A stretch of DNA of 64,000 nt, taken from the NCBI GenBank assembly GCA_951406725.2, contig OX597818.1, positions 47,058,001-47,122,000 of the forward strand, given 5' to 3'. Positions within the stretch are counted from its first letter, which is position 1; each line of letters starts with the position of its first letter. Position numbers and translations under genes: made by a program. Under the pieces are notes generated by a model. It searched no databases, was not told the DNA's origin, and was given only the letters and a program-made list of their open reading frames with translations. This stretch comes from Octopus vulgaris. Lineage: Eukaryota. Positions 1 through 64,000 of the stretch are shown piece after piece.

Positions 1-2
1 GA

Positions 3-36
<34 letters not shown>

Positions 37-942
37 TCAAGTTAAATATATTGTCGTGAGGGAAGGTTGCGTAGGTGAATGACGTCGTGCACCAGTGTCG
101 AAAGACTGCTCATTGTTGTTATTTACCTCTAGATAAGACTTAATCTGTTACAAAGACTTTTCTGTTATGACTCTTTTCCTGTTCTTATGCAGGGCATTCA
201 AAACCTCATTATCCATGGTATTTCTTTTAAAGACGTATCCACACCTTTACATTGACGTGTTTACCAGTTACAGTATTTATAGGAGCAATAAAATGCATTT
301 ATTTTTTCATTGAACTGCTTGTACAAAAAGAAAATTATTTGTATATATCATGGCTACCCTGAGAACTTATGGCTGCAATATTTAAAAGTTCAGTAAATCA
401 AAATAACTAATTTTAGTAATCTATGTCAAAAGAGTTGCCGAAACCAAAGGACATGGACGCACATGTTAGTTTTCATGAATAGGGGAGTTCTCAATATATA
501 TTTTTTTTACTACCCACGAGGGGCTAAACACAGAGGGGACAAACAAGGACAGACAAAGGGATTAAGTCAATTACATTGACCCCAGTGCTTAACTGGTACT
601 TAATTTATTGACCCTGAAAGGATGAAAGGCAAAGTTGACCTTGGCGGAATTTGAACATGGAATGTAACGACAGACAAAATACGGCTACGCATTTCACCTG
701 GCGTGCTAACGATTCTGCCAGTTCGCCAAAGAGGTAGAGTTGTCAAAAATTCAAACGAACTCCTAGTTTAACCTAGATCTACACATCACAAACTAACACA
801 AATGTATATCCTGTTTCTCTCTGACACTCTGTATTCAAATTTCACTCTGAAAGGTGGTGTCTGTACATATGTAGGCTCTCTCTTTCACCTGGATGTCAGC
901 AATCAATATTTCCTAAGTCTGTTGCTTCCACTCCTACAAATA

Positions 943-1497
943 CGAGGGTAAGTCAAAAAGTAATGCCATTTTGTTTACGACAGGTATAGTTACCAACACA
1001 GGAACATGTATCATACATCAAAATGAAGCTCGTCCTCTGTGGATCACATCCCTACTTCTCAACATAGTCACTGTTCCTCTCAATAGCAATGTTCCGCCTT
1101 TGAATGAGAGCATGTATCCCTGCCTGTAAAATTCTGTTGGCTGTTCTTTGAGCCACTTCTTCACCACCTCCACACTCACCAGATTTAGCGCCTCCAGACT
1201 ATCATCTTTTTGGCGCCATGAAAGAGAGTTTGAGAGGCAAACATTATTCGAGTGATGAGGAAGTGAAAACTGGAGTGAAGAAGTGGCTAAAAGAACAGTC
1301 AACAGAATTTTACGGGGCAGGGATAAATGCTCTCATTCGAAGGTGGAACATTGCTATTGACAGAAACAATGACTATGTTGAAAAGCAGGGATGTGCTCCA
1401 CAGAGGACCAGCTTCATTTTGATGTATGATACATGTTCCTGTGTTGGTAATTATACCTGTCCTAAACAAAATGGCATTACTTTTTGACTCACCCTTT
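943..1497. mobile_element. Mariner-derived palindromic MITE (two right ends)
   Basis: TA on both sides; ~225 bp inverted arms starting CGAGGGTAAGTCAAAAAG. The centre encodes HSPDLAPPDYHLFG...SDEEVK...IRRW, a mariner transposase C-terminus. Confidence 0.9.
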
Positions 1498-3342
1498 TAC
1501 CTCTGTTTTCCTTGTCATTTTTCAAACTCTTCCAACTAGTACCACTCTTTGACCACATCTCTTGCTTCATCAAAGACATCTAACATGTAACTCAGTGGTT
1601 CTCAACTGGGGTCCATCTGACCCTTGGATGTTTGTATGAAATTTAGTTATTAAAATTTATGTGCAATAAATCAGTTGTACTTTTACAATACACAAAATAT
1701 TTTAACAATTTTTTTATACAATCCCTAATAGGCGTAGGAGTGGCTGTGTTGTAAGTAGCTTGCTTAACAACCACATGGTTCCGGGTTCAGCCCCACTGTG
1801 TGGCATCTTGGGCAAGTGTCTTCTACTATAGCCTCGGGCCAACCAAAGCCTTGTGAGTGGATTTGGTAGACAGAAACTGAAAGAAGCCCGTCGTATGTGT
1901 GTATGTTTGTCTCCCCCAACATTGCTTGACAATCAATGCTGGTGTGTCTACATCCCTGTAACTTAGCGGTTTGGCAAAAGTGACCAATAGAATAAGTACT
2001 CGGCTTACAAAGTATAAGTTCTGGTGTTGATTTGCTCAACTAAAGACAGTGCTCCAGCATGGCCACAGTCAAATGACTGAAACAAACTAAAGAATAAAGG
2101 AATAGTATTTAATTATAAAAATATAATGGGACTTTTTAAAACTTCAAAAAGCTGGTGGGGCAGTAGAGTAAAACAGGAATCATATGGGTTCACAGGCAAA
2201 AAATGGTCAAGAACCACTGATTTAGCTAGATGTCTAACTTCTTTCCTGCCTGAAATCATCATCCTCCATGAGATCAGAATTCACAAGAATTCTTCTTGGC
2301 TCTCCTCTTCATATACTTATCCCTTTTTGATTTTGCCAGTGCAGAGAGCAATTCTTTTGTAATCCTGAACTCTCTATATAATCTAGTTTCGTCCCTTACA
2401 TGATACTTAACCAACACAAACACTGCAAGCACTCTTGGTCCCTTTTTCACCCACAAACCTAACCCCTACTAAACCATCACCAACTCTGCACCTATCAGAT
2501 TGTTTGATTATTACCTTGTTACAACTACTTACCATATATCTGCATACTATTCGATGTCCTACCTACTCACCAGACCCTATGATATACAATAAATGTTCCT
2601 TCTCGAGCCATGCCAGGATCATAAGTGCTGGTTTCCTGGTTTCAGTAGCGTACAAATTCACCACCTGGATGGGACGCTGGTCCGTCGCAGGATTACTCAT
2701 TTTTGCCAGCTGAGTGGACTGGAGCAACATGAGATGAAGTGTTTTGCTCAAGAACACAACGTTATCGCCTAGACCAGGAATCGAAACCACAACCTTATGA
2801 TCATCAGTTCAACACCCTGACCACTAAGCCACGCGCCTCCACTTGACCCTATGATACTTCAGATCATATGACTGACTGCAGCTCCACCAGTTCAATGTTA
2901 ACAAATCTTGGTAGTGTAGGAGCTTCACCACTGGCTTATCAGAAACAACTAGGTAAATGACTAATACCACCCTCTTAGACATGTCTCTACACATCCTATA
3001 TGTAGTCACAGGTTCCCTCAAGTGGTTCATTCCTGGCTGTAACTATAGCAGTTCAGACAAATAACATATTATATTTCTTGCAGAAGTCAATCACTCCTCC
3101 AAATTGGATCAATTTACTGCTTTTATTTATAGTGTTAATGCTTCTTGCATCAATGAAGGAGTGGGGAGGTGACTAAAAATAAAAAATACAATGAATAATG
3201 AGGTTTGGAATGTCATGCACAGGAAAAATCAAACCGTAAAAATCATAACAGTGAAGTCTTTGTAAGAGATTTCCTATCAGGGCTGATCTGGAGGTTAACA
3301 ATAACAACAATCAGCAATCTTTTGACATTGGTACATGATATA

Positions 3343-3513
3343 GGCTCAGGAGTGACTGTGTGGTAAGTAGCTTGCTTACCAACCACATGGTTCCGGGTTC
3401 AGTCCCACTGCGTGGTATCTTGGGCAAGTGTCTTCTACTATAGCCTCGGGCCGACCAAAGCCTTGTGAGTGGATTTGGTAGGTGGAAACTGAAAGAAACC
3501 CGTCGTATATATG

Positions 3514-3546
<33 letters not shown>

Positions 3547-3760
3547 ATGTTTGTGTGTCTGTATTTGTCCCCCTAGCATTGCTTGACAACTGATGCTGGT
3601 GTGTTTACGTCGCTGTCACTTAGCGGTTTGCCAAAAGAGAGTGATAGAATAAGTACTGGGCTTACAAAGAATAAGTCCCAGGGTCAATTTGCTCGACTAA
3701 AGGCGGTGCTCCAGCATGGCCGCAGTCAAATGACTGAAACAAGTAAAAGAGAGTAAAGAG
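3343..3760 (+). mobile_element. tRNA-derived SINE family A (representative copy)
   Basis: A-box TGGCTGTGTGG (consensus), B-box GGTTCAGTCC, CCTTGGGCAAG core, internal (TA)n(TG)n, AAAGAGT tail. Other copies ~1731, 5286(-), 7399, 10355, 11106(-), 22723(-), 27980, 34793(-), 41000, 42925, 50640, 57786, 58501(-). Confidence 0.9.
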
Positions 3761-4253
3761 ATGTCACAAGGTTATCATGAAAATTGCAAAGGATAATTCC
3801 ATGCATTATATAGCATGGAATCTTTCCTGTCTCTTAAACTGCACCCAGTCCTTTTGGTTCCTTGCCAAAAGGGTTCTACTAACTTTTAAATAATCTTCCT
3901 TTTCTCCATTTCTCAACCATAACAGTTCTCTTATAGAGAAAGCTTTCATATTTCCTGTCTGCCTTGCATGTAACTGCATACACTACATGTGTTTCTTTTT
4001 ATTATTCATATTCACCCCCTACTCCAGGTCTTACACTTATCACTACACCTAGTTTTTTGTTCATTCTCTGTAAATTTTCTCCTTCCAACTGGCAGCTGTT
4101 TTTCAAGTGGAACATTAACTACATCTTGCTCACCAGTCTCATAGGGCTTGTAAATACCATTATTTCAGCCCCTTCTTCAAGTGATAAAATCATGTGTGTG
4201 TGTGTGTAAAAATCTTTGAGGCAGAAAAAAGCAGGCATCCATGTATTAGTTAA

Positions 4254-4459
4254 CCCTTTCGTTACCATATTTATTTTGAGATGTTCTGTGGTTCTTTCAA
4301 TTACATTAAATATAACAAAGAATTTAGTAAAATTAAGCTAGTGTTAGGAACATAAATTGGGACTAAGGTTTGGTGGAAGATTTTAATCCAAAACTTACAA
4401 AAACAAGACATTTGTACTCAAAGCAAGAGCTGGTTTCAGCCGGGTTGGTAATGAAAGGG
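4254..4459. mobile_element. piggyBac-like MITE
   Basis: TTAA on both sides; TIR CCCTTTCGTTACCA / TGGTAATGAAAGGG. Related copies near 8455-8840, 49345-49430 and 49935-50200. Confidence 0.8.
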
Positions 4460-4495
4460 TTAATGGTGTGGGTATATTATTACAAATACAATATA

Positions 4496-4578
4496 TTCTC
4501 ATAATACCTAATTTACCAAAAGATTTCATACCGAAGGGTTAAGAACCAAGCTCAGCAAATCATCAGAATGATTGAAAA
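4496..4578 (-). ncRNA. Hammerhead ribozyme-like motif, partly decayed
   Basis: Minus strand: ATT-CTGATGA (4566-4560), stem II TGCTGAG/TTCGGTA with inner GGTT/AACC, GAAA, stem III ATC-TTTT-GGT, GTA triplet, then AAT. The base of stem II is a U-U mismatch. Confidence 0.55.
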
Positions 4579-5442
4579 GAATAGAATGGTGTGGGCTCTA
4601 TGCCACTGGAGGCCTGAAAGTGTCACTACCTCTTTGCTGGTCTTACAACTGTTGTAAAATTGTTGGGAAAAAGAAAAATCTTCCTGGTCACGTGCAGGAA
4701 AAATAAAATATAGAGTTCACTGGAGTTATGGTCTTTGTCTTTTCCTCCTCTGCATTTGACCTGCTTGATTTCTTACAGGAATTTTGTTCCTGTTTTTTAC
4801 AATTTAGTATATATGTGTGTGAGAGAGAGTAGAGACCATGTGCCTTCAGTGTTTGTTTGACTTCCTCTTTCACTAACCACCTGACAATTTAACACATGTC
4901 TTGGAGCAAATCATTGCCATGAAAATTGAACATTTATCTATTTTTTTCTATTGTCTGTTATATTAAATTGCTAATGAGGGATTCTTGTGGCGTGAAAAAA
5001 AAAACTGTCACACTTTGGGGTTGGTAAAAGTATGTATGCGATAGAGGAAAAGAGAAATTTAAATGAACCACATGTATACATACAAAAGCTATTGGTTGTA
5101 TGCACACATACATACATACACACAGATGACATTTAGTGCATGTCTGACAGAGTGGGGCAATATGTAGAAGTGCACATGCCATTAGTGTGTATATGTATGT
5201 GTGAACATGCCTATAACATTTGTTTGACTTTCTCACAATTTACTTGAAGATTTAATGCATACATCTTAGAACAAGTGATTGTCATAAAGATTGACCATCT
5301 CTCTGCTTACTCTATTATCAATGTTTGTAAGCCTAGTATTTATTCTATCGGTCTCTCTTTTGCCGAACCGCTAAGTTACGGCGACATAAACACACCAGCA
5401 TCGGTTGTCAAGCGATGTTGGGGGGACAAACATATACACATA

Positions 5443-5484
<42 letters not shown>

Positions 5485-8027
5485 CATATATACAACGAGC
5501 TTCTTTCAGTTTCTGTCTACCAAATCCACTCACAAGGCTTTAGTCAACCTGAGGCTATAGTAGAAGACACTTGCCCAAAGTGCCACGCAGTGGGACTGAA
5601 CCCAGAACCATGTGGTTGGTAAACAAGCTACTTACCACACAGCCACTCTTACGCCATTTGGATATCAGGGAATATATTAATATAACCTTTATTTAAGATT
5701 GTAAACTGTGATTTGTTAGTTTTAGATGCTATTTTCAGCAGGTTGAGTGACCATGTATCAGCTCCCTTTGAAACAAAATAGTTTTCCAATGAACAACTCT
5801 TCTGCTTTCTTTTCTTCTCCTTCCTGTCCTGCACTCTGCCTTACAGTTTCAATTTCATATCTTCATAGTAGGTAGCTGAAATAGATTTCTTTATTGGCCA
5901 CGCAGGGCTAAAAAAAAAGGGCCGAATTCCGATCAAAAGGGATCATGAAAAAAAAAAGGCGAGGACAATCAATAGGGATCGTATATCACAGAAATGTCAA
6001 TGTAAAATGGGAAAACAGATTAGGTTTGTCCATGGATACAAAAGCCTACGGAAAAGACCACGAAGCTGATTAAGTGCATTGGTCATCTTTAGAGATAGAA
6101 TGAGTTGTGATTTAGTTAGGGATGGTGATAGAAGAGAATTCAGCTACCTGGAATTCTTTTACTGCTTTCAGCCATTGGACTGGGGGTCATACTGGAACTT
6201 TCCTTCAGTTGTACTTGAGCCCAATACATATTTCAGTCTGGTACTTTTTTTTATCAGTTTTTGGAAGTTATCTCTTGATGTCAAGGGATGCAACGTAGCA
6301 CTCAATTTTCCACTGATATACATAAACACACACACACACACACACTGCACAGTTTCTGTCTACAAAATCCCACTCATGGGTGTGTGGTTAAGAAGTTTGC
6401 TTTGCAACCATGCAGTTCTGGTTTCAGTCCCTCTGCAAGATTTCTTACACAAGTGGCATCCAGAATAACCTCGGGTTAGCAGTTTCCTTATGAGTGGATT
6501 TTGGTAAATGGAAATTGTGTGGAAACTCATCATGTATATGTGTGTGTGTGTGTCTGTGAATTTGTATGCATGCATGTATGTGTGTACGTCTTTCACTAAT
6601 AGGTGGCTGGCAGAAACGTTAGCGCACCGGGAAAAATGCTTATCGGTATTTCGTCTGCTGTTATGTTCTGAGTTCAAATTCCGCCGAGGTCGACTTTGCC
6701 TGTCATCCTTTCGAGGTCCATAAATTAAATATCAGTTACACACTGGGATCGATGTAATCGACTTAATCCCTTTGTTTGTCCCCTCTGTGTTTAGCTCCTT
6801 GTGGGCAATAAAAGAACAACATCTTTCACTAATATATATATATTAACCTTTAGCGCACTAGGTGCATCATGTCACTATGAATTCTCTCTCCTCTCAATGT
6901 GGCACAATGCATTGACTCAAAATTCTTGAAGGCAGTGTCCCAGCATAACTGCAATCTAATGACTGAAACAAATGAAAGATTAAAGATGTGTGTGTGTGTG
7001 TGTGTGTGTTTGCCTCTCCACTTCCACGTAACCATTGCACAAAAACCGGTGTTGGTTTGTTTATGATGATGTAACTTAGTGGCTTGGCAAAAGAGACTAA
7101 TAGAATAAATACTAGACTTTAAAAAAACAAACAAAAAGAACAAAACAATAAATACAGGGGTCGATTTGTTTGGCTAAAAATAGTTCATGGCTGCATTTCA
7201 ATGACTGAATCGAGGAAAAGATAAAAGATTTAAAACCGTATTCTTTCTCGCACAAAATTATTCTGCTTGCTACCACTTACCTTTTAAGTGATAGCATTAA
7301 ACTTAAATTCTAGTTGAACCATCCCAAACCAAACAGCTGGATAAGTGAATCGCAGGCATTGCAAATAAAAAATAAGCAGCTATAAAAAATAAGCAGTAGG
7401 CGCAGGAGTGGCTGTGTGGTAAGTAGCTTGCTAACCAACCACACGGTTGCGGGTTCAGTCCCACTGCGTGGCATCTTGGGCAAGTGTCTTCTGCTATAGC
7501 CCCGGGCCGACCAATGCCTTGTGAGTGGATTTGGTAGACGGAAACTGAAAGAAGCCTGTCGTATATATGTATATATATGTATATGTGTGTGTGTTTGTGT
7601 GTCTGTGTTTGTCCCCCTAGCATTGCTTGACAACCGATGCTGGTGTGTTTACGTCCCCGTCACTTAGCGGTTCGGCAAAAAGAGACCGATAGAATAAGTA
7701 CTAAAAGGTGGTGCTCCAGCATGGCCGCAGTCAAATGACTGAAACAAGTAAAAGAGTAAAAGAGTAAAAGAGAGCTATATTTAGAAAAGTATCAAGTTAA
7801 AACCAATTAATGCAGTGCTTCTGATTCAATTGAAACATCACATAAAACCTGTATGCCTTGTTGTGGTGGCTCAGCTGTACATCATCGTTTTGACGCCTCC
7901 CGTCTACCGTTCTATGCCTGCATTGAGCAGCCGGATTTGTTTTTACAGTCAAATGCTCTTTCTGTTTCCAATCCTCACCTGTTTCCAAGCGAAGTAATAT
8001 TTCTTTATGGCTAGGTATGTTTCAATG

Positions 8028-8340
8028 AGGAGGCGCAATGGCCCAGTGGTTAGGGCAACGGACTCGTGGTCGTAGGATCGCGGTTTCGATTCCCAGACCG
8101 GGCATTGTGAGTGTTTAATGAGCGAAAACACCTAAATCTCCTCGAGGCTCTGGCAGGGGGTGGTGGCGATCCATGCTGTACTCTTTCGCCTCAATTTTCT
8201 CTCACTCTTTCTTCTGTTGGCCTGCTCGCTTAGCCAGCGGGGTGGCGTCATTTGAAGGCTAAAACAATGCGAAGTGCATTGTGACCAGCGATGTGTAACA
8301 ACATCTGATAGCCTGGTCGGTCACGGTGATCACGGTGATG
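8028..8340 (+). mobile_element. tRNA-derived SINE family D
   Basis: TGGCCCAGTGGTTAGG / GTTTCGATTCCC boxes; ATGTTTCAATGA flanks both sides; related copies at 37608 and 49430(-). Confidence 0.8.
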
Positions 8341-9182
8341 TTTCAATGAATGACAATGACACTGCTTGTCCAATAGCGATGCTTGTTTCATGTGATGTCA
8401 TGACAAGGACCTCCCCTTGACCACCACCACCACCACCATCATCATTATCGTTTAGCCCTTTCCATACCAACCCGGCTGAAACCACCTCTGACTCTGTAGT
8501 ACAGATGTCATGTTAGCATAAGTTTTGAATTAAAATCTTCCAACAAACATCATCATCATCTTTGTTTAACGTCCGCTTTCCATGCTAGCATGGGTTGGAC
8601 GATTTGACTGAGGACTGGCGAACTAGATGGCTGCACCAGGCTCCAATCTTGATCTCACAGAGTTTCTACAGATGGATGCTCTTCCTAATGCCAACCACTC
8701 CGAGAGTGTAGTGGGTGCTTTTATGTTCCTAACACTAGCTTAATGATTACTAAGTTATTTTACTTAATTCTTTGTTACATTTAAAATTGATTGAAAGAAA
8801 CACAGAGCACCTCAAAAGAAATACAGTAACGAAAGAGTTAATGTCTGCTTTCCATGCTAGCATGGGTTGGACGGTTTGACTGATGACTGGCAAGCCAGGA
8901 GGCTGCACTAGGCTCCACTCTGATCTGGCAAGGTTTCTACAGCTGGATGCTCTTCCTAACGCTAACCACTCTGAGAGTGCAGTGGGTGCTTTTTATGTGC
9001 CACCAGCACAAGGACCAATTAGGTGGCACTGGCATTGACCAAGCTTGAATGGTGCTTTTTATGTGCCACCGACATGGAGATGTGACCAAAACGGGAGGTT
9101 GGAAAAATTTTTTATTTATTACCTATTCTGCATTATATGTTGCATTCAAAATTCTTCAGACAAAGAGAATCAAATAATACTT

Positions 9183-9305
9183 AATTATTTGATTCTCTTT
9201 CTGAAGAATTTCTAATAGGAGATTTCTTAAATGTTTATCCTTCATGTACAATTTTGTAACTCTCCTATTTGCAAATGAAACATGGGTAATAGTGAATAAA
9301 TAATT
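9183..9305 (+). ncRNA. Type I hammerhead ribozyme with long stems I and II
   Basis: CTGAAGA 9201-9207; stem II ATTT/AAAT plus AATAGGAGA/TCTCCTATT; GAAA 9277-9280; minimal stem III AC-ATGG-GT; GTA triplet 9286-9288; stem I AATTATTTGATTCTCTTT pairs with ATAGTGAATAAATAATT (two U-U mismatches, one bulge). Confidence 0.7.
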
Positions 9306-9467
9306 CCAAAACTATTTTTTCCAGTCACCTGTTTTGGCATGTAATTACAACCCTAACCCTTACCATTTTTCTGCATGCTTCACACAATTCTAACATCTAC
9401 ATATAATTTTGGAGTACTGGAATATGCGACAAGAGGACACAACTTGGATTATAACCTTATCTACACA

Positions 9468-9502
<35 letters not shown>

Positions 9503-9512
<10 letters not shown>

Positions 9513-9725
9513 AGAGAAAAACCACTATTAAACAATTCAATAAACAAAGATGTTATTCACACTGCTATAAAACATCTACAATATTACTTTATAACATCTT
9601 TCTTTATTGAATTGTTTAATAGTAGTTTTTCTCTAAATTATATACATATATTATGTATTGTGAAATTTGATTTAAAATTGTTGAATTGAATTTTTCCCTG
9701 TAAGTTTTGGAATTATATTCCCTAC
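9503..9725. repeat. AT-rich fold-back (~55 bp arms) plus tail, same family as 61505-61785
   Basis: Arms ~9503-9557 and 9591-9644, followed by the same tail. Confidence 0.8.
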
Positions 9726-11759
9726 TACTACTACTACTATTAGTAGTAGTGGTATTATATATATAGATATATATATTGTGCATATACACAGACAACATTT
9801 CTTTTAGTTTCCATCTGCCAAATCCACTGACAAGGCTTTGGTCAGCCTAGAAGAAACATTTGTTCAAGTTGCCATGCAGTAGGACTAAACTTGAAACCAC
9901 ATGGTTGAGAGGCAAGCTTCTTAGACAGCCAGCACACCTACACATGTAGCCATGCATATACCTCCTTTTATCCATAGGATTGAATCCAAATTCAGGTGCC
10001 TGAGAAGCAAACTTCTTAACCACACATGAACATAAAATTAATACTTTTCATTTTTACTGTTTTCAAACAAATTTGGGTTTCAGTTTCAGGGAACTTTACT
10101 TCTGACAGTTGAATGATGATATTAATAGGATCCATAGATATGTACTTTTGAGTGTTTGCCATCCATTTTAGGCTGGGTATGTCTCACAAAGGGGTATAGG
10201 GTGGTTCCCAGAATACATCCATGTAAGAAACTGAAATGTTTTATATGAGCAATGTTTCACTTCAAAAATAGTTGGAGGTAAAATTACTGTAGTAGCTGAC
10301 ATCAGGATTGAATTAGCTTGAAAGAAAAAAAAGGTGCTATACAAAGGATCTATAGGCGCAGGAGTGGCTGTGTGGTAAGTAGCTTGCTTAACAACCTCAT
10401 AGTTCCGGGTTCAGTCCCACTGCGTGGCACCTTGGGCAAGTGTCTTCTACTATACTCTCAGGCTGACCAAAGCCTTATGAGTGGATTTGGTAGACGGAAA
10501 CTGAAAGAAGCCCATTGTATATATATGTATATGTATATATATTTCTTTACTACCCACAAGGGGCTAAACACAGAGGGGACAAACAAGGGCAGACAAAGGG
10601 ATTAAGTCGATTCCATTGACCCCAGTGCGTAACTGGTACTTAATTTATTGACCCCGAAAGGATGAAAGGCAAAGTCAACCTCGGCGGAATTTGAACTCAG
10701 AACGTAACGGCAGACGAAATATGGCTTCGCATTTCACCCGGCGTGCTACCGTTTCTGCCAGCTCGCCGCCTTAGTATCAGTATATATGTGTGTGTGTGTT
10801 TGTGTGTCTGTGTTTGTCCCCCCAACATCGCTTGACAACCGATGCTGGTGTGCTTACGTCCCCGTAACTTAGCGGTTCGGCAAAAGAGACCGATAGAATA
10901 AGTACTAGGCTTACAGAGAATAAGTCCTGGGGTCGATTTGCTCGACTAAAGGTGATGCTCCAGCATGGCTGCAGTCAAATGACTGAAACAAGTAAAAGAA
11001 TATTAGACTGATTCAGGGGTACCTTATCTATCATCTTTCAAATGTGTATCATGATGATTATTCAGTTTCACAAAGCTTTGTAAATTTTATGCACTTTTTA
11101 AAGACATTCTTTTATTCTTTTACTCTTTTACTTGTTTCAGTCATTTTGACTGCGGCCATGCTGGAGCACCGCCTTTAGTCGAGCAAATCGACCCCGGGAC
11201 TTATTCTCTTTAAGCCCAGCACTTATTCTATCGGTCTCTTTTTGCCGAACCGCTAAGTGACGGGGACGTAAACACACCAGCATCGGTTGTCAAGCAATGC
11301 TAGGGGGACAAACATATACATACACACACACACATATATATATATATACATATATACGACAGGCTTCTTTCAGTTTCCGTCTACCAAATCCACTCACAAG
11401 GCATTGGTTGGCCTGGGGCTATAGTAGAAGACACGTGCCCAAGATGCCATGCAGTGGGACTGAACCTGGAACCATGTGGTTGGTTAGCAAGCTACTTACC
11501 ATACAGCCACTCCTGCGCCTATATTGATATTTAATCTGGAATGTGATTGTTAAAGCTTTCAAAATTCTCTCATATGATAGATATAATATGAGTAAGTTAA
11601 AAAATTTTTCCCACGAATTTCTCTGGTTATGGAGGTTAAGAGAGTTTTGTGTATTAATATTTGTATCTTGAGAACTGATTATAATCTATCAAGGGATAAG
11701 GCTCTTAACATTGTTTTTTTTACACCCGAGAAGAGTTTCTAGTTTACTTTATATTTTTA

Positions 11760-12151
11760 CCAGCAGTATTGCCTGGTTTGCTTGGGTTTGTTTTGACCCT
11801 TTAGAATTGGAATTTTTGAAAAGTAAAAAATTTGCATCATGTAGCTTGTTATTCTCTTTAAGTGAACATTTTTCTGGTTGAAATACACCGAAAAATGGCG
11901 ACACAGCAGTAAAAAAAATCGTAAAAAATAGGGATTTTCATAGAAAAAAAGCACCTTTTTGATGTAAATAATTTTTGGTCTTAACATGGTCCGATTTGAA
12001 TTTTTTCTTCTACAGAAGGAAGAGCAAGCCTTTTTCTATCATACTCTCAATTTTGGTCAACTTGCGCTGCAGGGTCTCAGAGGAGATAGTGTTAGTTGAA
12101 GGCTACCAAACCTGCCACCCACAGACAGCTTCAGCTTTATATATATATAGA
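11760..12151 (-). mobile_element. Non-autonomous Helitron, second copy
   Basis: Reverse complement of 30956-31347; TC...CTGG ends in an A|T site. Confidence 0.8.
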
Positions 12152-13318
12152 TTTATATCCTGCTTCTGGCAAGTAGTTCTTTTGGAGGTTCAGGTGTGGC
12201 TGTGGTATGAAATTTGTTTCCCAACCACATGGTTTTGGGTTCAGCCCTGCTCTATGGCACCTTGTGCAAGTGTCTTCTACTATAGCCCCAGGTCAGCCAA
12301 AGCCTTGTGAGAGGATTTGGTTGACAGAAACTGAAAGAAGCCTGTTGTACGTATGTGTGTGTATACATATGTATGTGTATGTGTTACAGTCTCTTTGCCT
12401 TGACATTTTGTGATAATTGTAAAGGAGTGTCTCTGTCATGCAGGCAGTATCCTTTATTTTCAATCTTGCATGGAAACATATTTGGCTATGGAGAAATATT
12501 AACTTACTTGGAAACAGGTGAGGGTCAGCAACAGGAAGGGCATCCAACCAAAGAAAATCTGACTTAACAAAACTCTGTCTGACCCATGCAAGCATGGAAA
12601 AGTAGACATCAAAACAATGATAGTGATCATGGTGATATTGATGATGATTTGGATGGAGTTCTCGAAAATAAGAAGTTATAAGCTGTATTCTATTACTCTC
12701 TTAATAGTTATTGTTATAATTTACTTTGCATCTAAATGTTGGCATTGAATCATAGAATGCATGGTAAAATGTACTTGTCACTTCCTTCTTTGACATTTAC
12801 TTTGGAGCTATTTGTGCTGCTTTTCAAAGAAACCGACTGCACTGCTAGTTTCACATTCCTGAATTAGTGTCCTACTATTTTTTTCCCTCCTTTTTTTTTT
12901 TTTGTTCCAACATCAAAGTAAACTCTGCTATATTTTTCATAACAACAATACGCCAATAACTATTCAACTGGCATTTTGTGTACACAAATAGCAAATGTTT
13001 CTTTATTGCATAGAATAGAAAAATGATTTTACATTCATATCCAGACTTTTTAATTTTGTGTTGTCTTTTAGAGTATGTGCAAACATGGTTAAGAAGCTTG
13101 CTTCCCATATACGAGGATTCAGGTTCAGACCCCACCGAATAGTACTATAGCTCCAATGAAGCTGTAGGGTAATGCACAAGCACTCAACTATGAGTGCATT
13201 GTACATTATAGCAGAAATAACTGTTAGCTAATGAAGGTCATTACATAATTTCTTAGTCCCTTATCATTTATTTAATTTCTTACACACACACACACATCTA
13301 CGTTTTTATGCATAAGTA

Positions 13319-13798
13319 CCATAAATCCTCGAGTATAATCCGCATTTTTTCCCCAAAATTTAAAGGTCAAAATCCTTAGTGCATACTATATACGAGGTTA
13401 AAAATGAAAATTATTTTCTAAGCAATGTCCGAGTCTCTATTTGCTGTCCGGCAATGTTTATTTAGACACATTTTGTGATGTCAGGTGCAAAAATACCTTA
13501 AATCATCCATAACTTGCAGTTAGCAACATTTATTAAACGTTATTACTGTTATTTCTTTATTTTCTGCAAACAAAATACACAAAAATGCTACATGTTTGCA
13601 TTATGTTATATATACAATAATAATAAAGGACATTACCGTATACATTTTTACAAACCAAGGACGTTATATAGACCTTCTTGACTCAAGTTAGAGAAGGGGT
13701 GTGTATTATACACAAAGTTTAGGTTTTTCAGAGGTACAGCCCCCTAAAAATCCCCTGCGTATTATACTCAAGGGCGGACTATACTCGAGGATTTAGGG
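13319..13798. mobile_element. pogo/Tc2-like MITE
   Basis: TA-flanked TIRs CCATAAATCCTCGAGTATAATCCGC / GCGGACTATACTCGAGGATTTAGGG, with subterminal TATAC.CGAGG repeats. Confidence 0.8.
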
Positions 13799-15263
13799 TA
13801 TGTATGTGTGTATGTGTATGATGTTTGTCTTTGTTTCTCTTCTTAATGTCACATGATAGTAGTAGATGAGTTTCACTGTCACACAAATGGTGTCCTTCAT
13901 TTCTGATTTCTCCCTGCGAACATGTCCAACCATGGCGAAATAATATCTTGCTTGAAAACAAGCAATGGTTGGTGACAGGAAGGGCATCCAGTTGTAGAAA
14001 ATCTACCTCAACGAATTCCATCTGACTCATGCAAGCATGGGAAAGTGGACAATAAAATGACGACGATGATGATGATGAATACTTTTGTTGCTCAATGATC
14101 ACTGATGGTACAGCAGACCATTTTAGAAGATCCCTTGGGGAGTTAATTCCTTTGCAGTTTATCAACTTTTTTCAAATTTCAGTAATCTGTCCTGGAAATT
14201 TTGTAAGTCTTTCAAAATCTTATTTATAGCACCTCAACCATGCCTGGCTAAGTCAACCACTCCTCCTTCAGATGACTAAAAGTCATGCACTGACTAAGCT
14301 GTTTTGTGATTCATCTTTTATTTAACTCTGACTTACCTGAATTTGGTTATATGAGTCTCCTGCACACTTGCTTTTAAACACTGGCCTATATGCTGTTTGT
14401 CACACTTTAATATATCTAACACCAGCCCTTACTTCACAAACGTCTGCAAGACTGCATATCACCTTTGACCTGGTCTACTAAATGCAACCACTTCTCTTCT
14501 TGTCAGTACTTTTATGAAATTTCTTAAAAACACTTTGCTCACTTGTAGTGTTTTCAAATTCCTTCATGCTTCTCTCTCTATATTTTTTTCTACTGGTATC
14601 AACTCTCTCTCTCTCTTACTTGTACTTTTTATTTCTCTCAGTCATTAGACTGTGGCCACGCTGGGGCATCTTGAAGATTTTTAGTCAAATGAATTGACTC
14701 CAGTACTTATTTCTTAGCCTGGTGCTTACTTTATTGTTCTCTTTTGCCAAACTGATAAGTTATGGTTGTCAAGTAGTAGAGGGGAATAAACATAGACACA
14801 CACTTACACACTCATACATACATACATACATATATACATACATACGTACGTACATACATATGTACATAAATAAATAAATAAATAAATGTCTGTATGACGA
14901 GGTTCTTTCAGTTTCTGTCTATAAAATCCACTCACAAGACTTTGGTTAACCCGGTGCAATAGTAGAAGATACTTGCCCAAGGTACCATGCTGTGGGACTG
15001 AATATGGAACCATGTGGTTGGGAAAGAAACTTCTTACTACACAGCCATATATATATATATATATATATATATGATTTATATCATATTTATAACATTGGTG
15101 TTTTGCCAATCAGATTCGCAAGGAGCCACGACAGCTACGATTAGTGGGTTCAATTCAGCCTGAGGTTAGCTCATCGTTTTTCTGTCATTTGTTTATATTT
15201 AAAAATTGTCGCTTTAAAATCGGAGATTAAATATCATTATGATATATATTATATACAATTATA

Positions 15264-15294
<31 letters not shown>

Positions 15295-16499
15295 GAGCCT
15301 TTTTCAATATGGAAAACATCTCTGGCCATGAGAAATATTGCCTGGAAACAAGTGAGGGTTGCTGACTGGAAGGGTGTCCAACTGTAGAAAATTTGCCTCA
15401 ACAAATTCCATCTAATCCATCCAAGCATGGCAAAGCGGATGTTAAATGATGATGATCACACACACACACACACACACACACTTGTACAAGAAAAATTGAG
15501 ATAGAGAGGAAAAGGGATACGTAAGAGTAATGATGGCCTAATGGATTATGAGTAATAGTTGAGGAGCTGCAGTAGCAAAACAAAGCCACTAAGGAGAAGT
15601 GGTGAAGAAGGGTAAAAAGCACAAAAGAGACCTTGTAGTGGTGAAACAATGGGATTATGTTTAAGTTCTATGGTGTTCACGAAGACAAGCGTGGTGGTTT
15701 TGTGTAAGTGCAAAAGTGGTTTATGGTTGTTTAGTCCATTTTCTTCTTGGAGTAATATTGTGACTTCCTATACTAAACAAAGTTGGCACTTGAGGTTACT
15801 TCCTAATTTCAGTATATTCATGGGCAGTTGCAGAAATACAAACAGACCGTGATATTTTAAAGTTGTTATTGCTTTCTTGTAAGTCCCATATATATAACTA
15901 GAGAGACTTGTGAAGAGTTTCTTGTTCAACAAATCATCATCATCATCATCATCATCATCGTTTAACGTCTGCTTTCCATGCTAGCATGGGTTGGATGATT
16001 TGACTGAGGTCTGACAAACCAGATGGCTGCACCAGGCTCCAATCTGATCTGGAAGAGTTTCTATAGCTGGATGCCCTTCCTAACACCAACCACTCTGAGA
16101 GTGTAGTGGGTGCTTTTACGTGCCACTGGCATGAGGGCCACTCATGTGGTACTGGCAACAGCCACGCTCAAATGGTGTTTTTTACGTGTCACCTGCACAG
16201 GAGCCAGTCCAGTGGTACTGGCAACAACCTCACTTGAATGTTTCTTCTTATGCCACCGACACAAGTGCCAGTAAGGTGATGCTGGTAACGATCACACTCA
16301 AATGGAAGCTGGTCAGCTGCTCTGGCAACGATCACGCTCAGATGGTGCTCTTAGTGCTCCAGTCTGTATGACTAGAATCATGTCATGAGGCTGTTTCCTG
16401 TTAATCCATCATTCAACCCTTCAACATGGTACATCAAAGAATTAATAAGGCAAACATCTTTAGGGAGAGAGATGTTTGCTTGCTGTTGTAGTTACATGT

Positions 16500-18095
16500 A
16501 GGGACAGACATGGTGTTGCATGACAGGCAGTTAGAATTAAATGAGCTGATAGAGCTGGTGAAATATGAGAAAGAATTTTGACCAAATTTCTGATGAAAAT
16601 CTTGTGTCTATGAAATTTTGAAAATTGAAGAGAGATCAAATCCAAGAATTTTTTGGTTATGTTGGTTTAGACATCCTAACTGAAAAGTGCATTATTACCA
16701 TCATCATCATCATTTGATATCTGCTTTCCATGCTGGCATGGGTTGGATGGGTTGACATGAAGCTAGCTAGCCGGGAGCTGTCCAGACTCCAGCTGTCTGT
16801 TGCAGTATGGTTTCTATGGCTGGATGCCCTTCCTAACGCCAACCACTTAACAGAGTATACTGGGTACTTTTTACATGCCATTGGCATGGGTGCTTTTTAA
16901 GTGGCACCAGCACCTCAAAGGACAAGCCAGCATGTGTGGAAAACAGCAATTTTACTTAGGTTGACATGTCTTATCAAGTACAGCAAATCACATCTCCAGG
17001 TCCCTTGTCATTTCCTCATTGAGGCTGAACATCTGAAGATCCTTTCTCACCACTTTGTCCCACATCTTCCTGAGTCTACTCCTTCCACAGGAACCCTCCA
17101 CAATTAGAGTTCAGCACTTCTTTACGCAGCTGTTCTCATCCATATGCATCATATGACCAAACCAACGCAGTCTTATCTCCTGCACACAACATCTGATGCC
17201 TCTTATACCCAGTTTTCCTCTTAAATCGTTTACACTTTCATGCATACACACTAGCCATTACTCATCAAGCAGAGCATGCTAGCTTCATTTCTTTCAAGCC
17301 TTCTCAAATCCTCTGTTGTCGAAGCCCATGTTTCACTGCCATGTAACATTGCTGTACCTACACAGGCATCAGAGGCCCTTAGTTACCAACATAGTAGAAG
17401 CTCTGTGAACTTCACCCAACCCATTCTTATCCTAGCAACTACACTTTCAGAACTTCCTTCTCCGCTGCTAACTTGGTCTCCTAAATAACAGAAGCTATCT
17501 ACTACTTCTAATGATCCCCCCAAGCATTTGAGAGAACTTATTGTCAGCATATTTTTAGTGCTTACTGTACCTGCACATTTGCCGCACACGAAGACTTTTT
17601 ATCTCTGTTAACCTTCCTTTGATACTGCTACACCTCTTATGTGTACAAAGCTTGCGCTGGGTACAACATATGGAGTTTCTACCAATGCCCTTCTTACATA
17701 GCAAGTAAGGCCATCTCTCAGAAAGTACTTGTGACTGCACGATTTTTCCAGTTACATTTTTAGTCATAGCTGTAAGTGGTTCATCTCTACTTTATAATTT
17801 TTGAAAATCCACTACTGTTAAGTGCCTCATTGTAATGATGTGTAGCACTTTTGAAATCGTGGTAGGATAAAGAGGAAATGTTTATTAATACTGGGAGCTG
17901 AAATATGGAGAATGTTAAGTAAACAGCTTTCATGGATGTGAAAATTTACTAGTGCCTAAATTTAATGTGATATTTAGGAAGTTTACAGAGATCTTTAAAT
18001 CTAAATCTCTGAAAAACATTACAAGGTCTCTCCTAAATTTTCCCATACTGTTGTTGTTTATATTTCTCAAAAGAACAAACCTATTGTTGCAATAG
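16500..18095 (-). mobile_element. Penelope-like RT remnant interrupted by an RTE fragment (~16695-17725)
   Basis: KFRRDLVMFFRDLDLKISVNFLNITLNL and FSKFHRHKIFIRNLVK (PLE-like) flank FCYLGD...ARIRMGWVKF (RTE). Confidence 0.65.
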
Positions 18096-18104
18096 ATATT
18101 TGTC

Positions 18105-19700
18105 ATCACCATCGTTTAACATCCGTTTTCTATGCTAGCATGTGTTGGATGGTTCGACTGCAGTCTGGGAAGCCAGGAGGCTGCACCAGGCTCCAGTCTG
18201 ATCTAGCAGTGCTTCTACAGCTGGATGCCCTTCCTAACACCAACCACTACATGAGTGTAGTGGGTGCTTTTTATGTGTCACCAGTACAGGGGCCAGAGAA
18301 GGCTGGCAATGGACATGATCGGTTGGTGCTTCTTACGTACCACTGGCACTGATGCCAGTCAAGGCAGCGCTGGCATTGGCCACGTTCGCATGGTGCTTTT
18401 TACGTGCCACCAGCATGGGTATCACAACTGCAATTTCCATTTGATTTTTATTTTGGTGTTGGTGTTGACGTACTTGACTCAATAGATCTCCTCAAGCACA
18501 GCAGATCGCCCTATGATCCAAGGTAAGCACAGCAGGCCGTCCTGCGAGCCATGAACTCACTTCATTCATCGGGTCTTCGCAGTCACAGCATATCTCCAGA
18601 GGTCTTGGCCTCTGTGAGGCCCAACGTTCGAAGGTCATGCTTGACCACCTCATCCTATGTCTTCCTGGGTCTACCTCTACCCCAGATTCCTTCAACTGTT
18701 TGGGAGTGGCACTTCTTCACATATCTCTCCTCATCCATCCGTAGTACATGACCATACCAATGCAAACGTCTCTCCTGCATGCCACATCCAATGCTTCTTA
18801 TGTCCAACATTTCTTTCAGAGCGCTTACACTCTGTTGTGCGTGCACACTGATATTACACATCCAGCTTCATTTCTTTCAAGCCTACGCATGTCCTTCACA
18901 GTCAAAGCCCATGTTTCACTGCTGTGAAGCATGACAGTTCGCACACATGTGTTGTACAATCTACCTGTCACTCTGAGCAAGAGACCCTTTGTCACCAGTA
19001 GGGGTAGAAGCTTTCTAAACTTTGCCCAGGCTATTCTTATTCTAGTGGTAGCACTCTCTGAGCAGCCACCCCCACGACTAACTTGGTCACCTAGGTAGCG
19101 GAAGCTATCAACTATTAGTTTCTCTCCCTGGAGTGTGATGGAATCTGTTTTCTGAGTATCTGTGGTGCCTATTGCCCCTTTGCATCTGCCACACACGAAA
19201 GCTGTCTTCTCGGTTAATTTTCCTTTGATGTTGCTGCACCTCTTATGTGTCCATAGCTTACACTGGCTACATCTTATGGAGTTTCTGCCTACATCTTTAA
19301 TTCAGATCGAGCAGGGCCACCTCCCTGAGGGTGTGTGTGATGAGTTCGCCTTCCTACTTACTATAACTTTGGTCTTTGCTACATTGACTCTAAGGCCTTT
19401 TGATTCTAAACCTTGTTTCCACACCCAAAATTTTTTTTCTAGTTCCAGTAGTGATTCTGCTAGGAGGGCCAGGTCATCAGCATAGAGGAGCTCCCAGGGG
19501 CAATCCGTCTTGAATTCCTCTGTTATTGCCTGGAGGACTATGATGAATAAAAGGGGACTGAGGGCTGAACCTTGGTGAACCCCTACTTCTACCTGGAATT
19601 CTTCACTATATTCATTGCCAATCCTAACCTTACTAATGGCCTCTGTAATAAGGCCTGTACAGCCCTTATTAACCATTCGTCAATCTCCAGTTTCCACATC
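18105..19700 (-). mobile_element. 5'-truncated RTE-clade LINE (RT 3' half, 3' UTR)
   Basis: GVHQGSALSPLLF, LLYADD, FRYLGD, RLHWYGHVLRM, RGRGRPRKT; frameshifted. Confidence 0.92.
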
Positions 19701-20407
19701 AATCTTTAAAATTTACTTGTGCATTAAGTCTAAAATATATAAAATAACAATCTTGCACAGCTTCAGCTTGAATTTTAACACTGATTTGTCCCTAGAATCG
19801 TTTCCCCTGCTACTGCATTATTTTTAAGGGTACAAAAAACATGAGCACCCACTGTTTTAAAATCGTTATAACTTTCATTGTATTGAGTTTACAAACTTGA
19901 TTTTTTTTTGTATACTAATAAAGGAACAACATCATTATCCAGTATTTTAAATCTGGGTTTTGTCCCCATTATCAGGGGTGGCCAGATCTATCTCAATACC
20001 ATAGCAATCAAGGTAGGCATATGCAGCCCACCCCAACCTTTGGGCTGGCTGGTGCCCATTCTACTTTGCTATCATGAGGCTTTTTTGGAGCTGGCTTTTC
20101 TATGGGGAGCATGTTCTTCCTTACCCCCAACCTCAGTTTCTAGACATGAGTGGTCCTGAGACCAAGACCTCTACATGATTTTTAAGAAATGTGGTGGAAA
20201 TCTAGCTCAGGAAGGCAGGGATGTTACTCCCTGAGACTCCTTCTGGAGCCCCCTCCCCTACCTAATAGTTTAGTTCTGCATGCATGTTTTGATATTGAAA
20301 AAACAAAACAGAACAAAAACGAAAAACATAAGTGTATTGATAAACTTTTATCATACCTTGATCACTGTCTTTGGAGTTCTGGGGTACAATCTACTTTGGG
20401 GAAATTC

Positions 20408-20612
20408 AACCGTGTTTCGTGGTCTGCTACCACAACAGCTCCTTTATAGGATCCAGTTAGCTCAAGACATCATCAGGAGGAACCACGTCCGGTTTCGGCT
20501 CCTACTCCTCTACCGTTTTGACGTGCCCCCCCCTTCGGAGGTGTCTTCAGTTTCTGGTGTTGGGTGCGTGTCTTCTTTCTTCTGTTCCCTGGCCTCTTTG
20601 ATGTATCGTCAG
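20408..20612 (-). ncRNA. Cluster of hammerhead-like cores (three CTGANGA, two GAAAC)
   Basis: Minus strand CTGACGA 20612-20606, CTGAAGA 20550-20544, CTGATGA 20476-20470. GAGGA after the GTA triplet pairs with TCCTC before the third core. GAAAC at 20496 and 20418. The stem II junction is irregular. Confidence 0.45.
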
Positions 20613-20627
20613 TGAGTGTCAGCTGGT

Positions 20628-20662
20628 GACTGACTGTCTTGTCAAATTTTTCTCTTTAAATA
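20628..20662 (-). promoter_or_regulatory. Candidate Pol II core promoter (TATA + Inr) of a retroelement terminal repeat
   Basis: Minus strand TATTTAAA starts at 20662; TCAGTC initiator has its A at 20631 (31 nt spacing). Palindromic E-box GTCACGTGAC upstream at 20701-20710. Confidence 0.45.
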
Positions 20663-20678
20663 CCTGCCGCATAGGCTC

Positions 20679-20890
20679 CAGCAGGCAGCCCCAGCAAGTT
20701 GTCACGTGACACTGTCTCACCTTAACTGACTAGTGACGGCGCGTAGTTTTAGCCTGCACTTTTTCTAAACAACCGTCACCTGTCAGCAGGCAGCCCAGCA
20801 AGTTGTCATGTAACACTGTCTCACCTTAACTGACTAGTGAAGGTGCGTAGTTTTAGCCCACGCTTTTTCTAAACGACCGTCACCTGTCAG
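20679..20890. repeat. Direct tandem duplication, ~105 bp GC-rich unit x2
   Basis: CAGCAGGCAG...CCGTCACCTGT starts at 20679 and again at 20784. Confidence 0.9.
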
Positions 20891-21559
20891 TCACCTATCA
20901 AATTGTGGTACCTCTGAAAGCAGAGGTATGGGCAGAGTGTTACATCACACTTTCTGCACATGAACTGGATCTGGTAACACTTCTCTTTGTTCAAACAAAC
21001 AGCAAGAAGGCATACAGATTTCAGGTGCTTGGGGTTAAATAATAAGGTGGTGTTCTGTTAACAACAACCTTTCTGGTGGGGAAGGGTTTCTGTCCTGCTA
21101 TGTCTCATATGAGACACACCTGACAGGTAGCCTTCCAGTAGAGAATGTACAATTTTCAACCTGAACTTTTCGTTGCTGACCCAGCAAGCTGACTTGACTT
21201 CCCAAATGACAAGGGTATTGCAGAAACATCATCATCATCATCATCATCATCGTTTAACGTCCGTTCTCCATGCTAGCATGGGTTGGACGGTTCGACTGGG
21301 GATCTGGGAAGCCAGAAGGCTGCACCAGGCTCCGGTCTTATCTGGCAATGTTTCTACAGCTGGATGCCCTTCCTAACGCCAACTACTCCGAGGCTGGTAT
21401 TGACCACGGTCGGATTGGTGCATTTTACGTGCCACCTGCACGGAAGCCAGTCGAGGTGGCACTGGCTTCGGCCACGATTCGGATGGTGCTTTTTACGTGC
21501 CACCGACACGGAAGCCAGTCCCGTGTCGGTGGCACGGGACTGGCTTCCGGGTGAAAGAA

Positions 21560-22122
21560 AACTTTCTTCCTCCACTTGGTACATTTGTGCAACACCATGT
21601 AATATGTCACCTGCTTATCCATTCTGTTTTTCCCCATCATGTGTTGAGGGTAGGACTGCACAGCACAAAGTTTGTAAAATCTTTTAGTATCTATGAGGTT
21701 TTGAAAAAGTGAAGAGAGATCAATTCTAGGAAATTCTTGGTTTTGTTGGTTTGGACATCCTAACTGAAAATTGCGTTATACTGTAAAATTTTCCAGTTAC
21801 GTTTTTACCCTTAGCAGTAAGTGGTTCATCTCTACACTTTGCTATTTTTGAAAAATCTATTGTTAAGTGCCTCATTGTGATGATGTGGAGCACTTTTAAA
21901 TCACGTGTCATTCTAAGATAGAGAGGAAATGTTTACTAATACTTGGCACTGTGAAATGGGGGAATATTAGGCAGATAGAGTTTTTATGGATGTTTGCTAG
22001 TGCCTAAATTTAATGTGATATTTAGAAAGTTTACAGTGATCTAAGTCCCTGAAAAATATTACAAGGTTTCTCCTAAATTTTTCTATACTGTGGTTGTTCA
22101 TATTTCTTAAAACAACAAACGG
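21560..22122 (-). mobile_element. Penelope-like RT C-terminal/linker remnant
   Basis: VVLRNMNNHSIEKFRRNLVIFFRDL; homologous to 16500-16690 plus 17742-18095. Confidence 0.6.
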
Positions 22123-22935
22123 ATTGTACCCCCAACATCGCTTGACAACCGATGGTGGTGTGTTTATGTCCCCGTAACTTAGCGGTTCGGCAAAAGAGAC
22201 CGATAGATTAAGTACTAGGCTTCCAAAGAATAAGTCCTGGGGGTCGATTTGTTCGACTAAAAGGCGGTGCTCCAGCATGGCCACAGTCACATGACTGAAA
22301 CAAGTAAAAGAATAAAAGAGAATATGTATACATCTGCCCATATCATCATCATCGTTTAACGTCCGTTTTCCGCGCTAGCACGGGTTGGACGGTTTCGACC
22401 GGGGTCTGGGGAGCTAGGGACTGCCCCAGGCTCCAGTCTAGTCTGGCAGTGTTTCTACAGCTGGATGCCCTTCCATATGTATATATATATATAGATGTCA
22501 GTGTGCATACTTGACAGAGTGTAAGTACCTTAAGAGAGTCAATGTAGTTAACTAGCCCCCTCCTCTGAAATTGCTGGCCTAGTGCCAAAATTTGAAGCCA
22601 ATTTTACTGATCAGATTCAAACATTTTAATCAGTAGTGTTATTTTGTACATCCTATATTCCATACCAATACAAACTGAGATTTGATGTTGTTGAGGCGAA
22701 ATGTTTCACTTTCAGTATTATTCTTTTATTTGTTTCAGTCATTTGACTGTGGCCATATTGGAGCACCACCTTAAAGGGCTTTTTAGTTGAAGAAATTGAC
22801 CACAAGACTTATTCTTTGTAAGCCTAGTACTTACTCTATTGTGCTCTTTTGCTGAACTGCTAAGTTATGGGGATGTAAACATACCAACATCTGTTGTCAA
22901 GCAATGGTGGGGGAACAAACACAGACACACACACA

Positions 22936-22973
<38 letters not shown>

Positions 22974-23151
22974 GGAATTTACAAAAAAAACAAAAGATGA
23001 AGACAGGTGTGATAGGCTTCTTTCAGTTCCTGTTGACCAAATCCACTCACAAGGCTTTGTTCGGCCCGAGGCTATAATAGAAGACACTTACCCAAGGTGC
23101 TATGCAGTGGTACTGAACCCGGAACCATGTAGTTGGGAAGCAAACTTCTTA

Positions 23152-23728
23152 TTTCTTTATTGCCCACAAGGGGCTAAACACAGAGGGGATAAACAAGGAC
23201 AGACAAAGGGGTTATATCAACCCCAGTGCGTAACTGGGACTTAATTTATCGGCCCTGAAAAGATGAAAGGTAAAGTCGACTTTGGAATTTGAACTCAGAA
23301 CGTAGCTGTAGACGAAATACCTATTTCTTTACTACCCACAAGGGGCTAAACACAGAGAGGACAACAAGGACAGACACACAGATTAAGTCGATTATATCGA
23401 CCCTAGTGTGTAACTGGTACTTAATTAATCAACCCCGAAAGGATGAAAGGCAAAGTTGACCTCGGCAGAATTTGAACTCAGAACGTAGCAGCTGGTGAAA
23501 TACCTATTTCTTTATTACCCACATGGGGCTATACACAGAAGGGACAAACAAGGACAGACAAATGGATTAAGTCGATTATATCGACCCCAGTGTGTACCTG
23601 GTACTTAATTTAATTGACCCCGAAAGGATGAAAGCCAAGTCGACCTCAGCAGAAGTTGAACTCAGAACGTAGCGGCAGACGAAATACCGAAGCATTTCGC
23701 CTGGTGTGCTAACATTTCTGCCAGCTCG
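23152..23728 (-). mobile_element. SINE B head-to-tail trimer inserted in a SINE A, 15 bp TSD
   Basis: GAAGCAAACTTCTTA at 23137-23151 and 23737-23751; junction GAAATAC|CTATTTC occurs twice. Confidence 0.85.
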
Positions 23729-24341
23729 TGTGGTAAGAAGCAAACTTCTTACCACACTTGCCCCTAGTAGATTATGTTTTTAAAAAAATCATTTTAATGT
23801 TGTATGGGGTAACATTTTATAACCTTTCTTTTTTTTGGCATCAAATTTATAACAAATGACTTGCAATTGTTAAAAACAAAACAGATTCAAAATGATTAGC
23901 CTTTCTGAGTTATAAGTATGTCAGCCTCTGTCAAGTAACATTCTTTTAAGCATCTCTTGGTATAGTCTTCGTTTATTTATATATTTATTAATGTTCTAAA
24001 AACTTTTTCAGACTATTAGTTGAAACAAAATAACTGCAGTTCATTGTTGTTCTACTTAAAATAACTCACGATGCTCGTCTCCTTGAATGTATATTTAAAT
24101 AAAGACTAGTCTGATATGAACAGAATAAATATAAAATTATTACTACATATTTTGATAATACTACAGACATGTCAGGAAAACTATCTAGATTATGTAAACT
24201 CTTAAATTGGTATAATTACTGTAGTATTCAAGCATAATTTGTCATGATTCCATTGCTAGTTCATCTGCCCATGATCTTAATTTCATGTTTTGATGTTATA
24301 GTCTCTCACAAATACTTTGTCTTTTGAGACATTTGAGGATA

Positions 24342-24925
24342 AACATGGATATAATATTCATTGTAGGGTCCTTTATTTGACTGAAGGAATCCATTAAAAT
24401 AGTTCCCTTTTTTTTTTTAAGGATTCCAAATTTAAGTATAACAACCCAATTAATTTTGAATAATTTCCTTAAAATGTATGGAAGCACATCTTTTGCCTTT
24501 TATTTGTTTCGGTCATTGGGCTGTGGCCATGGTGGGGGCACTGCTTTGAAGGGTTTAACTGAACACATCAACTTCAGTACTTATTTTTAAGTTTGATACT
24601 TATTTTATTGGTCTCTTTTGTTGAACCACTAACATGGATATAATATTCATTGTAGGGTCCTTTATTTGTTTGACTGAAGGAATCCATTAAAATAGTTCCC
24701 TTTTTTTTTTAAGGATTCCACATTTAAGTATAACAACTCAATTAATTTTGAATAATTTCCTTAAAATGTATGGAAGCACATCATTTCCCTTTTATTTGTT
24801 TTGGTCATTGGGCTGTGGCCTTGGTGGGGACACTGCTTTGAAGGGTTTAACTGAAAACATCAACCCCAGTACTTATTTTTAAGTCTGGTACTTATTTTAT
24901 TGTTCTCTTTTGTTGAATCACTAAA
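24342..24925. repeat. Local tandem duplication, ~290 bp
   Basis: AACATGGATATAATATTCATTGTAGGGTCC starts at ~24342 and ~24631; the unit includes part of a SINE. Confidence 0.9.
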
Positions 24926-27900
24926 TTACAGGGATATAAACAAACAAACAGCGGTTGTCAAACTGTGGGAAAGACAAACATAAGGATACATGTTCATGCA
25001 TGTGTATGTGTGTATGTATAACCATCACCATCACCACCATCATCATCATCAGCCATTCAAGACTTTGGGCTCGGAGATCTCTATTTCCAGCGACTTCGAG
25101 GGCCTCCTCCCAGTGGTGTTGGGCATCAACGAAGAGTCCTCGACTACAACAAGACAACCAAAGTTTTTTTTTTTTCTTCCAAGGTCTGGAGTCTCCCGCC
25201 CCTAAGCCCTAGACCATCACCTAATCACCCTTACCTTTCTTGTTGCCTATCAACAACAACAACAATCATCATCGTCATCAGCATCCGTTTTCCATACTGG
25301 TATGGGTTGGATGGTTTGACAAGATTTGGCCAGCTGGAGAGCTGTCCAGACTCCAGTTGTCTGTTGTGGCATGGTTTCTATGGTTGGATGCCCTTCCTAA
25401 TGACAACCACTTTACAGAGTATGCTGGGTGCCTTTTACGTGCCACTGGCACAGGTGCATTTACACAACACTGGCATGAGTACATTTTATGTATCATGTAC
25501 ATACATACAGGACAAGCCTGTATATATATATATATACACATGGCAGGCTTCTTTCAGTTTCTGTCTACCAAATTCACTCATTGAGCATCAGTCAGCCCAG
25601 GGCTTATACTAGAAGACACTTGCCCCAAGTGTCACACAGTGGGACTGAACCTGAAACCATGTAGTTGCAAAGTGAACTTCTTAACCACACAGCCATGCAG
25701 GTATGGAGACATGTCTTAGTTTAATTTTTTTAAAAAACTTCTTTCCATCTTATAAAATAAATGTTATAATTTGTGGTTTTTCTCATGCAACAAAGCTTTT
25801 GGTGATTCATAAACTCATCTCTATAGAGGTTCAAGTGTTTTAATCTTTTGACATTGTGCTCAACGGAAAGCAAAGTAGGTTTTTTCTTCTTCTTTGTTTT
25901 AGGATCCTGACTGAAAATTAGGTCACCTAATTACTTATTAAGTGAGAGGATGATGATGATGATAATTATCATCTTCATGAAAAACAATAATTAATATGAT
26001 TGTAATTTTTTTTTTTTATGTCTATCATCTTTGTCTTTAGGGATAAAAATATCTTAATATTTATGTTTACATTAAGGCGGCGAGCTGGCAGAATCGTTAG
26101 CACATGGGGCAAAATGCTTAGCAGCTTTTCATTTGTCTTTACATTCTGAGTTCAAATTTTACAAAAGTCAACTTTACTTTTCATCATTATGGGGTCAATA
26201 AAATAAGTATTATTTAAGCACTGGAGTCAATGTAATCAACTTACCCTCTCCCTTGAAATTGCTGGCCTTGTGCCAAAATTTGAAATCGATATATCTACAT
26301 TGTTTTGATTTCTGGTTATCATCAGGTGTCATATACTTGAATGTGTACATAGTATCAGACTTGATTTGAACTTGGAACCTTTATTTCTAAACTGAGGGTA
26401 GTAATACTCATTCACTAGGCCACTGATGTTGTACAGCATAGGTTTCAGTTTTCGGTTATTTAAATTCTTAATCCTTTTTTATTCAGTAGTGACAGCCATA
26501 CTGAGCTGGTGTCATACTGGGGTTTCTACATATGTACGGCCTCCGCAATATATTATCATTTATATATTACTTTGTTTCAGTCATTGGACTGTAGCCATGT
26601 TGGGACACAGCCTTGAAGGGTTTAGTCTGGTATTTATTTTATCATTGTCTTTTGCCAAACTGCTAAGTTATAGGGAACACAAATATATCAACACTGGTTG
26701 ACAAGCAGTGGTAGGACAAACGCAAACACACATTTACAAATGATAGGCTTCCACACAATTTCTGTCTACCAAATTCATATGAGAGAACACTTGCTCAATG
26801 TACCATGCTGTGGGACTGAACCCAAAAACATATGATTACAAAGCAAGCTTTTTAACCACACAGCCATGCTTGCACTTGTTTTCAGATGTAGAAACATGGC
26901 ATGTTATCCATTGAGTTGTTTACTAGTTAACATTTTCCCCTCTCATGAGCAGAACTTCTCCTTATTTGAACCCTTATTGTCAATGCTAGGTTTACTGATT
27001 TGGTTTTCAATCATCATTCATCATCATCATCATCATTTAATGTCTGCTTTCCATGCTAGCATGGCTTGGACGATTTGTCAGGTCTGGTGAACCAGATGGC
27101 TGCACCAGACTCCAATCTGATCTGGCAGAGTTTCTACAGCTGGATGCCCTTCCTAACGCCAACCACTCCATGAGTGTAGTGGGTGCTTTTTACGTGCCAG
27201 GCAAGGCTGGCAACAGCCACGATCGGTTGGTGCTTTTTATGTGCCACCGGCACGGAAGCCAGTCAAGGCTGGCATCGGCTGGCATCGAGGCTGGCAGTCA
27301 AGGCTGGCATCGGCTGGCATCGAGGCTGGCAGTCAAGGCTGGCATCGGCCACGTTCGGATGGTGCTTTTCACATGCCACTGGCACAGGGATCACAACTAC
27401 AATTTCCATTGATTTTTGATGTTGATGTACTTGACTCAATAGGTCTCCTCAAGCACAGGGTCGAAACGGTGTTTCTTTACTTGCCACCTGCACAGGAGTC
27501 AGTCCAGCGGCACTGGCAACTGCCGGGTGCCAGTCATAGGATTGGTTCAATTTCGATTCTGATTTCACTTGCCCCAACAGGTTTTCACAAGCAGAGTTTA
27601 GTGTCCAATGAAGGGAGGTTGGCATGGTGCCAGTCGTCTTCCCTTGCCTCAACAGGTCTTGACTAACAATATGTCATTTGTTAGAACTATTATAAATAGA
27701 CTCACCAGCCCACCATATCAATGCTGATCATTTTGTGTGACGTGAATTATATTGCCTTGAATTGTTTCCTCAAGGTATGTTAAGTGTTTCCTATGAGAAG
27801 AAGTTCTACTCCTCAGGAATAGAAATTGTTAACTAGGAAACAGTACAGTGTTTGGAATGTTGTGTCTTTACATTGGGGATTGGAACCCCAATGTTTATGT

Positions 27901-29246
27901 AATTTTTGGAGGCTATACAAATGTAAGACTATCACTGAAATCAGCTCCATATGGCTGATTTACTGAAAAATAAATTTAAAGGAGTGGCTGTGTGGTAAAT
28001 AGCTTGCTTACCAACCACATGGTCCCGGGTTCAGTCCCACTGCGTGGCACCTTGGGCAAGTGTCTTCTACTATAGCCTCGGGCCGGCCAAAGCCTTGTGA
28101 GTGGATTTGGTAGACGGAAACTGAAAGAAGCCCATTGTATATATGTATATATATATGTGTGTTTGTGTTTGCCCCCCAACATCGCTTGACAACCGATGCT
28201 TGTGTGTTTATGTCCCTGTAGCTTAGCGGTTCAGCAAAAGAGAGCGATAGAATAAGTACTAGGCTTACATAGAATAAGTCCTGGGGTCAATGTGCTCAAC
28301 TAAAGGCGGTGCTCCAGTATGGCTGCAGTCAAATGACTGAAACAAGTAAATGAGTAAAAGAGTAATGGCAAAGTGAAACATTGATTGTACATTTAGTTTA
28401 GAAATAAATATTCCGAGTTTGGATCCAGTCAAATTTTATGGACATGAAGTCTGAATAGCACAAGATGAAAGTCCAGTTAAATGAGACTTTAATTTACTAA
28501 AAGTTTCACTGACATCTATTGGAAGAATGCAGATATAATAGCTTACAAGTGTTATCTAAATAGCAGTGGCAGGTAGTAATTACAACATTTCAATGATATG
28601 TAGTGTTATTATAACAGAACATTATTTTACATAAATTCTCCCCTTCCCCAAGTATAATAGTAAGGTCATCCAGCAACAGAAAACATACCAAAATAGAACG
28701 TATGAGCAGATGTGGATTCTGCAAGCTGTTACTGTTGGTGTCCTAGGCTGCCCTCTTGGCGGGCTGTAACCTGAATAAGAACAGACGCAGAGTAAGAGGG
28801 AAGTCTACAGTCTTTGCTGCTGACAACTTATCTGGCGCCACTTAGCAGAATAAAACAACCAGCTCACACTTTTAAGAGATATACAACACCAAAGTTATCT
28901 AGTTTTGTGTGTGTTTGTGTGTGTGTGTGTAAGATAATGTGAGCTGTGACAAATTGTCCAAACCATGCCAGCATGGAAAAATGAATGTAGAATGATGATA
29001 ATTGATAAATGTTTTTGTGTATGTATGTATATATGTGTGTGTGTGTTTAGGGAGTGGTGTATGTGTGTGTGTGTGTTTAGGGAATGGTGTATGTATAAGT
29101 ACATATTAATATTAAAGACACAAGTATGTTCATGTTTATCTTTTTTTTTATTTAGAATTTTGTATATATTTCCTCATTAGTTCTTCATGTTTAATTTGGA
29201 ACATTAGTGTTCCAAAATCCATTAATCTGTTAACATTTCAAAGCTA

Positions 29247-30444
29247 CAGGGGTTGGACAAAATAATGGAAACATCTTAAAATTACAGCTTGAATTCTACT
29301 AGGTATGGACTCGTACTCAGTTTGAATTGTTTCCATTCTTCAGCTCAAACAGGCTCCAGTTCTTATAGTGATGATGGTGGAGGATATCGGCTCCTTACTT
29401 ATTTTTCTAAAATGCACCATAAATGTTCAATAATATTGAGACCTGGTGACTGTGGTGGCCAGATAAGATGTTCCTCGTGCTATTCAGGAACAACTTTAGC
29501 TGTGTGAATTTAGTGCATTATCATCCTGAAAGATTGCGTTTCCCTCCAGAAATAGTCCCACAGCCATAGGATGAATTTGATCAGATAAAATGCTTAAATA
29601 GTCTTGACTATTAATTCTGCCATGAAATGAAACCATTGGCCTGACGGATTTTTTCAATATATAGCCCCCTCCCTGATCATCACAGATCCTCCTCCATGTT
29701 TAACAGTTGGAAGAATATAGTCTGGGTCAAATGCTTCTTTTGGCTGTCTCCACATGTATACTCGGCTGGTGGTTGGAAATAAAGTAAAGGATGACTTGTC
29801 TGAGTAAATAACATTCTTCCACTGCTCTAGGGACCAATTTTGTAGGTTTTTATTCCTCTCTAAACGCTTTGCAACATTTGTTTTTGAAAGTAGTAGTTTT
29901 CTGATTGCAGCACTCCTGTGAAATCTGGCTTCGTGCAGCTCCTGGCAAACAGTTTTTGTGGAAACTGGGCTCTTGAGGTGGTCATTAAGCTCTGCAGTAA
30001 TTTTGGGAGCTGTACTTTAGTGATCCTTTCTAACAATTCGCATAAGATTCCGATGGTCCCTATCTGAAAGCATTGGTTTTCTTCCAGAGTTTTGTTGCAA
30101 CGAGGAGATTTTTTTCCCTCTTTCTCAAAGGCTGTCATTACCTTCGAGACAGTACTTCTTGATACACCAAACATTTCGGCTGTTTTCATTACGCTAGCGC
30201 CTACCATAAGAGCACCAACAATTTGACCTCTTTGAAAGTTCGATAGATCTGTCATTTTGATGAATTTCAATTACCTTTTTCTGATGATATCTGGAAAGAA
30301 CCAGCAATTTTAGCAAAACATATTAAGCAACACTAATAATCAATCAAAAAACATAAAAATAAACAAGCTTTTGACAGTTTTATAGGTATTTCAAAATTAT
30401 GATGCTATGATGCTAGGTGTTTCCATTATTTTGTCCAACCCCTG
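29247..30444 (-). mobile_element. Tc1-like DNA transposon, degenerate transposase
   Basis: TA-flanked TIRs CAGGGGTTGGACAAAATAATGGAAACA; HTH-like start MTDLSNFQRGQIVGA...FGVSRSTVSK; frameshifted. Confidence 0.9.
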
Positions 30445-30955
30445 TATATCAGTTCCATCCTCAGAATGAAGTGGATGTTGAATAATGTGTTTTTTTGTCC
30501 TTTGCTTTGGTTCATGGAGGATCATGGTAGTAGTGTTAATGATTTTTTTCTCACTCAACAGTGGATTAAAAAATTATTCGGCAGTTAAGTCTTATAGTTT
30601 TCATAGTTAATTTTGTGCATGTGTAATTTTTTGGTTTATATTTTTCTTTTAGCAAAGCCTCCACTGACACTCTTCTAGTATAAAATTATTGTGATGTCAG
30701 TTACTGATTTCCTATTGATTTTTGTTTCATCTACTGTATTGCTGTGTATACAGTGGCTCTTTGTTGCAAATGCATAGTCAAACAACAGGAAAGTGTTGCA
30801 CATGTTTGACCAATATAACCATTTAATTCATGAAATTTACTTTTATGTTTGCACTGGATTTTATAAATTACGTTTATAGTTTCAAGTACATTCTATTGTT
30901 TGTTGGTTTGTGACTTGCGTTAATGAAAAGTTTTTTTCATTCTGGCGTTTTTTAA

Positions 30956-31347
30956 TCTCTCTATATATAAAGCTGAAGTTGTCTGTGTATGGCAGGTTTG
31001 GTAGCCTTCAACTAACACTATCTCCTCCGAGACCCTGCAGCGCAAGTTGACCAAAATTGAGAGTATGATAGAAGAAGGCTTGCTCTTCATTCCCTAGAAG
31101 ATAAAATTCAAATCGGACCATGTTAACACCAAAAATTATTTACATCAAAAAGGTGCTTTTTTTCTATGAAAATCCCTATTTTTTACGATTTTTTTACTGT
31201 TGTCTCGCCATTTTTCGGTATATTTTAACCAGAAAAATGTTCACTTAAAGAGAATAACAAGCTATATAATGCAAAATGTTTACTTTTCAAAAATTCCAAT
31301 TCTAAAGGGTCGAAACAAACCCGAGCAATGCTGGGCGATACTGCTAG
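30956..31347 (+). mobile_element. Non-autonomous Helitron
   Basis: A|TC 5' end, subterminal hairpin CCCGAGCAATGCTGGG, CTAG|T 3' end, no TSD; second copy at 11760-12151. Confidence 0.8.
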
Positions 31348-34300
31348 TATGTTCTAACAGTAAGTTTGTAGTTAGATGTGATACATGCTGTGTTCTTTTT
31401 ATGACGTTTTGCTTCTAAAAAGTACATTCTTTGTGTTTCTTGAAGTATATGCTATGCATCATATGAGTATTTGTGCTGGGTTTGTCAAACCAGTATGAAT
31501 GAATTTCTTTTTGTATTGTTCTGTGACATGGTCTGGTTATCTGTTGGTGTACCTATTGTTAACTGAAGTTTGTTTTACTCATAGGGATTTCCTTATTTAG
31601 AAAATATTTGAGTGACGAATATTTAAAAGCTCATCTAAGAAAGGACGTGACTATGTATATTTTACGTCTATATGTGTGTATACAAAGGCATTTATGTGTA
31701 TTTTTAGTCTATACAAATGTACTATATATCTTTTACTTGTTTTTGTCATTGGACTGCGGTCATGCTGCTGTGAAAGGCTTAGTCAAACAAATCAACTCCA
31801 GTACTTATTTTTAAAGTCTGTTACTTATTCTATCAGACCCTTTTGTCAAACCGCTAAGTTACAGGGACAATGAACAAACCAACACTGGTTGTCAAGTGAT
31901 GGTGATGGGATAAACACACAGACATGCATGCATGCATACATACATACATACATACACACACAGACATGCATACATACATATATACACGTTAGGCTTCTAC
32001 ATAGTTTCTTTCTACCAAATTCACTCGTAAAGTATTGGTTGGCTCAGGGCTATAGTAGAAGACACTTGCTTTTCAAGGTGCTGTTCAGGGATATTGAACC
32101 CAAAACCATGTGGTTGCAATGCAAGCTTCTTAATTGCACAGTCTTGCTTGTCCCAGTTAAATGAATTTTTTTAATTGTGCCACATTGTCTTTTGTAATTT
32201 AAAAAAAAAAAATTGGTGCTGTCTTGTGGCTTGTTGTATATTTTTATGATGTTGACCATTTTTGTCCATAATTTATTTCTTTATTGCCCACAAGGGACAA
32301 ACAAAGGGATTAAGTCGATTGCGTCGACCCCAGTGCATAACTGGTACTTAATTTATCAACCCTGAAAGGATGAAAGGTAAAGTCAACCACGGTGAAATTT
32401 GAACTCAGAACATAACTACAGATGAAATACCTATTTCTTTAGTACCTACAAGGGGCTAAACACAGAGAGGACAAACAAGGACAGACACACAGATTAAGTC
32501 GATTACATCGACCCCAGTGCGTAACTGGTACTTATTTAATCGACCCCGAAAGGATGAAAGGCAAAGTTGACCTCGGTGAAATTTGAACTCAGAGTGTAAT
32601 GGCAGACGAAATACCGCTGAGCATTTCACCCGGCGTGCTAACGTTTCTGCCAGAAACCTGTTAGTCTTTAGATACCACAACCACCCAGGTTACAGTAACT
32701 GCAGTTCTAGTGCTATAGCTGGCCTTCCACCTTTTTTCTGCTCAAGGCTTTGCTTAACCCTGTATATTATGAGCCATTATTTATAGCTGTCTATAAGGTG
32801 TTGAGCTGGCAGAATCATTACTGCACTGGGAGATGGCTTAGCAGCATTTTGACAGATTTTATGTTCTGAGTTTAAGTTCCGCTGAGATCAGCTTTGCCTT
32901 TCATCCATTTGGGATCAATAAAATAAGTATCAGTTGATTACAGGGACCAATGTAATTGACTATCTCCCTTCCCCCAGATTGCTGGCCTTGTGCCATAATT
33001 TGAAATCATTATTTATAGTTGACCTCCGAGCGTGGCCGTCTGCCAGCCTCGTCTGGCACATAAAAAACACCATCCGAGCGTGGCCGTCTGCCAGCCTCGT
33101 CTGGCACCTGTGTCGGTGGCACATAAAATCACCCACTACACTCTCGGAGTGGTTGGCGTTAGGAAGGGCATCCAGCTGTAGAAACACTGCCAGATCTGAC
33201 TGGCCTGGTGCAGCCTTCGGGCTTGCCAGACCCCAGTTGAACCGTCCAACCCATGCTAGCATGGAAAGTGGACGTTAAACGATGATGATGATGATGATGA
33301 TGACCTCCCATTTGTGATATCTCACAAATGGAAGACTTACATATTTCTTGTTACTTTTAAGATTACATTCAAAATGTTTTTCTTATCAGTTTTATGGATT
33401 ACAATGTGTGGGTTGTTATTCAGTTCATGCAGAGCTATCTCAAGTCTATTGTTAAGGTTAATTTTTTTTACCTCATTGTGTGTAAAGAAGGTGTTTGTTA
33501 CAGTTACACTTTAATAAGTCTTTCAACTTCCGTTTATGTCACTGAGAATCATGAGTGACTGGCAAAGCATATCTAGTTCAACTTTTCTTATTGAGGTGGA
33601 AGCTTGTACCAAGATTTAGAAGTATGTCGTGGTTTGGTCTGAGCATGTTTTGGAGGAAATTGATACGTTTATTTTGCCTTTGTAACAGTATGTTTCTAGA
33701 TATTTTTATTTCTCAAAGGATATGAGTATGAGGTCAACTAACATTCCTCAAATTTCCTAAGTCTGATCACTATTGTTTGATGGTCATTGAGATCCTACAG
33801 TGTGTTGGTCTGTCCTTCTGATAGGTGTTCTTTTTGTTCTGCTGGGTTTCTGGTGACCCTCTGCATCAGGTTGGCTTGGCTGTAGTGGGGACAACTTTGT
33901 TGCCTACAACTGAACTATGCAACAATGTCTATGAGCTTTCATGTTACCAGTATTATCAAGTTGTGAGAGTTAGCAGCCTGTTCCAATTCTTGGGCATTTT
34001 TTCTGCCCACCAAGAATTTTTAATTCATATATATATATATATATGAGGCCATAATCCCGTGGCCTCTACCTAGGATGTAGCCAGCCCACTTATGCATTCC
34101 TTTCCTTTTTGGGACACAAAGCTCTACTTGTGGAGACCTGTTGAGGCAAGTGAAAATCAAAATCAAAATCGTATTCGATCAACATCAATGGAATTTGTAG
34201 CTGTGATACCAGTGCCGGTGGCATGTAAGAGAACCATCCGAACGTGGCTGTAGCCAGCACCGCCCTGACTGGCCTCTGTGCCGGTGGCATGTAAAAAGCA

Positions 34301-35184
34301 CCATCTGATTCGTGGCCGTTGCCAGCTTCATCTGGTCTCTGTGCCGGTGGCACATAAAAAGCACCATCCGATTGTGGCCGTTTGCCAGCCTCGTGAGGCA
34401 CCTGTGCCGGTGGCACGTAAAAAGCACCCACTACACTCATGGAGTGGTTGGCGTTAGGAAGGGCATCCAGCTGTAGAAACACTGCCAGATCAGACTGGGT
34501 CTGGTGCAGCCTTCTGGCTTCCCAAACTCCAGTTGAACCGTCCAACCCATGCTAGCATGGAAAGCGGACGTTAAACGACAATGATGATGATGATGATGAT
34601 GATATATATATATATATGCAAATATAAGAATGAAAAAATTAAAGTCAGTCAGATGTACACAGTGAATAGTAGAAATGATGTTTCAAGAATGGTTCTTTGT
34701 CAGACAGAGGAAGAAGTCCATGGAAGACGGAAAGGAGGAAGGAGCAGATAGTCTCAAGAAAAGTATGTGTGACATTATATGATACAAAAATAGGACTTAT
34801 TCTTTGTAAGCCTAGTAATTATACTATCAGTCTCTTTTGCCGAACTGCTAAATTATGGGGACATAAACACACCAACATAGGTTGTCAAGCAATGGTGGAG
34901 GGACAAATACAGACACAAAAAAAAACACATACAACGGGCTTCTTTCAGTTTCCATCTACCAAATCCACTCACAAGGCTTTGGTCAGCCCAAGGCTATAGT
35001 AGAAGACATTTGCCCAAGGTGCCATGCAGTGGGATTGAACCTGGAACCATGTGGTTCGTAAGCAAGCTTCTTATCACACAGCCACACCTGTGCCTATGTA
35101 TATATATATTTTTAATTGCCAATGCATGAAACTCTCAGACCTTGAGCCACTCTGTTACTTCTGCTAAACATTAATATATATATA

Positions 35185-35433
35185 CTGTTGTGTCTGGAGA
35201 TAGTAATTTTCTTTTTGCGCCTTATAATGTAACACAATCACTGGTAAAATCTCCACTTATTTCTTATTTTTATTTTCCTAAAATTTTTGTTGCATCTTGC
35301 AGACTATTGAAAAGGTTGCAAGATGCAACGAAAATTTTAGGAAAATAAAAATAAGAATTAAGTGGAAATTTTACCAGTGAGTGTGTTACATTATAAGGCA
35401 CAAAAAGAAAATGACTCTCCCCAGACACAACAG
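35185..35433. repeat. Fold-back with ~117 bp arms and a 15 nt loop; hammerhead-like variant at the apex
   Basis: CTGTTGTGTCTGG...GCATCTTGCA pairs with TGCAAGATGC...CCAGACACAACAG. Confidence 0.9.
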
Positions 35434-36039
35434 AATATCCTTCAACACACGAACTCATATAAAGAATCTTGCAAACCAAATCCCAAAACGAAATTTAATA
35501 AAATATATATACTCATATTTTGAGTTCTGTTTTTCCTGTTTTCATCCTGTACTCATATGATGCATAGCATATTTATGTGCGTTTATTTGTTTCTATGCCA
35601 AGTTATGTATAAAAACAATTTAACATTAAACTAAAGGACTACTCAATAATTTTGTGTAAAAAACATTTATTAAGCATAAAACTTTTACAAAGAAAAGGTT
35701 GACAGGGACTTCAAAGTTTTGACTTGCTTGCCTTCATCAGATTTTTTATATGTGGATGTCCATATATGTGTGTGTGTGTGTGTATCTGCCTTCAAAAACT
35801 ACATATATATGATAGGCTTCTTTCAATTTCTATCTACCAAATCCACTCATAAGGCTTTGGTCGGCCTGACTTGCCCAATGTAGCACGCAGTGGGACTGAA
35901 CCCAAAATCATGTGGTTGGGAAGCAAGCTTCTTATCCCACAGTCAAGCCTGCGCCTATGTGTGTATGTGTATGTATATGTGTGTACGTATGTGTGTGTGT
36001 GTATAGTGTTTGTATATGTTGTCTGTGTATGTATGTAAG

Positions 36040-36880
36040 CTTGCACGAAATGAAGCTGGTATGCTCCACTGGATGTATAATGTCAGTGTGCATACATGAC
36101 AGAGTAAGTGCTCTGAGAGAAAAGTTGGACATAAGAAGCATCAGATTTGGTGTGCAAGAGTGATGACTGTGCTGGTATGGTGATACGTTGCATATAGATG
36201 AGGACAGCTGTGTGAAAAAGTGTCACACCCTAACAGTGGAGGGAACCTGTGGAAGAGGTTCCCTCCATTGGGAAGACCTGGGACGAGGTGGTGAAGCATG
36301 ACCTTCGAACATTGGGCCTCTCAGAGGCAATGACAAGAGACTGAGACCCTTGGAGATATGCTATGCTTGAGAAGACCTGGCAAGCCAAGTGAGATTGTAG
36401 CTGTGACCTATGTCAGTGTTGCATAACTGGTAGTGCTGGTGGCACACAAAAAACACCATTCGAGTGTGGTCAATGCCAGTCCCACTGGACGTGTTCCTGT
36501 GCCATTGGCATGTAAAAGGCACCATACAAACCTGGTCGATGTCAGTGTCGCCTGACTGGTCCTGTGCTGGTGGCATGTAAAAAGCACCATTTGAGCATGT
36601 TTGTTGCCAGTGCTGCCTGACTGGCTCCCATGCCAGTGGCACATAAAAATCATTGTTGTGGCCAATGCCAGTACTACCTGACTGGCACCTGTGTCAGTGG
36701 CACATAAAAAGCACCCACTACACCCTGGGAGTGGTTGGTATTAGGAAGGGCATCCAGTTGTAGAAACCTTGCCAGATCAGACTGTAACCTGGTGCAGCCT
36801 CCTAGCTTGCCAGTCCTCAGTCAAATCATCCAACCCATGCTAGCATGGAAAGCAGACGTTAAACGATGATGACGATGACA
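36040..36880 (+). mobile_element. RTE LINE 3' fragment with ~50 bp UTR sub-repeats and (GAT)n tail
   Basis: VSALREKLDIRSI. The same 3' UTR recurs at ~8550, 8840, 15934, 21228, 27020, 33020, 34050, 43755, 46130, 48100-49010, 51168, 52310 and 55780. Confidence 0.85.
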
Positions 36881-37470
36881 CACACACACACATATTCTAC
36901 CATGCTTATATTCACTGCTCCCCCCATTCTATATTCCTTGGCCACTGTTCTCATTTATTTGTCACCCTTCACCATCATTCATCCTTGCTCCATCTAGTGT
37001 GTGTGTGTATGTGTTTATTGGTATGTATATAATAAACATTCAATTGTAAAACCTTTTAATCAGCTTAGTGCTGAATTGTTCATTACTAATTAATTTGGTA
37101 AAAGTAGTATATTAAATTTCTCCTGCTAAGTGAAAAGAAATGACTGACTTGGCTTTCAATTTTGCCTGTAGCTGTCATTAATGGAAATAAGCTTGTGAAG
37201 AATTTAAATATTTAAATACCTTTAATCTCATCTTATCTGGTTTTATTCAGAGTTGCTACTAACGTATATGGTTTCTTCACTCTCTATACTGCTGCAGAGT
37301 CTCCACCTCCTTGGCAATCCAGAAAGGGCTCCTCTCTTTCATATTATTGGATATATTCAGATTGTTTAGCTTTGGCAAATGTCTTTTATAGCCTCAGGCC
37401 ATCTAATACGAAGTAAATGCAAGAATTGTTTGATGAAAAGTGTATATACACCTATTGTATATAACAATAA

Positions 37471-38420
37471 ATCTTATATATATGCAAAACACACTGGATG
37501 TGTGTTTGTTTGTGTGTTTGTCATGTCATTAAAACCGATTTTAATGAAATTTTACACATGTGTTACATAGGAAATTTTACACATGCATTACACTTGCATT
37601 ACATTGTGGAGGCACATGGCCTTGCGGTCGAGGGATCGCGGGTTCGAATCTCAGACCAGGAGATGTGTGTGTTTATGAGCGAAACACCTAAGCCCCACGC
37701 GGCTCCGGCAGAAGATAATGGTGAACTTCTGCTGACTCTTTTGCCACAACTTTCTCTCACTCTTTCCTCCTGCATCTTGCAGCTCACCTACGACAGACCA
37801 GCGTCCTGTCCAGGTGGGGAACTTATATGCCAAGGAAACCGGAAAACCAGCCCTTATGAGCCAGGGATAGCTTGAGAAGGAACAACAACATTACATAGGG
37901 TCCATGGAATGTCATGGGCCAAAAAAGTTTTCAACTTCTTGCAGCATTAAGTACCGTAACTTGAAGAGTATCCAGTTACTTTCCTCCAAATTTGCAACAA
38001 ACATTAATCAGGCTCCTCGAATTGCTGTTGAATAAAAAAATTTTCAACGCCAACTATTTGAGTATACTGCATTGGGCTTTATCTTTGTTTCAGGCCATTT
38101 TCTGATGATAAAATATTGACGCTACTTATGCATTATAAGTAGTGTATAATATTTCATGCAAACCATTTTTGTCCAGTTTGGCAGAGGAAATGAGAAGAAC
38201 ATTAAAATTTTTGTCAGCGCATTGTTGATGCCTCATGTTACCATCCCACGCACCACCAAGCCATGAGTGCGCATGTGCAGCTAGGTAAAGGCACAACAAA
38301 CCCATTCATCCAATCTCCAGAAGTGCCTTGTCGATGTTTCATGTTTCCAATCCTGTGCAATGTAGCATGGCCTGGCAGCGTGTCTGCTTTCTATATCATC
38401 CATGTCTGAGCTTCATAATG
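37471..38420 (+). mobile_element. Possible Helitron/DINE-like element with nested SINE (37608-37890)
   Basis: A|TCTTATATATA start followed by GTTT repeats and CCGATTTTAATGAAA; the 3' end is uncertain. Confidence 0.4.
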
Positions 38421-38570
38421 CGAAATATTCATACAAAAAACAAACTGCTGTGGTGACTCACAGCCATTTGAGTTTGACCATGTGACCACTTCCGGAAGCT
38501 ATGCTTACCACCTGCAATTAGTCTCCCCCACCCTTGTATTTCCTGCCCCTTTTAGTCAGACAAGTAAATA

Positions 38571-39052
38571 CAGGGTGTCCCAGAATTAATGATGATTTGA
38601 GTGAAATCGGATGCATTTTCTTAAAACTCACTTTTATTTATGTTTATCATGTTCAATATGTGGTAAAAGTGTATAAATTTTGAAATTTGATTATAATTGT
38701 ATTTTCATTCCTGTTGGACCCCTCTTATTTGTCCATGACAGCTTTTTTTCCATTTGGCAGCAATCATTTTCTTTACTTCCATCCCCAAGATGGAGCAATC
38801 ATTTAGCTGAGCGTGAAGAACACATTCAGTTAGCAGTGCAAGAGCTAACCCCTGAAATGCTTCAAAATGTGTTTCACAACACTAAGGAGAGATTTGAAGT
38901 ATGCAGGGATGCAGACATGTTGAAATTTTTCAATAAAAATTTGACATAAGATTTATAAATCTATTTGTTTTGGTAATAAACATAAAATTCTGTCAGTGTT
39001 TTTTAAAATTTGCTCAATTTCATTGAAACAGATAGATAATTCTGGAATACAT
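38571..39052 (+). mobile_element. Decayed Tc1/mariner-superfamily element
   Basis: TA-CAGGGTGTCCCAGAATTA with imperfect mirror TAATTCTGGAATAC; ELTPEMLQNVF...ERFEVC resembles a transposase C-terminus. Confidence 0.55.
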
Positions 39053-39089
39053 AGTATGGTGTAGCGTTGTTAGTTGTTGTGTTGGTCGA

Positions 39090-39410
39090 GTAACACAACA
39101 ATTAACTGCCCCGTCCATGACACAGGTTTATGCCAACAGATAAATGTTGTATATCGAATCCAACGTAACAAATGCAACAAGTTCTATGTGGGTAGCACAA
39201 CAAGACCGTTACACATTTGCATCAGAGAACATCTGAACACAAGAGCCTTCTCCTTCAGAAAACATAGATGCTGGATCACTGACAAAAGCATAACAGTCAC
39301 AATTGACCAATGACAGAAATTTGGGTAGTCTAATAATTAAGGAAGCTATCCTCACAGACTAGGGCCCCAAATTAACAACAGGCTAGAGGTTGGTAATCAA
39401 TATATTATTT
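39090..39410 (+). mobile_element. Penelope-like element GIY-YIG endonuclease remnant
   Basis: NVVYRIQRNKCNKFYVGSTTRPLHICIREHL matches the PLE GIY-YIG signature. Confidence 0.8.
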
Positions 39411-39619
39411 AACTACATCATACTTACCACACAACTGCTCCTTTGCCTATGCAATTTATACCAATTTCCTTGATACCATAAATTTATTTTGCACTCAAAG
39501 TCAGATTAAATTTCTTCATTGTAATTGATTCATAAATATATAATGAATCAGCATGTTTGTTAGCATTATTTAATGTACTAACCTAAATTTTAGTATTTAC
39601 TTCTTTGTTTATAAGACTT

Positions 39620-40150
39620 CTCAGGTGTGCCATGCTTCAGGTTCCAGTAGAAGTCAGCCAGCATAGCTGGGCTTCATTTTCCCTTATACCTGTTTTCCAT
39701 TGATGTTATATCTTGATGGAATCTCTCTCCATGTTTAACTCTCGCATCTCCTGCATTCTCTGGGAAGAAGGACAGATGAGAATGAAGAAAGTGTATCTTC
39801 AGTAACATATTGCATCCAAGCTCTGGGTAGCACTTGATTAGGCTCTCCACTACACTCTCTTGCTGAGCCACTTGGTGCTTTCCCAGAAGTCCTTTGCATA
39901 CATCCTTGAATGCATGACACACTGCTAGCTCAGTTTCATCCATTATCACCTTGACGTCCTCATCAGCTATAAGTTATTGTACCTGAGGGCCTATGAACAT
40001 GCCCTCTTTAATCTTGGCATCACTTATTTTATGGAAGATTGCCTTGATATGTTGCAGTGCTTTGGTAAATTGTTTCATTATGACTAATTTTATATGCAGT
40101 GGTGGCAAAATGATTTTCTCCTTCTTAACTAGTGGTTCATGATTTATGGC
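39620..40150 (-). mobile_element. Chapaev3/CMC-like transposase C-terminal fragment
   Basis: LKIHFLHSHLSFFPEN...HGERFHQDI..MENRYKG followed by MLADFYW. Confidence 0.65.
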
Positions 40151-41599
40151 ATCCAGGCATCATTTAGGAGAAAATCCAGAGAATCTGGAGAGTGAAAGTT
40201 CATAGTTATTCCTCATAGACAAGTATAAATCTAGGAAGTTCATGAGATAGGAAGACGAGATAGAGGAGAATTTCTGTTAGTTCAACCTAGACAGGTGAGC
40301 AAAAATCTTGGGAATCACTAGTCTTTGCAAGAGATTGGAAAGTGCAGGTAGTTTTTTTTTTTTACATCTGTTTCTGGGTTGGGCGTTCATTAGGAGTCTT
40401 TACTACTCTGTAGTGTCTATTCATCATCATCGTCATTTAATGTCTGTTTTCCATGCTGGATGGCTTGATAGAACCCAGCGAGGCCAAGAACCACACAAGG
40501 TTTCATAGTCTGTTTTGGTTTGGTTTCTACAGCTGGATGCCCTTCCTAATGCCAACCACTTAACAGAGTGTACTCGGTGCTTTTTATGTGGCACCATCAC
40601 CAGTGCTTGCATGAAATTTAAGATTTCATGCAAGGAAAGAGCAATTATAGGTACAAGAAGAGGTCAAGCTCTGCAGGGAGCAGATAGCCACAATGTGTGT
40701 GTGTGTGCAAGCAACAGGAAGTTTTGCCAATAATTTGAAACCCCATTTCTTGGTCATCTGATAATTTTTTTTTTAGGGGGGATCTTGCCTGGTTTTGCAT
40801 TTGTTCTAATTGTATGTGTTTTACATAGAATCAGACACAATCATTTTTATATATACTAGCTATTAAGACGTTTGCACACATTTTAACTGAACTGCTTTGT
40901 CATACTCAAACACAGACATGTCACAATTGCTTTTTTACAAGTTTCCAAAACTTACACGCCCATATTTATTTATTTTATTTTTACATACGGCTGTGTGAAG
41001 GCATAGAAGTGGCTGTGTAGTAAGTTGGTTGCTTACCAACCACATGGTTCTTGGGCAAGTGTCTTCTACTATAGCCTCAGACCGAGCAAAGCCTTGTGAG
41101 TGGATTTGGTAGACGGAAACTGAAAGAAGCCCATCATATGTGTGTGTGTGTTTGTTTGTACCCCCACCAGCATCGCTTGATATCCCTGTAACTTAGCTGT
41201 TCAACAAAAGAGACCAATAGAATAAGTACTAGGCTTACAAAGAATAAGTCCTGGGGTCAGTTTGCTCGACTAAAGGTGGTGCTCCAGCATGGCTACAGTC
41301 AAATGACTGAAACAAGTAAAAGAATAAAAGAATTTATCTGAATCACTCTTATAGCACTTACTCATAGAATAATTCCTCCCACAAGGACTTTTTTCACTAA
41401 AAAGATATTTTAAACTCTGTTTTTAACATTTTTTTCTGGACATTTTTTACTGAGCTGGTAGTAACTCAGTATAATTTTTGAAAGTGCAGTAAATAAATAT
41501 ATTTTGATATATCTAAAAAGACTCACTTCTGTTTCTTTTAGTAAACTTATAAAAATTTGCACTTACATTTGCCCATACCTTTTGCTTACATCATTGTTT

Positions 41600-42400
41600 C
41601 TTTTGTGAATGATGTCAAAGAAAAGATAGAGATTCTACAGAAATACTATTTTGTCTTTAGTGATCCTACTGATCTTGAATTTGGTAGTATCAATGAATCC
41701 AATTCCCTACAGATTTTCAACATATCTTTCAACATCACAGATGTATTCACAGCAATAAATGAAATTAAATATCACTCTTCAGTAGCCTTCCCAATAGATC
41801 CCCTGCTAGCACCCAGATGGAATACCACCACTAACTTGCATCTCATCTAGCTAATCTCTGGAGAAAATTGTTAGATGCAGGCTGTGTATCCAAACATTTC
41901 CTATCCTAATTTTTTATCTTATTTTTCAACAAGGAAATAATTTATACTGCCTGCTCTCATTTATCTCTCATTATCAAAATATTTGATAGGTTGGTAAGGT
42001 CAAGAACAACTAACTTCCTGGAGGGTAACAATCTCCTAAATTTCAATTGGCATGGTTTTCATTGTAGCAAAGACTGCTTAAAAAAAGCTTTCTACATTTG
42101 CTTTGATGATATTCCAAAAGTTTTAGGAGAATGATGAAATACAGATGTTTCAAATCTTGACTTCAGCAAAGCCTTTGACACACAGACACAACTTTTAACA
42201 TTCTACTGTTAAAGCTCTCTTACAGGTTATAACACTAGATTAAGTATTTGCAGGTAAGCAGAACTCAGCATGTTTTGGGTTTAACATGCTGAACCCACAA
42301 AACCCCAGCAACAGTCACCAGAGGTGTCCTCTTCATAGTGTACGTAAATGACATGACAAATATCATCAAAAACAACAAATTAAAATATTCACAAGTTTCC
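41600..42400 (+). mobile_element. Decayed CR1/L2-type LINE RT fragment
   Basis: LDFSKAFD (GACTTCAGCAAAGCCTTTGAC), LLNFNWHGF and LFIVYVNDM motifs. Confidence 0.6.
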
Positions 42401-44041
42401 AAGTTACCAATGGATAAAACTTTAGTCCGGTCTAAAACAAATTTGCTTACTGAGAGAAAATTTAAACTTATGAAGTTTTGGAAAAAACACGTGTTCAAGC
42501 ACCTATTTTCTTTTCCCTTAGGAGAGTCATTTGATATCTAACATCCTCCATCACCCAGGCTCCTGACCCACCCATCTCTCCACCTCTTATCACCCTTGTT
42601 GCATCCAACCCCATCCTGCTTGGCACTAACCACCATGTTTAGTTTTTCCTCCTCAGAGTATCAGTCCTCAAGGATCTCCTTTCTCATGTCTTTCTTCTGT
42701 AGCAATTTAATGAAATACTGACAGCACGACACTTATCATTATCAGAGGCCCTGCAAGTGTCATGAACACTCTTTCTACAAATTCAGCAAATATGATCCCT
42801 TATTCTGTACTTTTGAAGACCTGTGGAATAAGAAATCCCTTATAAAATGTAGAGGTTGGTGTGACAGGGAGAGCATCCAGTCATAAAACACTGCTTCAAA
42901 TATATCCCTGTTCAACATATGCATGCTTACAAACCACATGGTTCTGGGTTCAGTCCCACTGCGTGGTATCTTGGGCAAGTGTCTTCTACTATAGCCTCGG
43001 GATGACCAAACCCTTGTGAGTGGATTTGGTAGACAGAAACCGAAAGAAGCTCGTCGTATATATATATATATATAAATATATATATATATGTATGTGTGTG
43101 TATATGTTTGTGTGTCTGTGTTTGTCCCTCCAAAATCGCTTGACAACCGATGCTGGTGTGTTTACGTCCTTGTAACTTAGCAGTTTGGGAAAAGAGACCG
43201 ATAGAATAAGTACTAGGCTTACAAAGAATAAGTCCTGGGCTCGATTTGCTCGACTAAAGGCCTCAGTCAAATGACTGAAACAAGTAAAAGAGCCATTAAA
43301 CAAACAAATGAATGAATATACATCTCCTATGTATTTACATACAGTGTATGTTTATGTACGTGTTATAAATGTATGTCAGCTTTCATGAGGTTACTTATGA
43401 ATTGTTCTTAACTAGATAATTCATTTGTAGAAGTAATGTATTAGATTTCTATTGCTAAGTGAAAAGAAGTAACTGTCCAGGTTTTCAGTTTATGCTCACA
43501 CCTACCGTTAGAATGAACACATGTGTGAAGAATTAACAGTCTATATACCTATTAATTGTTGAATTGGGGTAAAAACAAACTAAAGCATGTGTAACCTGAA
43601 TATATATGATATTCTGTTGCATAAAAGATGCATGGACATATTAGATGCACCCTAATTTCAGCAGCACATATTCAAGAAGAAATGTTTGTAGTGAATTAAA
43701 TCATGTAATACTGGCCTAACTCTGCAATCGGATCTAGGGTGATTTTTTTTTTTTAAGGAGTGGTTGGTGTTAGGAAGGGCATCCAGCTCTAGAAACACTG
43801 CCAGATCAGACTGGAGCCTGGCGCAGCCTCCTGGCTTCCCAGACCCTGGTCAAACCGTCCAACCCATGCTAGCATGGAAAACGGATGTTAAACGATGATG
43901 ATGATATTATTTGGGGGTGGGGAATGCCTCTTATTTGTCATGAAATGTGGTAAATAATTAATGCCTTTCATTTAAATGGTGTAAAATTGCACATGGTTAA
44001 ATCCAGTTTTATATAACTATATTTTTTTGTTTTTGTTTCAG

Positions 44042-45377
44042 AAAATTATTTGCTGGAAATATAAATCTTGATGGATATTCTCAAACAAAAGAAATGATGG
44101 ATGATGAAAGTCAACAAGAAGTGCAGAATCTCCCACCTGGAAGGTTTAATGACATTAGACTAAAGTTTGAACAAGCTAAACTCACTTCACAGGTGGAAAA
44201 TGACAATAGTTCAAACGACAGTGTCTTTCACAATACTGCCCCTATTCCTAAACCAGCACCAAGGTCATCAGCAGTGATCCCACCAAAACCTACAGTCAAA
44301 GTTAAAAAAGTTGATCTTGAAGAAAAGCCTACTCCTCCTGTTGTCATTCCACGTGTCAAGCGAGATTCACTTATAAAGAATGAAAGCAATGAGGTAGCAC
44401 AAACGGAAATTGCTAACTCAGAGAGTAATAACGGTAACTGTCAACTTCGACCGTTTGTACCAAATCACAAGAGAGGGTTCTCTGATTGTATTACCAGTCA
44501 ACGTAGTAACTCGTATGAAAAAGAAAGAAAATCTGACGGTTTTGCAAATTATGGATGTGAGGACATAAATCGTTCTAACGAAGTTTTGAACAAATCTAAA
44601 AGTTTCCAAACACCTAAAAAACCTGAAATTGCAGCTAGGCCTAACACCGCTTTATACGGTCGGGACGGTCTTCAACATAAAAAAGTGACTAGGCACTCAT
44701 CGGTAAGAGATTCTAATAGAAAAGATACTACAGCAAACACCTCACCATTATGCAGTGATACCAAATCTCAGGTTGACATGATGGATAAAGAAAATACAGA
44801 AAGCAAAATTCCTAAAATTCCGCCAAAACCATTTAATCTTCCAACTGGTACACCACCTAAAAAACCACCTCGGACTTATAAACATGATTTATTTTTAAAA
44901 AATAAGGAATCTGTTGTCTTTAAAGAAAATGAGATATATGAGATGACAACTCCTAATAAAATATCTAAACCAAAAACTGAAAATGCTCACAAAAGGCCAC
45001 CCCGTCCACCCCCACCTCGGCCACCTGCCCCTAAATCTCCATTATCAGATAAAGAAAAAGATAAGGGATTGAGGAATTCTTTAAAAACTGTCAACAGTAA
45101 CTCAAAGCCCTCAGTTGTTAAAAATTCTGTGATATCAGATGAAAACAATTCAAAATCTAGTTTTAACCTGAGGAGATGTTTAAGTGTGGAAAGTATACAT
45201 CCTGACAATAAGTCTAATTGTAATAATGCAATCTATTTAGAAACATCGAAGTTTGGCAGATCTCGTGATGATTTAGATGCACTGAACAATGTAGAGGTGT
45301 ATGTAGATGAACAAGGTTATGCCGTTCCTTACAAATTTTATATCAAAGACGCACCAAACTCAGCTAATAGCAAAGAT
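44042..45377 (+). CDS. Large coding exon, proline-rich disordered N-terminal region; tentatively DENND2/ST5-like DENN-domain Rab GEF
   Basis: Only long non-repeat ORF in the window. Acceptor TTTTGTTTCAG ends at 44041; the frame is open from the acceptor and the first in-frame ATG is at 44094. GTAAGT donor at 45378 (phase 0). PxxP-rich. PKKPPRTY resembles the PKPxRTF motif I recall from DENND2 proteins; the family call is inference and needs BLAST. Confidence 0.85.
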
Positions 45378-47107
45378 GTAAGTAAATTCAGATTTATTGT
45401 ATTTAAATTTTTAACCTTTTTTTCCGTGTATTATATTTTTGTGTCCCTCACTTCCATTATTTTATTATGTATGTATGTTCTCAAATGTTTATTTCACCTT
45501 TCTGCGTGACACATCTTGTATTATATTGTAGGTTTAGAGGCCAATGAAGAAACCATTTTTCTAGTTATCTCAGGCATGGTTGCATGGTTAAGAAGCTTGG
45601 TTTGCAACCATGTGGTTTCAGGTTCAGTCTCACAGCACTGTGGGCAAGTGTCTTTTACTATATATAGCCCAAGGCTAACCAATACCTTGTGAGTGAATTT
45701 GGTTGACAGAAACTGTAGATGAATATAATTTGCAGGACTGCATACTAGGACGTCCGCACAAATTCAAACTTGTAAAACAGTCCTACCCATTACACTCGTG
45801 GTTACTATTTCAAATGTCCTCGTTTTGGCGCGCTAAATTACCGGAAAAACTTGGTTCTTTTGCTAAAATTTTCTTGAGAACATTTCTTAGTAGTAAGACC
45901 ATAGTGGATCTATTTCTAGCATAAGGGTGTCTACATAGTGGTTTCCCTCTAATATGTGTGTATATATATATATATATATGACCTTATATTATTTATTGAA
46001 CTACTTTAATAGGGACAGATAATTGGAAAACATGTGTTCTTCATGTGAGCATCCAAATTTTTCTAATCCTTTTCTAAAAAATCCAGAGCTAATTATGTTT
46101 ACCATTAAAACAGAATTAAAATACTTATAAGCACCATTTGAGCGTGATCGGTGCCAGCATCGCCTTACTGGCACATGTACTGGTGGCATGTGAAAGACAG
46201 CATTTGAGCATGGTCATTGCCAGTGCCACCGGACTGGCTCCTGTGCAGGTGGCACGTAAAAAGCACCATTTGAGCAAAGTCGTTGCCAGAACTGCCTCAC
46301 TGGCCCTCGTGCTGGTGGCATGTAAAAGCCCCCACTACGCTCTCGGAGTGGTTGGCATTAGGAAGAGCATCCAGATTGGAGCCTGGTGCAGCCTTCTGGC
46401 TCACCAGTCCCCAGTCAAACCATCCAACCCATGCCAGCACAGAAAGCAGGTGTTAAATGATGAAGATGATGATAAGACATTTGTTTTTGGCAGTGAGCAG
46501 AAAACTGATGATGCTCCAGGGTCAAGTATAGTTTCATTTATAAGTCCTCACCTCCTTCGTACTTAGAATAAACATTCAACATAGGTTGGACTCTTGTCTA
46601 TGTGATTCTATTAAAAGAAGCTAAGTGTCCATCTGTAGTAAAACAGCCATCCCTGTTTCTTTGTCATGCCCCAACCTTTTGCCTGGCTCATGGTAACTTC
46701 TCATTTCATCTCCCTCTCTCAGCTGAGAGGTTCTTGACTTGCAAGCTACTTGGCAACCCCACAGGTGCTGGTGCCATGTAAAAATTACCTGTGCCAGCAC
46801 CACATAAAAAGCACCTGGTGCACTCTGTAGGGGTTGGCATTAGGAAGGGTATCCAGTTGTAGAAACCATGCTAAAACAGAATTGGAACCTGGTGCAGCTT
46901 TCTGATTTGTTAGTTCCTATCAAACTGTCCAACCCATGCCAGCATGGAAAATGGATATTAAAGTAGGATTATTTGTGTGTCTTTATAAAAAGAGTCTGCC
47001 AATTTGAAATGAGTTTGCCAAGTGCCATGCACAAAATTCTTGGCTCCTGAGTCACTTTGTAATTTCATGCACACATACTCACCATCATCACCACCATCAT
47101 CGTTTAA

Positions 47108-47782
47108 CCCTTTCATTACTGTATTTATTTTGAGATGCTTTGTGTTTCTTTCAATTACTTTAAATATGACAAAGAATTTAGTAAAATAACTTTGTTATCA
47201 TTAAGCTAGTGTTAGGGACATAAATTGTGACTAAGGTTTGGTGGAAGACTTTAATTCATTACAGAGCCAGAGGTGGTTTCAGTTAGGATGATAACGAAAG
47301 GGTTAAGGATTGTTTCTCTATTATATATTTTAACCCTCTTGTTACTATATTTCTGTTGAGATGCTCTGTGTTTCTTTCAATTAATTTCAAATAAAACAAA
47401 GAATTTAGTAAAATAACTTTGTTATCATTAAGCTAGTGTTAGGGACATAAATTGTGACTAAGGTTTGGTGGAAGACTTTAATTCATTACAGAGCCAGAGG
47501 TGGTTTCAGTTAGGATGATAACGAAAGGGTTAAGGATTGTTTCTCTATTATATATTTTAACCCTCTTGTTACTATATTTCTGTTGAGATGCTCTGTGTTT
47601 CTTTCAATTAATTTCAAATAAAACAAAGAATTTAGTAAAATAACTTAGTTATCATTCAGCTAGTGTGAGGAACATAAATTGTGACTAAGGTTTGGTGTAA
47701 GATTTTAATTCAAAACTTATGAAAACAAGACATTTTGTACTCAGAGCCAGAACCAGTTTCAGCCGGGTTGGTAACAAAAGGG
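47108..47782. mobile_element. Three tandem piggyBac-like MITEs, middle copy chimeric
   Basis: TTAA-CCCT starts at 47108, 47334 and 47561; 227 bp exact-looking duplication including the spacer. Confidence 0.85.
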
Positions 47783-47956
47783 TCAATGTTCAATTTTCCA
47801 TTCTTGCATGGCTCAGATGGAGTTTATTGAGACAGGCTTCTTTTGCAGTTGACTGATTTTCATGTTGCCAACCTCTTCCCTGTGGCCAGATAGGATTTTT
47901 TTCCAAAGGCTGGAACCAACATCACTTGTATGAGGATGATACTCGTTTGGAACCAT

Positions 47957-48072
47957 TATATATCATATCATTATATATATATAGTATAAATATCATTATA
48001 TCGTATCATTATATATTATATCATTATATATATTATATATATCATTATATCATTATATATCATATCATATCA
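47957..48072. repeat. Low-complexity (ATCAT/ATAT) tract; many other (TA)n, (TG)n and (CAT)n microsatellites throughout
   Basis: Read directly from the sequence. Confidence 0.85.
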
Positions 48073-50803
48073 TGGCAATGGCAAAGACACACACATCATT
48101 ATTTAATGATTACCATTTTCCATGCCAGCATGGGTTGGACAGTTTGACAGGAGCTGCACCAGGTTCCAACTGTTTGCTCCAGCATGGTTTCTACAGCTGG
48201 ATGCCCTTCCTAATGCCAGCCACCTTACTGAATGTACTGCATGCTTTTTCATGACACCACCACCAGTGTTTCTACGTGGCACCATCACCAGTGCTTTTTA
48301 TGTGGTGCCATCACCGTGCTAGTGAAGCTCCAAGAGTACCATATGCGTGAGATCATTGCCAGAGCAACAAACTGGCCTCCATGCCAATGGCATCTTAAAA
48401 AACACCATTCGAGCATGATCGTTACCTGCGTTGCCTTACTAGCACTTGTGCTGGTGGCACGTGAACAAAACATTCGAGTGAGGTCGTTGCCAGTGCTGCT
48501 GGACTGGCTCCTGTGCAGGTGGCACATAAAAAGCACCATTTGAGCGTGGATTTTGCCAGTACTGCCTGACTGGCCCTCGTGCTAGTGGCATGTAAAAGCA
48601 CCCACTACACTCTTGGAGTGGTTGGCTTTAGGAAGGGCATCCAGCTGTAGAAACTCTGCCAGATCAGATTGGAGTCTGGTGCAGCCATCTGGTTTGCCAG
48701 CCCTTAGTCAAACCGTCCAACCCATGCTAGCATGGAAAGCGGACGTTAAACAATGATGATGATGATGATGATCACCAGTCCTTTTTATGTGGGAGCAGCA
48801 CCAACAGGATCACCAAGTACCTTGCCAGACAAGAACGCCTCAAATGGGATAGGGGCAGTAATAGTGAGGCGGGGTGTTGCTTTGTGCCAGCTGTAGAAAC
48901 CTTGCCAAAACAGACAACTGGGTCCTGGTGCAGCTCTCCAGCCTTGCCACCTCCTATCAAACTGTCCAACCCATGCCAGCATGGAAAACGGATGTTAAAA
49001 GATGAAGAAGATACATCCATATATACATCCATATATGCCATGTTTTTTTTGTGTCTGCTCACAGATCTTCTCCACTCAGTTGCATCTTCCTTACCTGTCT
49101 CACATGCTCGGCACCATTCCTATTGCACCTCACCACCTACCCTCCACTCTAACCACTCCACCTGCCTCCCCAACAATGTTATTTTCCTCACTTCACACAT
49201 TCTTTCATTTCTTTGCAGTCTTTAACGTAGTCTATTGATTTGACCAGTGGTAGGCGGTCAGTTAAAGCCATGAGCACTTTCTTCAAGTCATTGACCGACT
49301 CGATCGATCCGACTTGTTTCAGACAGCAAAAAAAAAAACATATAAAAACCAACCTGGCTGAAACCACCTATGGCTCTGTAATACAAATGTCCTGTTTTCA
49401 AAAGTTCTGAATTAAAATCTTCCACCAAACGCCAGTCCATCGCAGTGTTACTCAAGAAACAGGAAGAAAGAGTGAGAGAAAGTTGGGGCGAAAGAGTACA
49501 ACAGGGGTCACCACCACCCCCTGCCGGAGCCTCATGGAGCTTTAGGTGTTTTTGCTCAATAAACACACACAACGCCTGGTCTGGAAATCAAAACCACAAT
49601 CCTCTGACCTTGAGTCCGCTGCCCTAACCACTGGGCCATTGTGCCTCCTGCTTCTTGAAAACTCACACATCCACTCTTCTACATTTCCAGTCACGCTGAG
49701 ACCACGTAGCTTATGACATATCATTCCACAACTTTGTTGAAATCCTTTGCAAAGTTGAAATGCACCACATCTACGTTTGACTTATTTAACATCTATAAAT
49801 TTTTGACATTTATTAGAGCATTTAATTTTTTGAATTAAAGAAAAGAATTGTAAGAAATTTGTCTTTTGTATATTATATATGTTGAAAAAAATATTTCCAT
49901 TGATAAAGTCTAACCCAAATTATAAATAGTTTATTAACACTTTTCTTACTGTATTTTTGTTGAAATACGCTACATCTGTTTCAATTAATTTTGAAAATAA
50001 CAAGGTATTTAGTGGCTAGCCAGCTCCACGTTAAACCCTCCAACCCATGCCGGCATGGAGAGTGGATATTAAACGATGATCATGATGATGATCTTTGTTA
50101 TTATTAAACTAGTGTTTGGAACGTAAATTAACATGGAATTTTGTTGGACAGTTTTTATTTAGATCATTTTAAAACAGGAAGTTTTTATCATAAAACCAGG
50201 GGACTGCAGCTAATAATTAGTGTTTTTTCACATGAGCTTTCTACTGTGTAATTAAGTCGGAATTAGAATCATGAATAAAATATCAACATAATAAGATAAT
50301 AGTACCTATGGAAACTGTGTTCCTATCTTGAATTATTATTGCATGCCTATTTCATTGACTTTAATATGTTTGTCTCATAGTTCTTGTCGAATTGAGAGCC
50401 TAGGGGCTGAAAAAAATAAATGGTTGAGATTCTGCAAACATACCATTTATAAATATGAATAATTGCTTCTAATTAAGGCACAAAGACCATCAGTTTTTGA
50501 GGGAGGGTTGTTAGTGGATCCCATTGACTCCAGTACTTAACTGGTACTTTATTTTATTGACACCAGATGAATGAAAGGTTGAACTCAGAACTTACTTTGA
50601 AGAATGTCGAAATATTTAAAAATTATGTGTTTACATATAGGTGTAGGAGTGGCTGTGTGGTAAGTAGCTTGCTTACCAACCACATGGTTCCGGGTTTAGT
50701 CCCACTGCATGGCACCTTGGGCAAGTGTTTCTACTATAGCCTCAGGCTGACCAATGCCTTATGAGTGGATTTGATAGACGGAAACTGAAAGAAGCCTGTC
50801 CTA

Positions 50804-50860
<57 letters not shown>

Positions 50861-51351
50861 TTGTGTGTGTATATATGTTTGTGTGTCTGTGTTTGTCCCC
50901 CCTAACATTGCTTGACAACCAATGCTGGTGTGTTTACGTCGCCGGCAAAAGAGACCGATAGAATAAGTACTAGGCTTACAAAGAATAAGTCCTGGGGTCG
51001 ATTTGCTCGACTAAAGGTGCTGCTCCAGCATGGCCACAGTCAAATGCCTGAAACAAGAAAAAGAGAGTAAAGAGTACAAGAGTAATAATTGCTTAAGTGA
51101 ATTCAACACATAATAATAAGGCTTTTAGGGAACTATGTTAGCCTTATATTTTGGCTGTATATATATATCATCATCATCATCGTTTAACGTCCGTTTTCCG
51201 CGCTAGCATGGGTTGGACGGTTCGACCGGGGTCTGGGGAGCCAGGGGCTGCCCCAGGCTCCAGTCTGATCTGGCAGTGTTTCTACAGCTGGATGCCCTTC
51301 CTAACGCCAACCACTCCACGAGTGTAGTGGGTGCTTTTTACGTGCACCCAC

Positions 51352-51382
<31 letters not shown>

Positions 51383-52648
51383 AAAGGTAATCCAAGTAAT
51401 ATCAAAAATGAAATAGTTTAACTTTTATTACATATAACTTTAATCTCGTATGTTTTGCTGATATTATGGCATGTGGTTTGTATTCATTCAGCTTCTGCCA
51501 GCAGCCTCTGCTCTATGCTTGATTTTGGATGAAAAAGTGAGTTTGACGATGTTGCTTTCATATATGCCTTTTACTATCATCTAAATAGCTTGTAGAAATC
51601 TTGTTTGGATTTCTTGATGTTTATTATGTACATATCCCATATGTTTTGTGGGTGGATACTGGAGATGTGTGGTGCTTTGAATTCCAAGCTATAACAGTAC
51701 CTAGTTCTAACTTGGGATGATGGAGGCTGAACTTTTGGGTTCATATAGTAGCATCTGGTTTAGAGTTTTACATAGTGTTTAATGCCAGAGTGTAGTATCA
51801 GTTGTTCCAAGGTCTGGATATTAATTACAGCATGTCTTTCTCTTCTTTGCTTTTAACCTCTTAGAGGCAATCTTCTGCAGGTTTGGATTATTTCCAGTTC
51901 AGTAACGAGTGAGTTTGACACTATGGGGATAAGAACTGTGTCTCAGAGCAATCATTCAAATAACTGAGAACAAGTGTCTTACACAGAACCAGTGTGATTT
52001 GTTCTAAATCTTCGCAGGATTCATCGTTCCAATCTTCTGTGCTCTGCCCCATCATAGTAACATGTTCGTCATCACTATTTATAATTCTCAGCTCATGAAT
52101 ATATTCTGAATTCTAGATTGTGATTTCTTATCTTTTATGCATCCAGAGTGGAATGTGTTAGATGATAGCTGTGTACTTGTAATTTTCTAATATTAAATTG
52201 CATGCTGTTTACTTTACACCTACTCATTGTTTATGGTATTGAAGTTTTTGTGTAGGCTGTTGACATCATCCAGACTGACGATTATCTTTAATATTTTGCC
52301 ATCAGTGGCATCATCATCATCATCATCGTTTAACGTCCGTTTTCCGTGCTAGCACGGGTTGGACGGTTCGACCGGGGTCTGGGAAGCCAGAAGGCTGCAC
52401 CAGGCTCCAGTCTGATCTGGCAGTGTTTCTACAGCTGGATGCCCTTCCTAACGCCAACCACTCCGCGAGTGTAGTGGGTGCTTTTTACGTGCCACCTGCA
52501 CAGGTGCCAGGGGGGTCTGGCATCGGCCACGATCGGTTGGTGCTTTTAACGTGCCATTGGCATATTTAAGGAAATTAATACAATTCTGCATTTCTTAGAT
52601 GAGGAATGTTTTTAATATTATGTATCAGTTAACCATTTACCATTAACC

Positions 52649-54075
52649 AATGGTTAATAAGGGCTGTACAGGCTCTTTACAGAGAGGCCGTTAGTAAGGT
52701 TAGGATTGGCAATTAGTATAGTGAAGAATTCCGGGTAGAAGTAGGCGTCCATCAAGGTTCAGCCCTTAGTCCCCTTTTATTCATCACAGTCCTTCAGGCA
52801 ATAACAGAGGAATTCAAGACTGGTTGCCCCTGGGAGCTCCTGATGACCTGGCCCTCATAAGCAGAATCACTACCGGAACTAGAAAAGAAATTTCGTGTGT
52901 GGAAGCTAGGTTTAGAATCAAAAGGCCTTAGAGTCAATGTAGCAAAGATCAAAGTTCTAGTAAGTAGGAAGGCGAACTCAGGGGCAATAGACACCACAGA
53001 TACTCAGAAAACAGATTCCATTAGACTCCAGGGGAAAAAATAGAAGTTGTTGATAGTTTCCACTATCTAGGTGACCAAGTTAGTAGTGGGGGTGGGTGGA
53101 TGCTCAGAGAGTGTTACCACTAGAATAAAAATAGCCTGGGCTCAGTTTAGAAAGCTTCTTCCCCTACTGGCGACAAAGGGTCTCTTGCTCAGAGTGAAAG
53201 GTAGATTGTACGACGCATGTGCGAATTGCCGTGCTTTACAGCAATGAAACATGGGCTGTGACTGTGGAGGACATGCGTAGACTCAAAAGAAATGAAGCTA
53301 GCATTATCCGCTGGATGTGTAATGTCAGTGTCCATGCATGACAGAGTGTAAGCACTGTGAGAGAAATGTTGAACATAAGAAGCATCGGATGTGGCGTGCA
53401 GGAGAGATGTTTGCGTTGGTATGGTCATGTACTATGGACGGATGAGTAGAGATATGTGAAGAAGTGCCACTCCCAAATTGTTGAAGGAATCCGGGGTAGA
53501 GATAGACCCAGGAAGAGATGGGAGGAGGTGGTCAAGCATGACCTTCGAACGTTGGGCCTCACAGAGGCTATGATGAAAGACCGGGACCTCTAGAGATATG
53601 CTGTGACTGCAAAGACCCGACAATGAAGTGATTTCATGGCTTGCAGGATGGCCTGCTGTGCTAACCTTGGATCGTAGGGTGACCCGCTGTGCTTGAGGAG
53701 ACTTATTGAGTCAACATACATCAAAATAAAAATCGAATGGAAATTGTAGTTATCATATCTGTGCCGGTGGCACATAAAAAGCACCATCCGAACGTGGCTG
53801 ATGCCAGCGCCACCTGACTGGAATCAGTGTAGGTGATACGTAATAAGCACCAACCAATTGTGGCTGTTTGTCAGCCTCCTCTGGCTCCTGTGCTGGTGGC
53901 ATGTAAAAATCACCCACTACACTCGCGGAGTGGTTGGCGTTAGGAAAGGCATCCAGCTGTAGAAACACTGCCAGGTCAGACTGGAGCCTAGCGCAGCCTC
54001 CTGGCTTCTCAGACCTCGGTCGAACCGTCCAACCCATGCTAGCATGGAAAATGGACGTGAAACGATGATGATGAT
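52649..54075 (+). mobile_element. 5'-truncated RTE-clade LINE, same family, with (GAT)n tail
   Basis: Collinear with the reverse complement of 18105-19680, with deletions. Confidence 0.9.
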
Positions 54076-54951
54076 GTATCAGTCAGAGTAGTGTCCTCAT
54101 CTTGGTTGTTCTTGGTTGTTGCTTTTACTATGTTTCAGCTTTGTATGCTCTAACCTTCTTCAGGTGTCTTGTGATTTGTCTGGGATTGAACTTTGAACTT
54201 CTATTTGACTGCACTACATTAACTAGCACCTTTATCCACTACTCTGAGAGAGATATTGCAAAAAGCAATGACCCACTAGCAAGAACCGTTGACTTTTTTT
54301 GAAAGGGTTTTGTTGATTGTAGCAACTTGACTCCTGCTTCTTAAAAACTCACACATCCACTCATCTACATTTCCAGTCACGCTGAGATCACGCAGCTTAT
54401 GACATATCATTCCACAACTTTGTTGAAATCCTTTGCAAAGTTGAAATGCACTCCATCTACATTTGACTTATTGAACATCTATCTACTTCAATATTTAATC
54501 ATAATGCTGTAAAAACAGTGTGAGGTAGCATCTACTTTGATGGAAAATGTGATGATTGTCATTTTCTTCTGGAAATAACCAATTTCTTTCTGATAATTCA
54601 TTCCATAACCTTGCTATGTAAAATCAAAAATAGATCTATAAATTTTAACATGTATTCTGCTTCCTCACTGATGTAAAGGACAAAGAGCTCCTTTTTAGCT
54701 TTTTAGGGAGCTTGTCTTTTGCAAGAAAGCTTTAGAAATGTATCAGCAGTGATTTTGCTAAAGGATTTTTGCATGTTTTTTGGATGTTAGGAGAACATCA
54801 TAGCCTGTTTCTAAGTTAAGGTTCATGTTATCTATAACAGATGTCACACTTTTAATTATTTATAACATATAATTTGAATTGAATTCCATACTTGAAATTT
54901 AATTTTAATTGATGTAATTATTATCAAACCACTAATATTTTCTCATTGTAG

Positions 54952-55092
54952 TCTTCAAAACAGTTTGATTTTACTGAAAAACTCCAGCATCTTAGGCGCC
55001 GTTTTGGAGACCCCACTTTAAAAATTGCAAACACTCCACTGAAAAATCTAAGTGGTTCCGATCACAAGTTAAATCGTGGAAAAGTTAATTTG
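54952..55092 (+). CDS. Internal coding exon of the same gene (SSKQFDFTEKLQHLRRRFGDPTLKIANTPLKNLSGSDHKLNRGKVNL)
   Basis: Branch-like ACTAAT plus TTTTCTCATTGTAG acceptor, 141 nt open in phase 0/0, GTAAGA donor. In frame with the previous exon; unique sequence among repeats. Confidence 0.8.
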
Positions 55093-55331
55093 GTAAGATT
55101 TTTTCATTTTCTTATCTATGTATTTTTAATGTTGGCACTTTAGTAACTATCCCTTTAACTCATTATTTTTTTATAGTTAAGATACTTGATTATAAATTTC
55201 AATGAGATAAAAAAATTTTTTTAAATGGCATAGATGTAGATGTGTGGTAAGAAGTTTGCTTCTGAACCACATGATTCTGAGTTCAGTCCTGCTGCATGAT
55301 ACCTTGGGCAAGTTTTTTTTTACTATAGCCT

Positions 55332-55674
55332 ATGGTCAATGTAGGGAGTAAACCCCGACAGAAAATCCGGAGCTGGAGTCCCTAAGGTGGCCTGACACAA
55401 CACGTCATCACTGGCAACTCCTGTGACGCATCTGGTACCAAGCTGTATCGACCCGTCGTTCTCTTGGAGCTACCAGCTGCGTGGAGAGGGGGGATCAAAC
55501 TGCATGGGCAACAGCTGTTCCCTCGTACAAACCTGCCCAGGCCTTGTAGCTCAACAGGAAGAGGACTGGTCTGCACAGCCACACCAGGAAGTGCAGATAA
55601 ACCAATCACCTTTCCCGAGCTACATCATCGTCTCTCGAGGCGGACGGATGCCGATGGCGGGGATGGTCAATGTA
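55332..55674 (+). mobile_element. GC-rich ~330 bp insertion with 12 bp flanking direct repeat, RTE 5'UTR-like, inside a SINE
   Basis: ATGGTCAATGTA at 55332 and 55663; interrupts a family-A SINE. Confidence 0.55.
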
Positions 55675-56919
55675 AGCCTCGTGAAGACTTCAGCTGCACA
55701 CATAAGTGTTTCAGAAAAAAAATGCATTAATGAAATTATGATGTATATTTTCTGCCTCATTTCTTTATTTGGCGGCCAGCCTTCCGGCCGTTGCCAGCCT
55801 CGTTTGGCCCCTGTGCCGGTGGCACATAAAAAGCACCATCCGATTGTGGCCGTTTGCCAGCCTCGTCTGGCTCCTGTGCAGGTGGCACATAAAAAGCACC
55901 CACTACACTCTCGGAGTGGTTGGCGTTAGGAAGGCCATCCAACTGTAGAAACACTGCCAGATCAGACTGGAGCCTGGCGCAGCCTCCTGGCTTCCCAGAC
56001 TCCGGTTGAACCGTCCAACCCATGCTAGCATGGAAAACGGACGCTAAACGATGATGATGATGATGATGATAGTCAGCTTCAAATGAAACAAAATCTCTTA
56101 AGATCATAACACTTTATTTTAGCTTATGCTTTGTGTTCTCTTGGTAGTTTCTTCCAAGTCTCTTTACATTTCTGTTTGTGTCATACTTATCAGTGACAAG
56201 TGAAAATATCACAGTCTGTTTACATAAACTTATGAAAAATTCCTTATGGTATGTTGGCAATTATGTGGGGAGACCACATCACCTCATGATACCGCCTTCC
56301 CCGGCCTACATACCCTCTTCCCTCCTACTATGTGTCTTATAATATTTAAATGACTCTGTTTCCTTTATGAAACGTTTTTAATTGTCTGAAGAAAGATTCT
56401 CCTAGAAAGATGAAAGGAATGTTAAATTTTTATCTCTTATCTGCTACCTGGAATGGGTGTATGCCAACAAAACTACAGGGATGGTATCCTAAGCTGATAG
56501 CCAATTGCAGTCACACAAAATATAGTCAGCAAGATGAGCTTTACATCCTGTATCGTAAATCTCATGAATTATAAACAACTATGCTGTTGATCTGAAAGAG
56601 GATAAATTGAAATATGATAGTCACATAATGTAGTTTATATGTGATAAGCTTATGGTTTCATACTTGTTTCAGTATAGTGTTACAGCATTGTAATTACATA
56701 CATTTTCCCTACAAAAACTTTTTAACCTATTAGCATTTAAGTTGGCCATACCAAGCCCTAATATTCAACCAGTTTCATGTTTAAATCAGCCAGATCCAGC
56801 CTCTCACACCTACCCTACAATATCATCGCAAAAAATAAACAATTACATCATCAAAATCGGAAAGATAAGAAATAATGCATGGTTAATTCAAAACAATGTG
56901 AATAAGTAAGTTGACAAGT

Positions 56920-57418
56920 GGAGGCGCGTGGCTTAGTGGTTAGGATGTTGAACTCATGATCGTAAGGTCGTGGTTTCGATTCCTGGACTGGGCGATGCGT
57001 TGTATTCTTGAGCAAAACACTTCATTTTACATTGCTGCAGTCCACTCAGCTGGCAAAAATGAGTAATCCTGCAACGGACTGGCATCTTGTCTAGGTGGGG
57101 AATTTTTACACCATTGAAACCGGGAAACCGGCCCTTATGAGCCTGGCATGGCTCGAGAAGGAACATTTTGTGGAGGCGCGTGGCTTAGTGGTTAGGGTGT
57201 CAGCACCATGATCGTAAGATTGTGGTTTCGATTCCTGGACTGGGCGATGTGTTGTGTTCTTGAGTAAAACACTTCATTTCACGTTGCTCCAGTCCACTCA
57301 GCTGGTAAAAATGAGTAATCCTGCGAAGGACCGGCGTCCCATCCAGGTGGGGAACTTCTACGCCACTGAAACCGGGAAACTGGCCCTTGTGAGCCTGGCA
57401 TGGCTCAAGAAGGAACAT
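56920..57418 (+). mobile_element. Tandem dimer of tRNA-derived SINE family C
   Basis: GGAGGCGCGTGGCTTAGTGGTTAGG heads at ~56920 and ~57172; monomer at 2592-2842(-). Confidence 0.85.
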
Positions 57419-57944
57419 TTTTTTTTTTTTTATATTTGACAAAGTAAACTGAATGCTAAAGGATTGAAATATCTTTCAATAAATGCATAATGAACCACAC
57501 TAACCTCGCTGCCCCTTCCACAAAATATACTTTTAAAATAGGGAAGTATTTTATGTGAGTGCATTTTTTTTTATATGCCAGCAAATCAGTATTTCATTTG
57601 TTTTATGGGCCTGAAGTAGAAGACCCAGCAATGGAAAGATAACTTTCTTGATATCTTACTTCAAAGGCCTCTTAAATAACTTCTTTGGGAATATTTTTCT
57701 ATGAACTTTATCAAAGGATAAGTTGCTGCTTGAAAAGATTTAAATTCTTCTATATTACACTATTGTTCTGCAAGCTTATAAACAAGGAGTGGCTGTGTGG
57801 TAAGTAGCATGCTTACCAACCACATGGTTCCGGGTTCAGTCCCACTGCATGGCACCTTGGGCAAGTGTCTTCTACTATAGCCTCAGGCCGACCAAAGCCG
57901 TGTGAGTGGATTTGGTAGATGGAAACTGAAAGAAGCCCGTCGTA

Positions 57945-58015
<71 letters not shown>

Positions 58016-58688
58016 TTGTGTGTCTGTGTTTGTTCCCCCAGTCATCACTTGACAACTGATGCTGGTGTGTTTGCGTCCCTGTAACTTAGCAGTTCAGCAA
58101 AAGAGACCAATAGAATAAGTACTAGGCTTACAAAAAAAATAAGTCTTGGGGTCGATTTGCTCGACTAAAGGTGGTGCTCCAGCATGGCCACAGTCAAATG
58201 ATTGAAACAAGTAAAAGAGTAAAGAGTAATCACCTCAAACATTTATGGTGTGTGCCAAACTTAATTTCATCTGTGTAGGCTACTGATGGATTATGTCTCT
58301 AAGTTTCCATAGATTTGAAGCTTTTGAGATCTATACAGCTACTTCTATATGGAAACAATTACAATAACAAAAAAAAAGACACTAGATCTGGAACCTTTCA
58401 TGCAAGTTTTCACCCTCTTTGTAACACTGACTGCTCTGTGCTCAACTGCTATTGGCACAGAACCATTCTCTGTTTCAAAGATCTTGTTTGAATTATTTGC
58501 TACTCTTTTACTTGTTTCAGTCATTTGACTACGGCCATGCTGGAGCACCGCCCTTAGTCGAGCAAATCGACCCCAGCACTTATTCTTTGTAAGCCTAATA
58601 CTTATTCTATCATTCTCTTTTGCCGAACCGCTAAGTTACGAGGACGTAAACACACCAGCATCGGTTGTCAAGCGATGTTGGGGGGGGG

Positions 58689-58731
<43 letters not shown>

Positions 58732-59755
58732 TATACATATAATCGGGCATGGCTGTGTGGTTAGGGAGCTTCCTTCCTAACTACATGGTTTTGGGTTCAG
58801 TCTCACTGCGTGGCACTTTGGGCAGGTGTCTTCTATAGCCCCGAGCTGACCGGAGCTTTGTGATTGAATTCGGTAGGCGGAAGTTATTGCTGTGTGTGTA
58901 TGTGTGCGTATAGCTGCTCAGTGCCTCTCCGAAAGAGAGAGAGGGATATACGATGGGCTTCTTTCAGTTTCCGTCTACCTAAGGCTATAGTAGAAGACAC
59001 TTGCCCAAGGTGCCATGCAGTGGGACTGAACCCAGAACCATGTAGTTGGTAAACAAGCTACTTACCACACAGCCACTCCTGTGCCTACTATTGGCAAGAT
59101 CTACACACACGGTTGGCTGCATCTTGGCTTGTACCTGCAGCTACCTCACATACCATACCACTGTGACCTCTGAGTCATTTTGGCATTTGATATGCATGCG
59201 GTTTGACTTGTCAGTGTCATGTTGCAAGTTGATGGGCTTGATAATATAATGTGTCAGACAAAATACTTGGCAGGTACTCTTTCAGCTCTTTACATTTTCA
59301 GTTTAAATTCTGCTGAGGACAACATTACCTTTCATGTACCAGTTGAGTACTGGGGGTCTGTGTAATCAACTAACCTGCCCCCACCCTCTGAAATTGCTGG
59401 CTTTGTGCCAAAATTTGAAACCATTGTTAAAGTTAACTAGGGAGCCTCTCAGTTGTAATTCAATCTTCAACAAAGAGCTGCCTAATCTCCCTCAAACTAA
59501 ACCTTTTTGTTTTAAGGAAGCCCCCAAATTTCTGAAATCTTTTAACCATTCATGTTAGAAGTGAATATCCGTATTTTTATAGATTCTTTGATATAGTAAA
59601 TAAAAATGGCATATTTCTTCAAGGAAATTGATATTTGTAAAATAATTATGAAAAAAAAAAAAAAAGAGAAGGACCTGTTTTAATCAGTATCTCACTAATG
59701 AACCAGCATTGTTTTAATTTGTTTTTATTAATCAGAAGTCCTCTTCATTTCCTAG

Positions 59756-59858
59756 GTGAGGCAGAAAATAAACCAGTCTTATGCTGTTATGCACAGAACT
59801 GTGAAACAACCAACTGAAACTTCTCAGTCAGAAAGACCTTTGTCCGAAAACGATTCAG
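59756..59858 (+). CDS. Internal coding exon of the same gene (VRQKINQSYAVMHRTVKQPTETSQSERPLSENDS)
   Basis: CTCTTCATTTCCTAG acceptor, 103 nt open in phase 0/1, CAG|GTAAAT donor. VRQKINQSY and SENDS resemble the segments I recall preceding the uDENN domain of DENND2/ST5 (inference). Confidence 0.78.
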
Positions 59859-60405
59859 GTAAATGCAGACAAATTTTGCTCTTTCTCATTAATTTTGTTG
59901 CGCTCTGTCGGTTATAACGACAAGGGTTCCAGTTGATCTAATCAACGGAAACAGCCTGCTTGTGAGATTAACTTGCAAGTGGCTGAGCACTCCACAGACA
60001 CATGTATCCTTAATGTAGTTCTCAGAGAGGTTCAGCGTAACTCAGGTTGTGTTAATGCTGGCCCTTTGAAAGACAGGTACTTCTCAGCTGAGCAGACTGG
60101 AGGAACATGAAATGAAGTGTCTTGCACAAGGATGCAACATGTTACTGGGAATTGAACTCATGACCTTATGAGCGTGAGCTGAGTACCCTAACCACATAAG
60201 CCATTTGCTTCCACGCTATTGTAGATAAAGTTTTCCTCTCAACTCTTATGATTTTGTATTTGTGTGGTTAAGAAAGTCGCTTTGCAAGCACAAAGTTTCA
60301 ATCCCAATTGAAGTACCTTGGGCAAGTGTCTTCTACAGCCCCAGGCTGACCAATACTTTGTGAGTAAATTTGATAGATGCTAACTGAGTGGAAGCTCTGT
60401 GTGTA

Positions 60406-61477
60406 TGTTCCACGTCTCTGTCCTTCTGTTGTAACAAAATGTCTTCTCCGTTTTCGTTCTGTTGATTTTTTCGTCTTCTTGTGATGTCCTGTACGTATAT
60501 ATATATATTTATATATGCATGTATATATACATATAGATGTCGGTACGTACATATATGTTTGTATGTATGCATATATTTTATTTATTACACTATTGTCTGA
60601 CCGCTTCGCGTCGGGTTCGTTTGAATTTTCGATTTTTCGAATTCTCACTTCGTTCCGTCTCCTTCCTCCTTGTCCGTTTTTACAGTTTACTACAATGATG
60701 CGAAACTCTCTCCCTTTGCTTTAACTTCCCCTCTCTCTCTCTCTTGCTCTCTCTACCTCACCCTTCTCTCTAGCCTGTGTTATCCTCTATCTGTCTCTCT
60801 CTCTCTATCTGCTCCTCCTCACTTTCATCACTGCTAAACCTTTCCACCTGTTGCATTCAGGCCATAAGGTCATGTTTCCTCACGCTCGCCAGTTACCTTC
60901 TCATCCCAGCCAGAACAAAGGCCTCCGTTCATCTTTTTCGTTTGTTCTCTTGTTTATTTTTGTTTTCTCGTATTGTAGTTTAATTCTCATTATGTATTTT
61001 CGTGTACATGTATCTTTAATTTTGTATTATTTTTTTCTTGTATGTATTTTTTTGTGCAGTTCTTTGTTACGTACCTTTTTGTGTTACATTTTTCTTGCTC
61101 GTTTACCCCTGTACGAGTTTATTTTATTTTAATTCTCTCGTCGGAAGGCCTAGCTTGACCTTACGTCTTCTGTCTCTGCCTTCGAAACACGTGTCTGCTA
61201 GCGACAGCTGATGAAGGGGATTTTTCCTTGTGTAGCATGTCCTGTACTTCGTTTTTCTGCTGCACATAATTGTTTTTCCCGTTTTCGTTTTGTCTTGTTC
61301 CACGTCTCTGTCCTTCTGTTGTAACAAAATGTCTTCTCCGTTTTCGTTCTGTTGATTTTTTTCTTCTTCTTGTGATGTCCTGTACGTATATATATATATT
61401 TATATATGCATGTATATATACATGTAGATGCCGGTACGTACATATATGTTTGTATGTATGCATATATTTTATTTATT

Positions 61478-61480
<3 letters not shown>
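60406..61480 (+). mobile_element. Non-coding element with ~185 bp direct terminal repeats (PLE pseudo-LTR or retrozyme-like)
   Basis: 60406-60589 is nearly identical to 61296-61480 (period 890). No credible ORF. Hammerhead half-cores at 61178-61245. Confidence 0.6.
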
Positions 61481-61504
<24 letters not shown>

Positions 61505-61516
<12 letters not shown>

Positions 61517-61785
61517 TAGAAAAAAAACCCACCTTTTATCAATTCAATAACGAAAAATTGAATTATATCATTTAGAAAAATTACATATTATAGAAAGATT
61601 AAATATCTTTCTATAATATGTAATTTATCTAAATGGTATAATTTAATTTTTCATTATTGAATTGATAAAAAGTTTTTTTTTTCTCTAATTTATATATATA
61701 TATATATTATATTTTGTGAAATTTGATTTAGTATTTCTAAATTGAATTTTCCCCAGTAAGTTTGGAATTATATTCCCTCATATTA
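61505..61785. repeat. AT-rich fold-back (~95 bp arms) plus a tail shared with 9503-9725
   Basis: AATTAGAAAA...AGAAAGAT pairs with ATCTTTCT...TCTAATT; tail GTGAAATTTGATTT...GGAATTATATTCCCT. Confidence 0.85.
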
Positions 61786-61886
61786 TTATTATTATATATA
61801 TAAAAATGCGTGTGTGCAACAAACTAGAGAAAATCGTCTTACCTCCAGGGAGAACATCTGAAAGATGAAATACCTGGAAAAGGATA

Positions 61887-61964
61887 ATGTGGGACCTGCA
61901 GGTTTCAGATTTTACAAGATATGTCTACCACCCATATCTTGTTCTATCTTTATCAGCCAAGCAT
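61887..61964 (-). ncRNA. Inverted copy of the hammerhead with a G8>A core mutation (probably inactive)
   Basis: Reverse complement of 62132-62209, but the core reads CTGATAA (change at 61951), breaking the C3-G8 pair. Confidence 0.7.
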
Positions 61965-62131
61965 ATATGTATTTTTCCCTCACGGGCTATTCTTTACTGG
62001 AAGGCGATACTCTAGTATTGCATTACTAATTTATTGAAGCTTCTTCACCATTTTCCGTACTGTTGGCGTTCGGTGTTTCAGTCGAGGGTAATAGCATTAA
62101 TGTGGTAACATCGTAGATTTTGTCATGGTAT

Positions 62132-62209
62132 ATGCTTGGCTGATGAAGATAGAATAAGATATGGGTGGTAGACATATCTTGTAAAATCTGAAACCTGCAG
62201 GTCCCACAT
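62132..62209 (+). ncRNA. Type I hammerhead ribozyme, canonical core, palindromic stem III
   Basis: CTGATGA 62140-62146; stem II AGAT/ATCT extended by AAGATATG/CATATCTT; GAAA 62190-62193; stem III ACCTGCAGGT (palindrome); GTC cleavage triplet 62201-62203; stem I TGG/CCA plus ATG/CAT across a 2-nt bulge. Confidence 0.8.
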
Positions 62210-62398
62210 TATCCTTTTCCAGGTATTTCATCTTTCAGATGTTCTCCCTGGAGGTAAGACGATTTTCTCTAGTTTGTTGCACACATGCATTTTTGCTAAT
62301 ACATACGCGGTGAAGCTATACATTAGCGTCGTATTTTTACGTTCGCTATTTCCAGTAAATATCGGTACTTAGTTGTGCCATTTATTTACTACTTTGTG

Positions 62399-62449
<51 letters not shown>

Positions 62450-63150
62450 GTGTGTGTGTGTGTGTTTCCCCAGACTCAACTGCTTAACAACCAGTGTTGA
62501 TTTGTTTGTGTGCCTATAACTTACCAGTTCAGCAAAAGACACTGATGAATTAAGTACCAGACTGAAAAAAATAAGTACTGGAACTGATTTGTTCAACTAA
62601 ACCCTTCAAGGCAGTGCTCCAGCATGACCACAGCCCAAGTATTGATACAGATAAAAGATAAAAGATATATTTTATATTTATGAGACTTCATTGTTCATTC
62701 TAAAACTCTGTGCAGCTGTAGAATAAATCATCAGTTTTGTATGAATCTGTTGATTTACTCCATTATTGAGTACTCTTGAGTATTCTTTTTCTCATTTGCA
62801 GTTCTAAACATAAATTGTGTGTTTGTTATTAATCCTTAACGCATTCCATTGTTGGCTACACAAATGTTCATAGTTTTCGGTTCAACCTTGATCTTTTGAA
62901 CCATCTCCAACTGAGAGACAAGTCTTTCATGCTTTATCTCTAAGCTCTCTCTTCTATCCAGGCTATATTCCAACTTCTCTCTGAAAGATGATGTCTGTTC
63001 CAATGTAAGATTCCATTCTCTCTCTCTCTTTCTCCGCTGAACATCAGCAACAAAGACTTCTATTTACTCTGCTACAAGCACTCTCTTTCCCTTTACTGTA
63101 AGTTCATCTGTTATCTTTGTCACTCTTTGAATTCCCCCAAATCACCATTA

Positions 63151-63383
63151 TGGTGGCGAACTGGCAGAAACGTTAGCACGCCAGGCGAAATACTTTGCGG
63201 TATTTCGTCTGTTTTTACGTTCTGAGTTCGAATTTCGCCAAGGTCAACTTTGCCTGTCATCCTTTCGGGGTCGATAAATTAAGTACCAGTTACGCACTGG
63301 AGTCGATGTAATCAACTTAATCCCTTTGTTTGTCCTTGTTTGTCCCCTCTATGTTTAGCCCCTTGTGAGCAATAAAGAAATAA
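63151..63383 (+). mobile_element. tRNA-derived SINE family B, Meta-domain-like (representative copy)
   Basis: TGGCAGAAACGTTAG...GAGTTCGAATT boxes and GCCT.TCATCCTTTCGGGGTCGATAAA.TAAGTACC domain. Other copies ~505(-), 6602, 10541(-), 26076, 32273(-). Confidence 0.85.
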
Positions 63384-64000
63384 GAAGTTTGCCAGTCTCC
63401 CACCCTACATTGAGGACAACTACTTCAAGCATCTCTGAAGTCATTATCCAAAAATAACTTCAATTTCAATGCATATAATTCCTCTTGATTGTCTTAACAC
63501 CACTGGTGCAGATACTAAATTGTTTATTTTTCTGAATTGTCTACACCAGTTAATAGTTCTTCCTTACACATTTGACTGTCACACCTACTCTCCAAACATA
63601 CTAATGAAGTTAGTTTGCCTCACATACTCTTTCTGTTCAACAATTCTGCCTAAATGGTTGAAGCTCTGCTTGTTCTATGCATTGGCAGTTAATGTGCTTT
63701 ACCTTAGATCAATCTGAAACAGATAAAGAAACCATATTTCTAAGCATGTTTGTCCACAATTTTCATACAACCAAACCTAACCCATCCTGATGGTTCACCT
63801 GTATAACTGCATTGCAGTTTGCAGAAGTGAACATTACTGCTGAGAATAGCTGGAGGTGTTTGTCCACTACAGCAATGCCTGCAAGATGACCATCTAGAGA
63901 GCAATGATTGCTTTTGTGTATGCTAACTTTCACCCAGACTTTTACATCAGTTGCCATAAGGGTCTCTACATGATTTGCAGAATCTTTCTACTTACTATTT

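Follow-up and report, generated by a model that had tools for sequence, protein, structure and literature searches.

It is fairly probable that the hammerhead motifs in the window (the whole 64,000-nt stretch of Octopus vulgaris DNA analyzed here) are the 3' ends of Penelope-like elements (PLEs), two of which carry a rewired, split-core order predicted to fold into a self-cutting hammerhead. The novelty lies in these two permuted motifs (20.5 and 61.2 kb); the presence of type I hammerheads in the ends of PLEs, together with PLE protein remnants, is known and expected biology. The preliminary description had listed both motifs, which are real, with their permuted order passing unnoticed, and had placed them in a window-wide system. 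The window is instead a patchwork of unrelated retroelement ends around a host exon, the DENND2/ST5-like exon at 44094-45401 (+ strand; 99% identical to an Octopus vulgaris protein), which is given for context only.

Split-core motifs at 61.2 and 20.5 kb

The 61.2 kb motif (61144-61214, + strand), predicted from descriptors and a helix check, has stem II at 61144-61149/61178-61183, helix X at 61150-61154/61197-61201, stem III at 61162-61168/61187-61193, stem I at 61170-61174/61203-61207, GAAA at 61184-61187, CUGAUGA at 61208-61214 and a predicted cut after 61169. The second predicted motif (20470-20542, - strand) is unrelated to it in sequence and has seven pairs in stem I, four in stem III and six in helix X, a predicted cut after 20511 and a second CUGAAGA box at 20550; its stem II is decayed (4/6 pairs, with the two core-adjacent pairs missing). 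In both motifs the block order is cleavage site, GAAA, CUGANGA, with the 5' strand of stem II upstream. The CUGANGA, GAAA and U-H core bases are all present, stems I, II and III adjoin the core, and A15.1-U16.1 is kept.

The predicted molecule would start with the 5' strand of stem II, followed by the 3' strand of stem III, the U-H site and the 3' strand of stem I; a linker of 2-7 nt would lead to the 3' strand of stem II, GAAA and the 5' strand of stem III, and a further linker to the 5' strand of stem I and CUGANGA, leaving the core open between A9 and G10.1. Bases after the 5' strand of stem II would pair with those before the 5' strand of stem I, forming helix X, which would staple the open core. 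Helix X is the one known from type CSG, so the split-core layout amounts to CSG circularized and then reopened within the core. Potentially, the RNA is cut after H17 at the predicted U-H site and the reverse transcriptase (RT) runs off the cut end, giving rise to short insertions.

Custom hammerhead descriptors were scored against dinucleotide shuffles built in 1-kb blocks. The split-core descriptor recovered two copies in the window, and two matches were reached in 0/200 and 0/400 shuffles, these descriptors being post hoc. Neither window copy passes the strict version, owing to a stem III mismatch at 61.2 kb and the decayed stem II at 20.5 kb. Descriptors for SGC, CSG and GCS gave no matches in the window, and those for types I-III do not recover the 61.2 kb motif (box at 61208, +) and recover the 20.5 kb motif (20476, -) as a weak type I alone, with stems of two pairs. 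All six published permutations (CGS, GSC, SCG, SGC, CSG, GCS) have the box directly before a stem II strand, which is not the arrangement at 61.2 or 20.5 kb, and the layout as predicted lies outside them. Several other explanations of the 61.2 kb motif were rejected: a type II reading has no stem I after GUC, and abundant relatives lack that GUC; a GCS reading had 0 matches with the GCS descriptor; and for a core assembled by splicing, the family has an acceptor-like AG right before G10.1, yet no donor after the box. Folding without pseudoknots sequesters the box of the 61.2 kb motif in a hairpin that competes with it.

The 61.2 kb motif is carried by a non-coding, multi-copy element (60406-61484, + strand) built as a partial tandem, with a 189-bp 3' duplicate at 97% and a (TA)n end. 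Its family accounted for 706, 891 and 370 contigs in three sequencing runs, and among all the cassettes it is the only one that looks like a separate non-coding family. At 61167, the lone stem III mismatch, the base is G in 8708/8775, 8638/8702 and 839/852 depth units of three runs, so that the broken pair is repaired by the base at ~99% of family depth. The family also has a 3-base insertion, located past the first five stem III pairs counted from the core. Loose ends present in all four runs would extend helix X to 9/10 pairs (by eye; consensus agreement 0.65-0.76). Naiads are recognized by an N-terminal GIY-YIG, CxC, DKA and a C-terminal RT; no protein remnant, Naiad or other, was found beside the 61.2 or 20.5 kb motif. 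With its clade judged from motif layout and target, the element at 60406-61484 is likely a non-autonomous Naiad-type PLE, and both octopus motifs may belong to such elements, as suggested by layout and, at 61.2 kb, by (TA)n.

An independent family and published Naiad ends

A search pattern that fixed only the 3' strand of stem II, GAAAC and the box, leaving the upstream strands free, matched 119 metagenome loci, 29 of which are of one family (L031-L144). In the 12 family copies with upstream strands, 94.6% of 372 cells pair, compared to 24-52% when slid, and stem I has one compensatory pair at its base, where U-A and C-G are interchanged. Covariation inside the family is weak, with changes on both sides in 1/31 pairs and a score reached by 21/500 shuffles. 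Six of the 12 copies pass the strict descriptor, two the relaxed one and four neither. A standard SGC or GCS reading fits 0/119 metagenome loci. Among the controls, 0/25 viral loci match the split-core descriptor and there were no strict matches among 90 non-family metagenome loci, two of which, both GC-rich, passed the relaxed descriptor.

The 5' ends of the family pile up near the predicted cut, which is 11 nt upstream of stem II: of the 22 informative copies, 13 have their end no more than 13 nt upstream of stem II, the following 33 nt contain no ends, and the other nine ends lie beyond. This pile-up comes from one family in two assemblies, with some homology ends just 3 nt long. It is consistent with split-core motifs that fold and are cleaved in the cell. 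An ORF upstream of copy L088, which we take to resemble an RT C-terminus, was assigned to no family by the family search of the atlas. By eye, the metagenome family is ~90% alike to Acropora Naiad ends (PMC8557442), and is putatively Naiad-like.

Published Naiad ends, read by eye, have the split-core layout in nine records and type CSG in 8/8 nematode records. In the coral, box-jelly, acanthocephalan and arthropod ends the upstream strand gives five to six stem II pairs starting with G-C, and all four helices pair across families despite their differing sequences (both by eye). Naiads were concluded to lack canonical hammerheads (Craig et al. 2021, PMC8557442), and they carry 'HHR_core' or 'HHR_half_core' marks in that work, Naiad_Ovul being flagged half-core; the part available to us gives no permuted fold for them. 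We lean towards the reading that Naiads carry non-circularly permuted hammerheads. On this reading the nematode ones are CSG, those of cnidarians, an acanthocephalan, an arthropod and octopus use a seventh wiring whose opening lies within the core, and many short insertions would owe their 5' end to cutting in the cell. If true, the apparent exception of Naiads without hammerheads disappears, hammerhead wirings, thought to be complete at six, gain one more, and non-circular permutations shift from anonymous environmental contigs to high-copy animal retroelements, Naiads being retroelements that dominate many invertebrate genomes. Insertion ends clustering at the predicted cut would also be genomic evidence bearing on in vivo cutting by PLE hammerheads.

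Other hammerheads and PLE remnants in the window

An Rfam scan of the window returned 71 weak matches, none to a hammerhead or twister, and CUGANGA boxes taken alone exceed expectation only slightly (38 observed versus 29.8 +/- 5.5 expected from shuffles). Eight motifs had been claimed, of which six are supported (35307+, 62140+, 61956-, 4566-, 20476- and 61208+) and two, 35740- and 9201+, are not; their density was borne out as above chance, with two intact minimal type I hammerheads observed, 0.05 expected from dinucleotide shuffles and 1/200 shuffles reaching two. Four of the window motifs are likely type I hammerheads or decayed copies of them. The intact ones lie at 35304-35340 (+), with the U3-A8 variant described in PMC4209133, an extra base, G10.1-C11.1 and stems I/II of 3/6 pairs, and at 62137-62206 (+), with a 43-nt stem II domain, a palindromic stem III and a predicted cut after 62203. 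Both have the block order, short or palindromic helix III, R10.1-Y11.1 and stem I of PLE minimal type I hammerheads. An inverted copy of 62129-62294 at 61802-61967 (-; 98% identity) carries 61956-, which is mutated by one box change relative to 62140 (G8 to A). At 4505-4575 (-) there is a decayed, Hydra-style type I hammerhead with stems I/II/III of 3/7/3 pairs; it fits only if a U.U mismatch is allowed to close stem II, as it does in Hydra-clade hammerheads (Hydra table, PMC8557442 supplement). The U.U-tolerant descriptor gave four matches in the window versus 0.13 expected, one of which, 18070-, is inside the Hydra coding remnant and probably chance; a type III match at 16590+, also inside it, was treated as chance.

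An energy-anchored type I scan of the window retained 62140 alone, and a loose type I scan was uninformative (30 observed versus 16 expected per shuffled window). At 35700-35740 (-) there is a possible dead hammerhead with G12A and no stem I, its count being reached by 10/200 shuffles. The short inverted repeat with CUGAAGA boxes at 9149-9300 (+) has a long type I reading at chance level, the score of 9201+ being expected ~2x per shuffled window.

The window motifs probably mark 3' ends of PLEs that inserted independently. In published PLE insertions a 3' end truncated on its 5' side is accompanied by an inverted copy, likewise 5'-truncated, a one-sided tail and a (TA)n target (PMC8557442), and an inverted 5'-truncated copy, one-sided tail and microsatellite target are all present at 35.3 and 62 kb. 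The fold-back PLE end at 35180-35438 joins such an inverted copy to a direct copy, with (TA)n on the left and a ~70-bp tail on the right. Fold-back, (TA)n-flanked termini of one further family, at 61491-61795 and 9488-9740 (both +), are without a hammerhead. The suggestion that motifs lie in fold-backs or direct repeats next to (TA)n is correct at 35.3 and 61.9/62.1 kb and fails at 4.5 and 20.5 kb; the 61.2 kb motif sits in a partial tandem with (TA)n at its end. Five window motifs were not found by a text search of the Craig supplement (PMC8557442), a search that line breaks can defeat.

The link drawn earlier between hammerheads and PLEs was right, and no hammerhead is joined to any ORF remnant in the window. 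Of the claimed PLE protein remnants, the one at 21.7-22.1 kb was upheld, as were separate pieces at 18.1-17.7 and 16.7-16.5 kb; the one at 39.1-39.4 kb is weak, and much of the span claimed at 16.5-18.1 kb is a LINE insertion (17.0-17.7 kb; 66% identity to the LINE at 18.6-19.3 kb). This LINE piece and other repeats interrupt a remnant at 15714-18109 (-), whose pieces are 18109-17744, 16695-16544 and, weakly, 15929-15714. A second remnant, the RT C-terminal part (21676-22127, -; E 7e-10), is 79-84% identical to the first. The remnants match the profile of their homologues (best E 7e-10) outside the RWK/DKT/CxCX5C motif positions, and the homologues have RW[KR] in 117/119, DKT in 114/119 and CxCX5C (the linker) in 116/119, as well as the C-terminal EN; both remnants are probably of Hydra-clade PLEs. 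A word-based protein search with a 59-aa remnant gave no match, and the top representative match, P0001, is an unrelated fish repeat protein. The GIY-YIG endonuclease remnant at 39095-39390 (+; weak Pfam E of 0.047, atlas score 0.95) has a short inversion at its 5' end and no hammerhead downstream, and is probably from another C-terminal-EN PLE.

Alternative readings and relation to known systems

The permuted motif could be real yet non-catalytic, a hammerhead-derived pseudoknot that the RT of the element would recognize or pause at, with copies ending near the motif because the RT stalls there. We found no tested precedent in the literature for a break between A9 and G10.1, PLE minimal hammerheads show weak cleavage in vitro (PMC4209133), and 8/9 Xenopus retrozyme dimers tested did not cut. 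However, across phyla the intact examples conserve all catalytic bases together with A15.1-U16.1, G10.1-C11.1 and a base other than G at position 17. The 5' ends halt where scission is predicted (<=11-13 nt upstream), and in vitro cleavage is on record for the related types CSG and SGC; we regard a non-catalytic role as unlikely. Alternatively, the active form might be an ordinary SGC, with the strand 3' of the box displacing the upstream strand in stem II after transcription and the upstream helix being merely a regulatory or folding state. Post-box bases can make four pairs with the 3' strand of stem II at 61.2 kb, two of them G-U, and 4/5 can pair at 20.5 kb (by eye), but in the Naiad ends from coral, box jelly, acanthocephalan and arthropod these bases are unpaired (by eye) and the SGC descriptor has no match in the window or the 119 metagenome loci, which makes this quite improbable.

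A flexible descriptor over-fitted to AT-rich repeats has a very small chance of explaining the permuted readings. The descriptors were tuned after the motifs had been seen, 16 loose type I matches arise per shuffled window, and published Naiad records were scored by eye; against this, an independent family shows pairing of strands that the search pattern left free, the base in the 61.2 kb family mends the 61167 mismatch, and no control passes the strict descriptor. The preliminary description had interpreted the cassettes as a population of non-autonomous, circular-RNA-producing retrozymes mobilized by the PLEs of the window, an interpretation we find doubtful and which mostly fails, as the 35.3 and 62 kb cassettes have the published PLE insertion shape. 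Retrozymes do derive from PLE pseudo-LTRs (bioRxiv 10.64898/2026.07.22.740005), and the 60.4-61.5 kb element is non-coding and multi-copy. However, tandem hammerhead units are missing from the window (0/54 of its tandem-repeat rows overlap a supported motif), the fold-backs resemble truncated PLE insertions, and the Hydra-clade remnants are stop-broken and without a hammerhead in the window.

Non-LTR retrozymes (PMC7229834; bioRxiv 10.64898/2026.07.22.740005) are likewise non-coding, hammerhead-bearing and related to PLE pseudo-LTRs, but each unit of their tandem arrays carries a type I hammerhead, and no such array occurs in the window. PLE pseudo-LTRs are known to carry minimal type I hammerheads (Cervera and de la Pena 2014, PMC4209133; Hydra table, PMC8557442), and the motifs at 35.3, 61.9/62.1 and 4.5 kb agree with these, among other things in the U3-A8 variant, an additional base behind A9, a palindromic helix III and close opposite-strand pairs; stems I of just three contiguous pairs and, at 62.1 kb, the long stem II domain with A-U closure are minor variants. 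Hydra-clade PLEs such as Hydra-1_Obim (PMC8557442) have the RW[KR]/DKT/CxCX5C motifs present in homologues of the window remnants, although the window copies are dead fragments.

Naiad PLEs (PMC8557442) have (TA)n targeting, partial tandems and reversed core halves at the 3' end, as at 61.2 kb, and the two window motifs have their layout in common with Naiad_Obim and Naiad_Ovul, but not their sequence. Types SGC and CSG (Eckert et al. 2023, PMC10085705) have the same cyclic block order and short stem I-stem II linker, likewise keep all core bases and join the loose ends of stems I and II by an additional helix; the split-core chain differs in being open between A9 and G10.1, at a point where Eckert et al. 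assume box and stem II to be inseparable. The SGC and CSG examples in that work came from metatranscriptomes and metagenomes, not genomes of known organisms, whereas the split-core motifs sit in the ends of animal retroelements.

Predicted split-core hammerheads at 61.2 and 20.5 kb

In two of the hammerhead candidates, at 61144..61214 on the forward strand (61.2 kb) and 20470..20542 on the reverse strand (20.5 kb), GAAA lies 5' of CUGAUGA. Readings as type II and as the non-circularly permuted type GCS both failed on these permuted motifs. One reading of the sequence that works has the putative cleavage block within a hairpin closed by stem II. In this split-core order, the stem II 5' strand is followed by the stem III 3' strand, U-H, the stem I 3' strand and a short linker, and then by the stem II 3' strand, GAAA, the stem III 5' strand, a linker, the stem I 5' strand and the CUGANGA box. 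A fourth helix, X, joins the bases after the stem II 5' strand to those before the stem I 5' strand. Pairing at 61.2 kb is 6/6 in stem II, 5/5 in X, 6/7 in stem III and 5/5 in stem I, and at 20.5 kb there are seven pairs in stem I, four in stem III, six in X and 4/6 in stem II. In the 61.2 kb motif, cleavage is predicted to fall at the bond 3' of 61169. Two matches in one window occurred in 0/200 and 0/400 shuffles with a descriptor that was set post hoc, and neither window copy passes the strict version.

Family-level questions were addressed through sequencing runs, scans of sequence collections and published papers. Contigs of four runs on 60600-61380 represent a multi-copy family, with depth greatest at the box. 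The window base that breaks stem III at 61.2 kb is G in ~99% of the family depth (runs X1, X2 and X7), which restores the C15.2-G16.2 pair. Among the changes listed, the length change falls beyond the five core-proximal stem III pairs, and the common loose end among those listed would, as judged by eye, lengthen helix X.

The same family has, at 61135-61144, a pyrimidine tract and CAG ending right before G10.1 (changes at 61141-61142), similar to the intron end at the D. virilis Penelope hammerhead. Some X2 and X7 contigs contain a return joint and loose ends at 61218-61249, which suggests tandem units of ~55 nt with a CUGAUGA box in each. At 20.5 kb, a second box, CUGAAGA, lies directly 5' of the stem II 5' strand (20550-20544, reverse strand), occupying the place of the box in type CSG; speculatively, this motif may be an intermediate between the split-core and CSG wirings.

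An independent family in metagenomes

A search pattern with three fixed elements (the stem II 3' strand, GAAAC and the box) and all other strands free identified 25 loci in viral sequences, 0/25 with the split-core layout, and 119 loci in metagenomes, from 5/64 parts of the collection. A single family from two assemblies accounts for 29 of the 119, and by eye it is ~90% alike to the Acropora Naiad ends in the portion of the published records consulted. The strict descriptor is passed by six metagenome loci, all within this family, and its relaxed form adds two family loci and two GC-rich loci outside the family. Among the 372 cells of the 12 family copies that retain the upstream strands, 94.6% are paired, compared with 24-52% when the partners are slid. 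The first stem I pair is U-A in six and C-G in five. The pairing score was equalled in 21/500 shuffles, and therefore within-family covariation alone is weak. One copy (locus L036:883-1019) is locally duplicated: directly 3' of the box, the sequence begins again from the GAAA block.

The 5' ends of 28/29 copies were analyzed (locus L092 was left out), six of which were excluded as the contig or locus end was reached, leaving 22 that were informative. Homology was lost ≤13 nt upstream of stem II in 13/22, within the next 33 nt in 0/22 and farther upstream in 9/22, a distribution with a probability of ~1e-9 under constant hazard. The predicted cut is 11 nt upstream of stem II in this family, and a reverse transcriptase (RT) copying the 3' cleavage product to its very end would leave 5' ends near that position. 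The simplest reading of the pile-up is such RT run-off; the alternative is RT stalling at a pseudoknot. Self-cleavage of the split-core hammerhead is predicted, and we consider it probable.

Type I hammerheads, repeats and protein remnants

The window is AT-rich, with microsatellites and dispersed repeats throughout, and an Rfam scan of it reported no hammerhead. A minimal type I descriptor, modelled on the available part of Cervera and de la Pena 2014 (PMC4209133), matches 35307+ and 62140+ (window position and strand) against an expectation of 0.05 per shuffled window, upholding for type I the density comparison proposed in the preliminary description. The former motif combines U3-A8 covariation, an extra base and G10.1-C11.1. 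Allowing U.U closure, as seen in Hydra-clade hammerheads in the portion of a supplement table consulted (PMC8557442), gained 4566- and one match within coding sequence that is probably due to chance. Of the eight motifs originally listed, 35307+, 62140+ and 4566- stand, as does 61956-, an inverted copy of 62140 with a mutated box; those at 20.5 and 61.2 kb are retained as permuted forms, 35740-, equalled in 10/200 shuffles, is a possible hammerhead, and 9201+ is no better than chance level.

The cassettes at 35.3 and 62 kb combine an inverted truncated copy with a tail on one side and (TA)n flanks, sharing the Penelope-like element (PLE) insertion shape in the sections consulted of Craig et al. 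2021 (PMC8557442). Fold-back termini of one (TA)n-flanked family lie at 9488-9740 and 61491-61795, and neither retains a hammerhead. In this family the direct copy exceeds the inverted arm by ~90 bp, and partial copies occur at 22.9, 45.9 and 51.4 kb.

The PLE remnants reported earlier were confirmed in part. With the 21.6-22.1 kb frame as query, a protein search returned seven proteins, 6/7 being RT-like pieces or full ORFs. The motifs RW[KR] (117), DKT (114), YRDD (119) and CxCX5C (116) among 119 full-length relatives are Hydra-clade marks. A profile of these relatives matches predicted remnants at 21.7-21.9 kb (E 7e-10), 16.55-16.69 kb (E 2e-6), 17.9-18.1 kb (E 2e-4), 17.7-17.9 kb (E 2e-3) and, weakly, 15.7-15.9 kb. 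A LINE fragment fills the gap at 17.0-17.7 kb, and the GIY-YIG piece at 39.1-39.4 kb has weak support. The LINE reverse transcriptase remnants at 18450-19680 and 17000-17743 (reverse strand; RVT_1 E 5.7e-13, PHD finger E 4e-5) we take to be of the RTE clade, and the ORF remnant at 29654-30270 (reverse strand) is presumably a Tc1/mariner-like transposase. The longest ORF, at 44.0-45.5 kb, has 99% identity to an Octopus vulgaris DENN-domain protein and also matches ST5/DENND2 of Argonauta and cuttlefish.

No supported hammerhead was found at the 3' end of any window protein remnant examined, so the suggested test for adjacency of hammerheads to PLE ORFs fails within the window. The word "system" was an overstatement, and as first written the finding is largely known biology. 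PLEs of O. vulgaris have already been catalogued, with 31 recently active families (PMC13282606), and hammerheads or ribozymes go unmentioned in the portion of that paper's main text available to us.

Naiad ends and known hammerhead wirings

In the sections consulted, Craig et al. (PMC8557442) describe Naiads as without canonical hammerheads and label some 'core' or 'half core'. We read by eye the consensus ends in part of the 54-record supplement file. Within that part, all four helices of the split-core layout occur in Naiad_Obim, Naiad_Ovul, Naiad-2_Movir and Naiad_Plae, in three records from Acropora (of which Naiad_Aacu has two mismatches), and in two further records, one close to part 9 (Clytia, judging from its place in the file) and one close to part 19 (an arthropod, judged likewise). 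In these ends stem II has 4-6 pairs, formed with an upstream strand and G-C first, and bases 3' of the box do not substitute for that strand. Type CSG, with stems I-III and an extra helix, was read in 8/8 nematode records, four of whose names follow file order. A clean fit was not achieved for several spider, ostracod, squid and hemichordate ends holding CUGANGA (parts 16-19, 25-26). In one part-16 record, a hairpin separating the site from GAAA may represent stem II.

Taken together, split-core is a well-supported predicted hammerhead wiring tied to Naiad-type retroelements. In the literature available to us, including PMC13725137, we found no paper tying Naiads or Penelope elements to permuted hammerheads; subscription papers were thinly covered, so absence from print is unproven. 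Retrozymes were compared using the accessible parts of bioRxiv 10.64898/2026.07.22.740005 and PMC7229834. In the portion consulted of Eckert et al. 2023 (PMC10085705), types SGC and CSG, found solely in environmental sequence, were validated in vitro. The premise of that study is that the box and its adjoining stem strands are uninterruptible, which gives six orders. The split-core layout breaks that premise between A9 and G10.1, a link at which an additional base is tolerated in natural hammerheads, according to the part of PMC4209133 consulted.

Follow-up and report, generated by a model that had tools for sequence, protein, structure and literature searches.

Is a block on the minus strand of the 64,000-nucleotide stretch of Octopus vulgaris DNA analysed here (the window) a self-contained unit, in which a TATA/Inr promoter at 20280-20890 feeds an array of three hammerhead cores, and would its RNA cleave itself, as a sequence-only reading had proposed? 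Our best reading, which is tentative and falls a little short of an even call, is that the block contains the 3′ end of a 5′-truncated retroelement, probably copied in Penelope-like fashion, with an attenuated hammerhead in the SGC block order that would cut weakly after the GUA at 20511, if at all.

The extent of the unit emerges from contig depth. Contigs from four of the 24 runs listed were aligned to 19760-21226; three runs are of DNA type (X3, X7 and X10, from organisms A, C and D), one (X8) is by our guess RNA, and runs from organisms B, E and F were left out. Across 20397-20886 the summed contig depth is 10^3 to 2 × 10^4 times the single-contig depth in most bins, as compared with 2-7 times across the adjoining piggyBac parts. 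Summed depth is not a copy number and gives the order of magnitude only, which for the repeat is 10^4 copies. Contigs break off exactly at 20400 in the three DNA runs (120, 127 and 98 of them), and beyond this point other copies run into unrelated A/T-rich flanks (agreement 0.38-0.40). Away from 20400 the depth in X7 and X10 falls about twelvefold, from some 120,000 to 10,000 at 20838-20886; in X3 it also declines, though non-monotonically, with dips that coincide with private indels of this copy. No second sharp shared end is found among the 24 loose ends listed, out of 1273. The shared end at 20400 and the depth contrast thus place the unit at 20400 to about 20903 on the minus strand, with its 3′ end at 20400 and a presumably truncated 5′ end, and make 20280-20399, a low-copy flank by contig depth, part of the landing site. 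Hence the boundaries first proposed were wrong, and the block is not a stand-alone unit but a single truncated copy of a very abundant repeat, also present in Octopus bimaculoides, that was inserted into a piggyBac remnant. That it is a retroelement in minus orientation is probable.

Within the window no further copy was found. Two repeat patterns gave no match in viral contigs; in metagenome contigs one pattern gave none and another four, and seven were found in prokaryote genomes. These 11 metagenome and prokaryote loci were rejected as copies, being chance 20-mers whose flanks show no likeness. Low-depth local back-joints lead from 20489 to 20401 and from 20598 to 20492, with 20 further joints beyond those listed, and no whole-unit tandem joint occurs among the joints listed. 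X8 also covers the repeat, at a ratio to a neighbouring repeat of 3.6 versus 6-16 in the DNA runs, figures from contigs that cannot show start, strand or level. One of its contigs (contig 29; 1444 nt, depth 175) has some 1265 nt of other sequence joined at 20623 to the segment 20623-20447; in the 30 loose letters listed there is a single open frame, for which the TGA of the first CUGACGA would be the stop. This contig is a lead to an autonomous partner or a host transcript.

The surroundings are rich in other repeats. A second high-copy family at 19930-20245 on the minus strand, at about 10^3 times single-contig depth, has its shared end at 19930, beyond which other copies continue into (GAT)n; it has no other copy in the window and lies just upstream of a reverse transcriptase fragment. 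Decayed fragments of this kind occupy 18560-19684 and 17000-17700 on the minus strand, the first with a relative at 52640-53310, and they resemble RTE-type LINEs. SINE-like families, tailed by (CAT)n and (TA)n, are dense across the window, which also has tandem arrays at 23150-23688, 24342-24924, 47103-47712 and 56918-57421. For the repeat itself, a plus-strand tRNA-type SINE was considered on account of box-like letters and rejected: their spacing is short, and the depth would peak at the opposite end.

The landing site can be read on both sides. Upstream of the insertion, 20904-21225 on the minus strand encodes the decayed C-terminus of a piggyBac transposase with its cysteine-rich zinc ribbon (37% identity over 117 aa, E 1e-8, to P0007, which carries PF13843 and PF13842). 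Downstream, in low-depth sequence at 20362-20399, the last codons of this transposase resume at 20397 with KVDCTPELQ, eight of whose nine residues agree with the end of P0007, and run to a stop at 20364-20362. A dead piggyBac transposase gene is thus split by the repeat within its final codons. At the junctions some 13 nt of the target have gone, and no target duplication is seen. In all three DNA runs the repeat block is skipped, at single-contig depth, by a joint between 20398 and 20918, and 18 letters there restore the H-x-L-R-x-Y-K spacing of P0007; this is probably the uninserted form at a paralogous piggyBac, since one X7 contig also spans the filled junction. A candidate splice donor at 20356 (CAAG/GTATGA) was discarded, because it falls in the low-copy piggyBac part. 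It is hardly credible that the block itself belongs to the piggyBac element, or is a decayed acidic reading frame with codons mimicking CUGANGA. Such an origin would suit its position directly after the zinc ribbon and the fact that the cores can be read as TDD, TED and PDD in different frames, but its depth is about 1000-fold apart from that of the piggyBac parts and an uninserted form exists, so that contig depth largely refutes it. Furthermore, Pfam searches with three minus-strand frames returned no family, and the only close protein match is an antisense one.

This match, the O. bimaculoides protein XP_052824469.1 (P0008), is 82% identical to the antisense translation of the repeat; going by this likeness, its gene model carries an exonised antisense copy. 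Residues 276-338 of P0008 derive from the antisense strand, which has a 71-codon open frame. Searches with that frame matched none of two candidates of similar length and one of 47 longer ones, and phmmer gave three matches, P0008, P0009 and P0010, the latter two being rejected as low-complexity chance matches. Over the codons 20415 to 20525 P0008 is unchanged except for one (the change at 20500, L to P), and this includes the codons covering the SGC core letters, of which third positions are not readable from protein.

Towards its 5′ side the copy carries two tandem units of 104-105 nt (20679-20890, minus strand; 2.0 copies, 91% alike), with 50% GC against 39% in the window and a CpG o/e of 0.68 against 0.41. 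The duplication had been described as a GC-rich block of 105 bp; it stands, while its GC content comes to just half and the second unit alone has the E-box-like palindrome GTCACGTGAC unbroken (20710-20701). Copies differ in how many units they have, as seen from the joints 20719 to 20826, 20730 to 20854 and 20885 to 20682. Next follows the predicted TATA-like element TATTTAAA (20655-20662), retained in the loose-end consensus of the family (X3, X7 and X10 at 20672), and then the Inr-like TCAGTC (20628-20633), which lies within a short CAGT repeat. The A of TCAGTC at 20631, the predicted start, indeed lies 31 nt on from TATTTAAA at 20662. However, the window holds 14 other TATA-like/Inr pairs at 29-33 nt spacing, all beginning TATATAT, so that the spacing carries little information; what is left of the proposed promoter is promoter-like sequence upstream of the hammerhead motif. 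Judging from these elements, the promoter may equally well be active or inactive in some copy of the repeat.

The three CUGANGA motifs lie on the minus strand at 20612, 20550 and 20476, as had been reported. Such a cluster is above chance: the window holds 38 CUGANGA, only these three lie within 145 nt, and windows with such a triple numbered 0, 2 and 4 per 100 under Markov models of orders 1, 3 and 5. The claim of a triple core array nevertheless had to be given up, since only the core at 20476 has usable stems. Of the ways to combine a core with a GAAA and a UH site within 20640-20395, eight give a stem I of at least 3 bp, and every one of these uses that core. The CUGACGA at 20606-20612 has no partner stems, appears in none of the eight and is not a credible core. 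The CUGAAGA at 20550-20544 is part of the left arm of an imperfect inverted repeat (20512-20553), where CUGAAGACA pairs at 8 of 9 positions with the stem II strand, and it is not a core. Thus, by its letters, the block has one credible hammerhead-like motif and not three, at the third core, CUGAUGAUG at 20476. In Rfam, nothing on the stretch reached gathering score, three unrelated weak matches had E 1.4-6.1, and the hammerhead families gave no match at E ≤ 10.

For this core, the sequence-only reading had offered two folds, and all their pieces were recovered on the minus strand: the GUA at 20513-20511, GAGGA/UCCUC, the three pieces of stem II, GAAA at 20496 and 20418, and CGGU/ACCG. In the first fold the same site and core would join the GAAAC at 20418 in a type III hammerhead, either as a monomer or as one half of a dimer. 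A stem I of 5-7 bp and a canonical G10.1-C11.1 plus a U-A pair can be drawn for it, and the element ends 14 nt past this GAAAC, near where stem III would close. The fold nonetheless lies 15.5 kcal/mol above the MFE, with junction pair probabilities of 0.0; its stem III has only two contiguous pairs, three loops break its stem II, and the hairpin GUGGU/ACCAC that precedes the second GAAAC (20414-20433; pair probability 0.93-0.99) occupies the strand that it requires. Neither a covariance match in Rfam nor a stable three-way junction was found for a type III or type I hammerhead. We consider the type III fold very unlikely.

The second fold, a pseudoknotted strand order via the GAAA at 20496, fared better: it is the best formal fit and equals the published type-SGC permutation (HRIMA-1 and SGC variants), in which the site is followed by GAAA and then by CUGAnGA (Eckert et al. 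2023, PMC10085705, here and below in its accessible text). Along the minus strand the motif reads CGGU-A-GAGGAG, UAG, GAGCC-GAAA-CCG, GACGUGG, UUCCUC-CUGAUGA-U-GUCUU. Block S (20504-20515) comprises the stem III strand CGGU, the site GUA, with the predicted cut at 20511/20510, and the stem I strand GAGGAG(U). Block G (20490-20501) comprises the stem II strand GAGCC (GGGCC in most copies), GAAA and the other stem III strand; the linker GACGUG follows (20484-20489), and block C (20464-20483) consists of the stem I strand (G)UUCCUC, CUGAUGA, an extra U and the stem II strand GUCUU; at its second pair, stem II has a U-C mismatch. In the order of its blocks, in linkers within 0-8 and 0-15 nt, and in the core letters UH, CGAAA and CUGAUGA(U)G (exact CUGAUGAUG and CGAAA) the motif agrees with the SGC descriptor, and so does stem I, whose five Watson-Crick and two G-U pairs fall within the 4-7 bp demanded. 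Stem III has four Watson-Crick pairs and is present in the MFE structure (p 0.86-0.99). However, beyond A15.1-U16.1 it has 3 bp against at least 4 demanded, and stem II shows the mismatch and then three pairs where at least 2 unbroken bp are demanded beyond G10.1-C11.1. By the U-C mismatch and one distal stem III pair, the motif therefore fails the strict published descriptor. A further combination in GSC order, with the GAAA at 20554, tied in crude score and was rejected, as its stem II has only two pairs and family copies lose that GAAA.

The stem II mismatch appears to be a family trait, since P0008 is unchanged over 20415-20525 but for position 20500. There, T is replaced by C in about 99% of the depth, which turns an A-U into a G-U pair and keeps stem II. 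Among 40 of 154 variant rows none falls in 20400-20499, and weaker variants may be among the other 114. In the published SGC rows with which we compared the motif by eye, no stem II mismatch like U-C was seen. The spacings match those rows within one base: the site-to-GAAA distance is 14 nt versus typically 13, and GAGUAG sits where many SGC variants show GAUUAG, both of these comparisons having been made by eye and post hoc.

Could such a motif have arisen by chance? With the published descriptor loosened in the two places named, one of the 38 CUGANGA anchors in the window passes, and none of 150,000 in each of two nulls (0 of 300,000). A chance motif in a repeat that is not mobilised through RNA, such as a DNA element of Helitron or MITE type that has a hairpin close to one of its ends, would account for the single sharp end, for the hairpin 19-33 nt before it and for the A/T-rich targets; moreover, the motif was picked post hoc from a very large scan and needs two relaxations. 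The null anchors speak against it, as do the copy ends, which no inverted repeat joins among the 10 pairs listed, and the lack of a second sharp end among the loose ends listed, so that we regard this explanation as improbable. A hammerhead ancestry of the motif, on the other hand, we hold to be very likely.

The motif is real as a pattern in the sequence and putative as a ribozyme. SGC-3 needs a I-II helix for cleavage (PMC10085705), and in the usual place the motif has at best three or four weak pairs by eye. The linker is instead predicted to form 6 bp with CACGUC at 20525-20520 (pair probability 0.87-1.0), extended to 7 bp in X10 loose ends and in the coding sequence of P0008; on geometric grounds, this helix could bridge the same distance as the usual I-II helix. 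The linker letters CGUGGU (20487-20482) also have a second 6-bp Watson-Crick partner, ACCACG at 20423-20418, which lies 40 nt further along and is normally held in the hairpin 20433-20419, and their pairing is a possible second conformation, nearer to the published SGC I-II helix.

A larger fold competes with the motif. In the model, a 95-nt rod (20553-20459) hides it: for 20555-20455 the folding energy is -39.2 kcal/mol on the minus strand (z -3.44; none of 200 shuffles) and -31.9 kcal/mol on the plus strand (z -2.75), with bounds chosen after the inverted repeat had been seen, and the whole 242 nt have z -1.36. Freeing the ribozyme strands would cost 20-22 kcal/mol with the left arm present and 7 if the RNA starts at 20526, while the SGC stems would return about -6 (stem I) and -1.5 kcal/mol (stem II) before pseudoknot penalties. 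Some loose-end family variants strengthen a small hairpin inside the left arm, which would favour a motif kept silent in the complete transcript but active when the arm is diverted. Within the rod, a G run at 20533-20526 faces UUCCUC, where an exact inverted copy would read GAGGAA. Replacement of A by G, with pairing kept as G-U, would be in keeping with A-to-I editing that reverse transcription then fixed.

The same rod lends itself to a less favourable explanation, namely that the retroelement end holds dead leftovers of tandem type I minimal hammerheads, rearranged by direct and inverted duplications, in which the rod does the work, e.g., as a reverse transcriptase binding site, and nothing is cleaved. 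The likeness of the left arm to the right one, in inverted orientation, is significant (20553-20512 against the reverse complement of 20493-20458 gives an alignment score of 32, which 0 of 2000 shuffles matched), and such an inverted duplication explains stem III and the linker helix equally well. Three similar GAAA..CGG.H pieces lie at 20519, 20496 and 20418, the first two alike at 9 of 16 letters; the rod folds better on the minus than on the plus strand, some family variants add pairs to it, and a lizard Penelope-like element, whose ribozyme is protein-assisted, inserts in vitro without cleavage being necessary (PMC11167929, in the text available). Yet an inverted repeat leaves unexplained why GAGGAG, inside the loop, stands exactly after GUA and why the spacings are SGC-like, and every type I unit is without its own stem I, GAAU and UUCCUC making two pairs. 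We consider a dead relic a substantial possibility, if the less probable one.

Our best reading, held tentatively, remains an attenuated SGC-order ribozyme that the full transcript keeps silent and that becomes active only with the left arm removed or diverted. In an intact master copy, the GC-rich tandem units and the TATA/Inr elements would start an RNA near 20631. This RNA would mostly fold as the rod, pairing off stem I, the core and stem II and so keeping the ribozyme off. Where the upstream arm is absent, folded on itself or held by protein, stems I and II could form as pseudoknots on a stem III already in place, and cleavage could then proceed slowly. A/T-rich nicks in the genome would prime reverse transcription, which would set out from a fixed point about 110 nt past the site, and a fixed start of this kind would produce both the shared end at 20400 and the ragged 5′ ends. 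By analogy, the chances of a Penelope-like helper are evenly balanced; that a trimmed RNA would be cut where predicted is possible, though we would sooner expect no cut. The SGC order itself may have come about by a short duplication of a GAAA-site unit, after which the first copy lost its GAAA pairing and the second its site; the two segments underlying this route are those that share 9 of 16 letters, and the route, a speculation from the sequence, is offered by our best reading and by the dead-relic explanation alike.

Type-SGC hammerheads came from metatranscriptomes, with none reported in genomes of known organisms, and the evolution of the non-circular permutations was left open in 2023 (both PMC10085705). 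In open-access full text, as far as it was accessible, only that paper describes them, PMC13725137 merely citing the work. The open-access literature on octopus or cephalopod hammerheads and ribozymes, and on pseudo-LTRs, TATA elements and hammerheads (open-access papers, and not Repbase or Dfam), does not report the family; a giant squid paper, in its accessible part, gives 235 Rfam hammerhead_1 matches. The repeat itself may well be catalogued already without the motif having been noted, and supplements of the Penelope and retrozyme papers may list octopus motifs. If the motif cuts, it would, as far as the literature found goes, be the first SGC hammerhead in the genome of a known organism. 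A family in genomes, its dated copies running to thousands across several species, would supply covariation and intermediates with which to test the duplication-and-loss route. It is doubtful, though far from negligible, that the full proposition holds, i.e., that an octopus retroelement family of about 10^4 copies carries a working SGC hammerhead, derived from tandem hammerheads by duplication and reciprocal loss, with an upstream strand replacing the I-II helix and an antisense arm as off-switch; if true, it would mean an animal retroelement whose ribozyme carries its own off-switch. Furthermore, standard hammerhead descriptors and Rfam models miss the S-G-C order, so that similar families could be overlooked. 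If there is no cleavage, the repeat is an ordinary one that carries a worn ribozyme relic.

How does the repeat compare with known systems? The piggyBac transposases (PF13843, PF13842) have a decayed member in its flanks and provide only its landing site. With the metazoan non-LTR retrozymes (Cervera and de la Pena 2020, PMC7229834, in the accessible text) it shares that it is non-coding, present in very high copy and hammerhead-bearing, and with the axolotl retrozyme Amex2 a mismatch at the base of helix II; in Amex2 this is a U-U, and 22% of the monomer is cleaved in an hour (PMC7229834). However, retrozymes are head-to-tail tandems of 170-400 nt with canonical type I hammerheads and a GC content below 45%, whereas here a single truncated copy has one sharp end, shared with other copies, 50% GC, no type I motif and, among the joints listed, no tandem of whole units.

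The likeness to Penelope-like elements goes further. These elements, whose families are abundant in octopus genomes (PMC8967140), have truncated 5′ ends, pieces in inverted orientation and a pseudo-LTR that contains a start site (PMC8557442), their hammerhead has an extra base before G10.1 (PMC4209133), and in their insertion A/T-rich nicks and internal starts of the reverse transcriptase fix the genomic ends (PMC11167929), all according to the text accessible in these sources. As in their pseudo-LTRs, Poseidon PAc included (Cervera and de la Pena 2014, PMC4209133; PMC11167929), the core of the repeat stands close to a fixed 3′ end, has an additional nucleotide ahead of G10.1 and is overlapped by an AUG; promoter-like sequence lies upstream, the 5′ ends are ragged, one piece is inverted, and the flanks are A/T-rich with no clear target duplication. 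The depth profile shows the shared 3′ end and 5′ truncation expected of such elements. By contrast, the AUG of the octopus repeat runs into a stop, and the Penelope-like motifs in these sources are of type I, with a helix I of 4-5 bp, and need dimers, while the type I units of the repeat are without helix I. None of the eight combinations with a stem I of at least 3 bp is in the CGS order of a type I minimal hammerhead, and no open reading frame with reverse transcriptase and GIY-YIG was found in or beside the copy, which a truncated or non-autonomous copy would lack. For want of a type I hammerhead and a reverse transcriptase frame, we do not assign the repeat to the Penelope-like elements.

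The closest counterpart of the motif itself is the type-SGC hammerhead (PMC10085705, in its accessible text), published examples of which cleave in vitro at 0.007-0.19 per minute. The two agree in the order of site, GAAA and CUGAUGA, in the exact CUGAUGAUG and CGAAA, in two pseudoknots, in a stem I of 5-6 bp, in a link of 2-4 nt with UAG between stems I and II, and in a distance of about 11 nt from GAAA to stem I. They differ in the U-C at the second stem II pair, in a stem III one pair below the descriptor, and in the linker, which pairs with an upstream strand and not with the strand after stem II. Finally, the published SGC hammerheads are metatranscriptomic, whereas the octopus motif lies within a blocking rod in a repeat of an animal genome.
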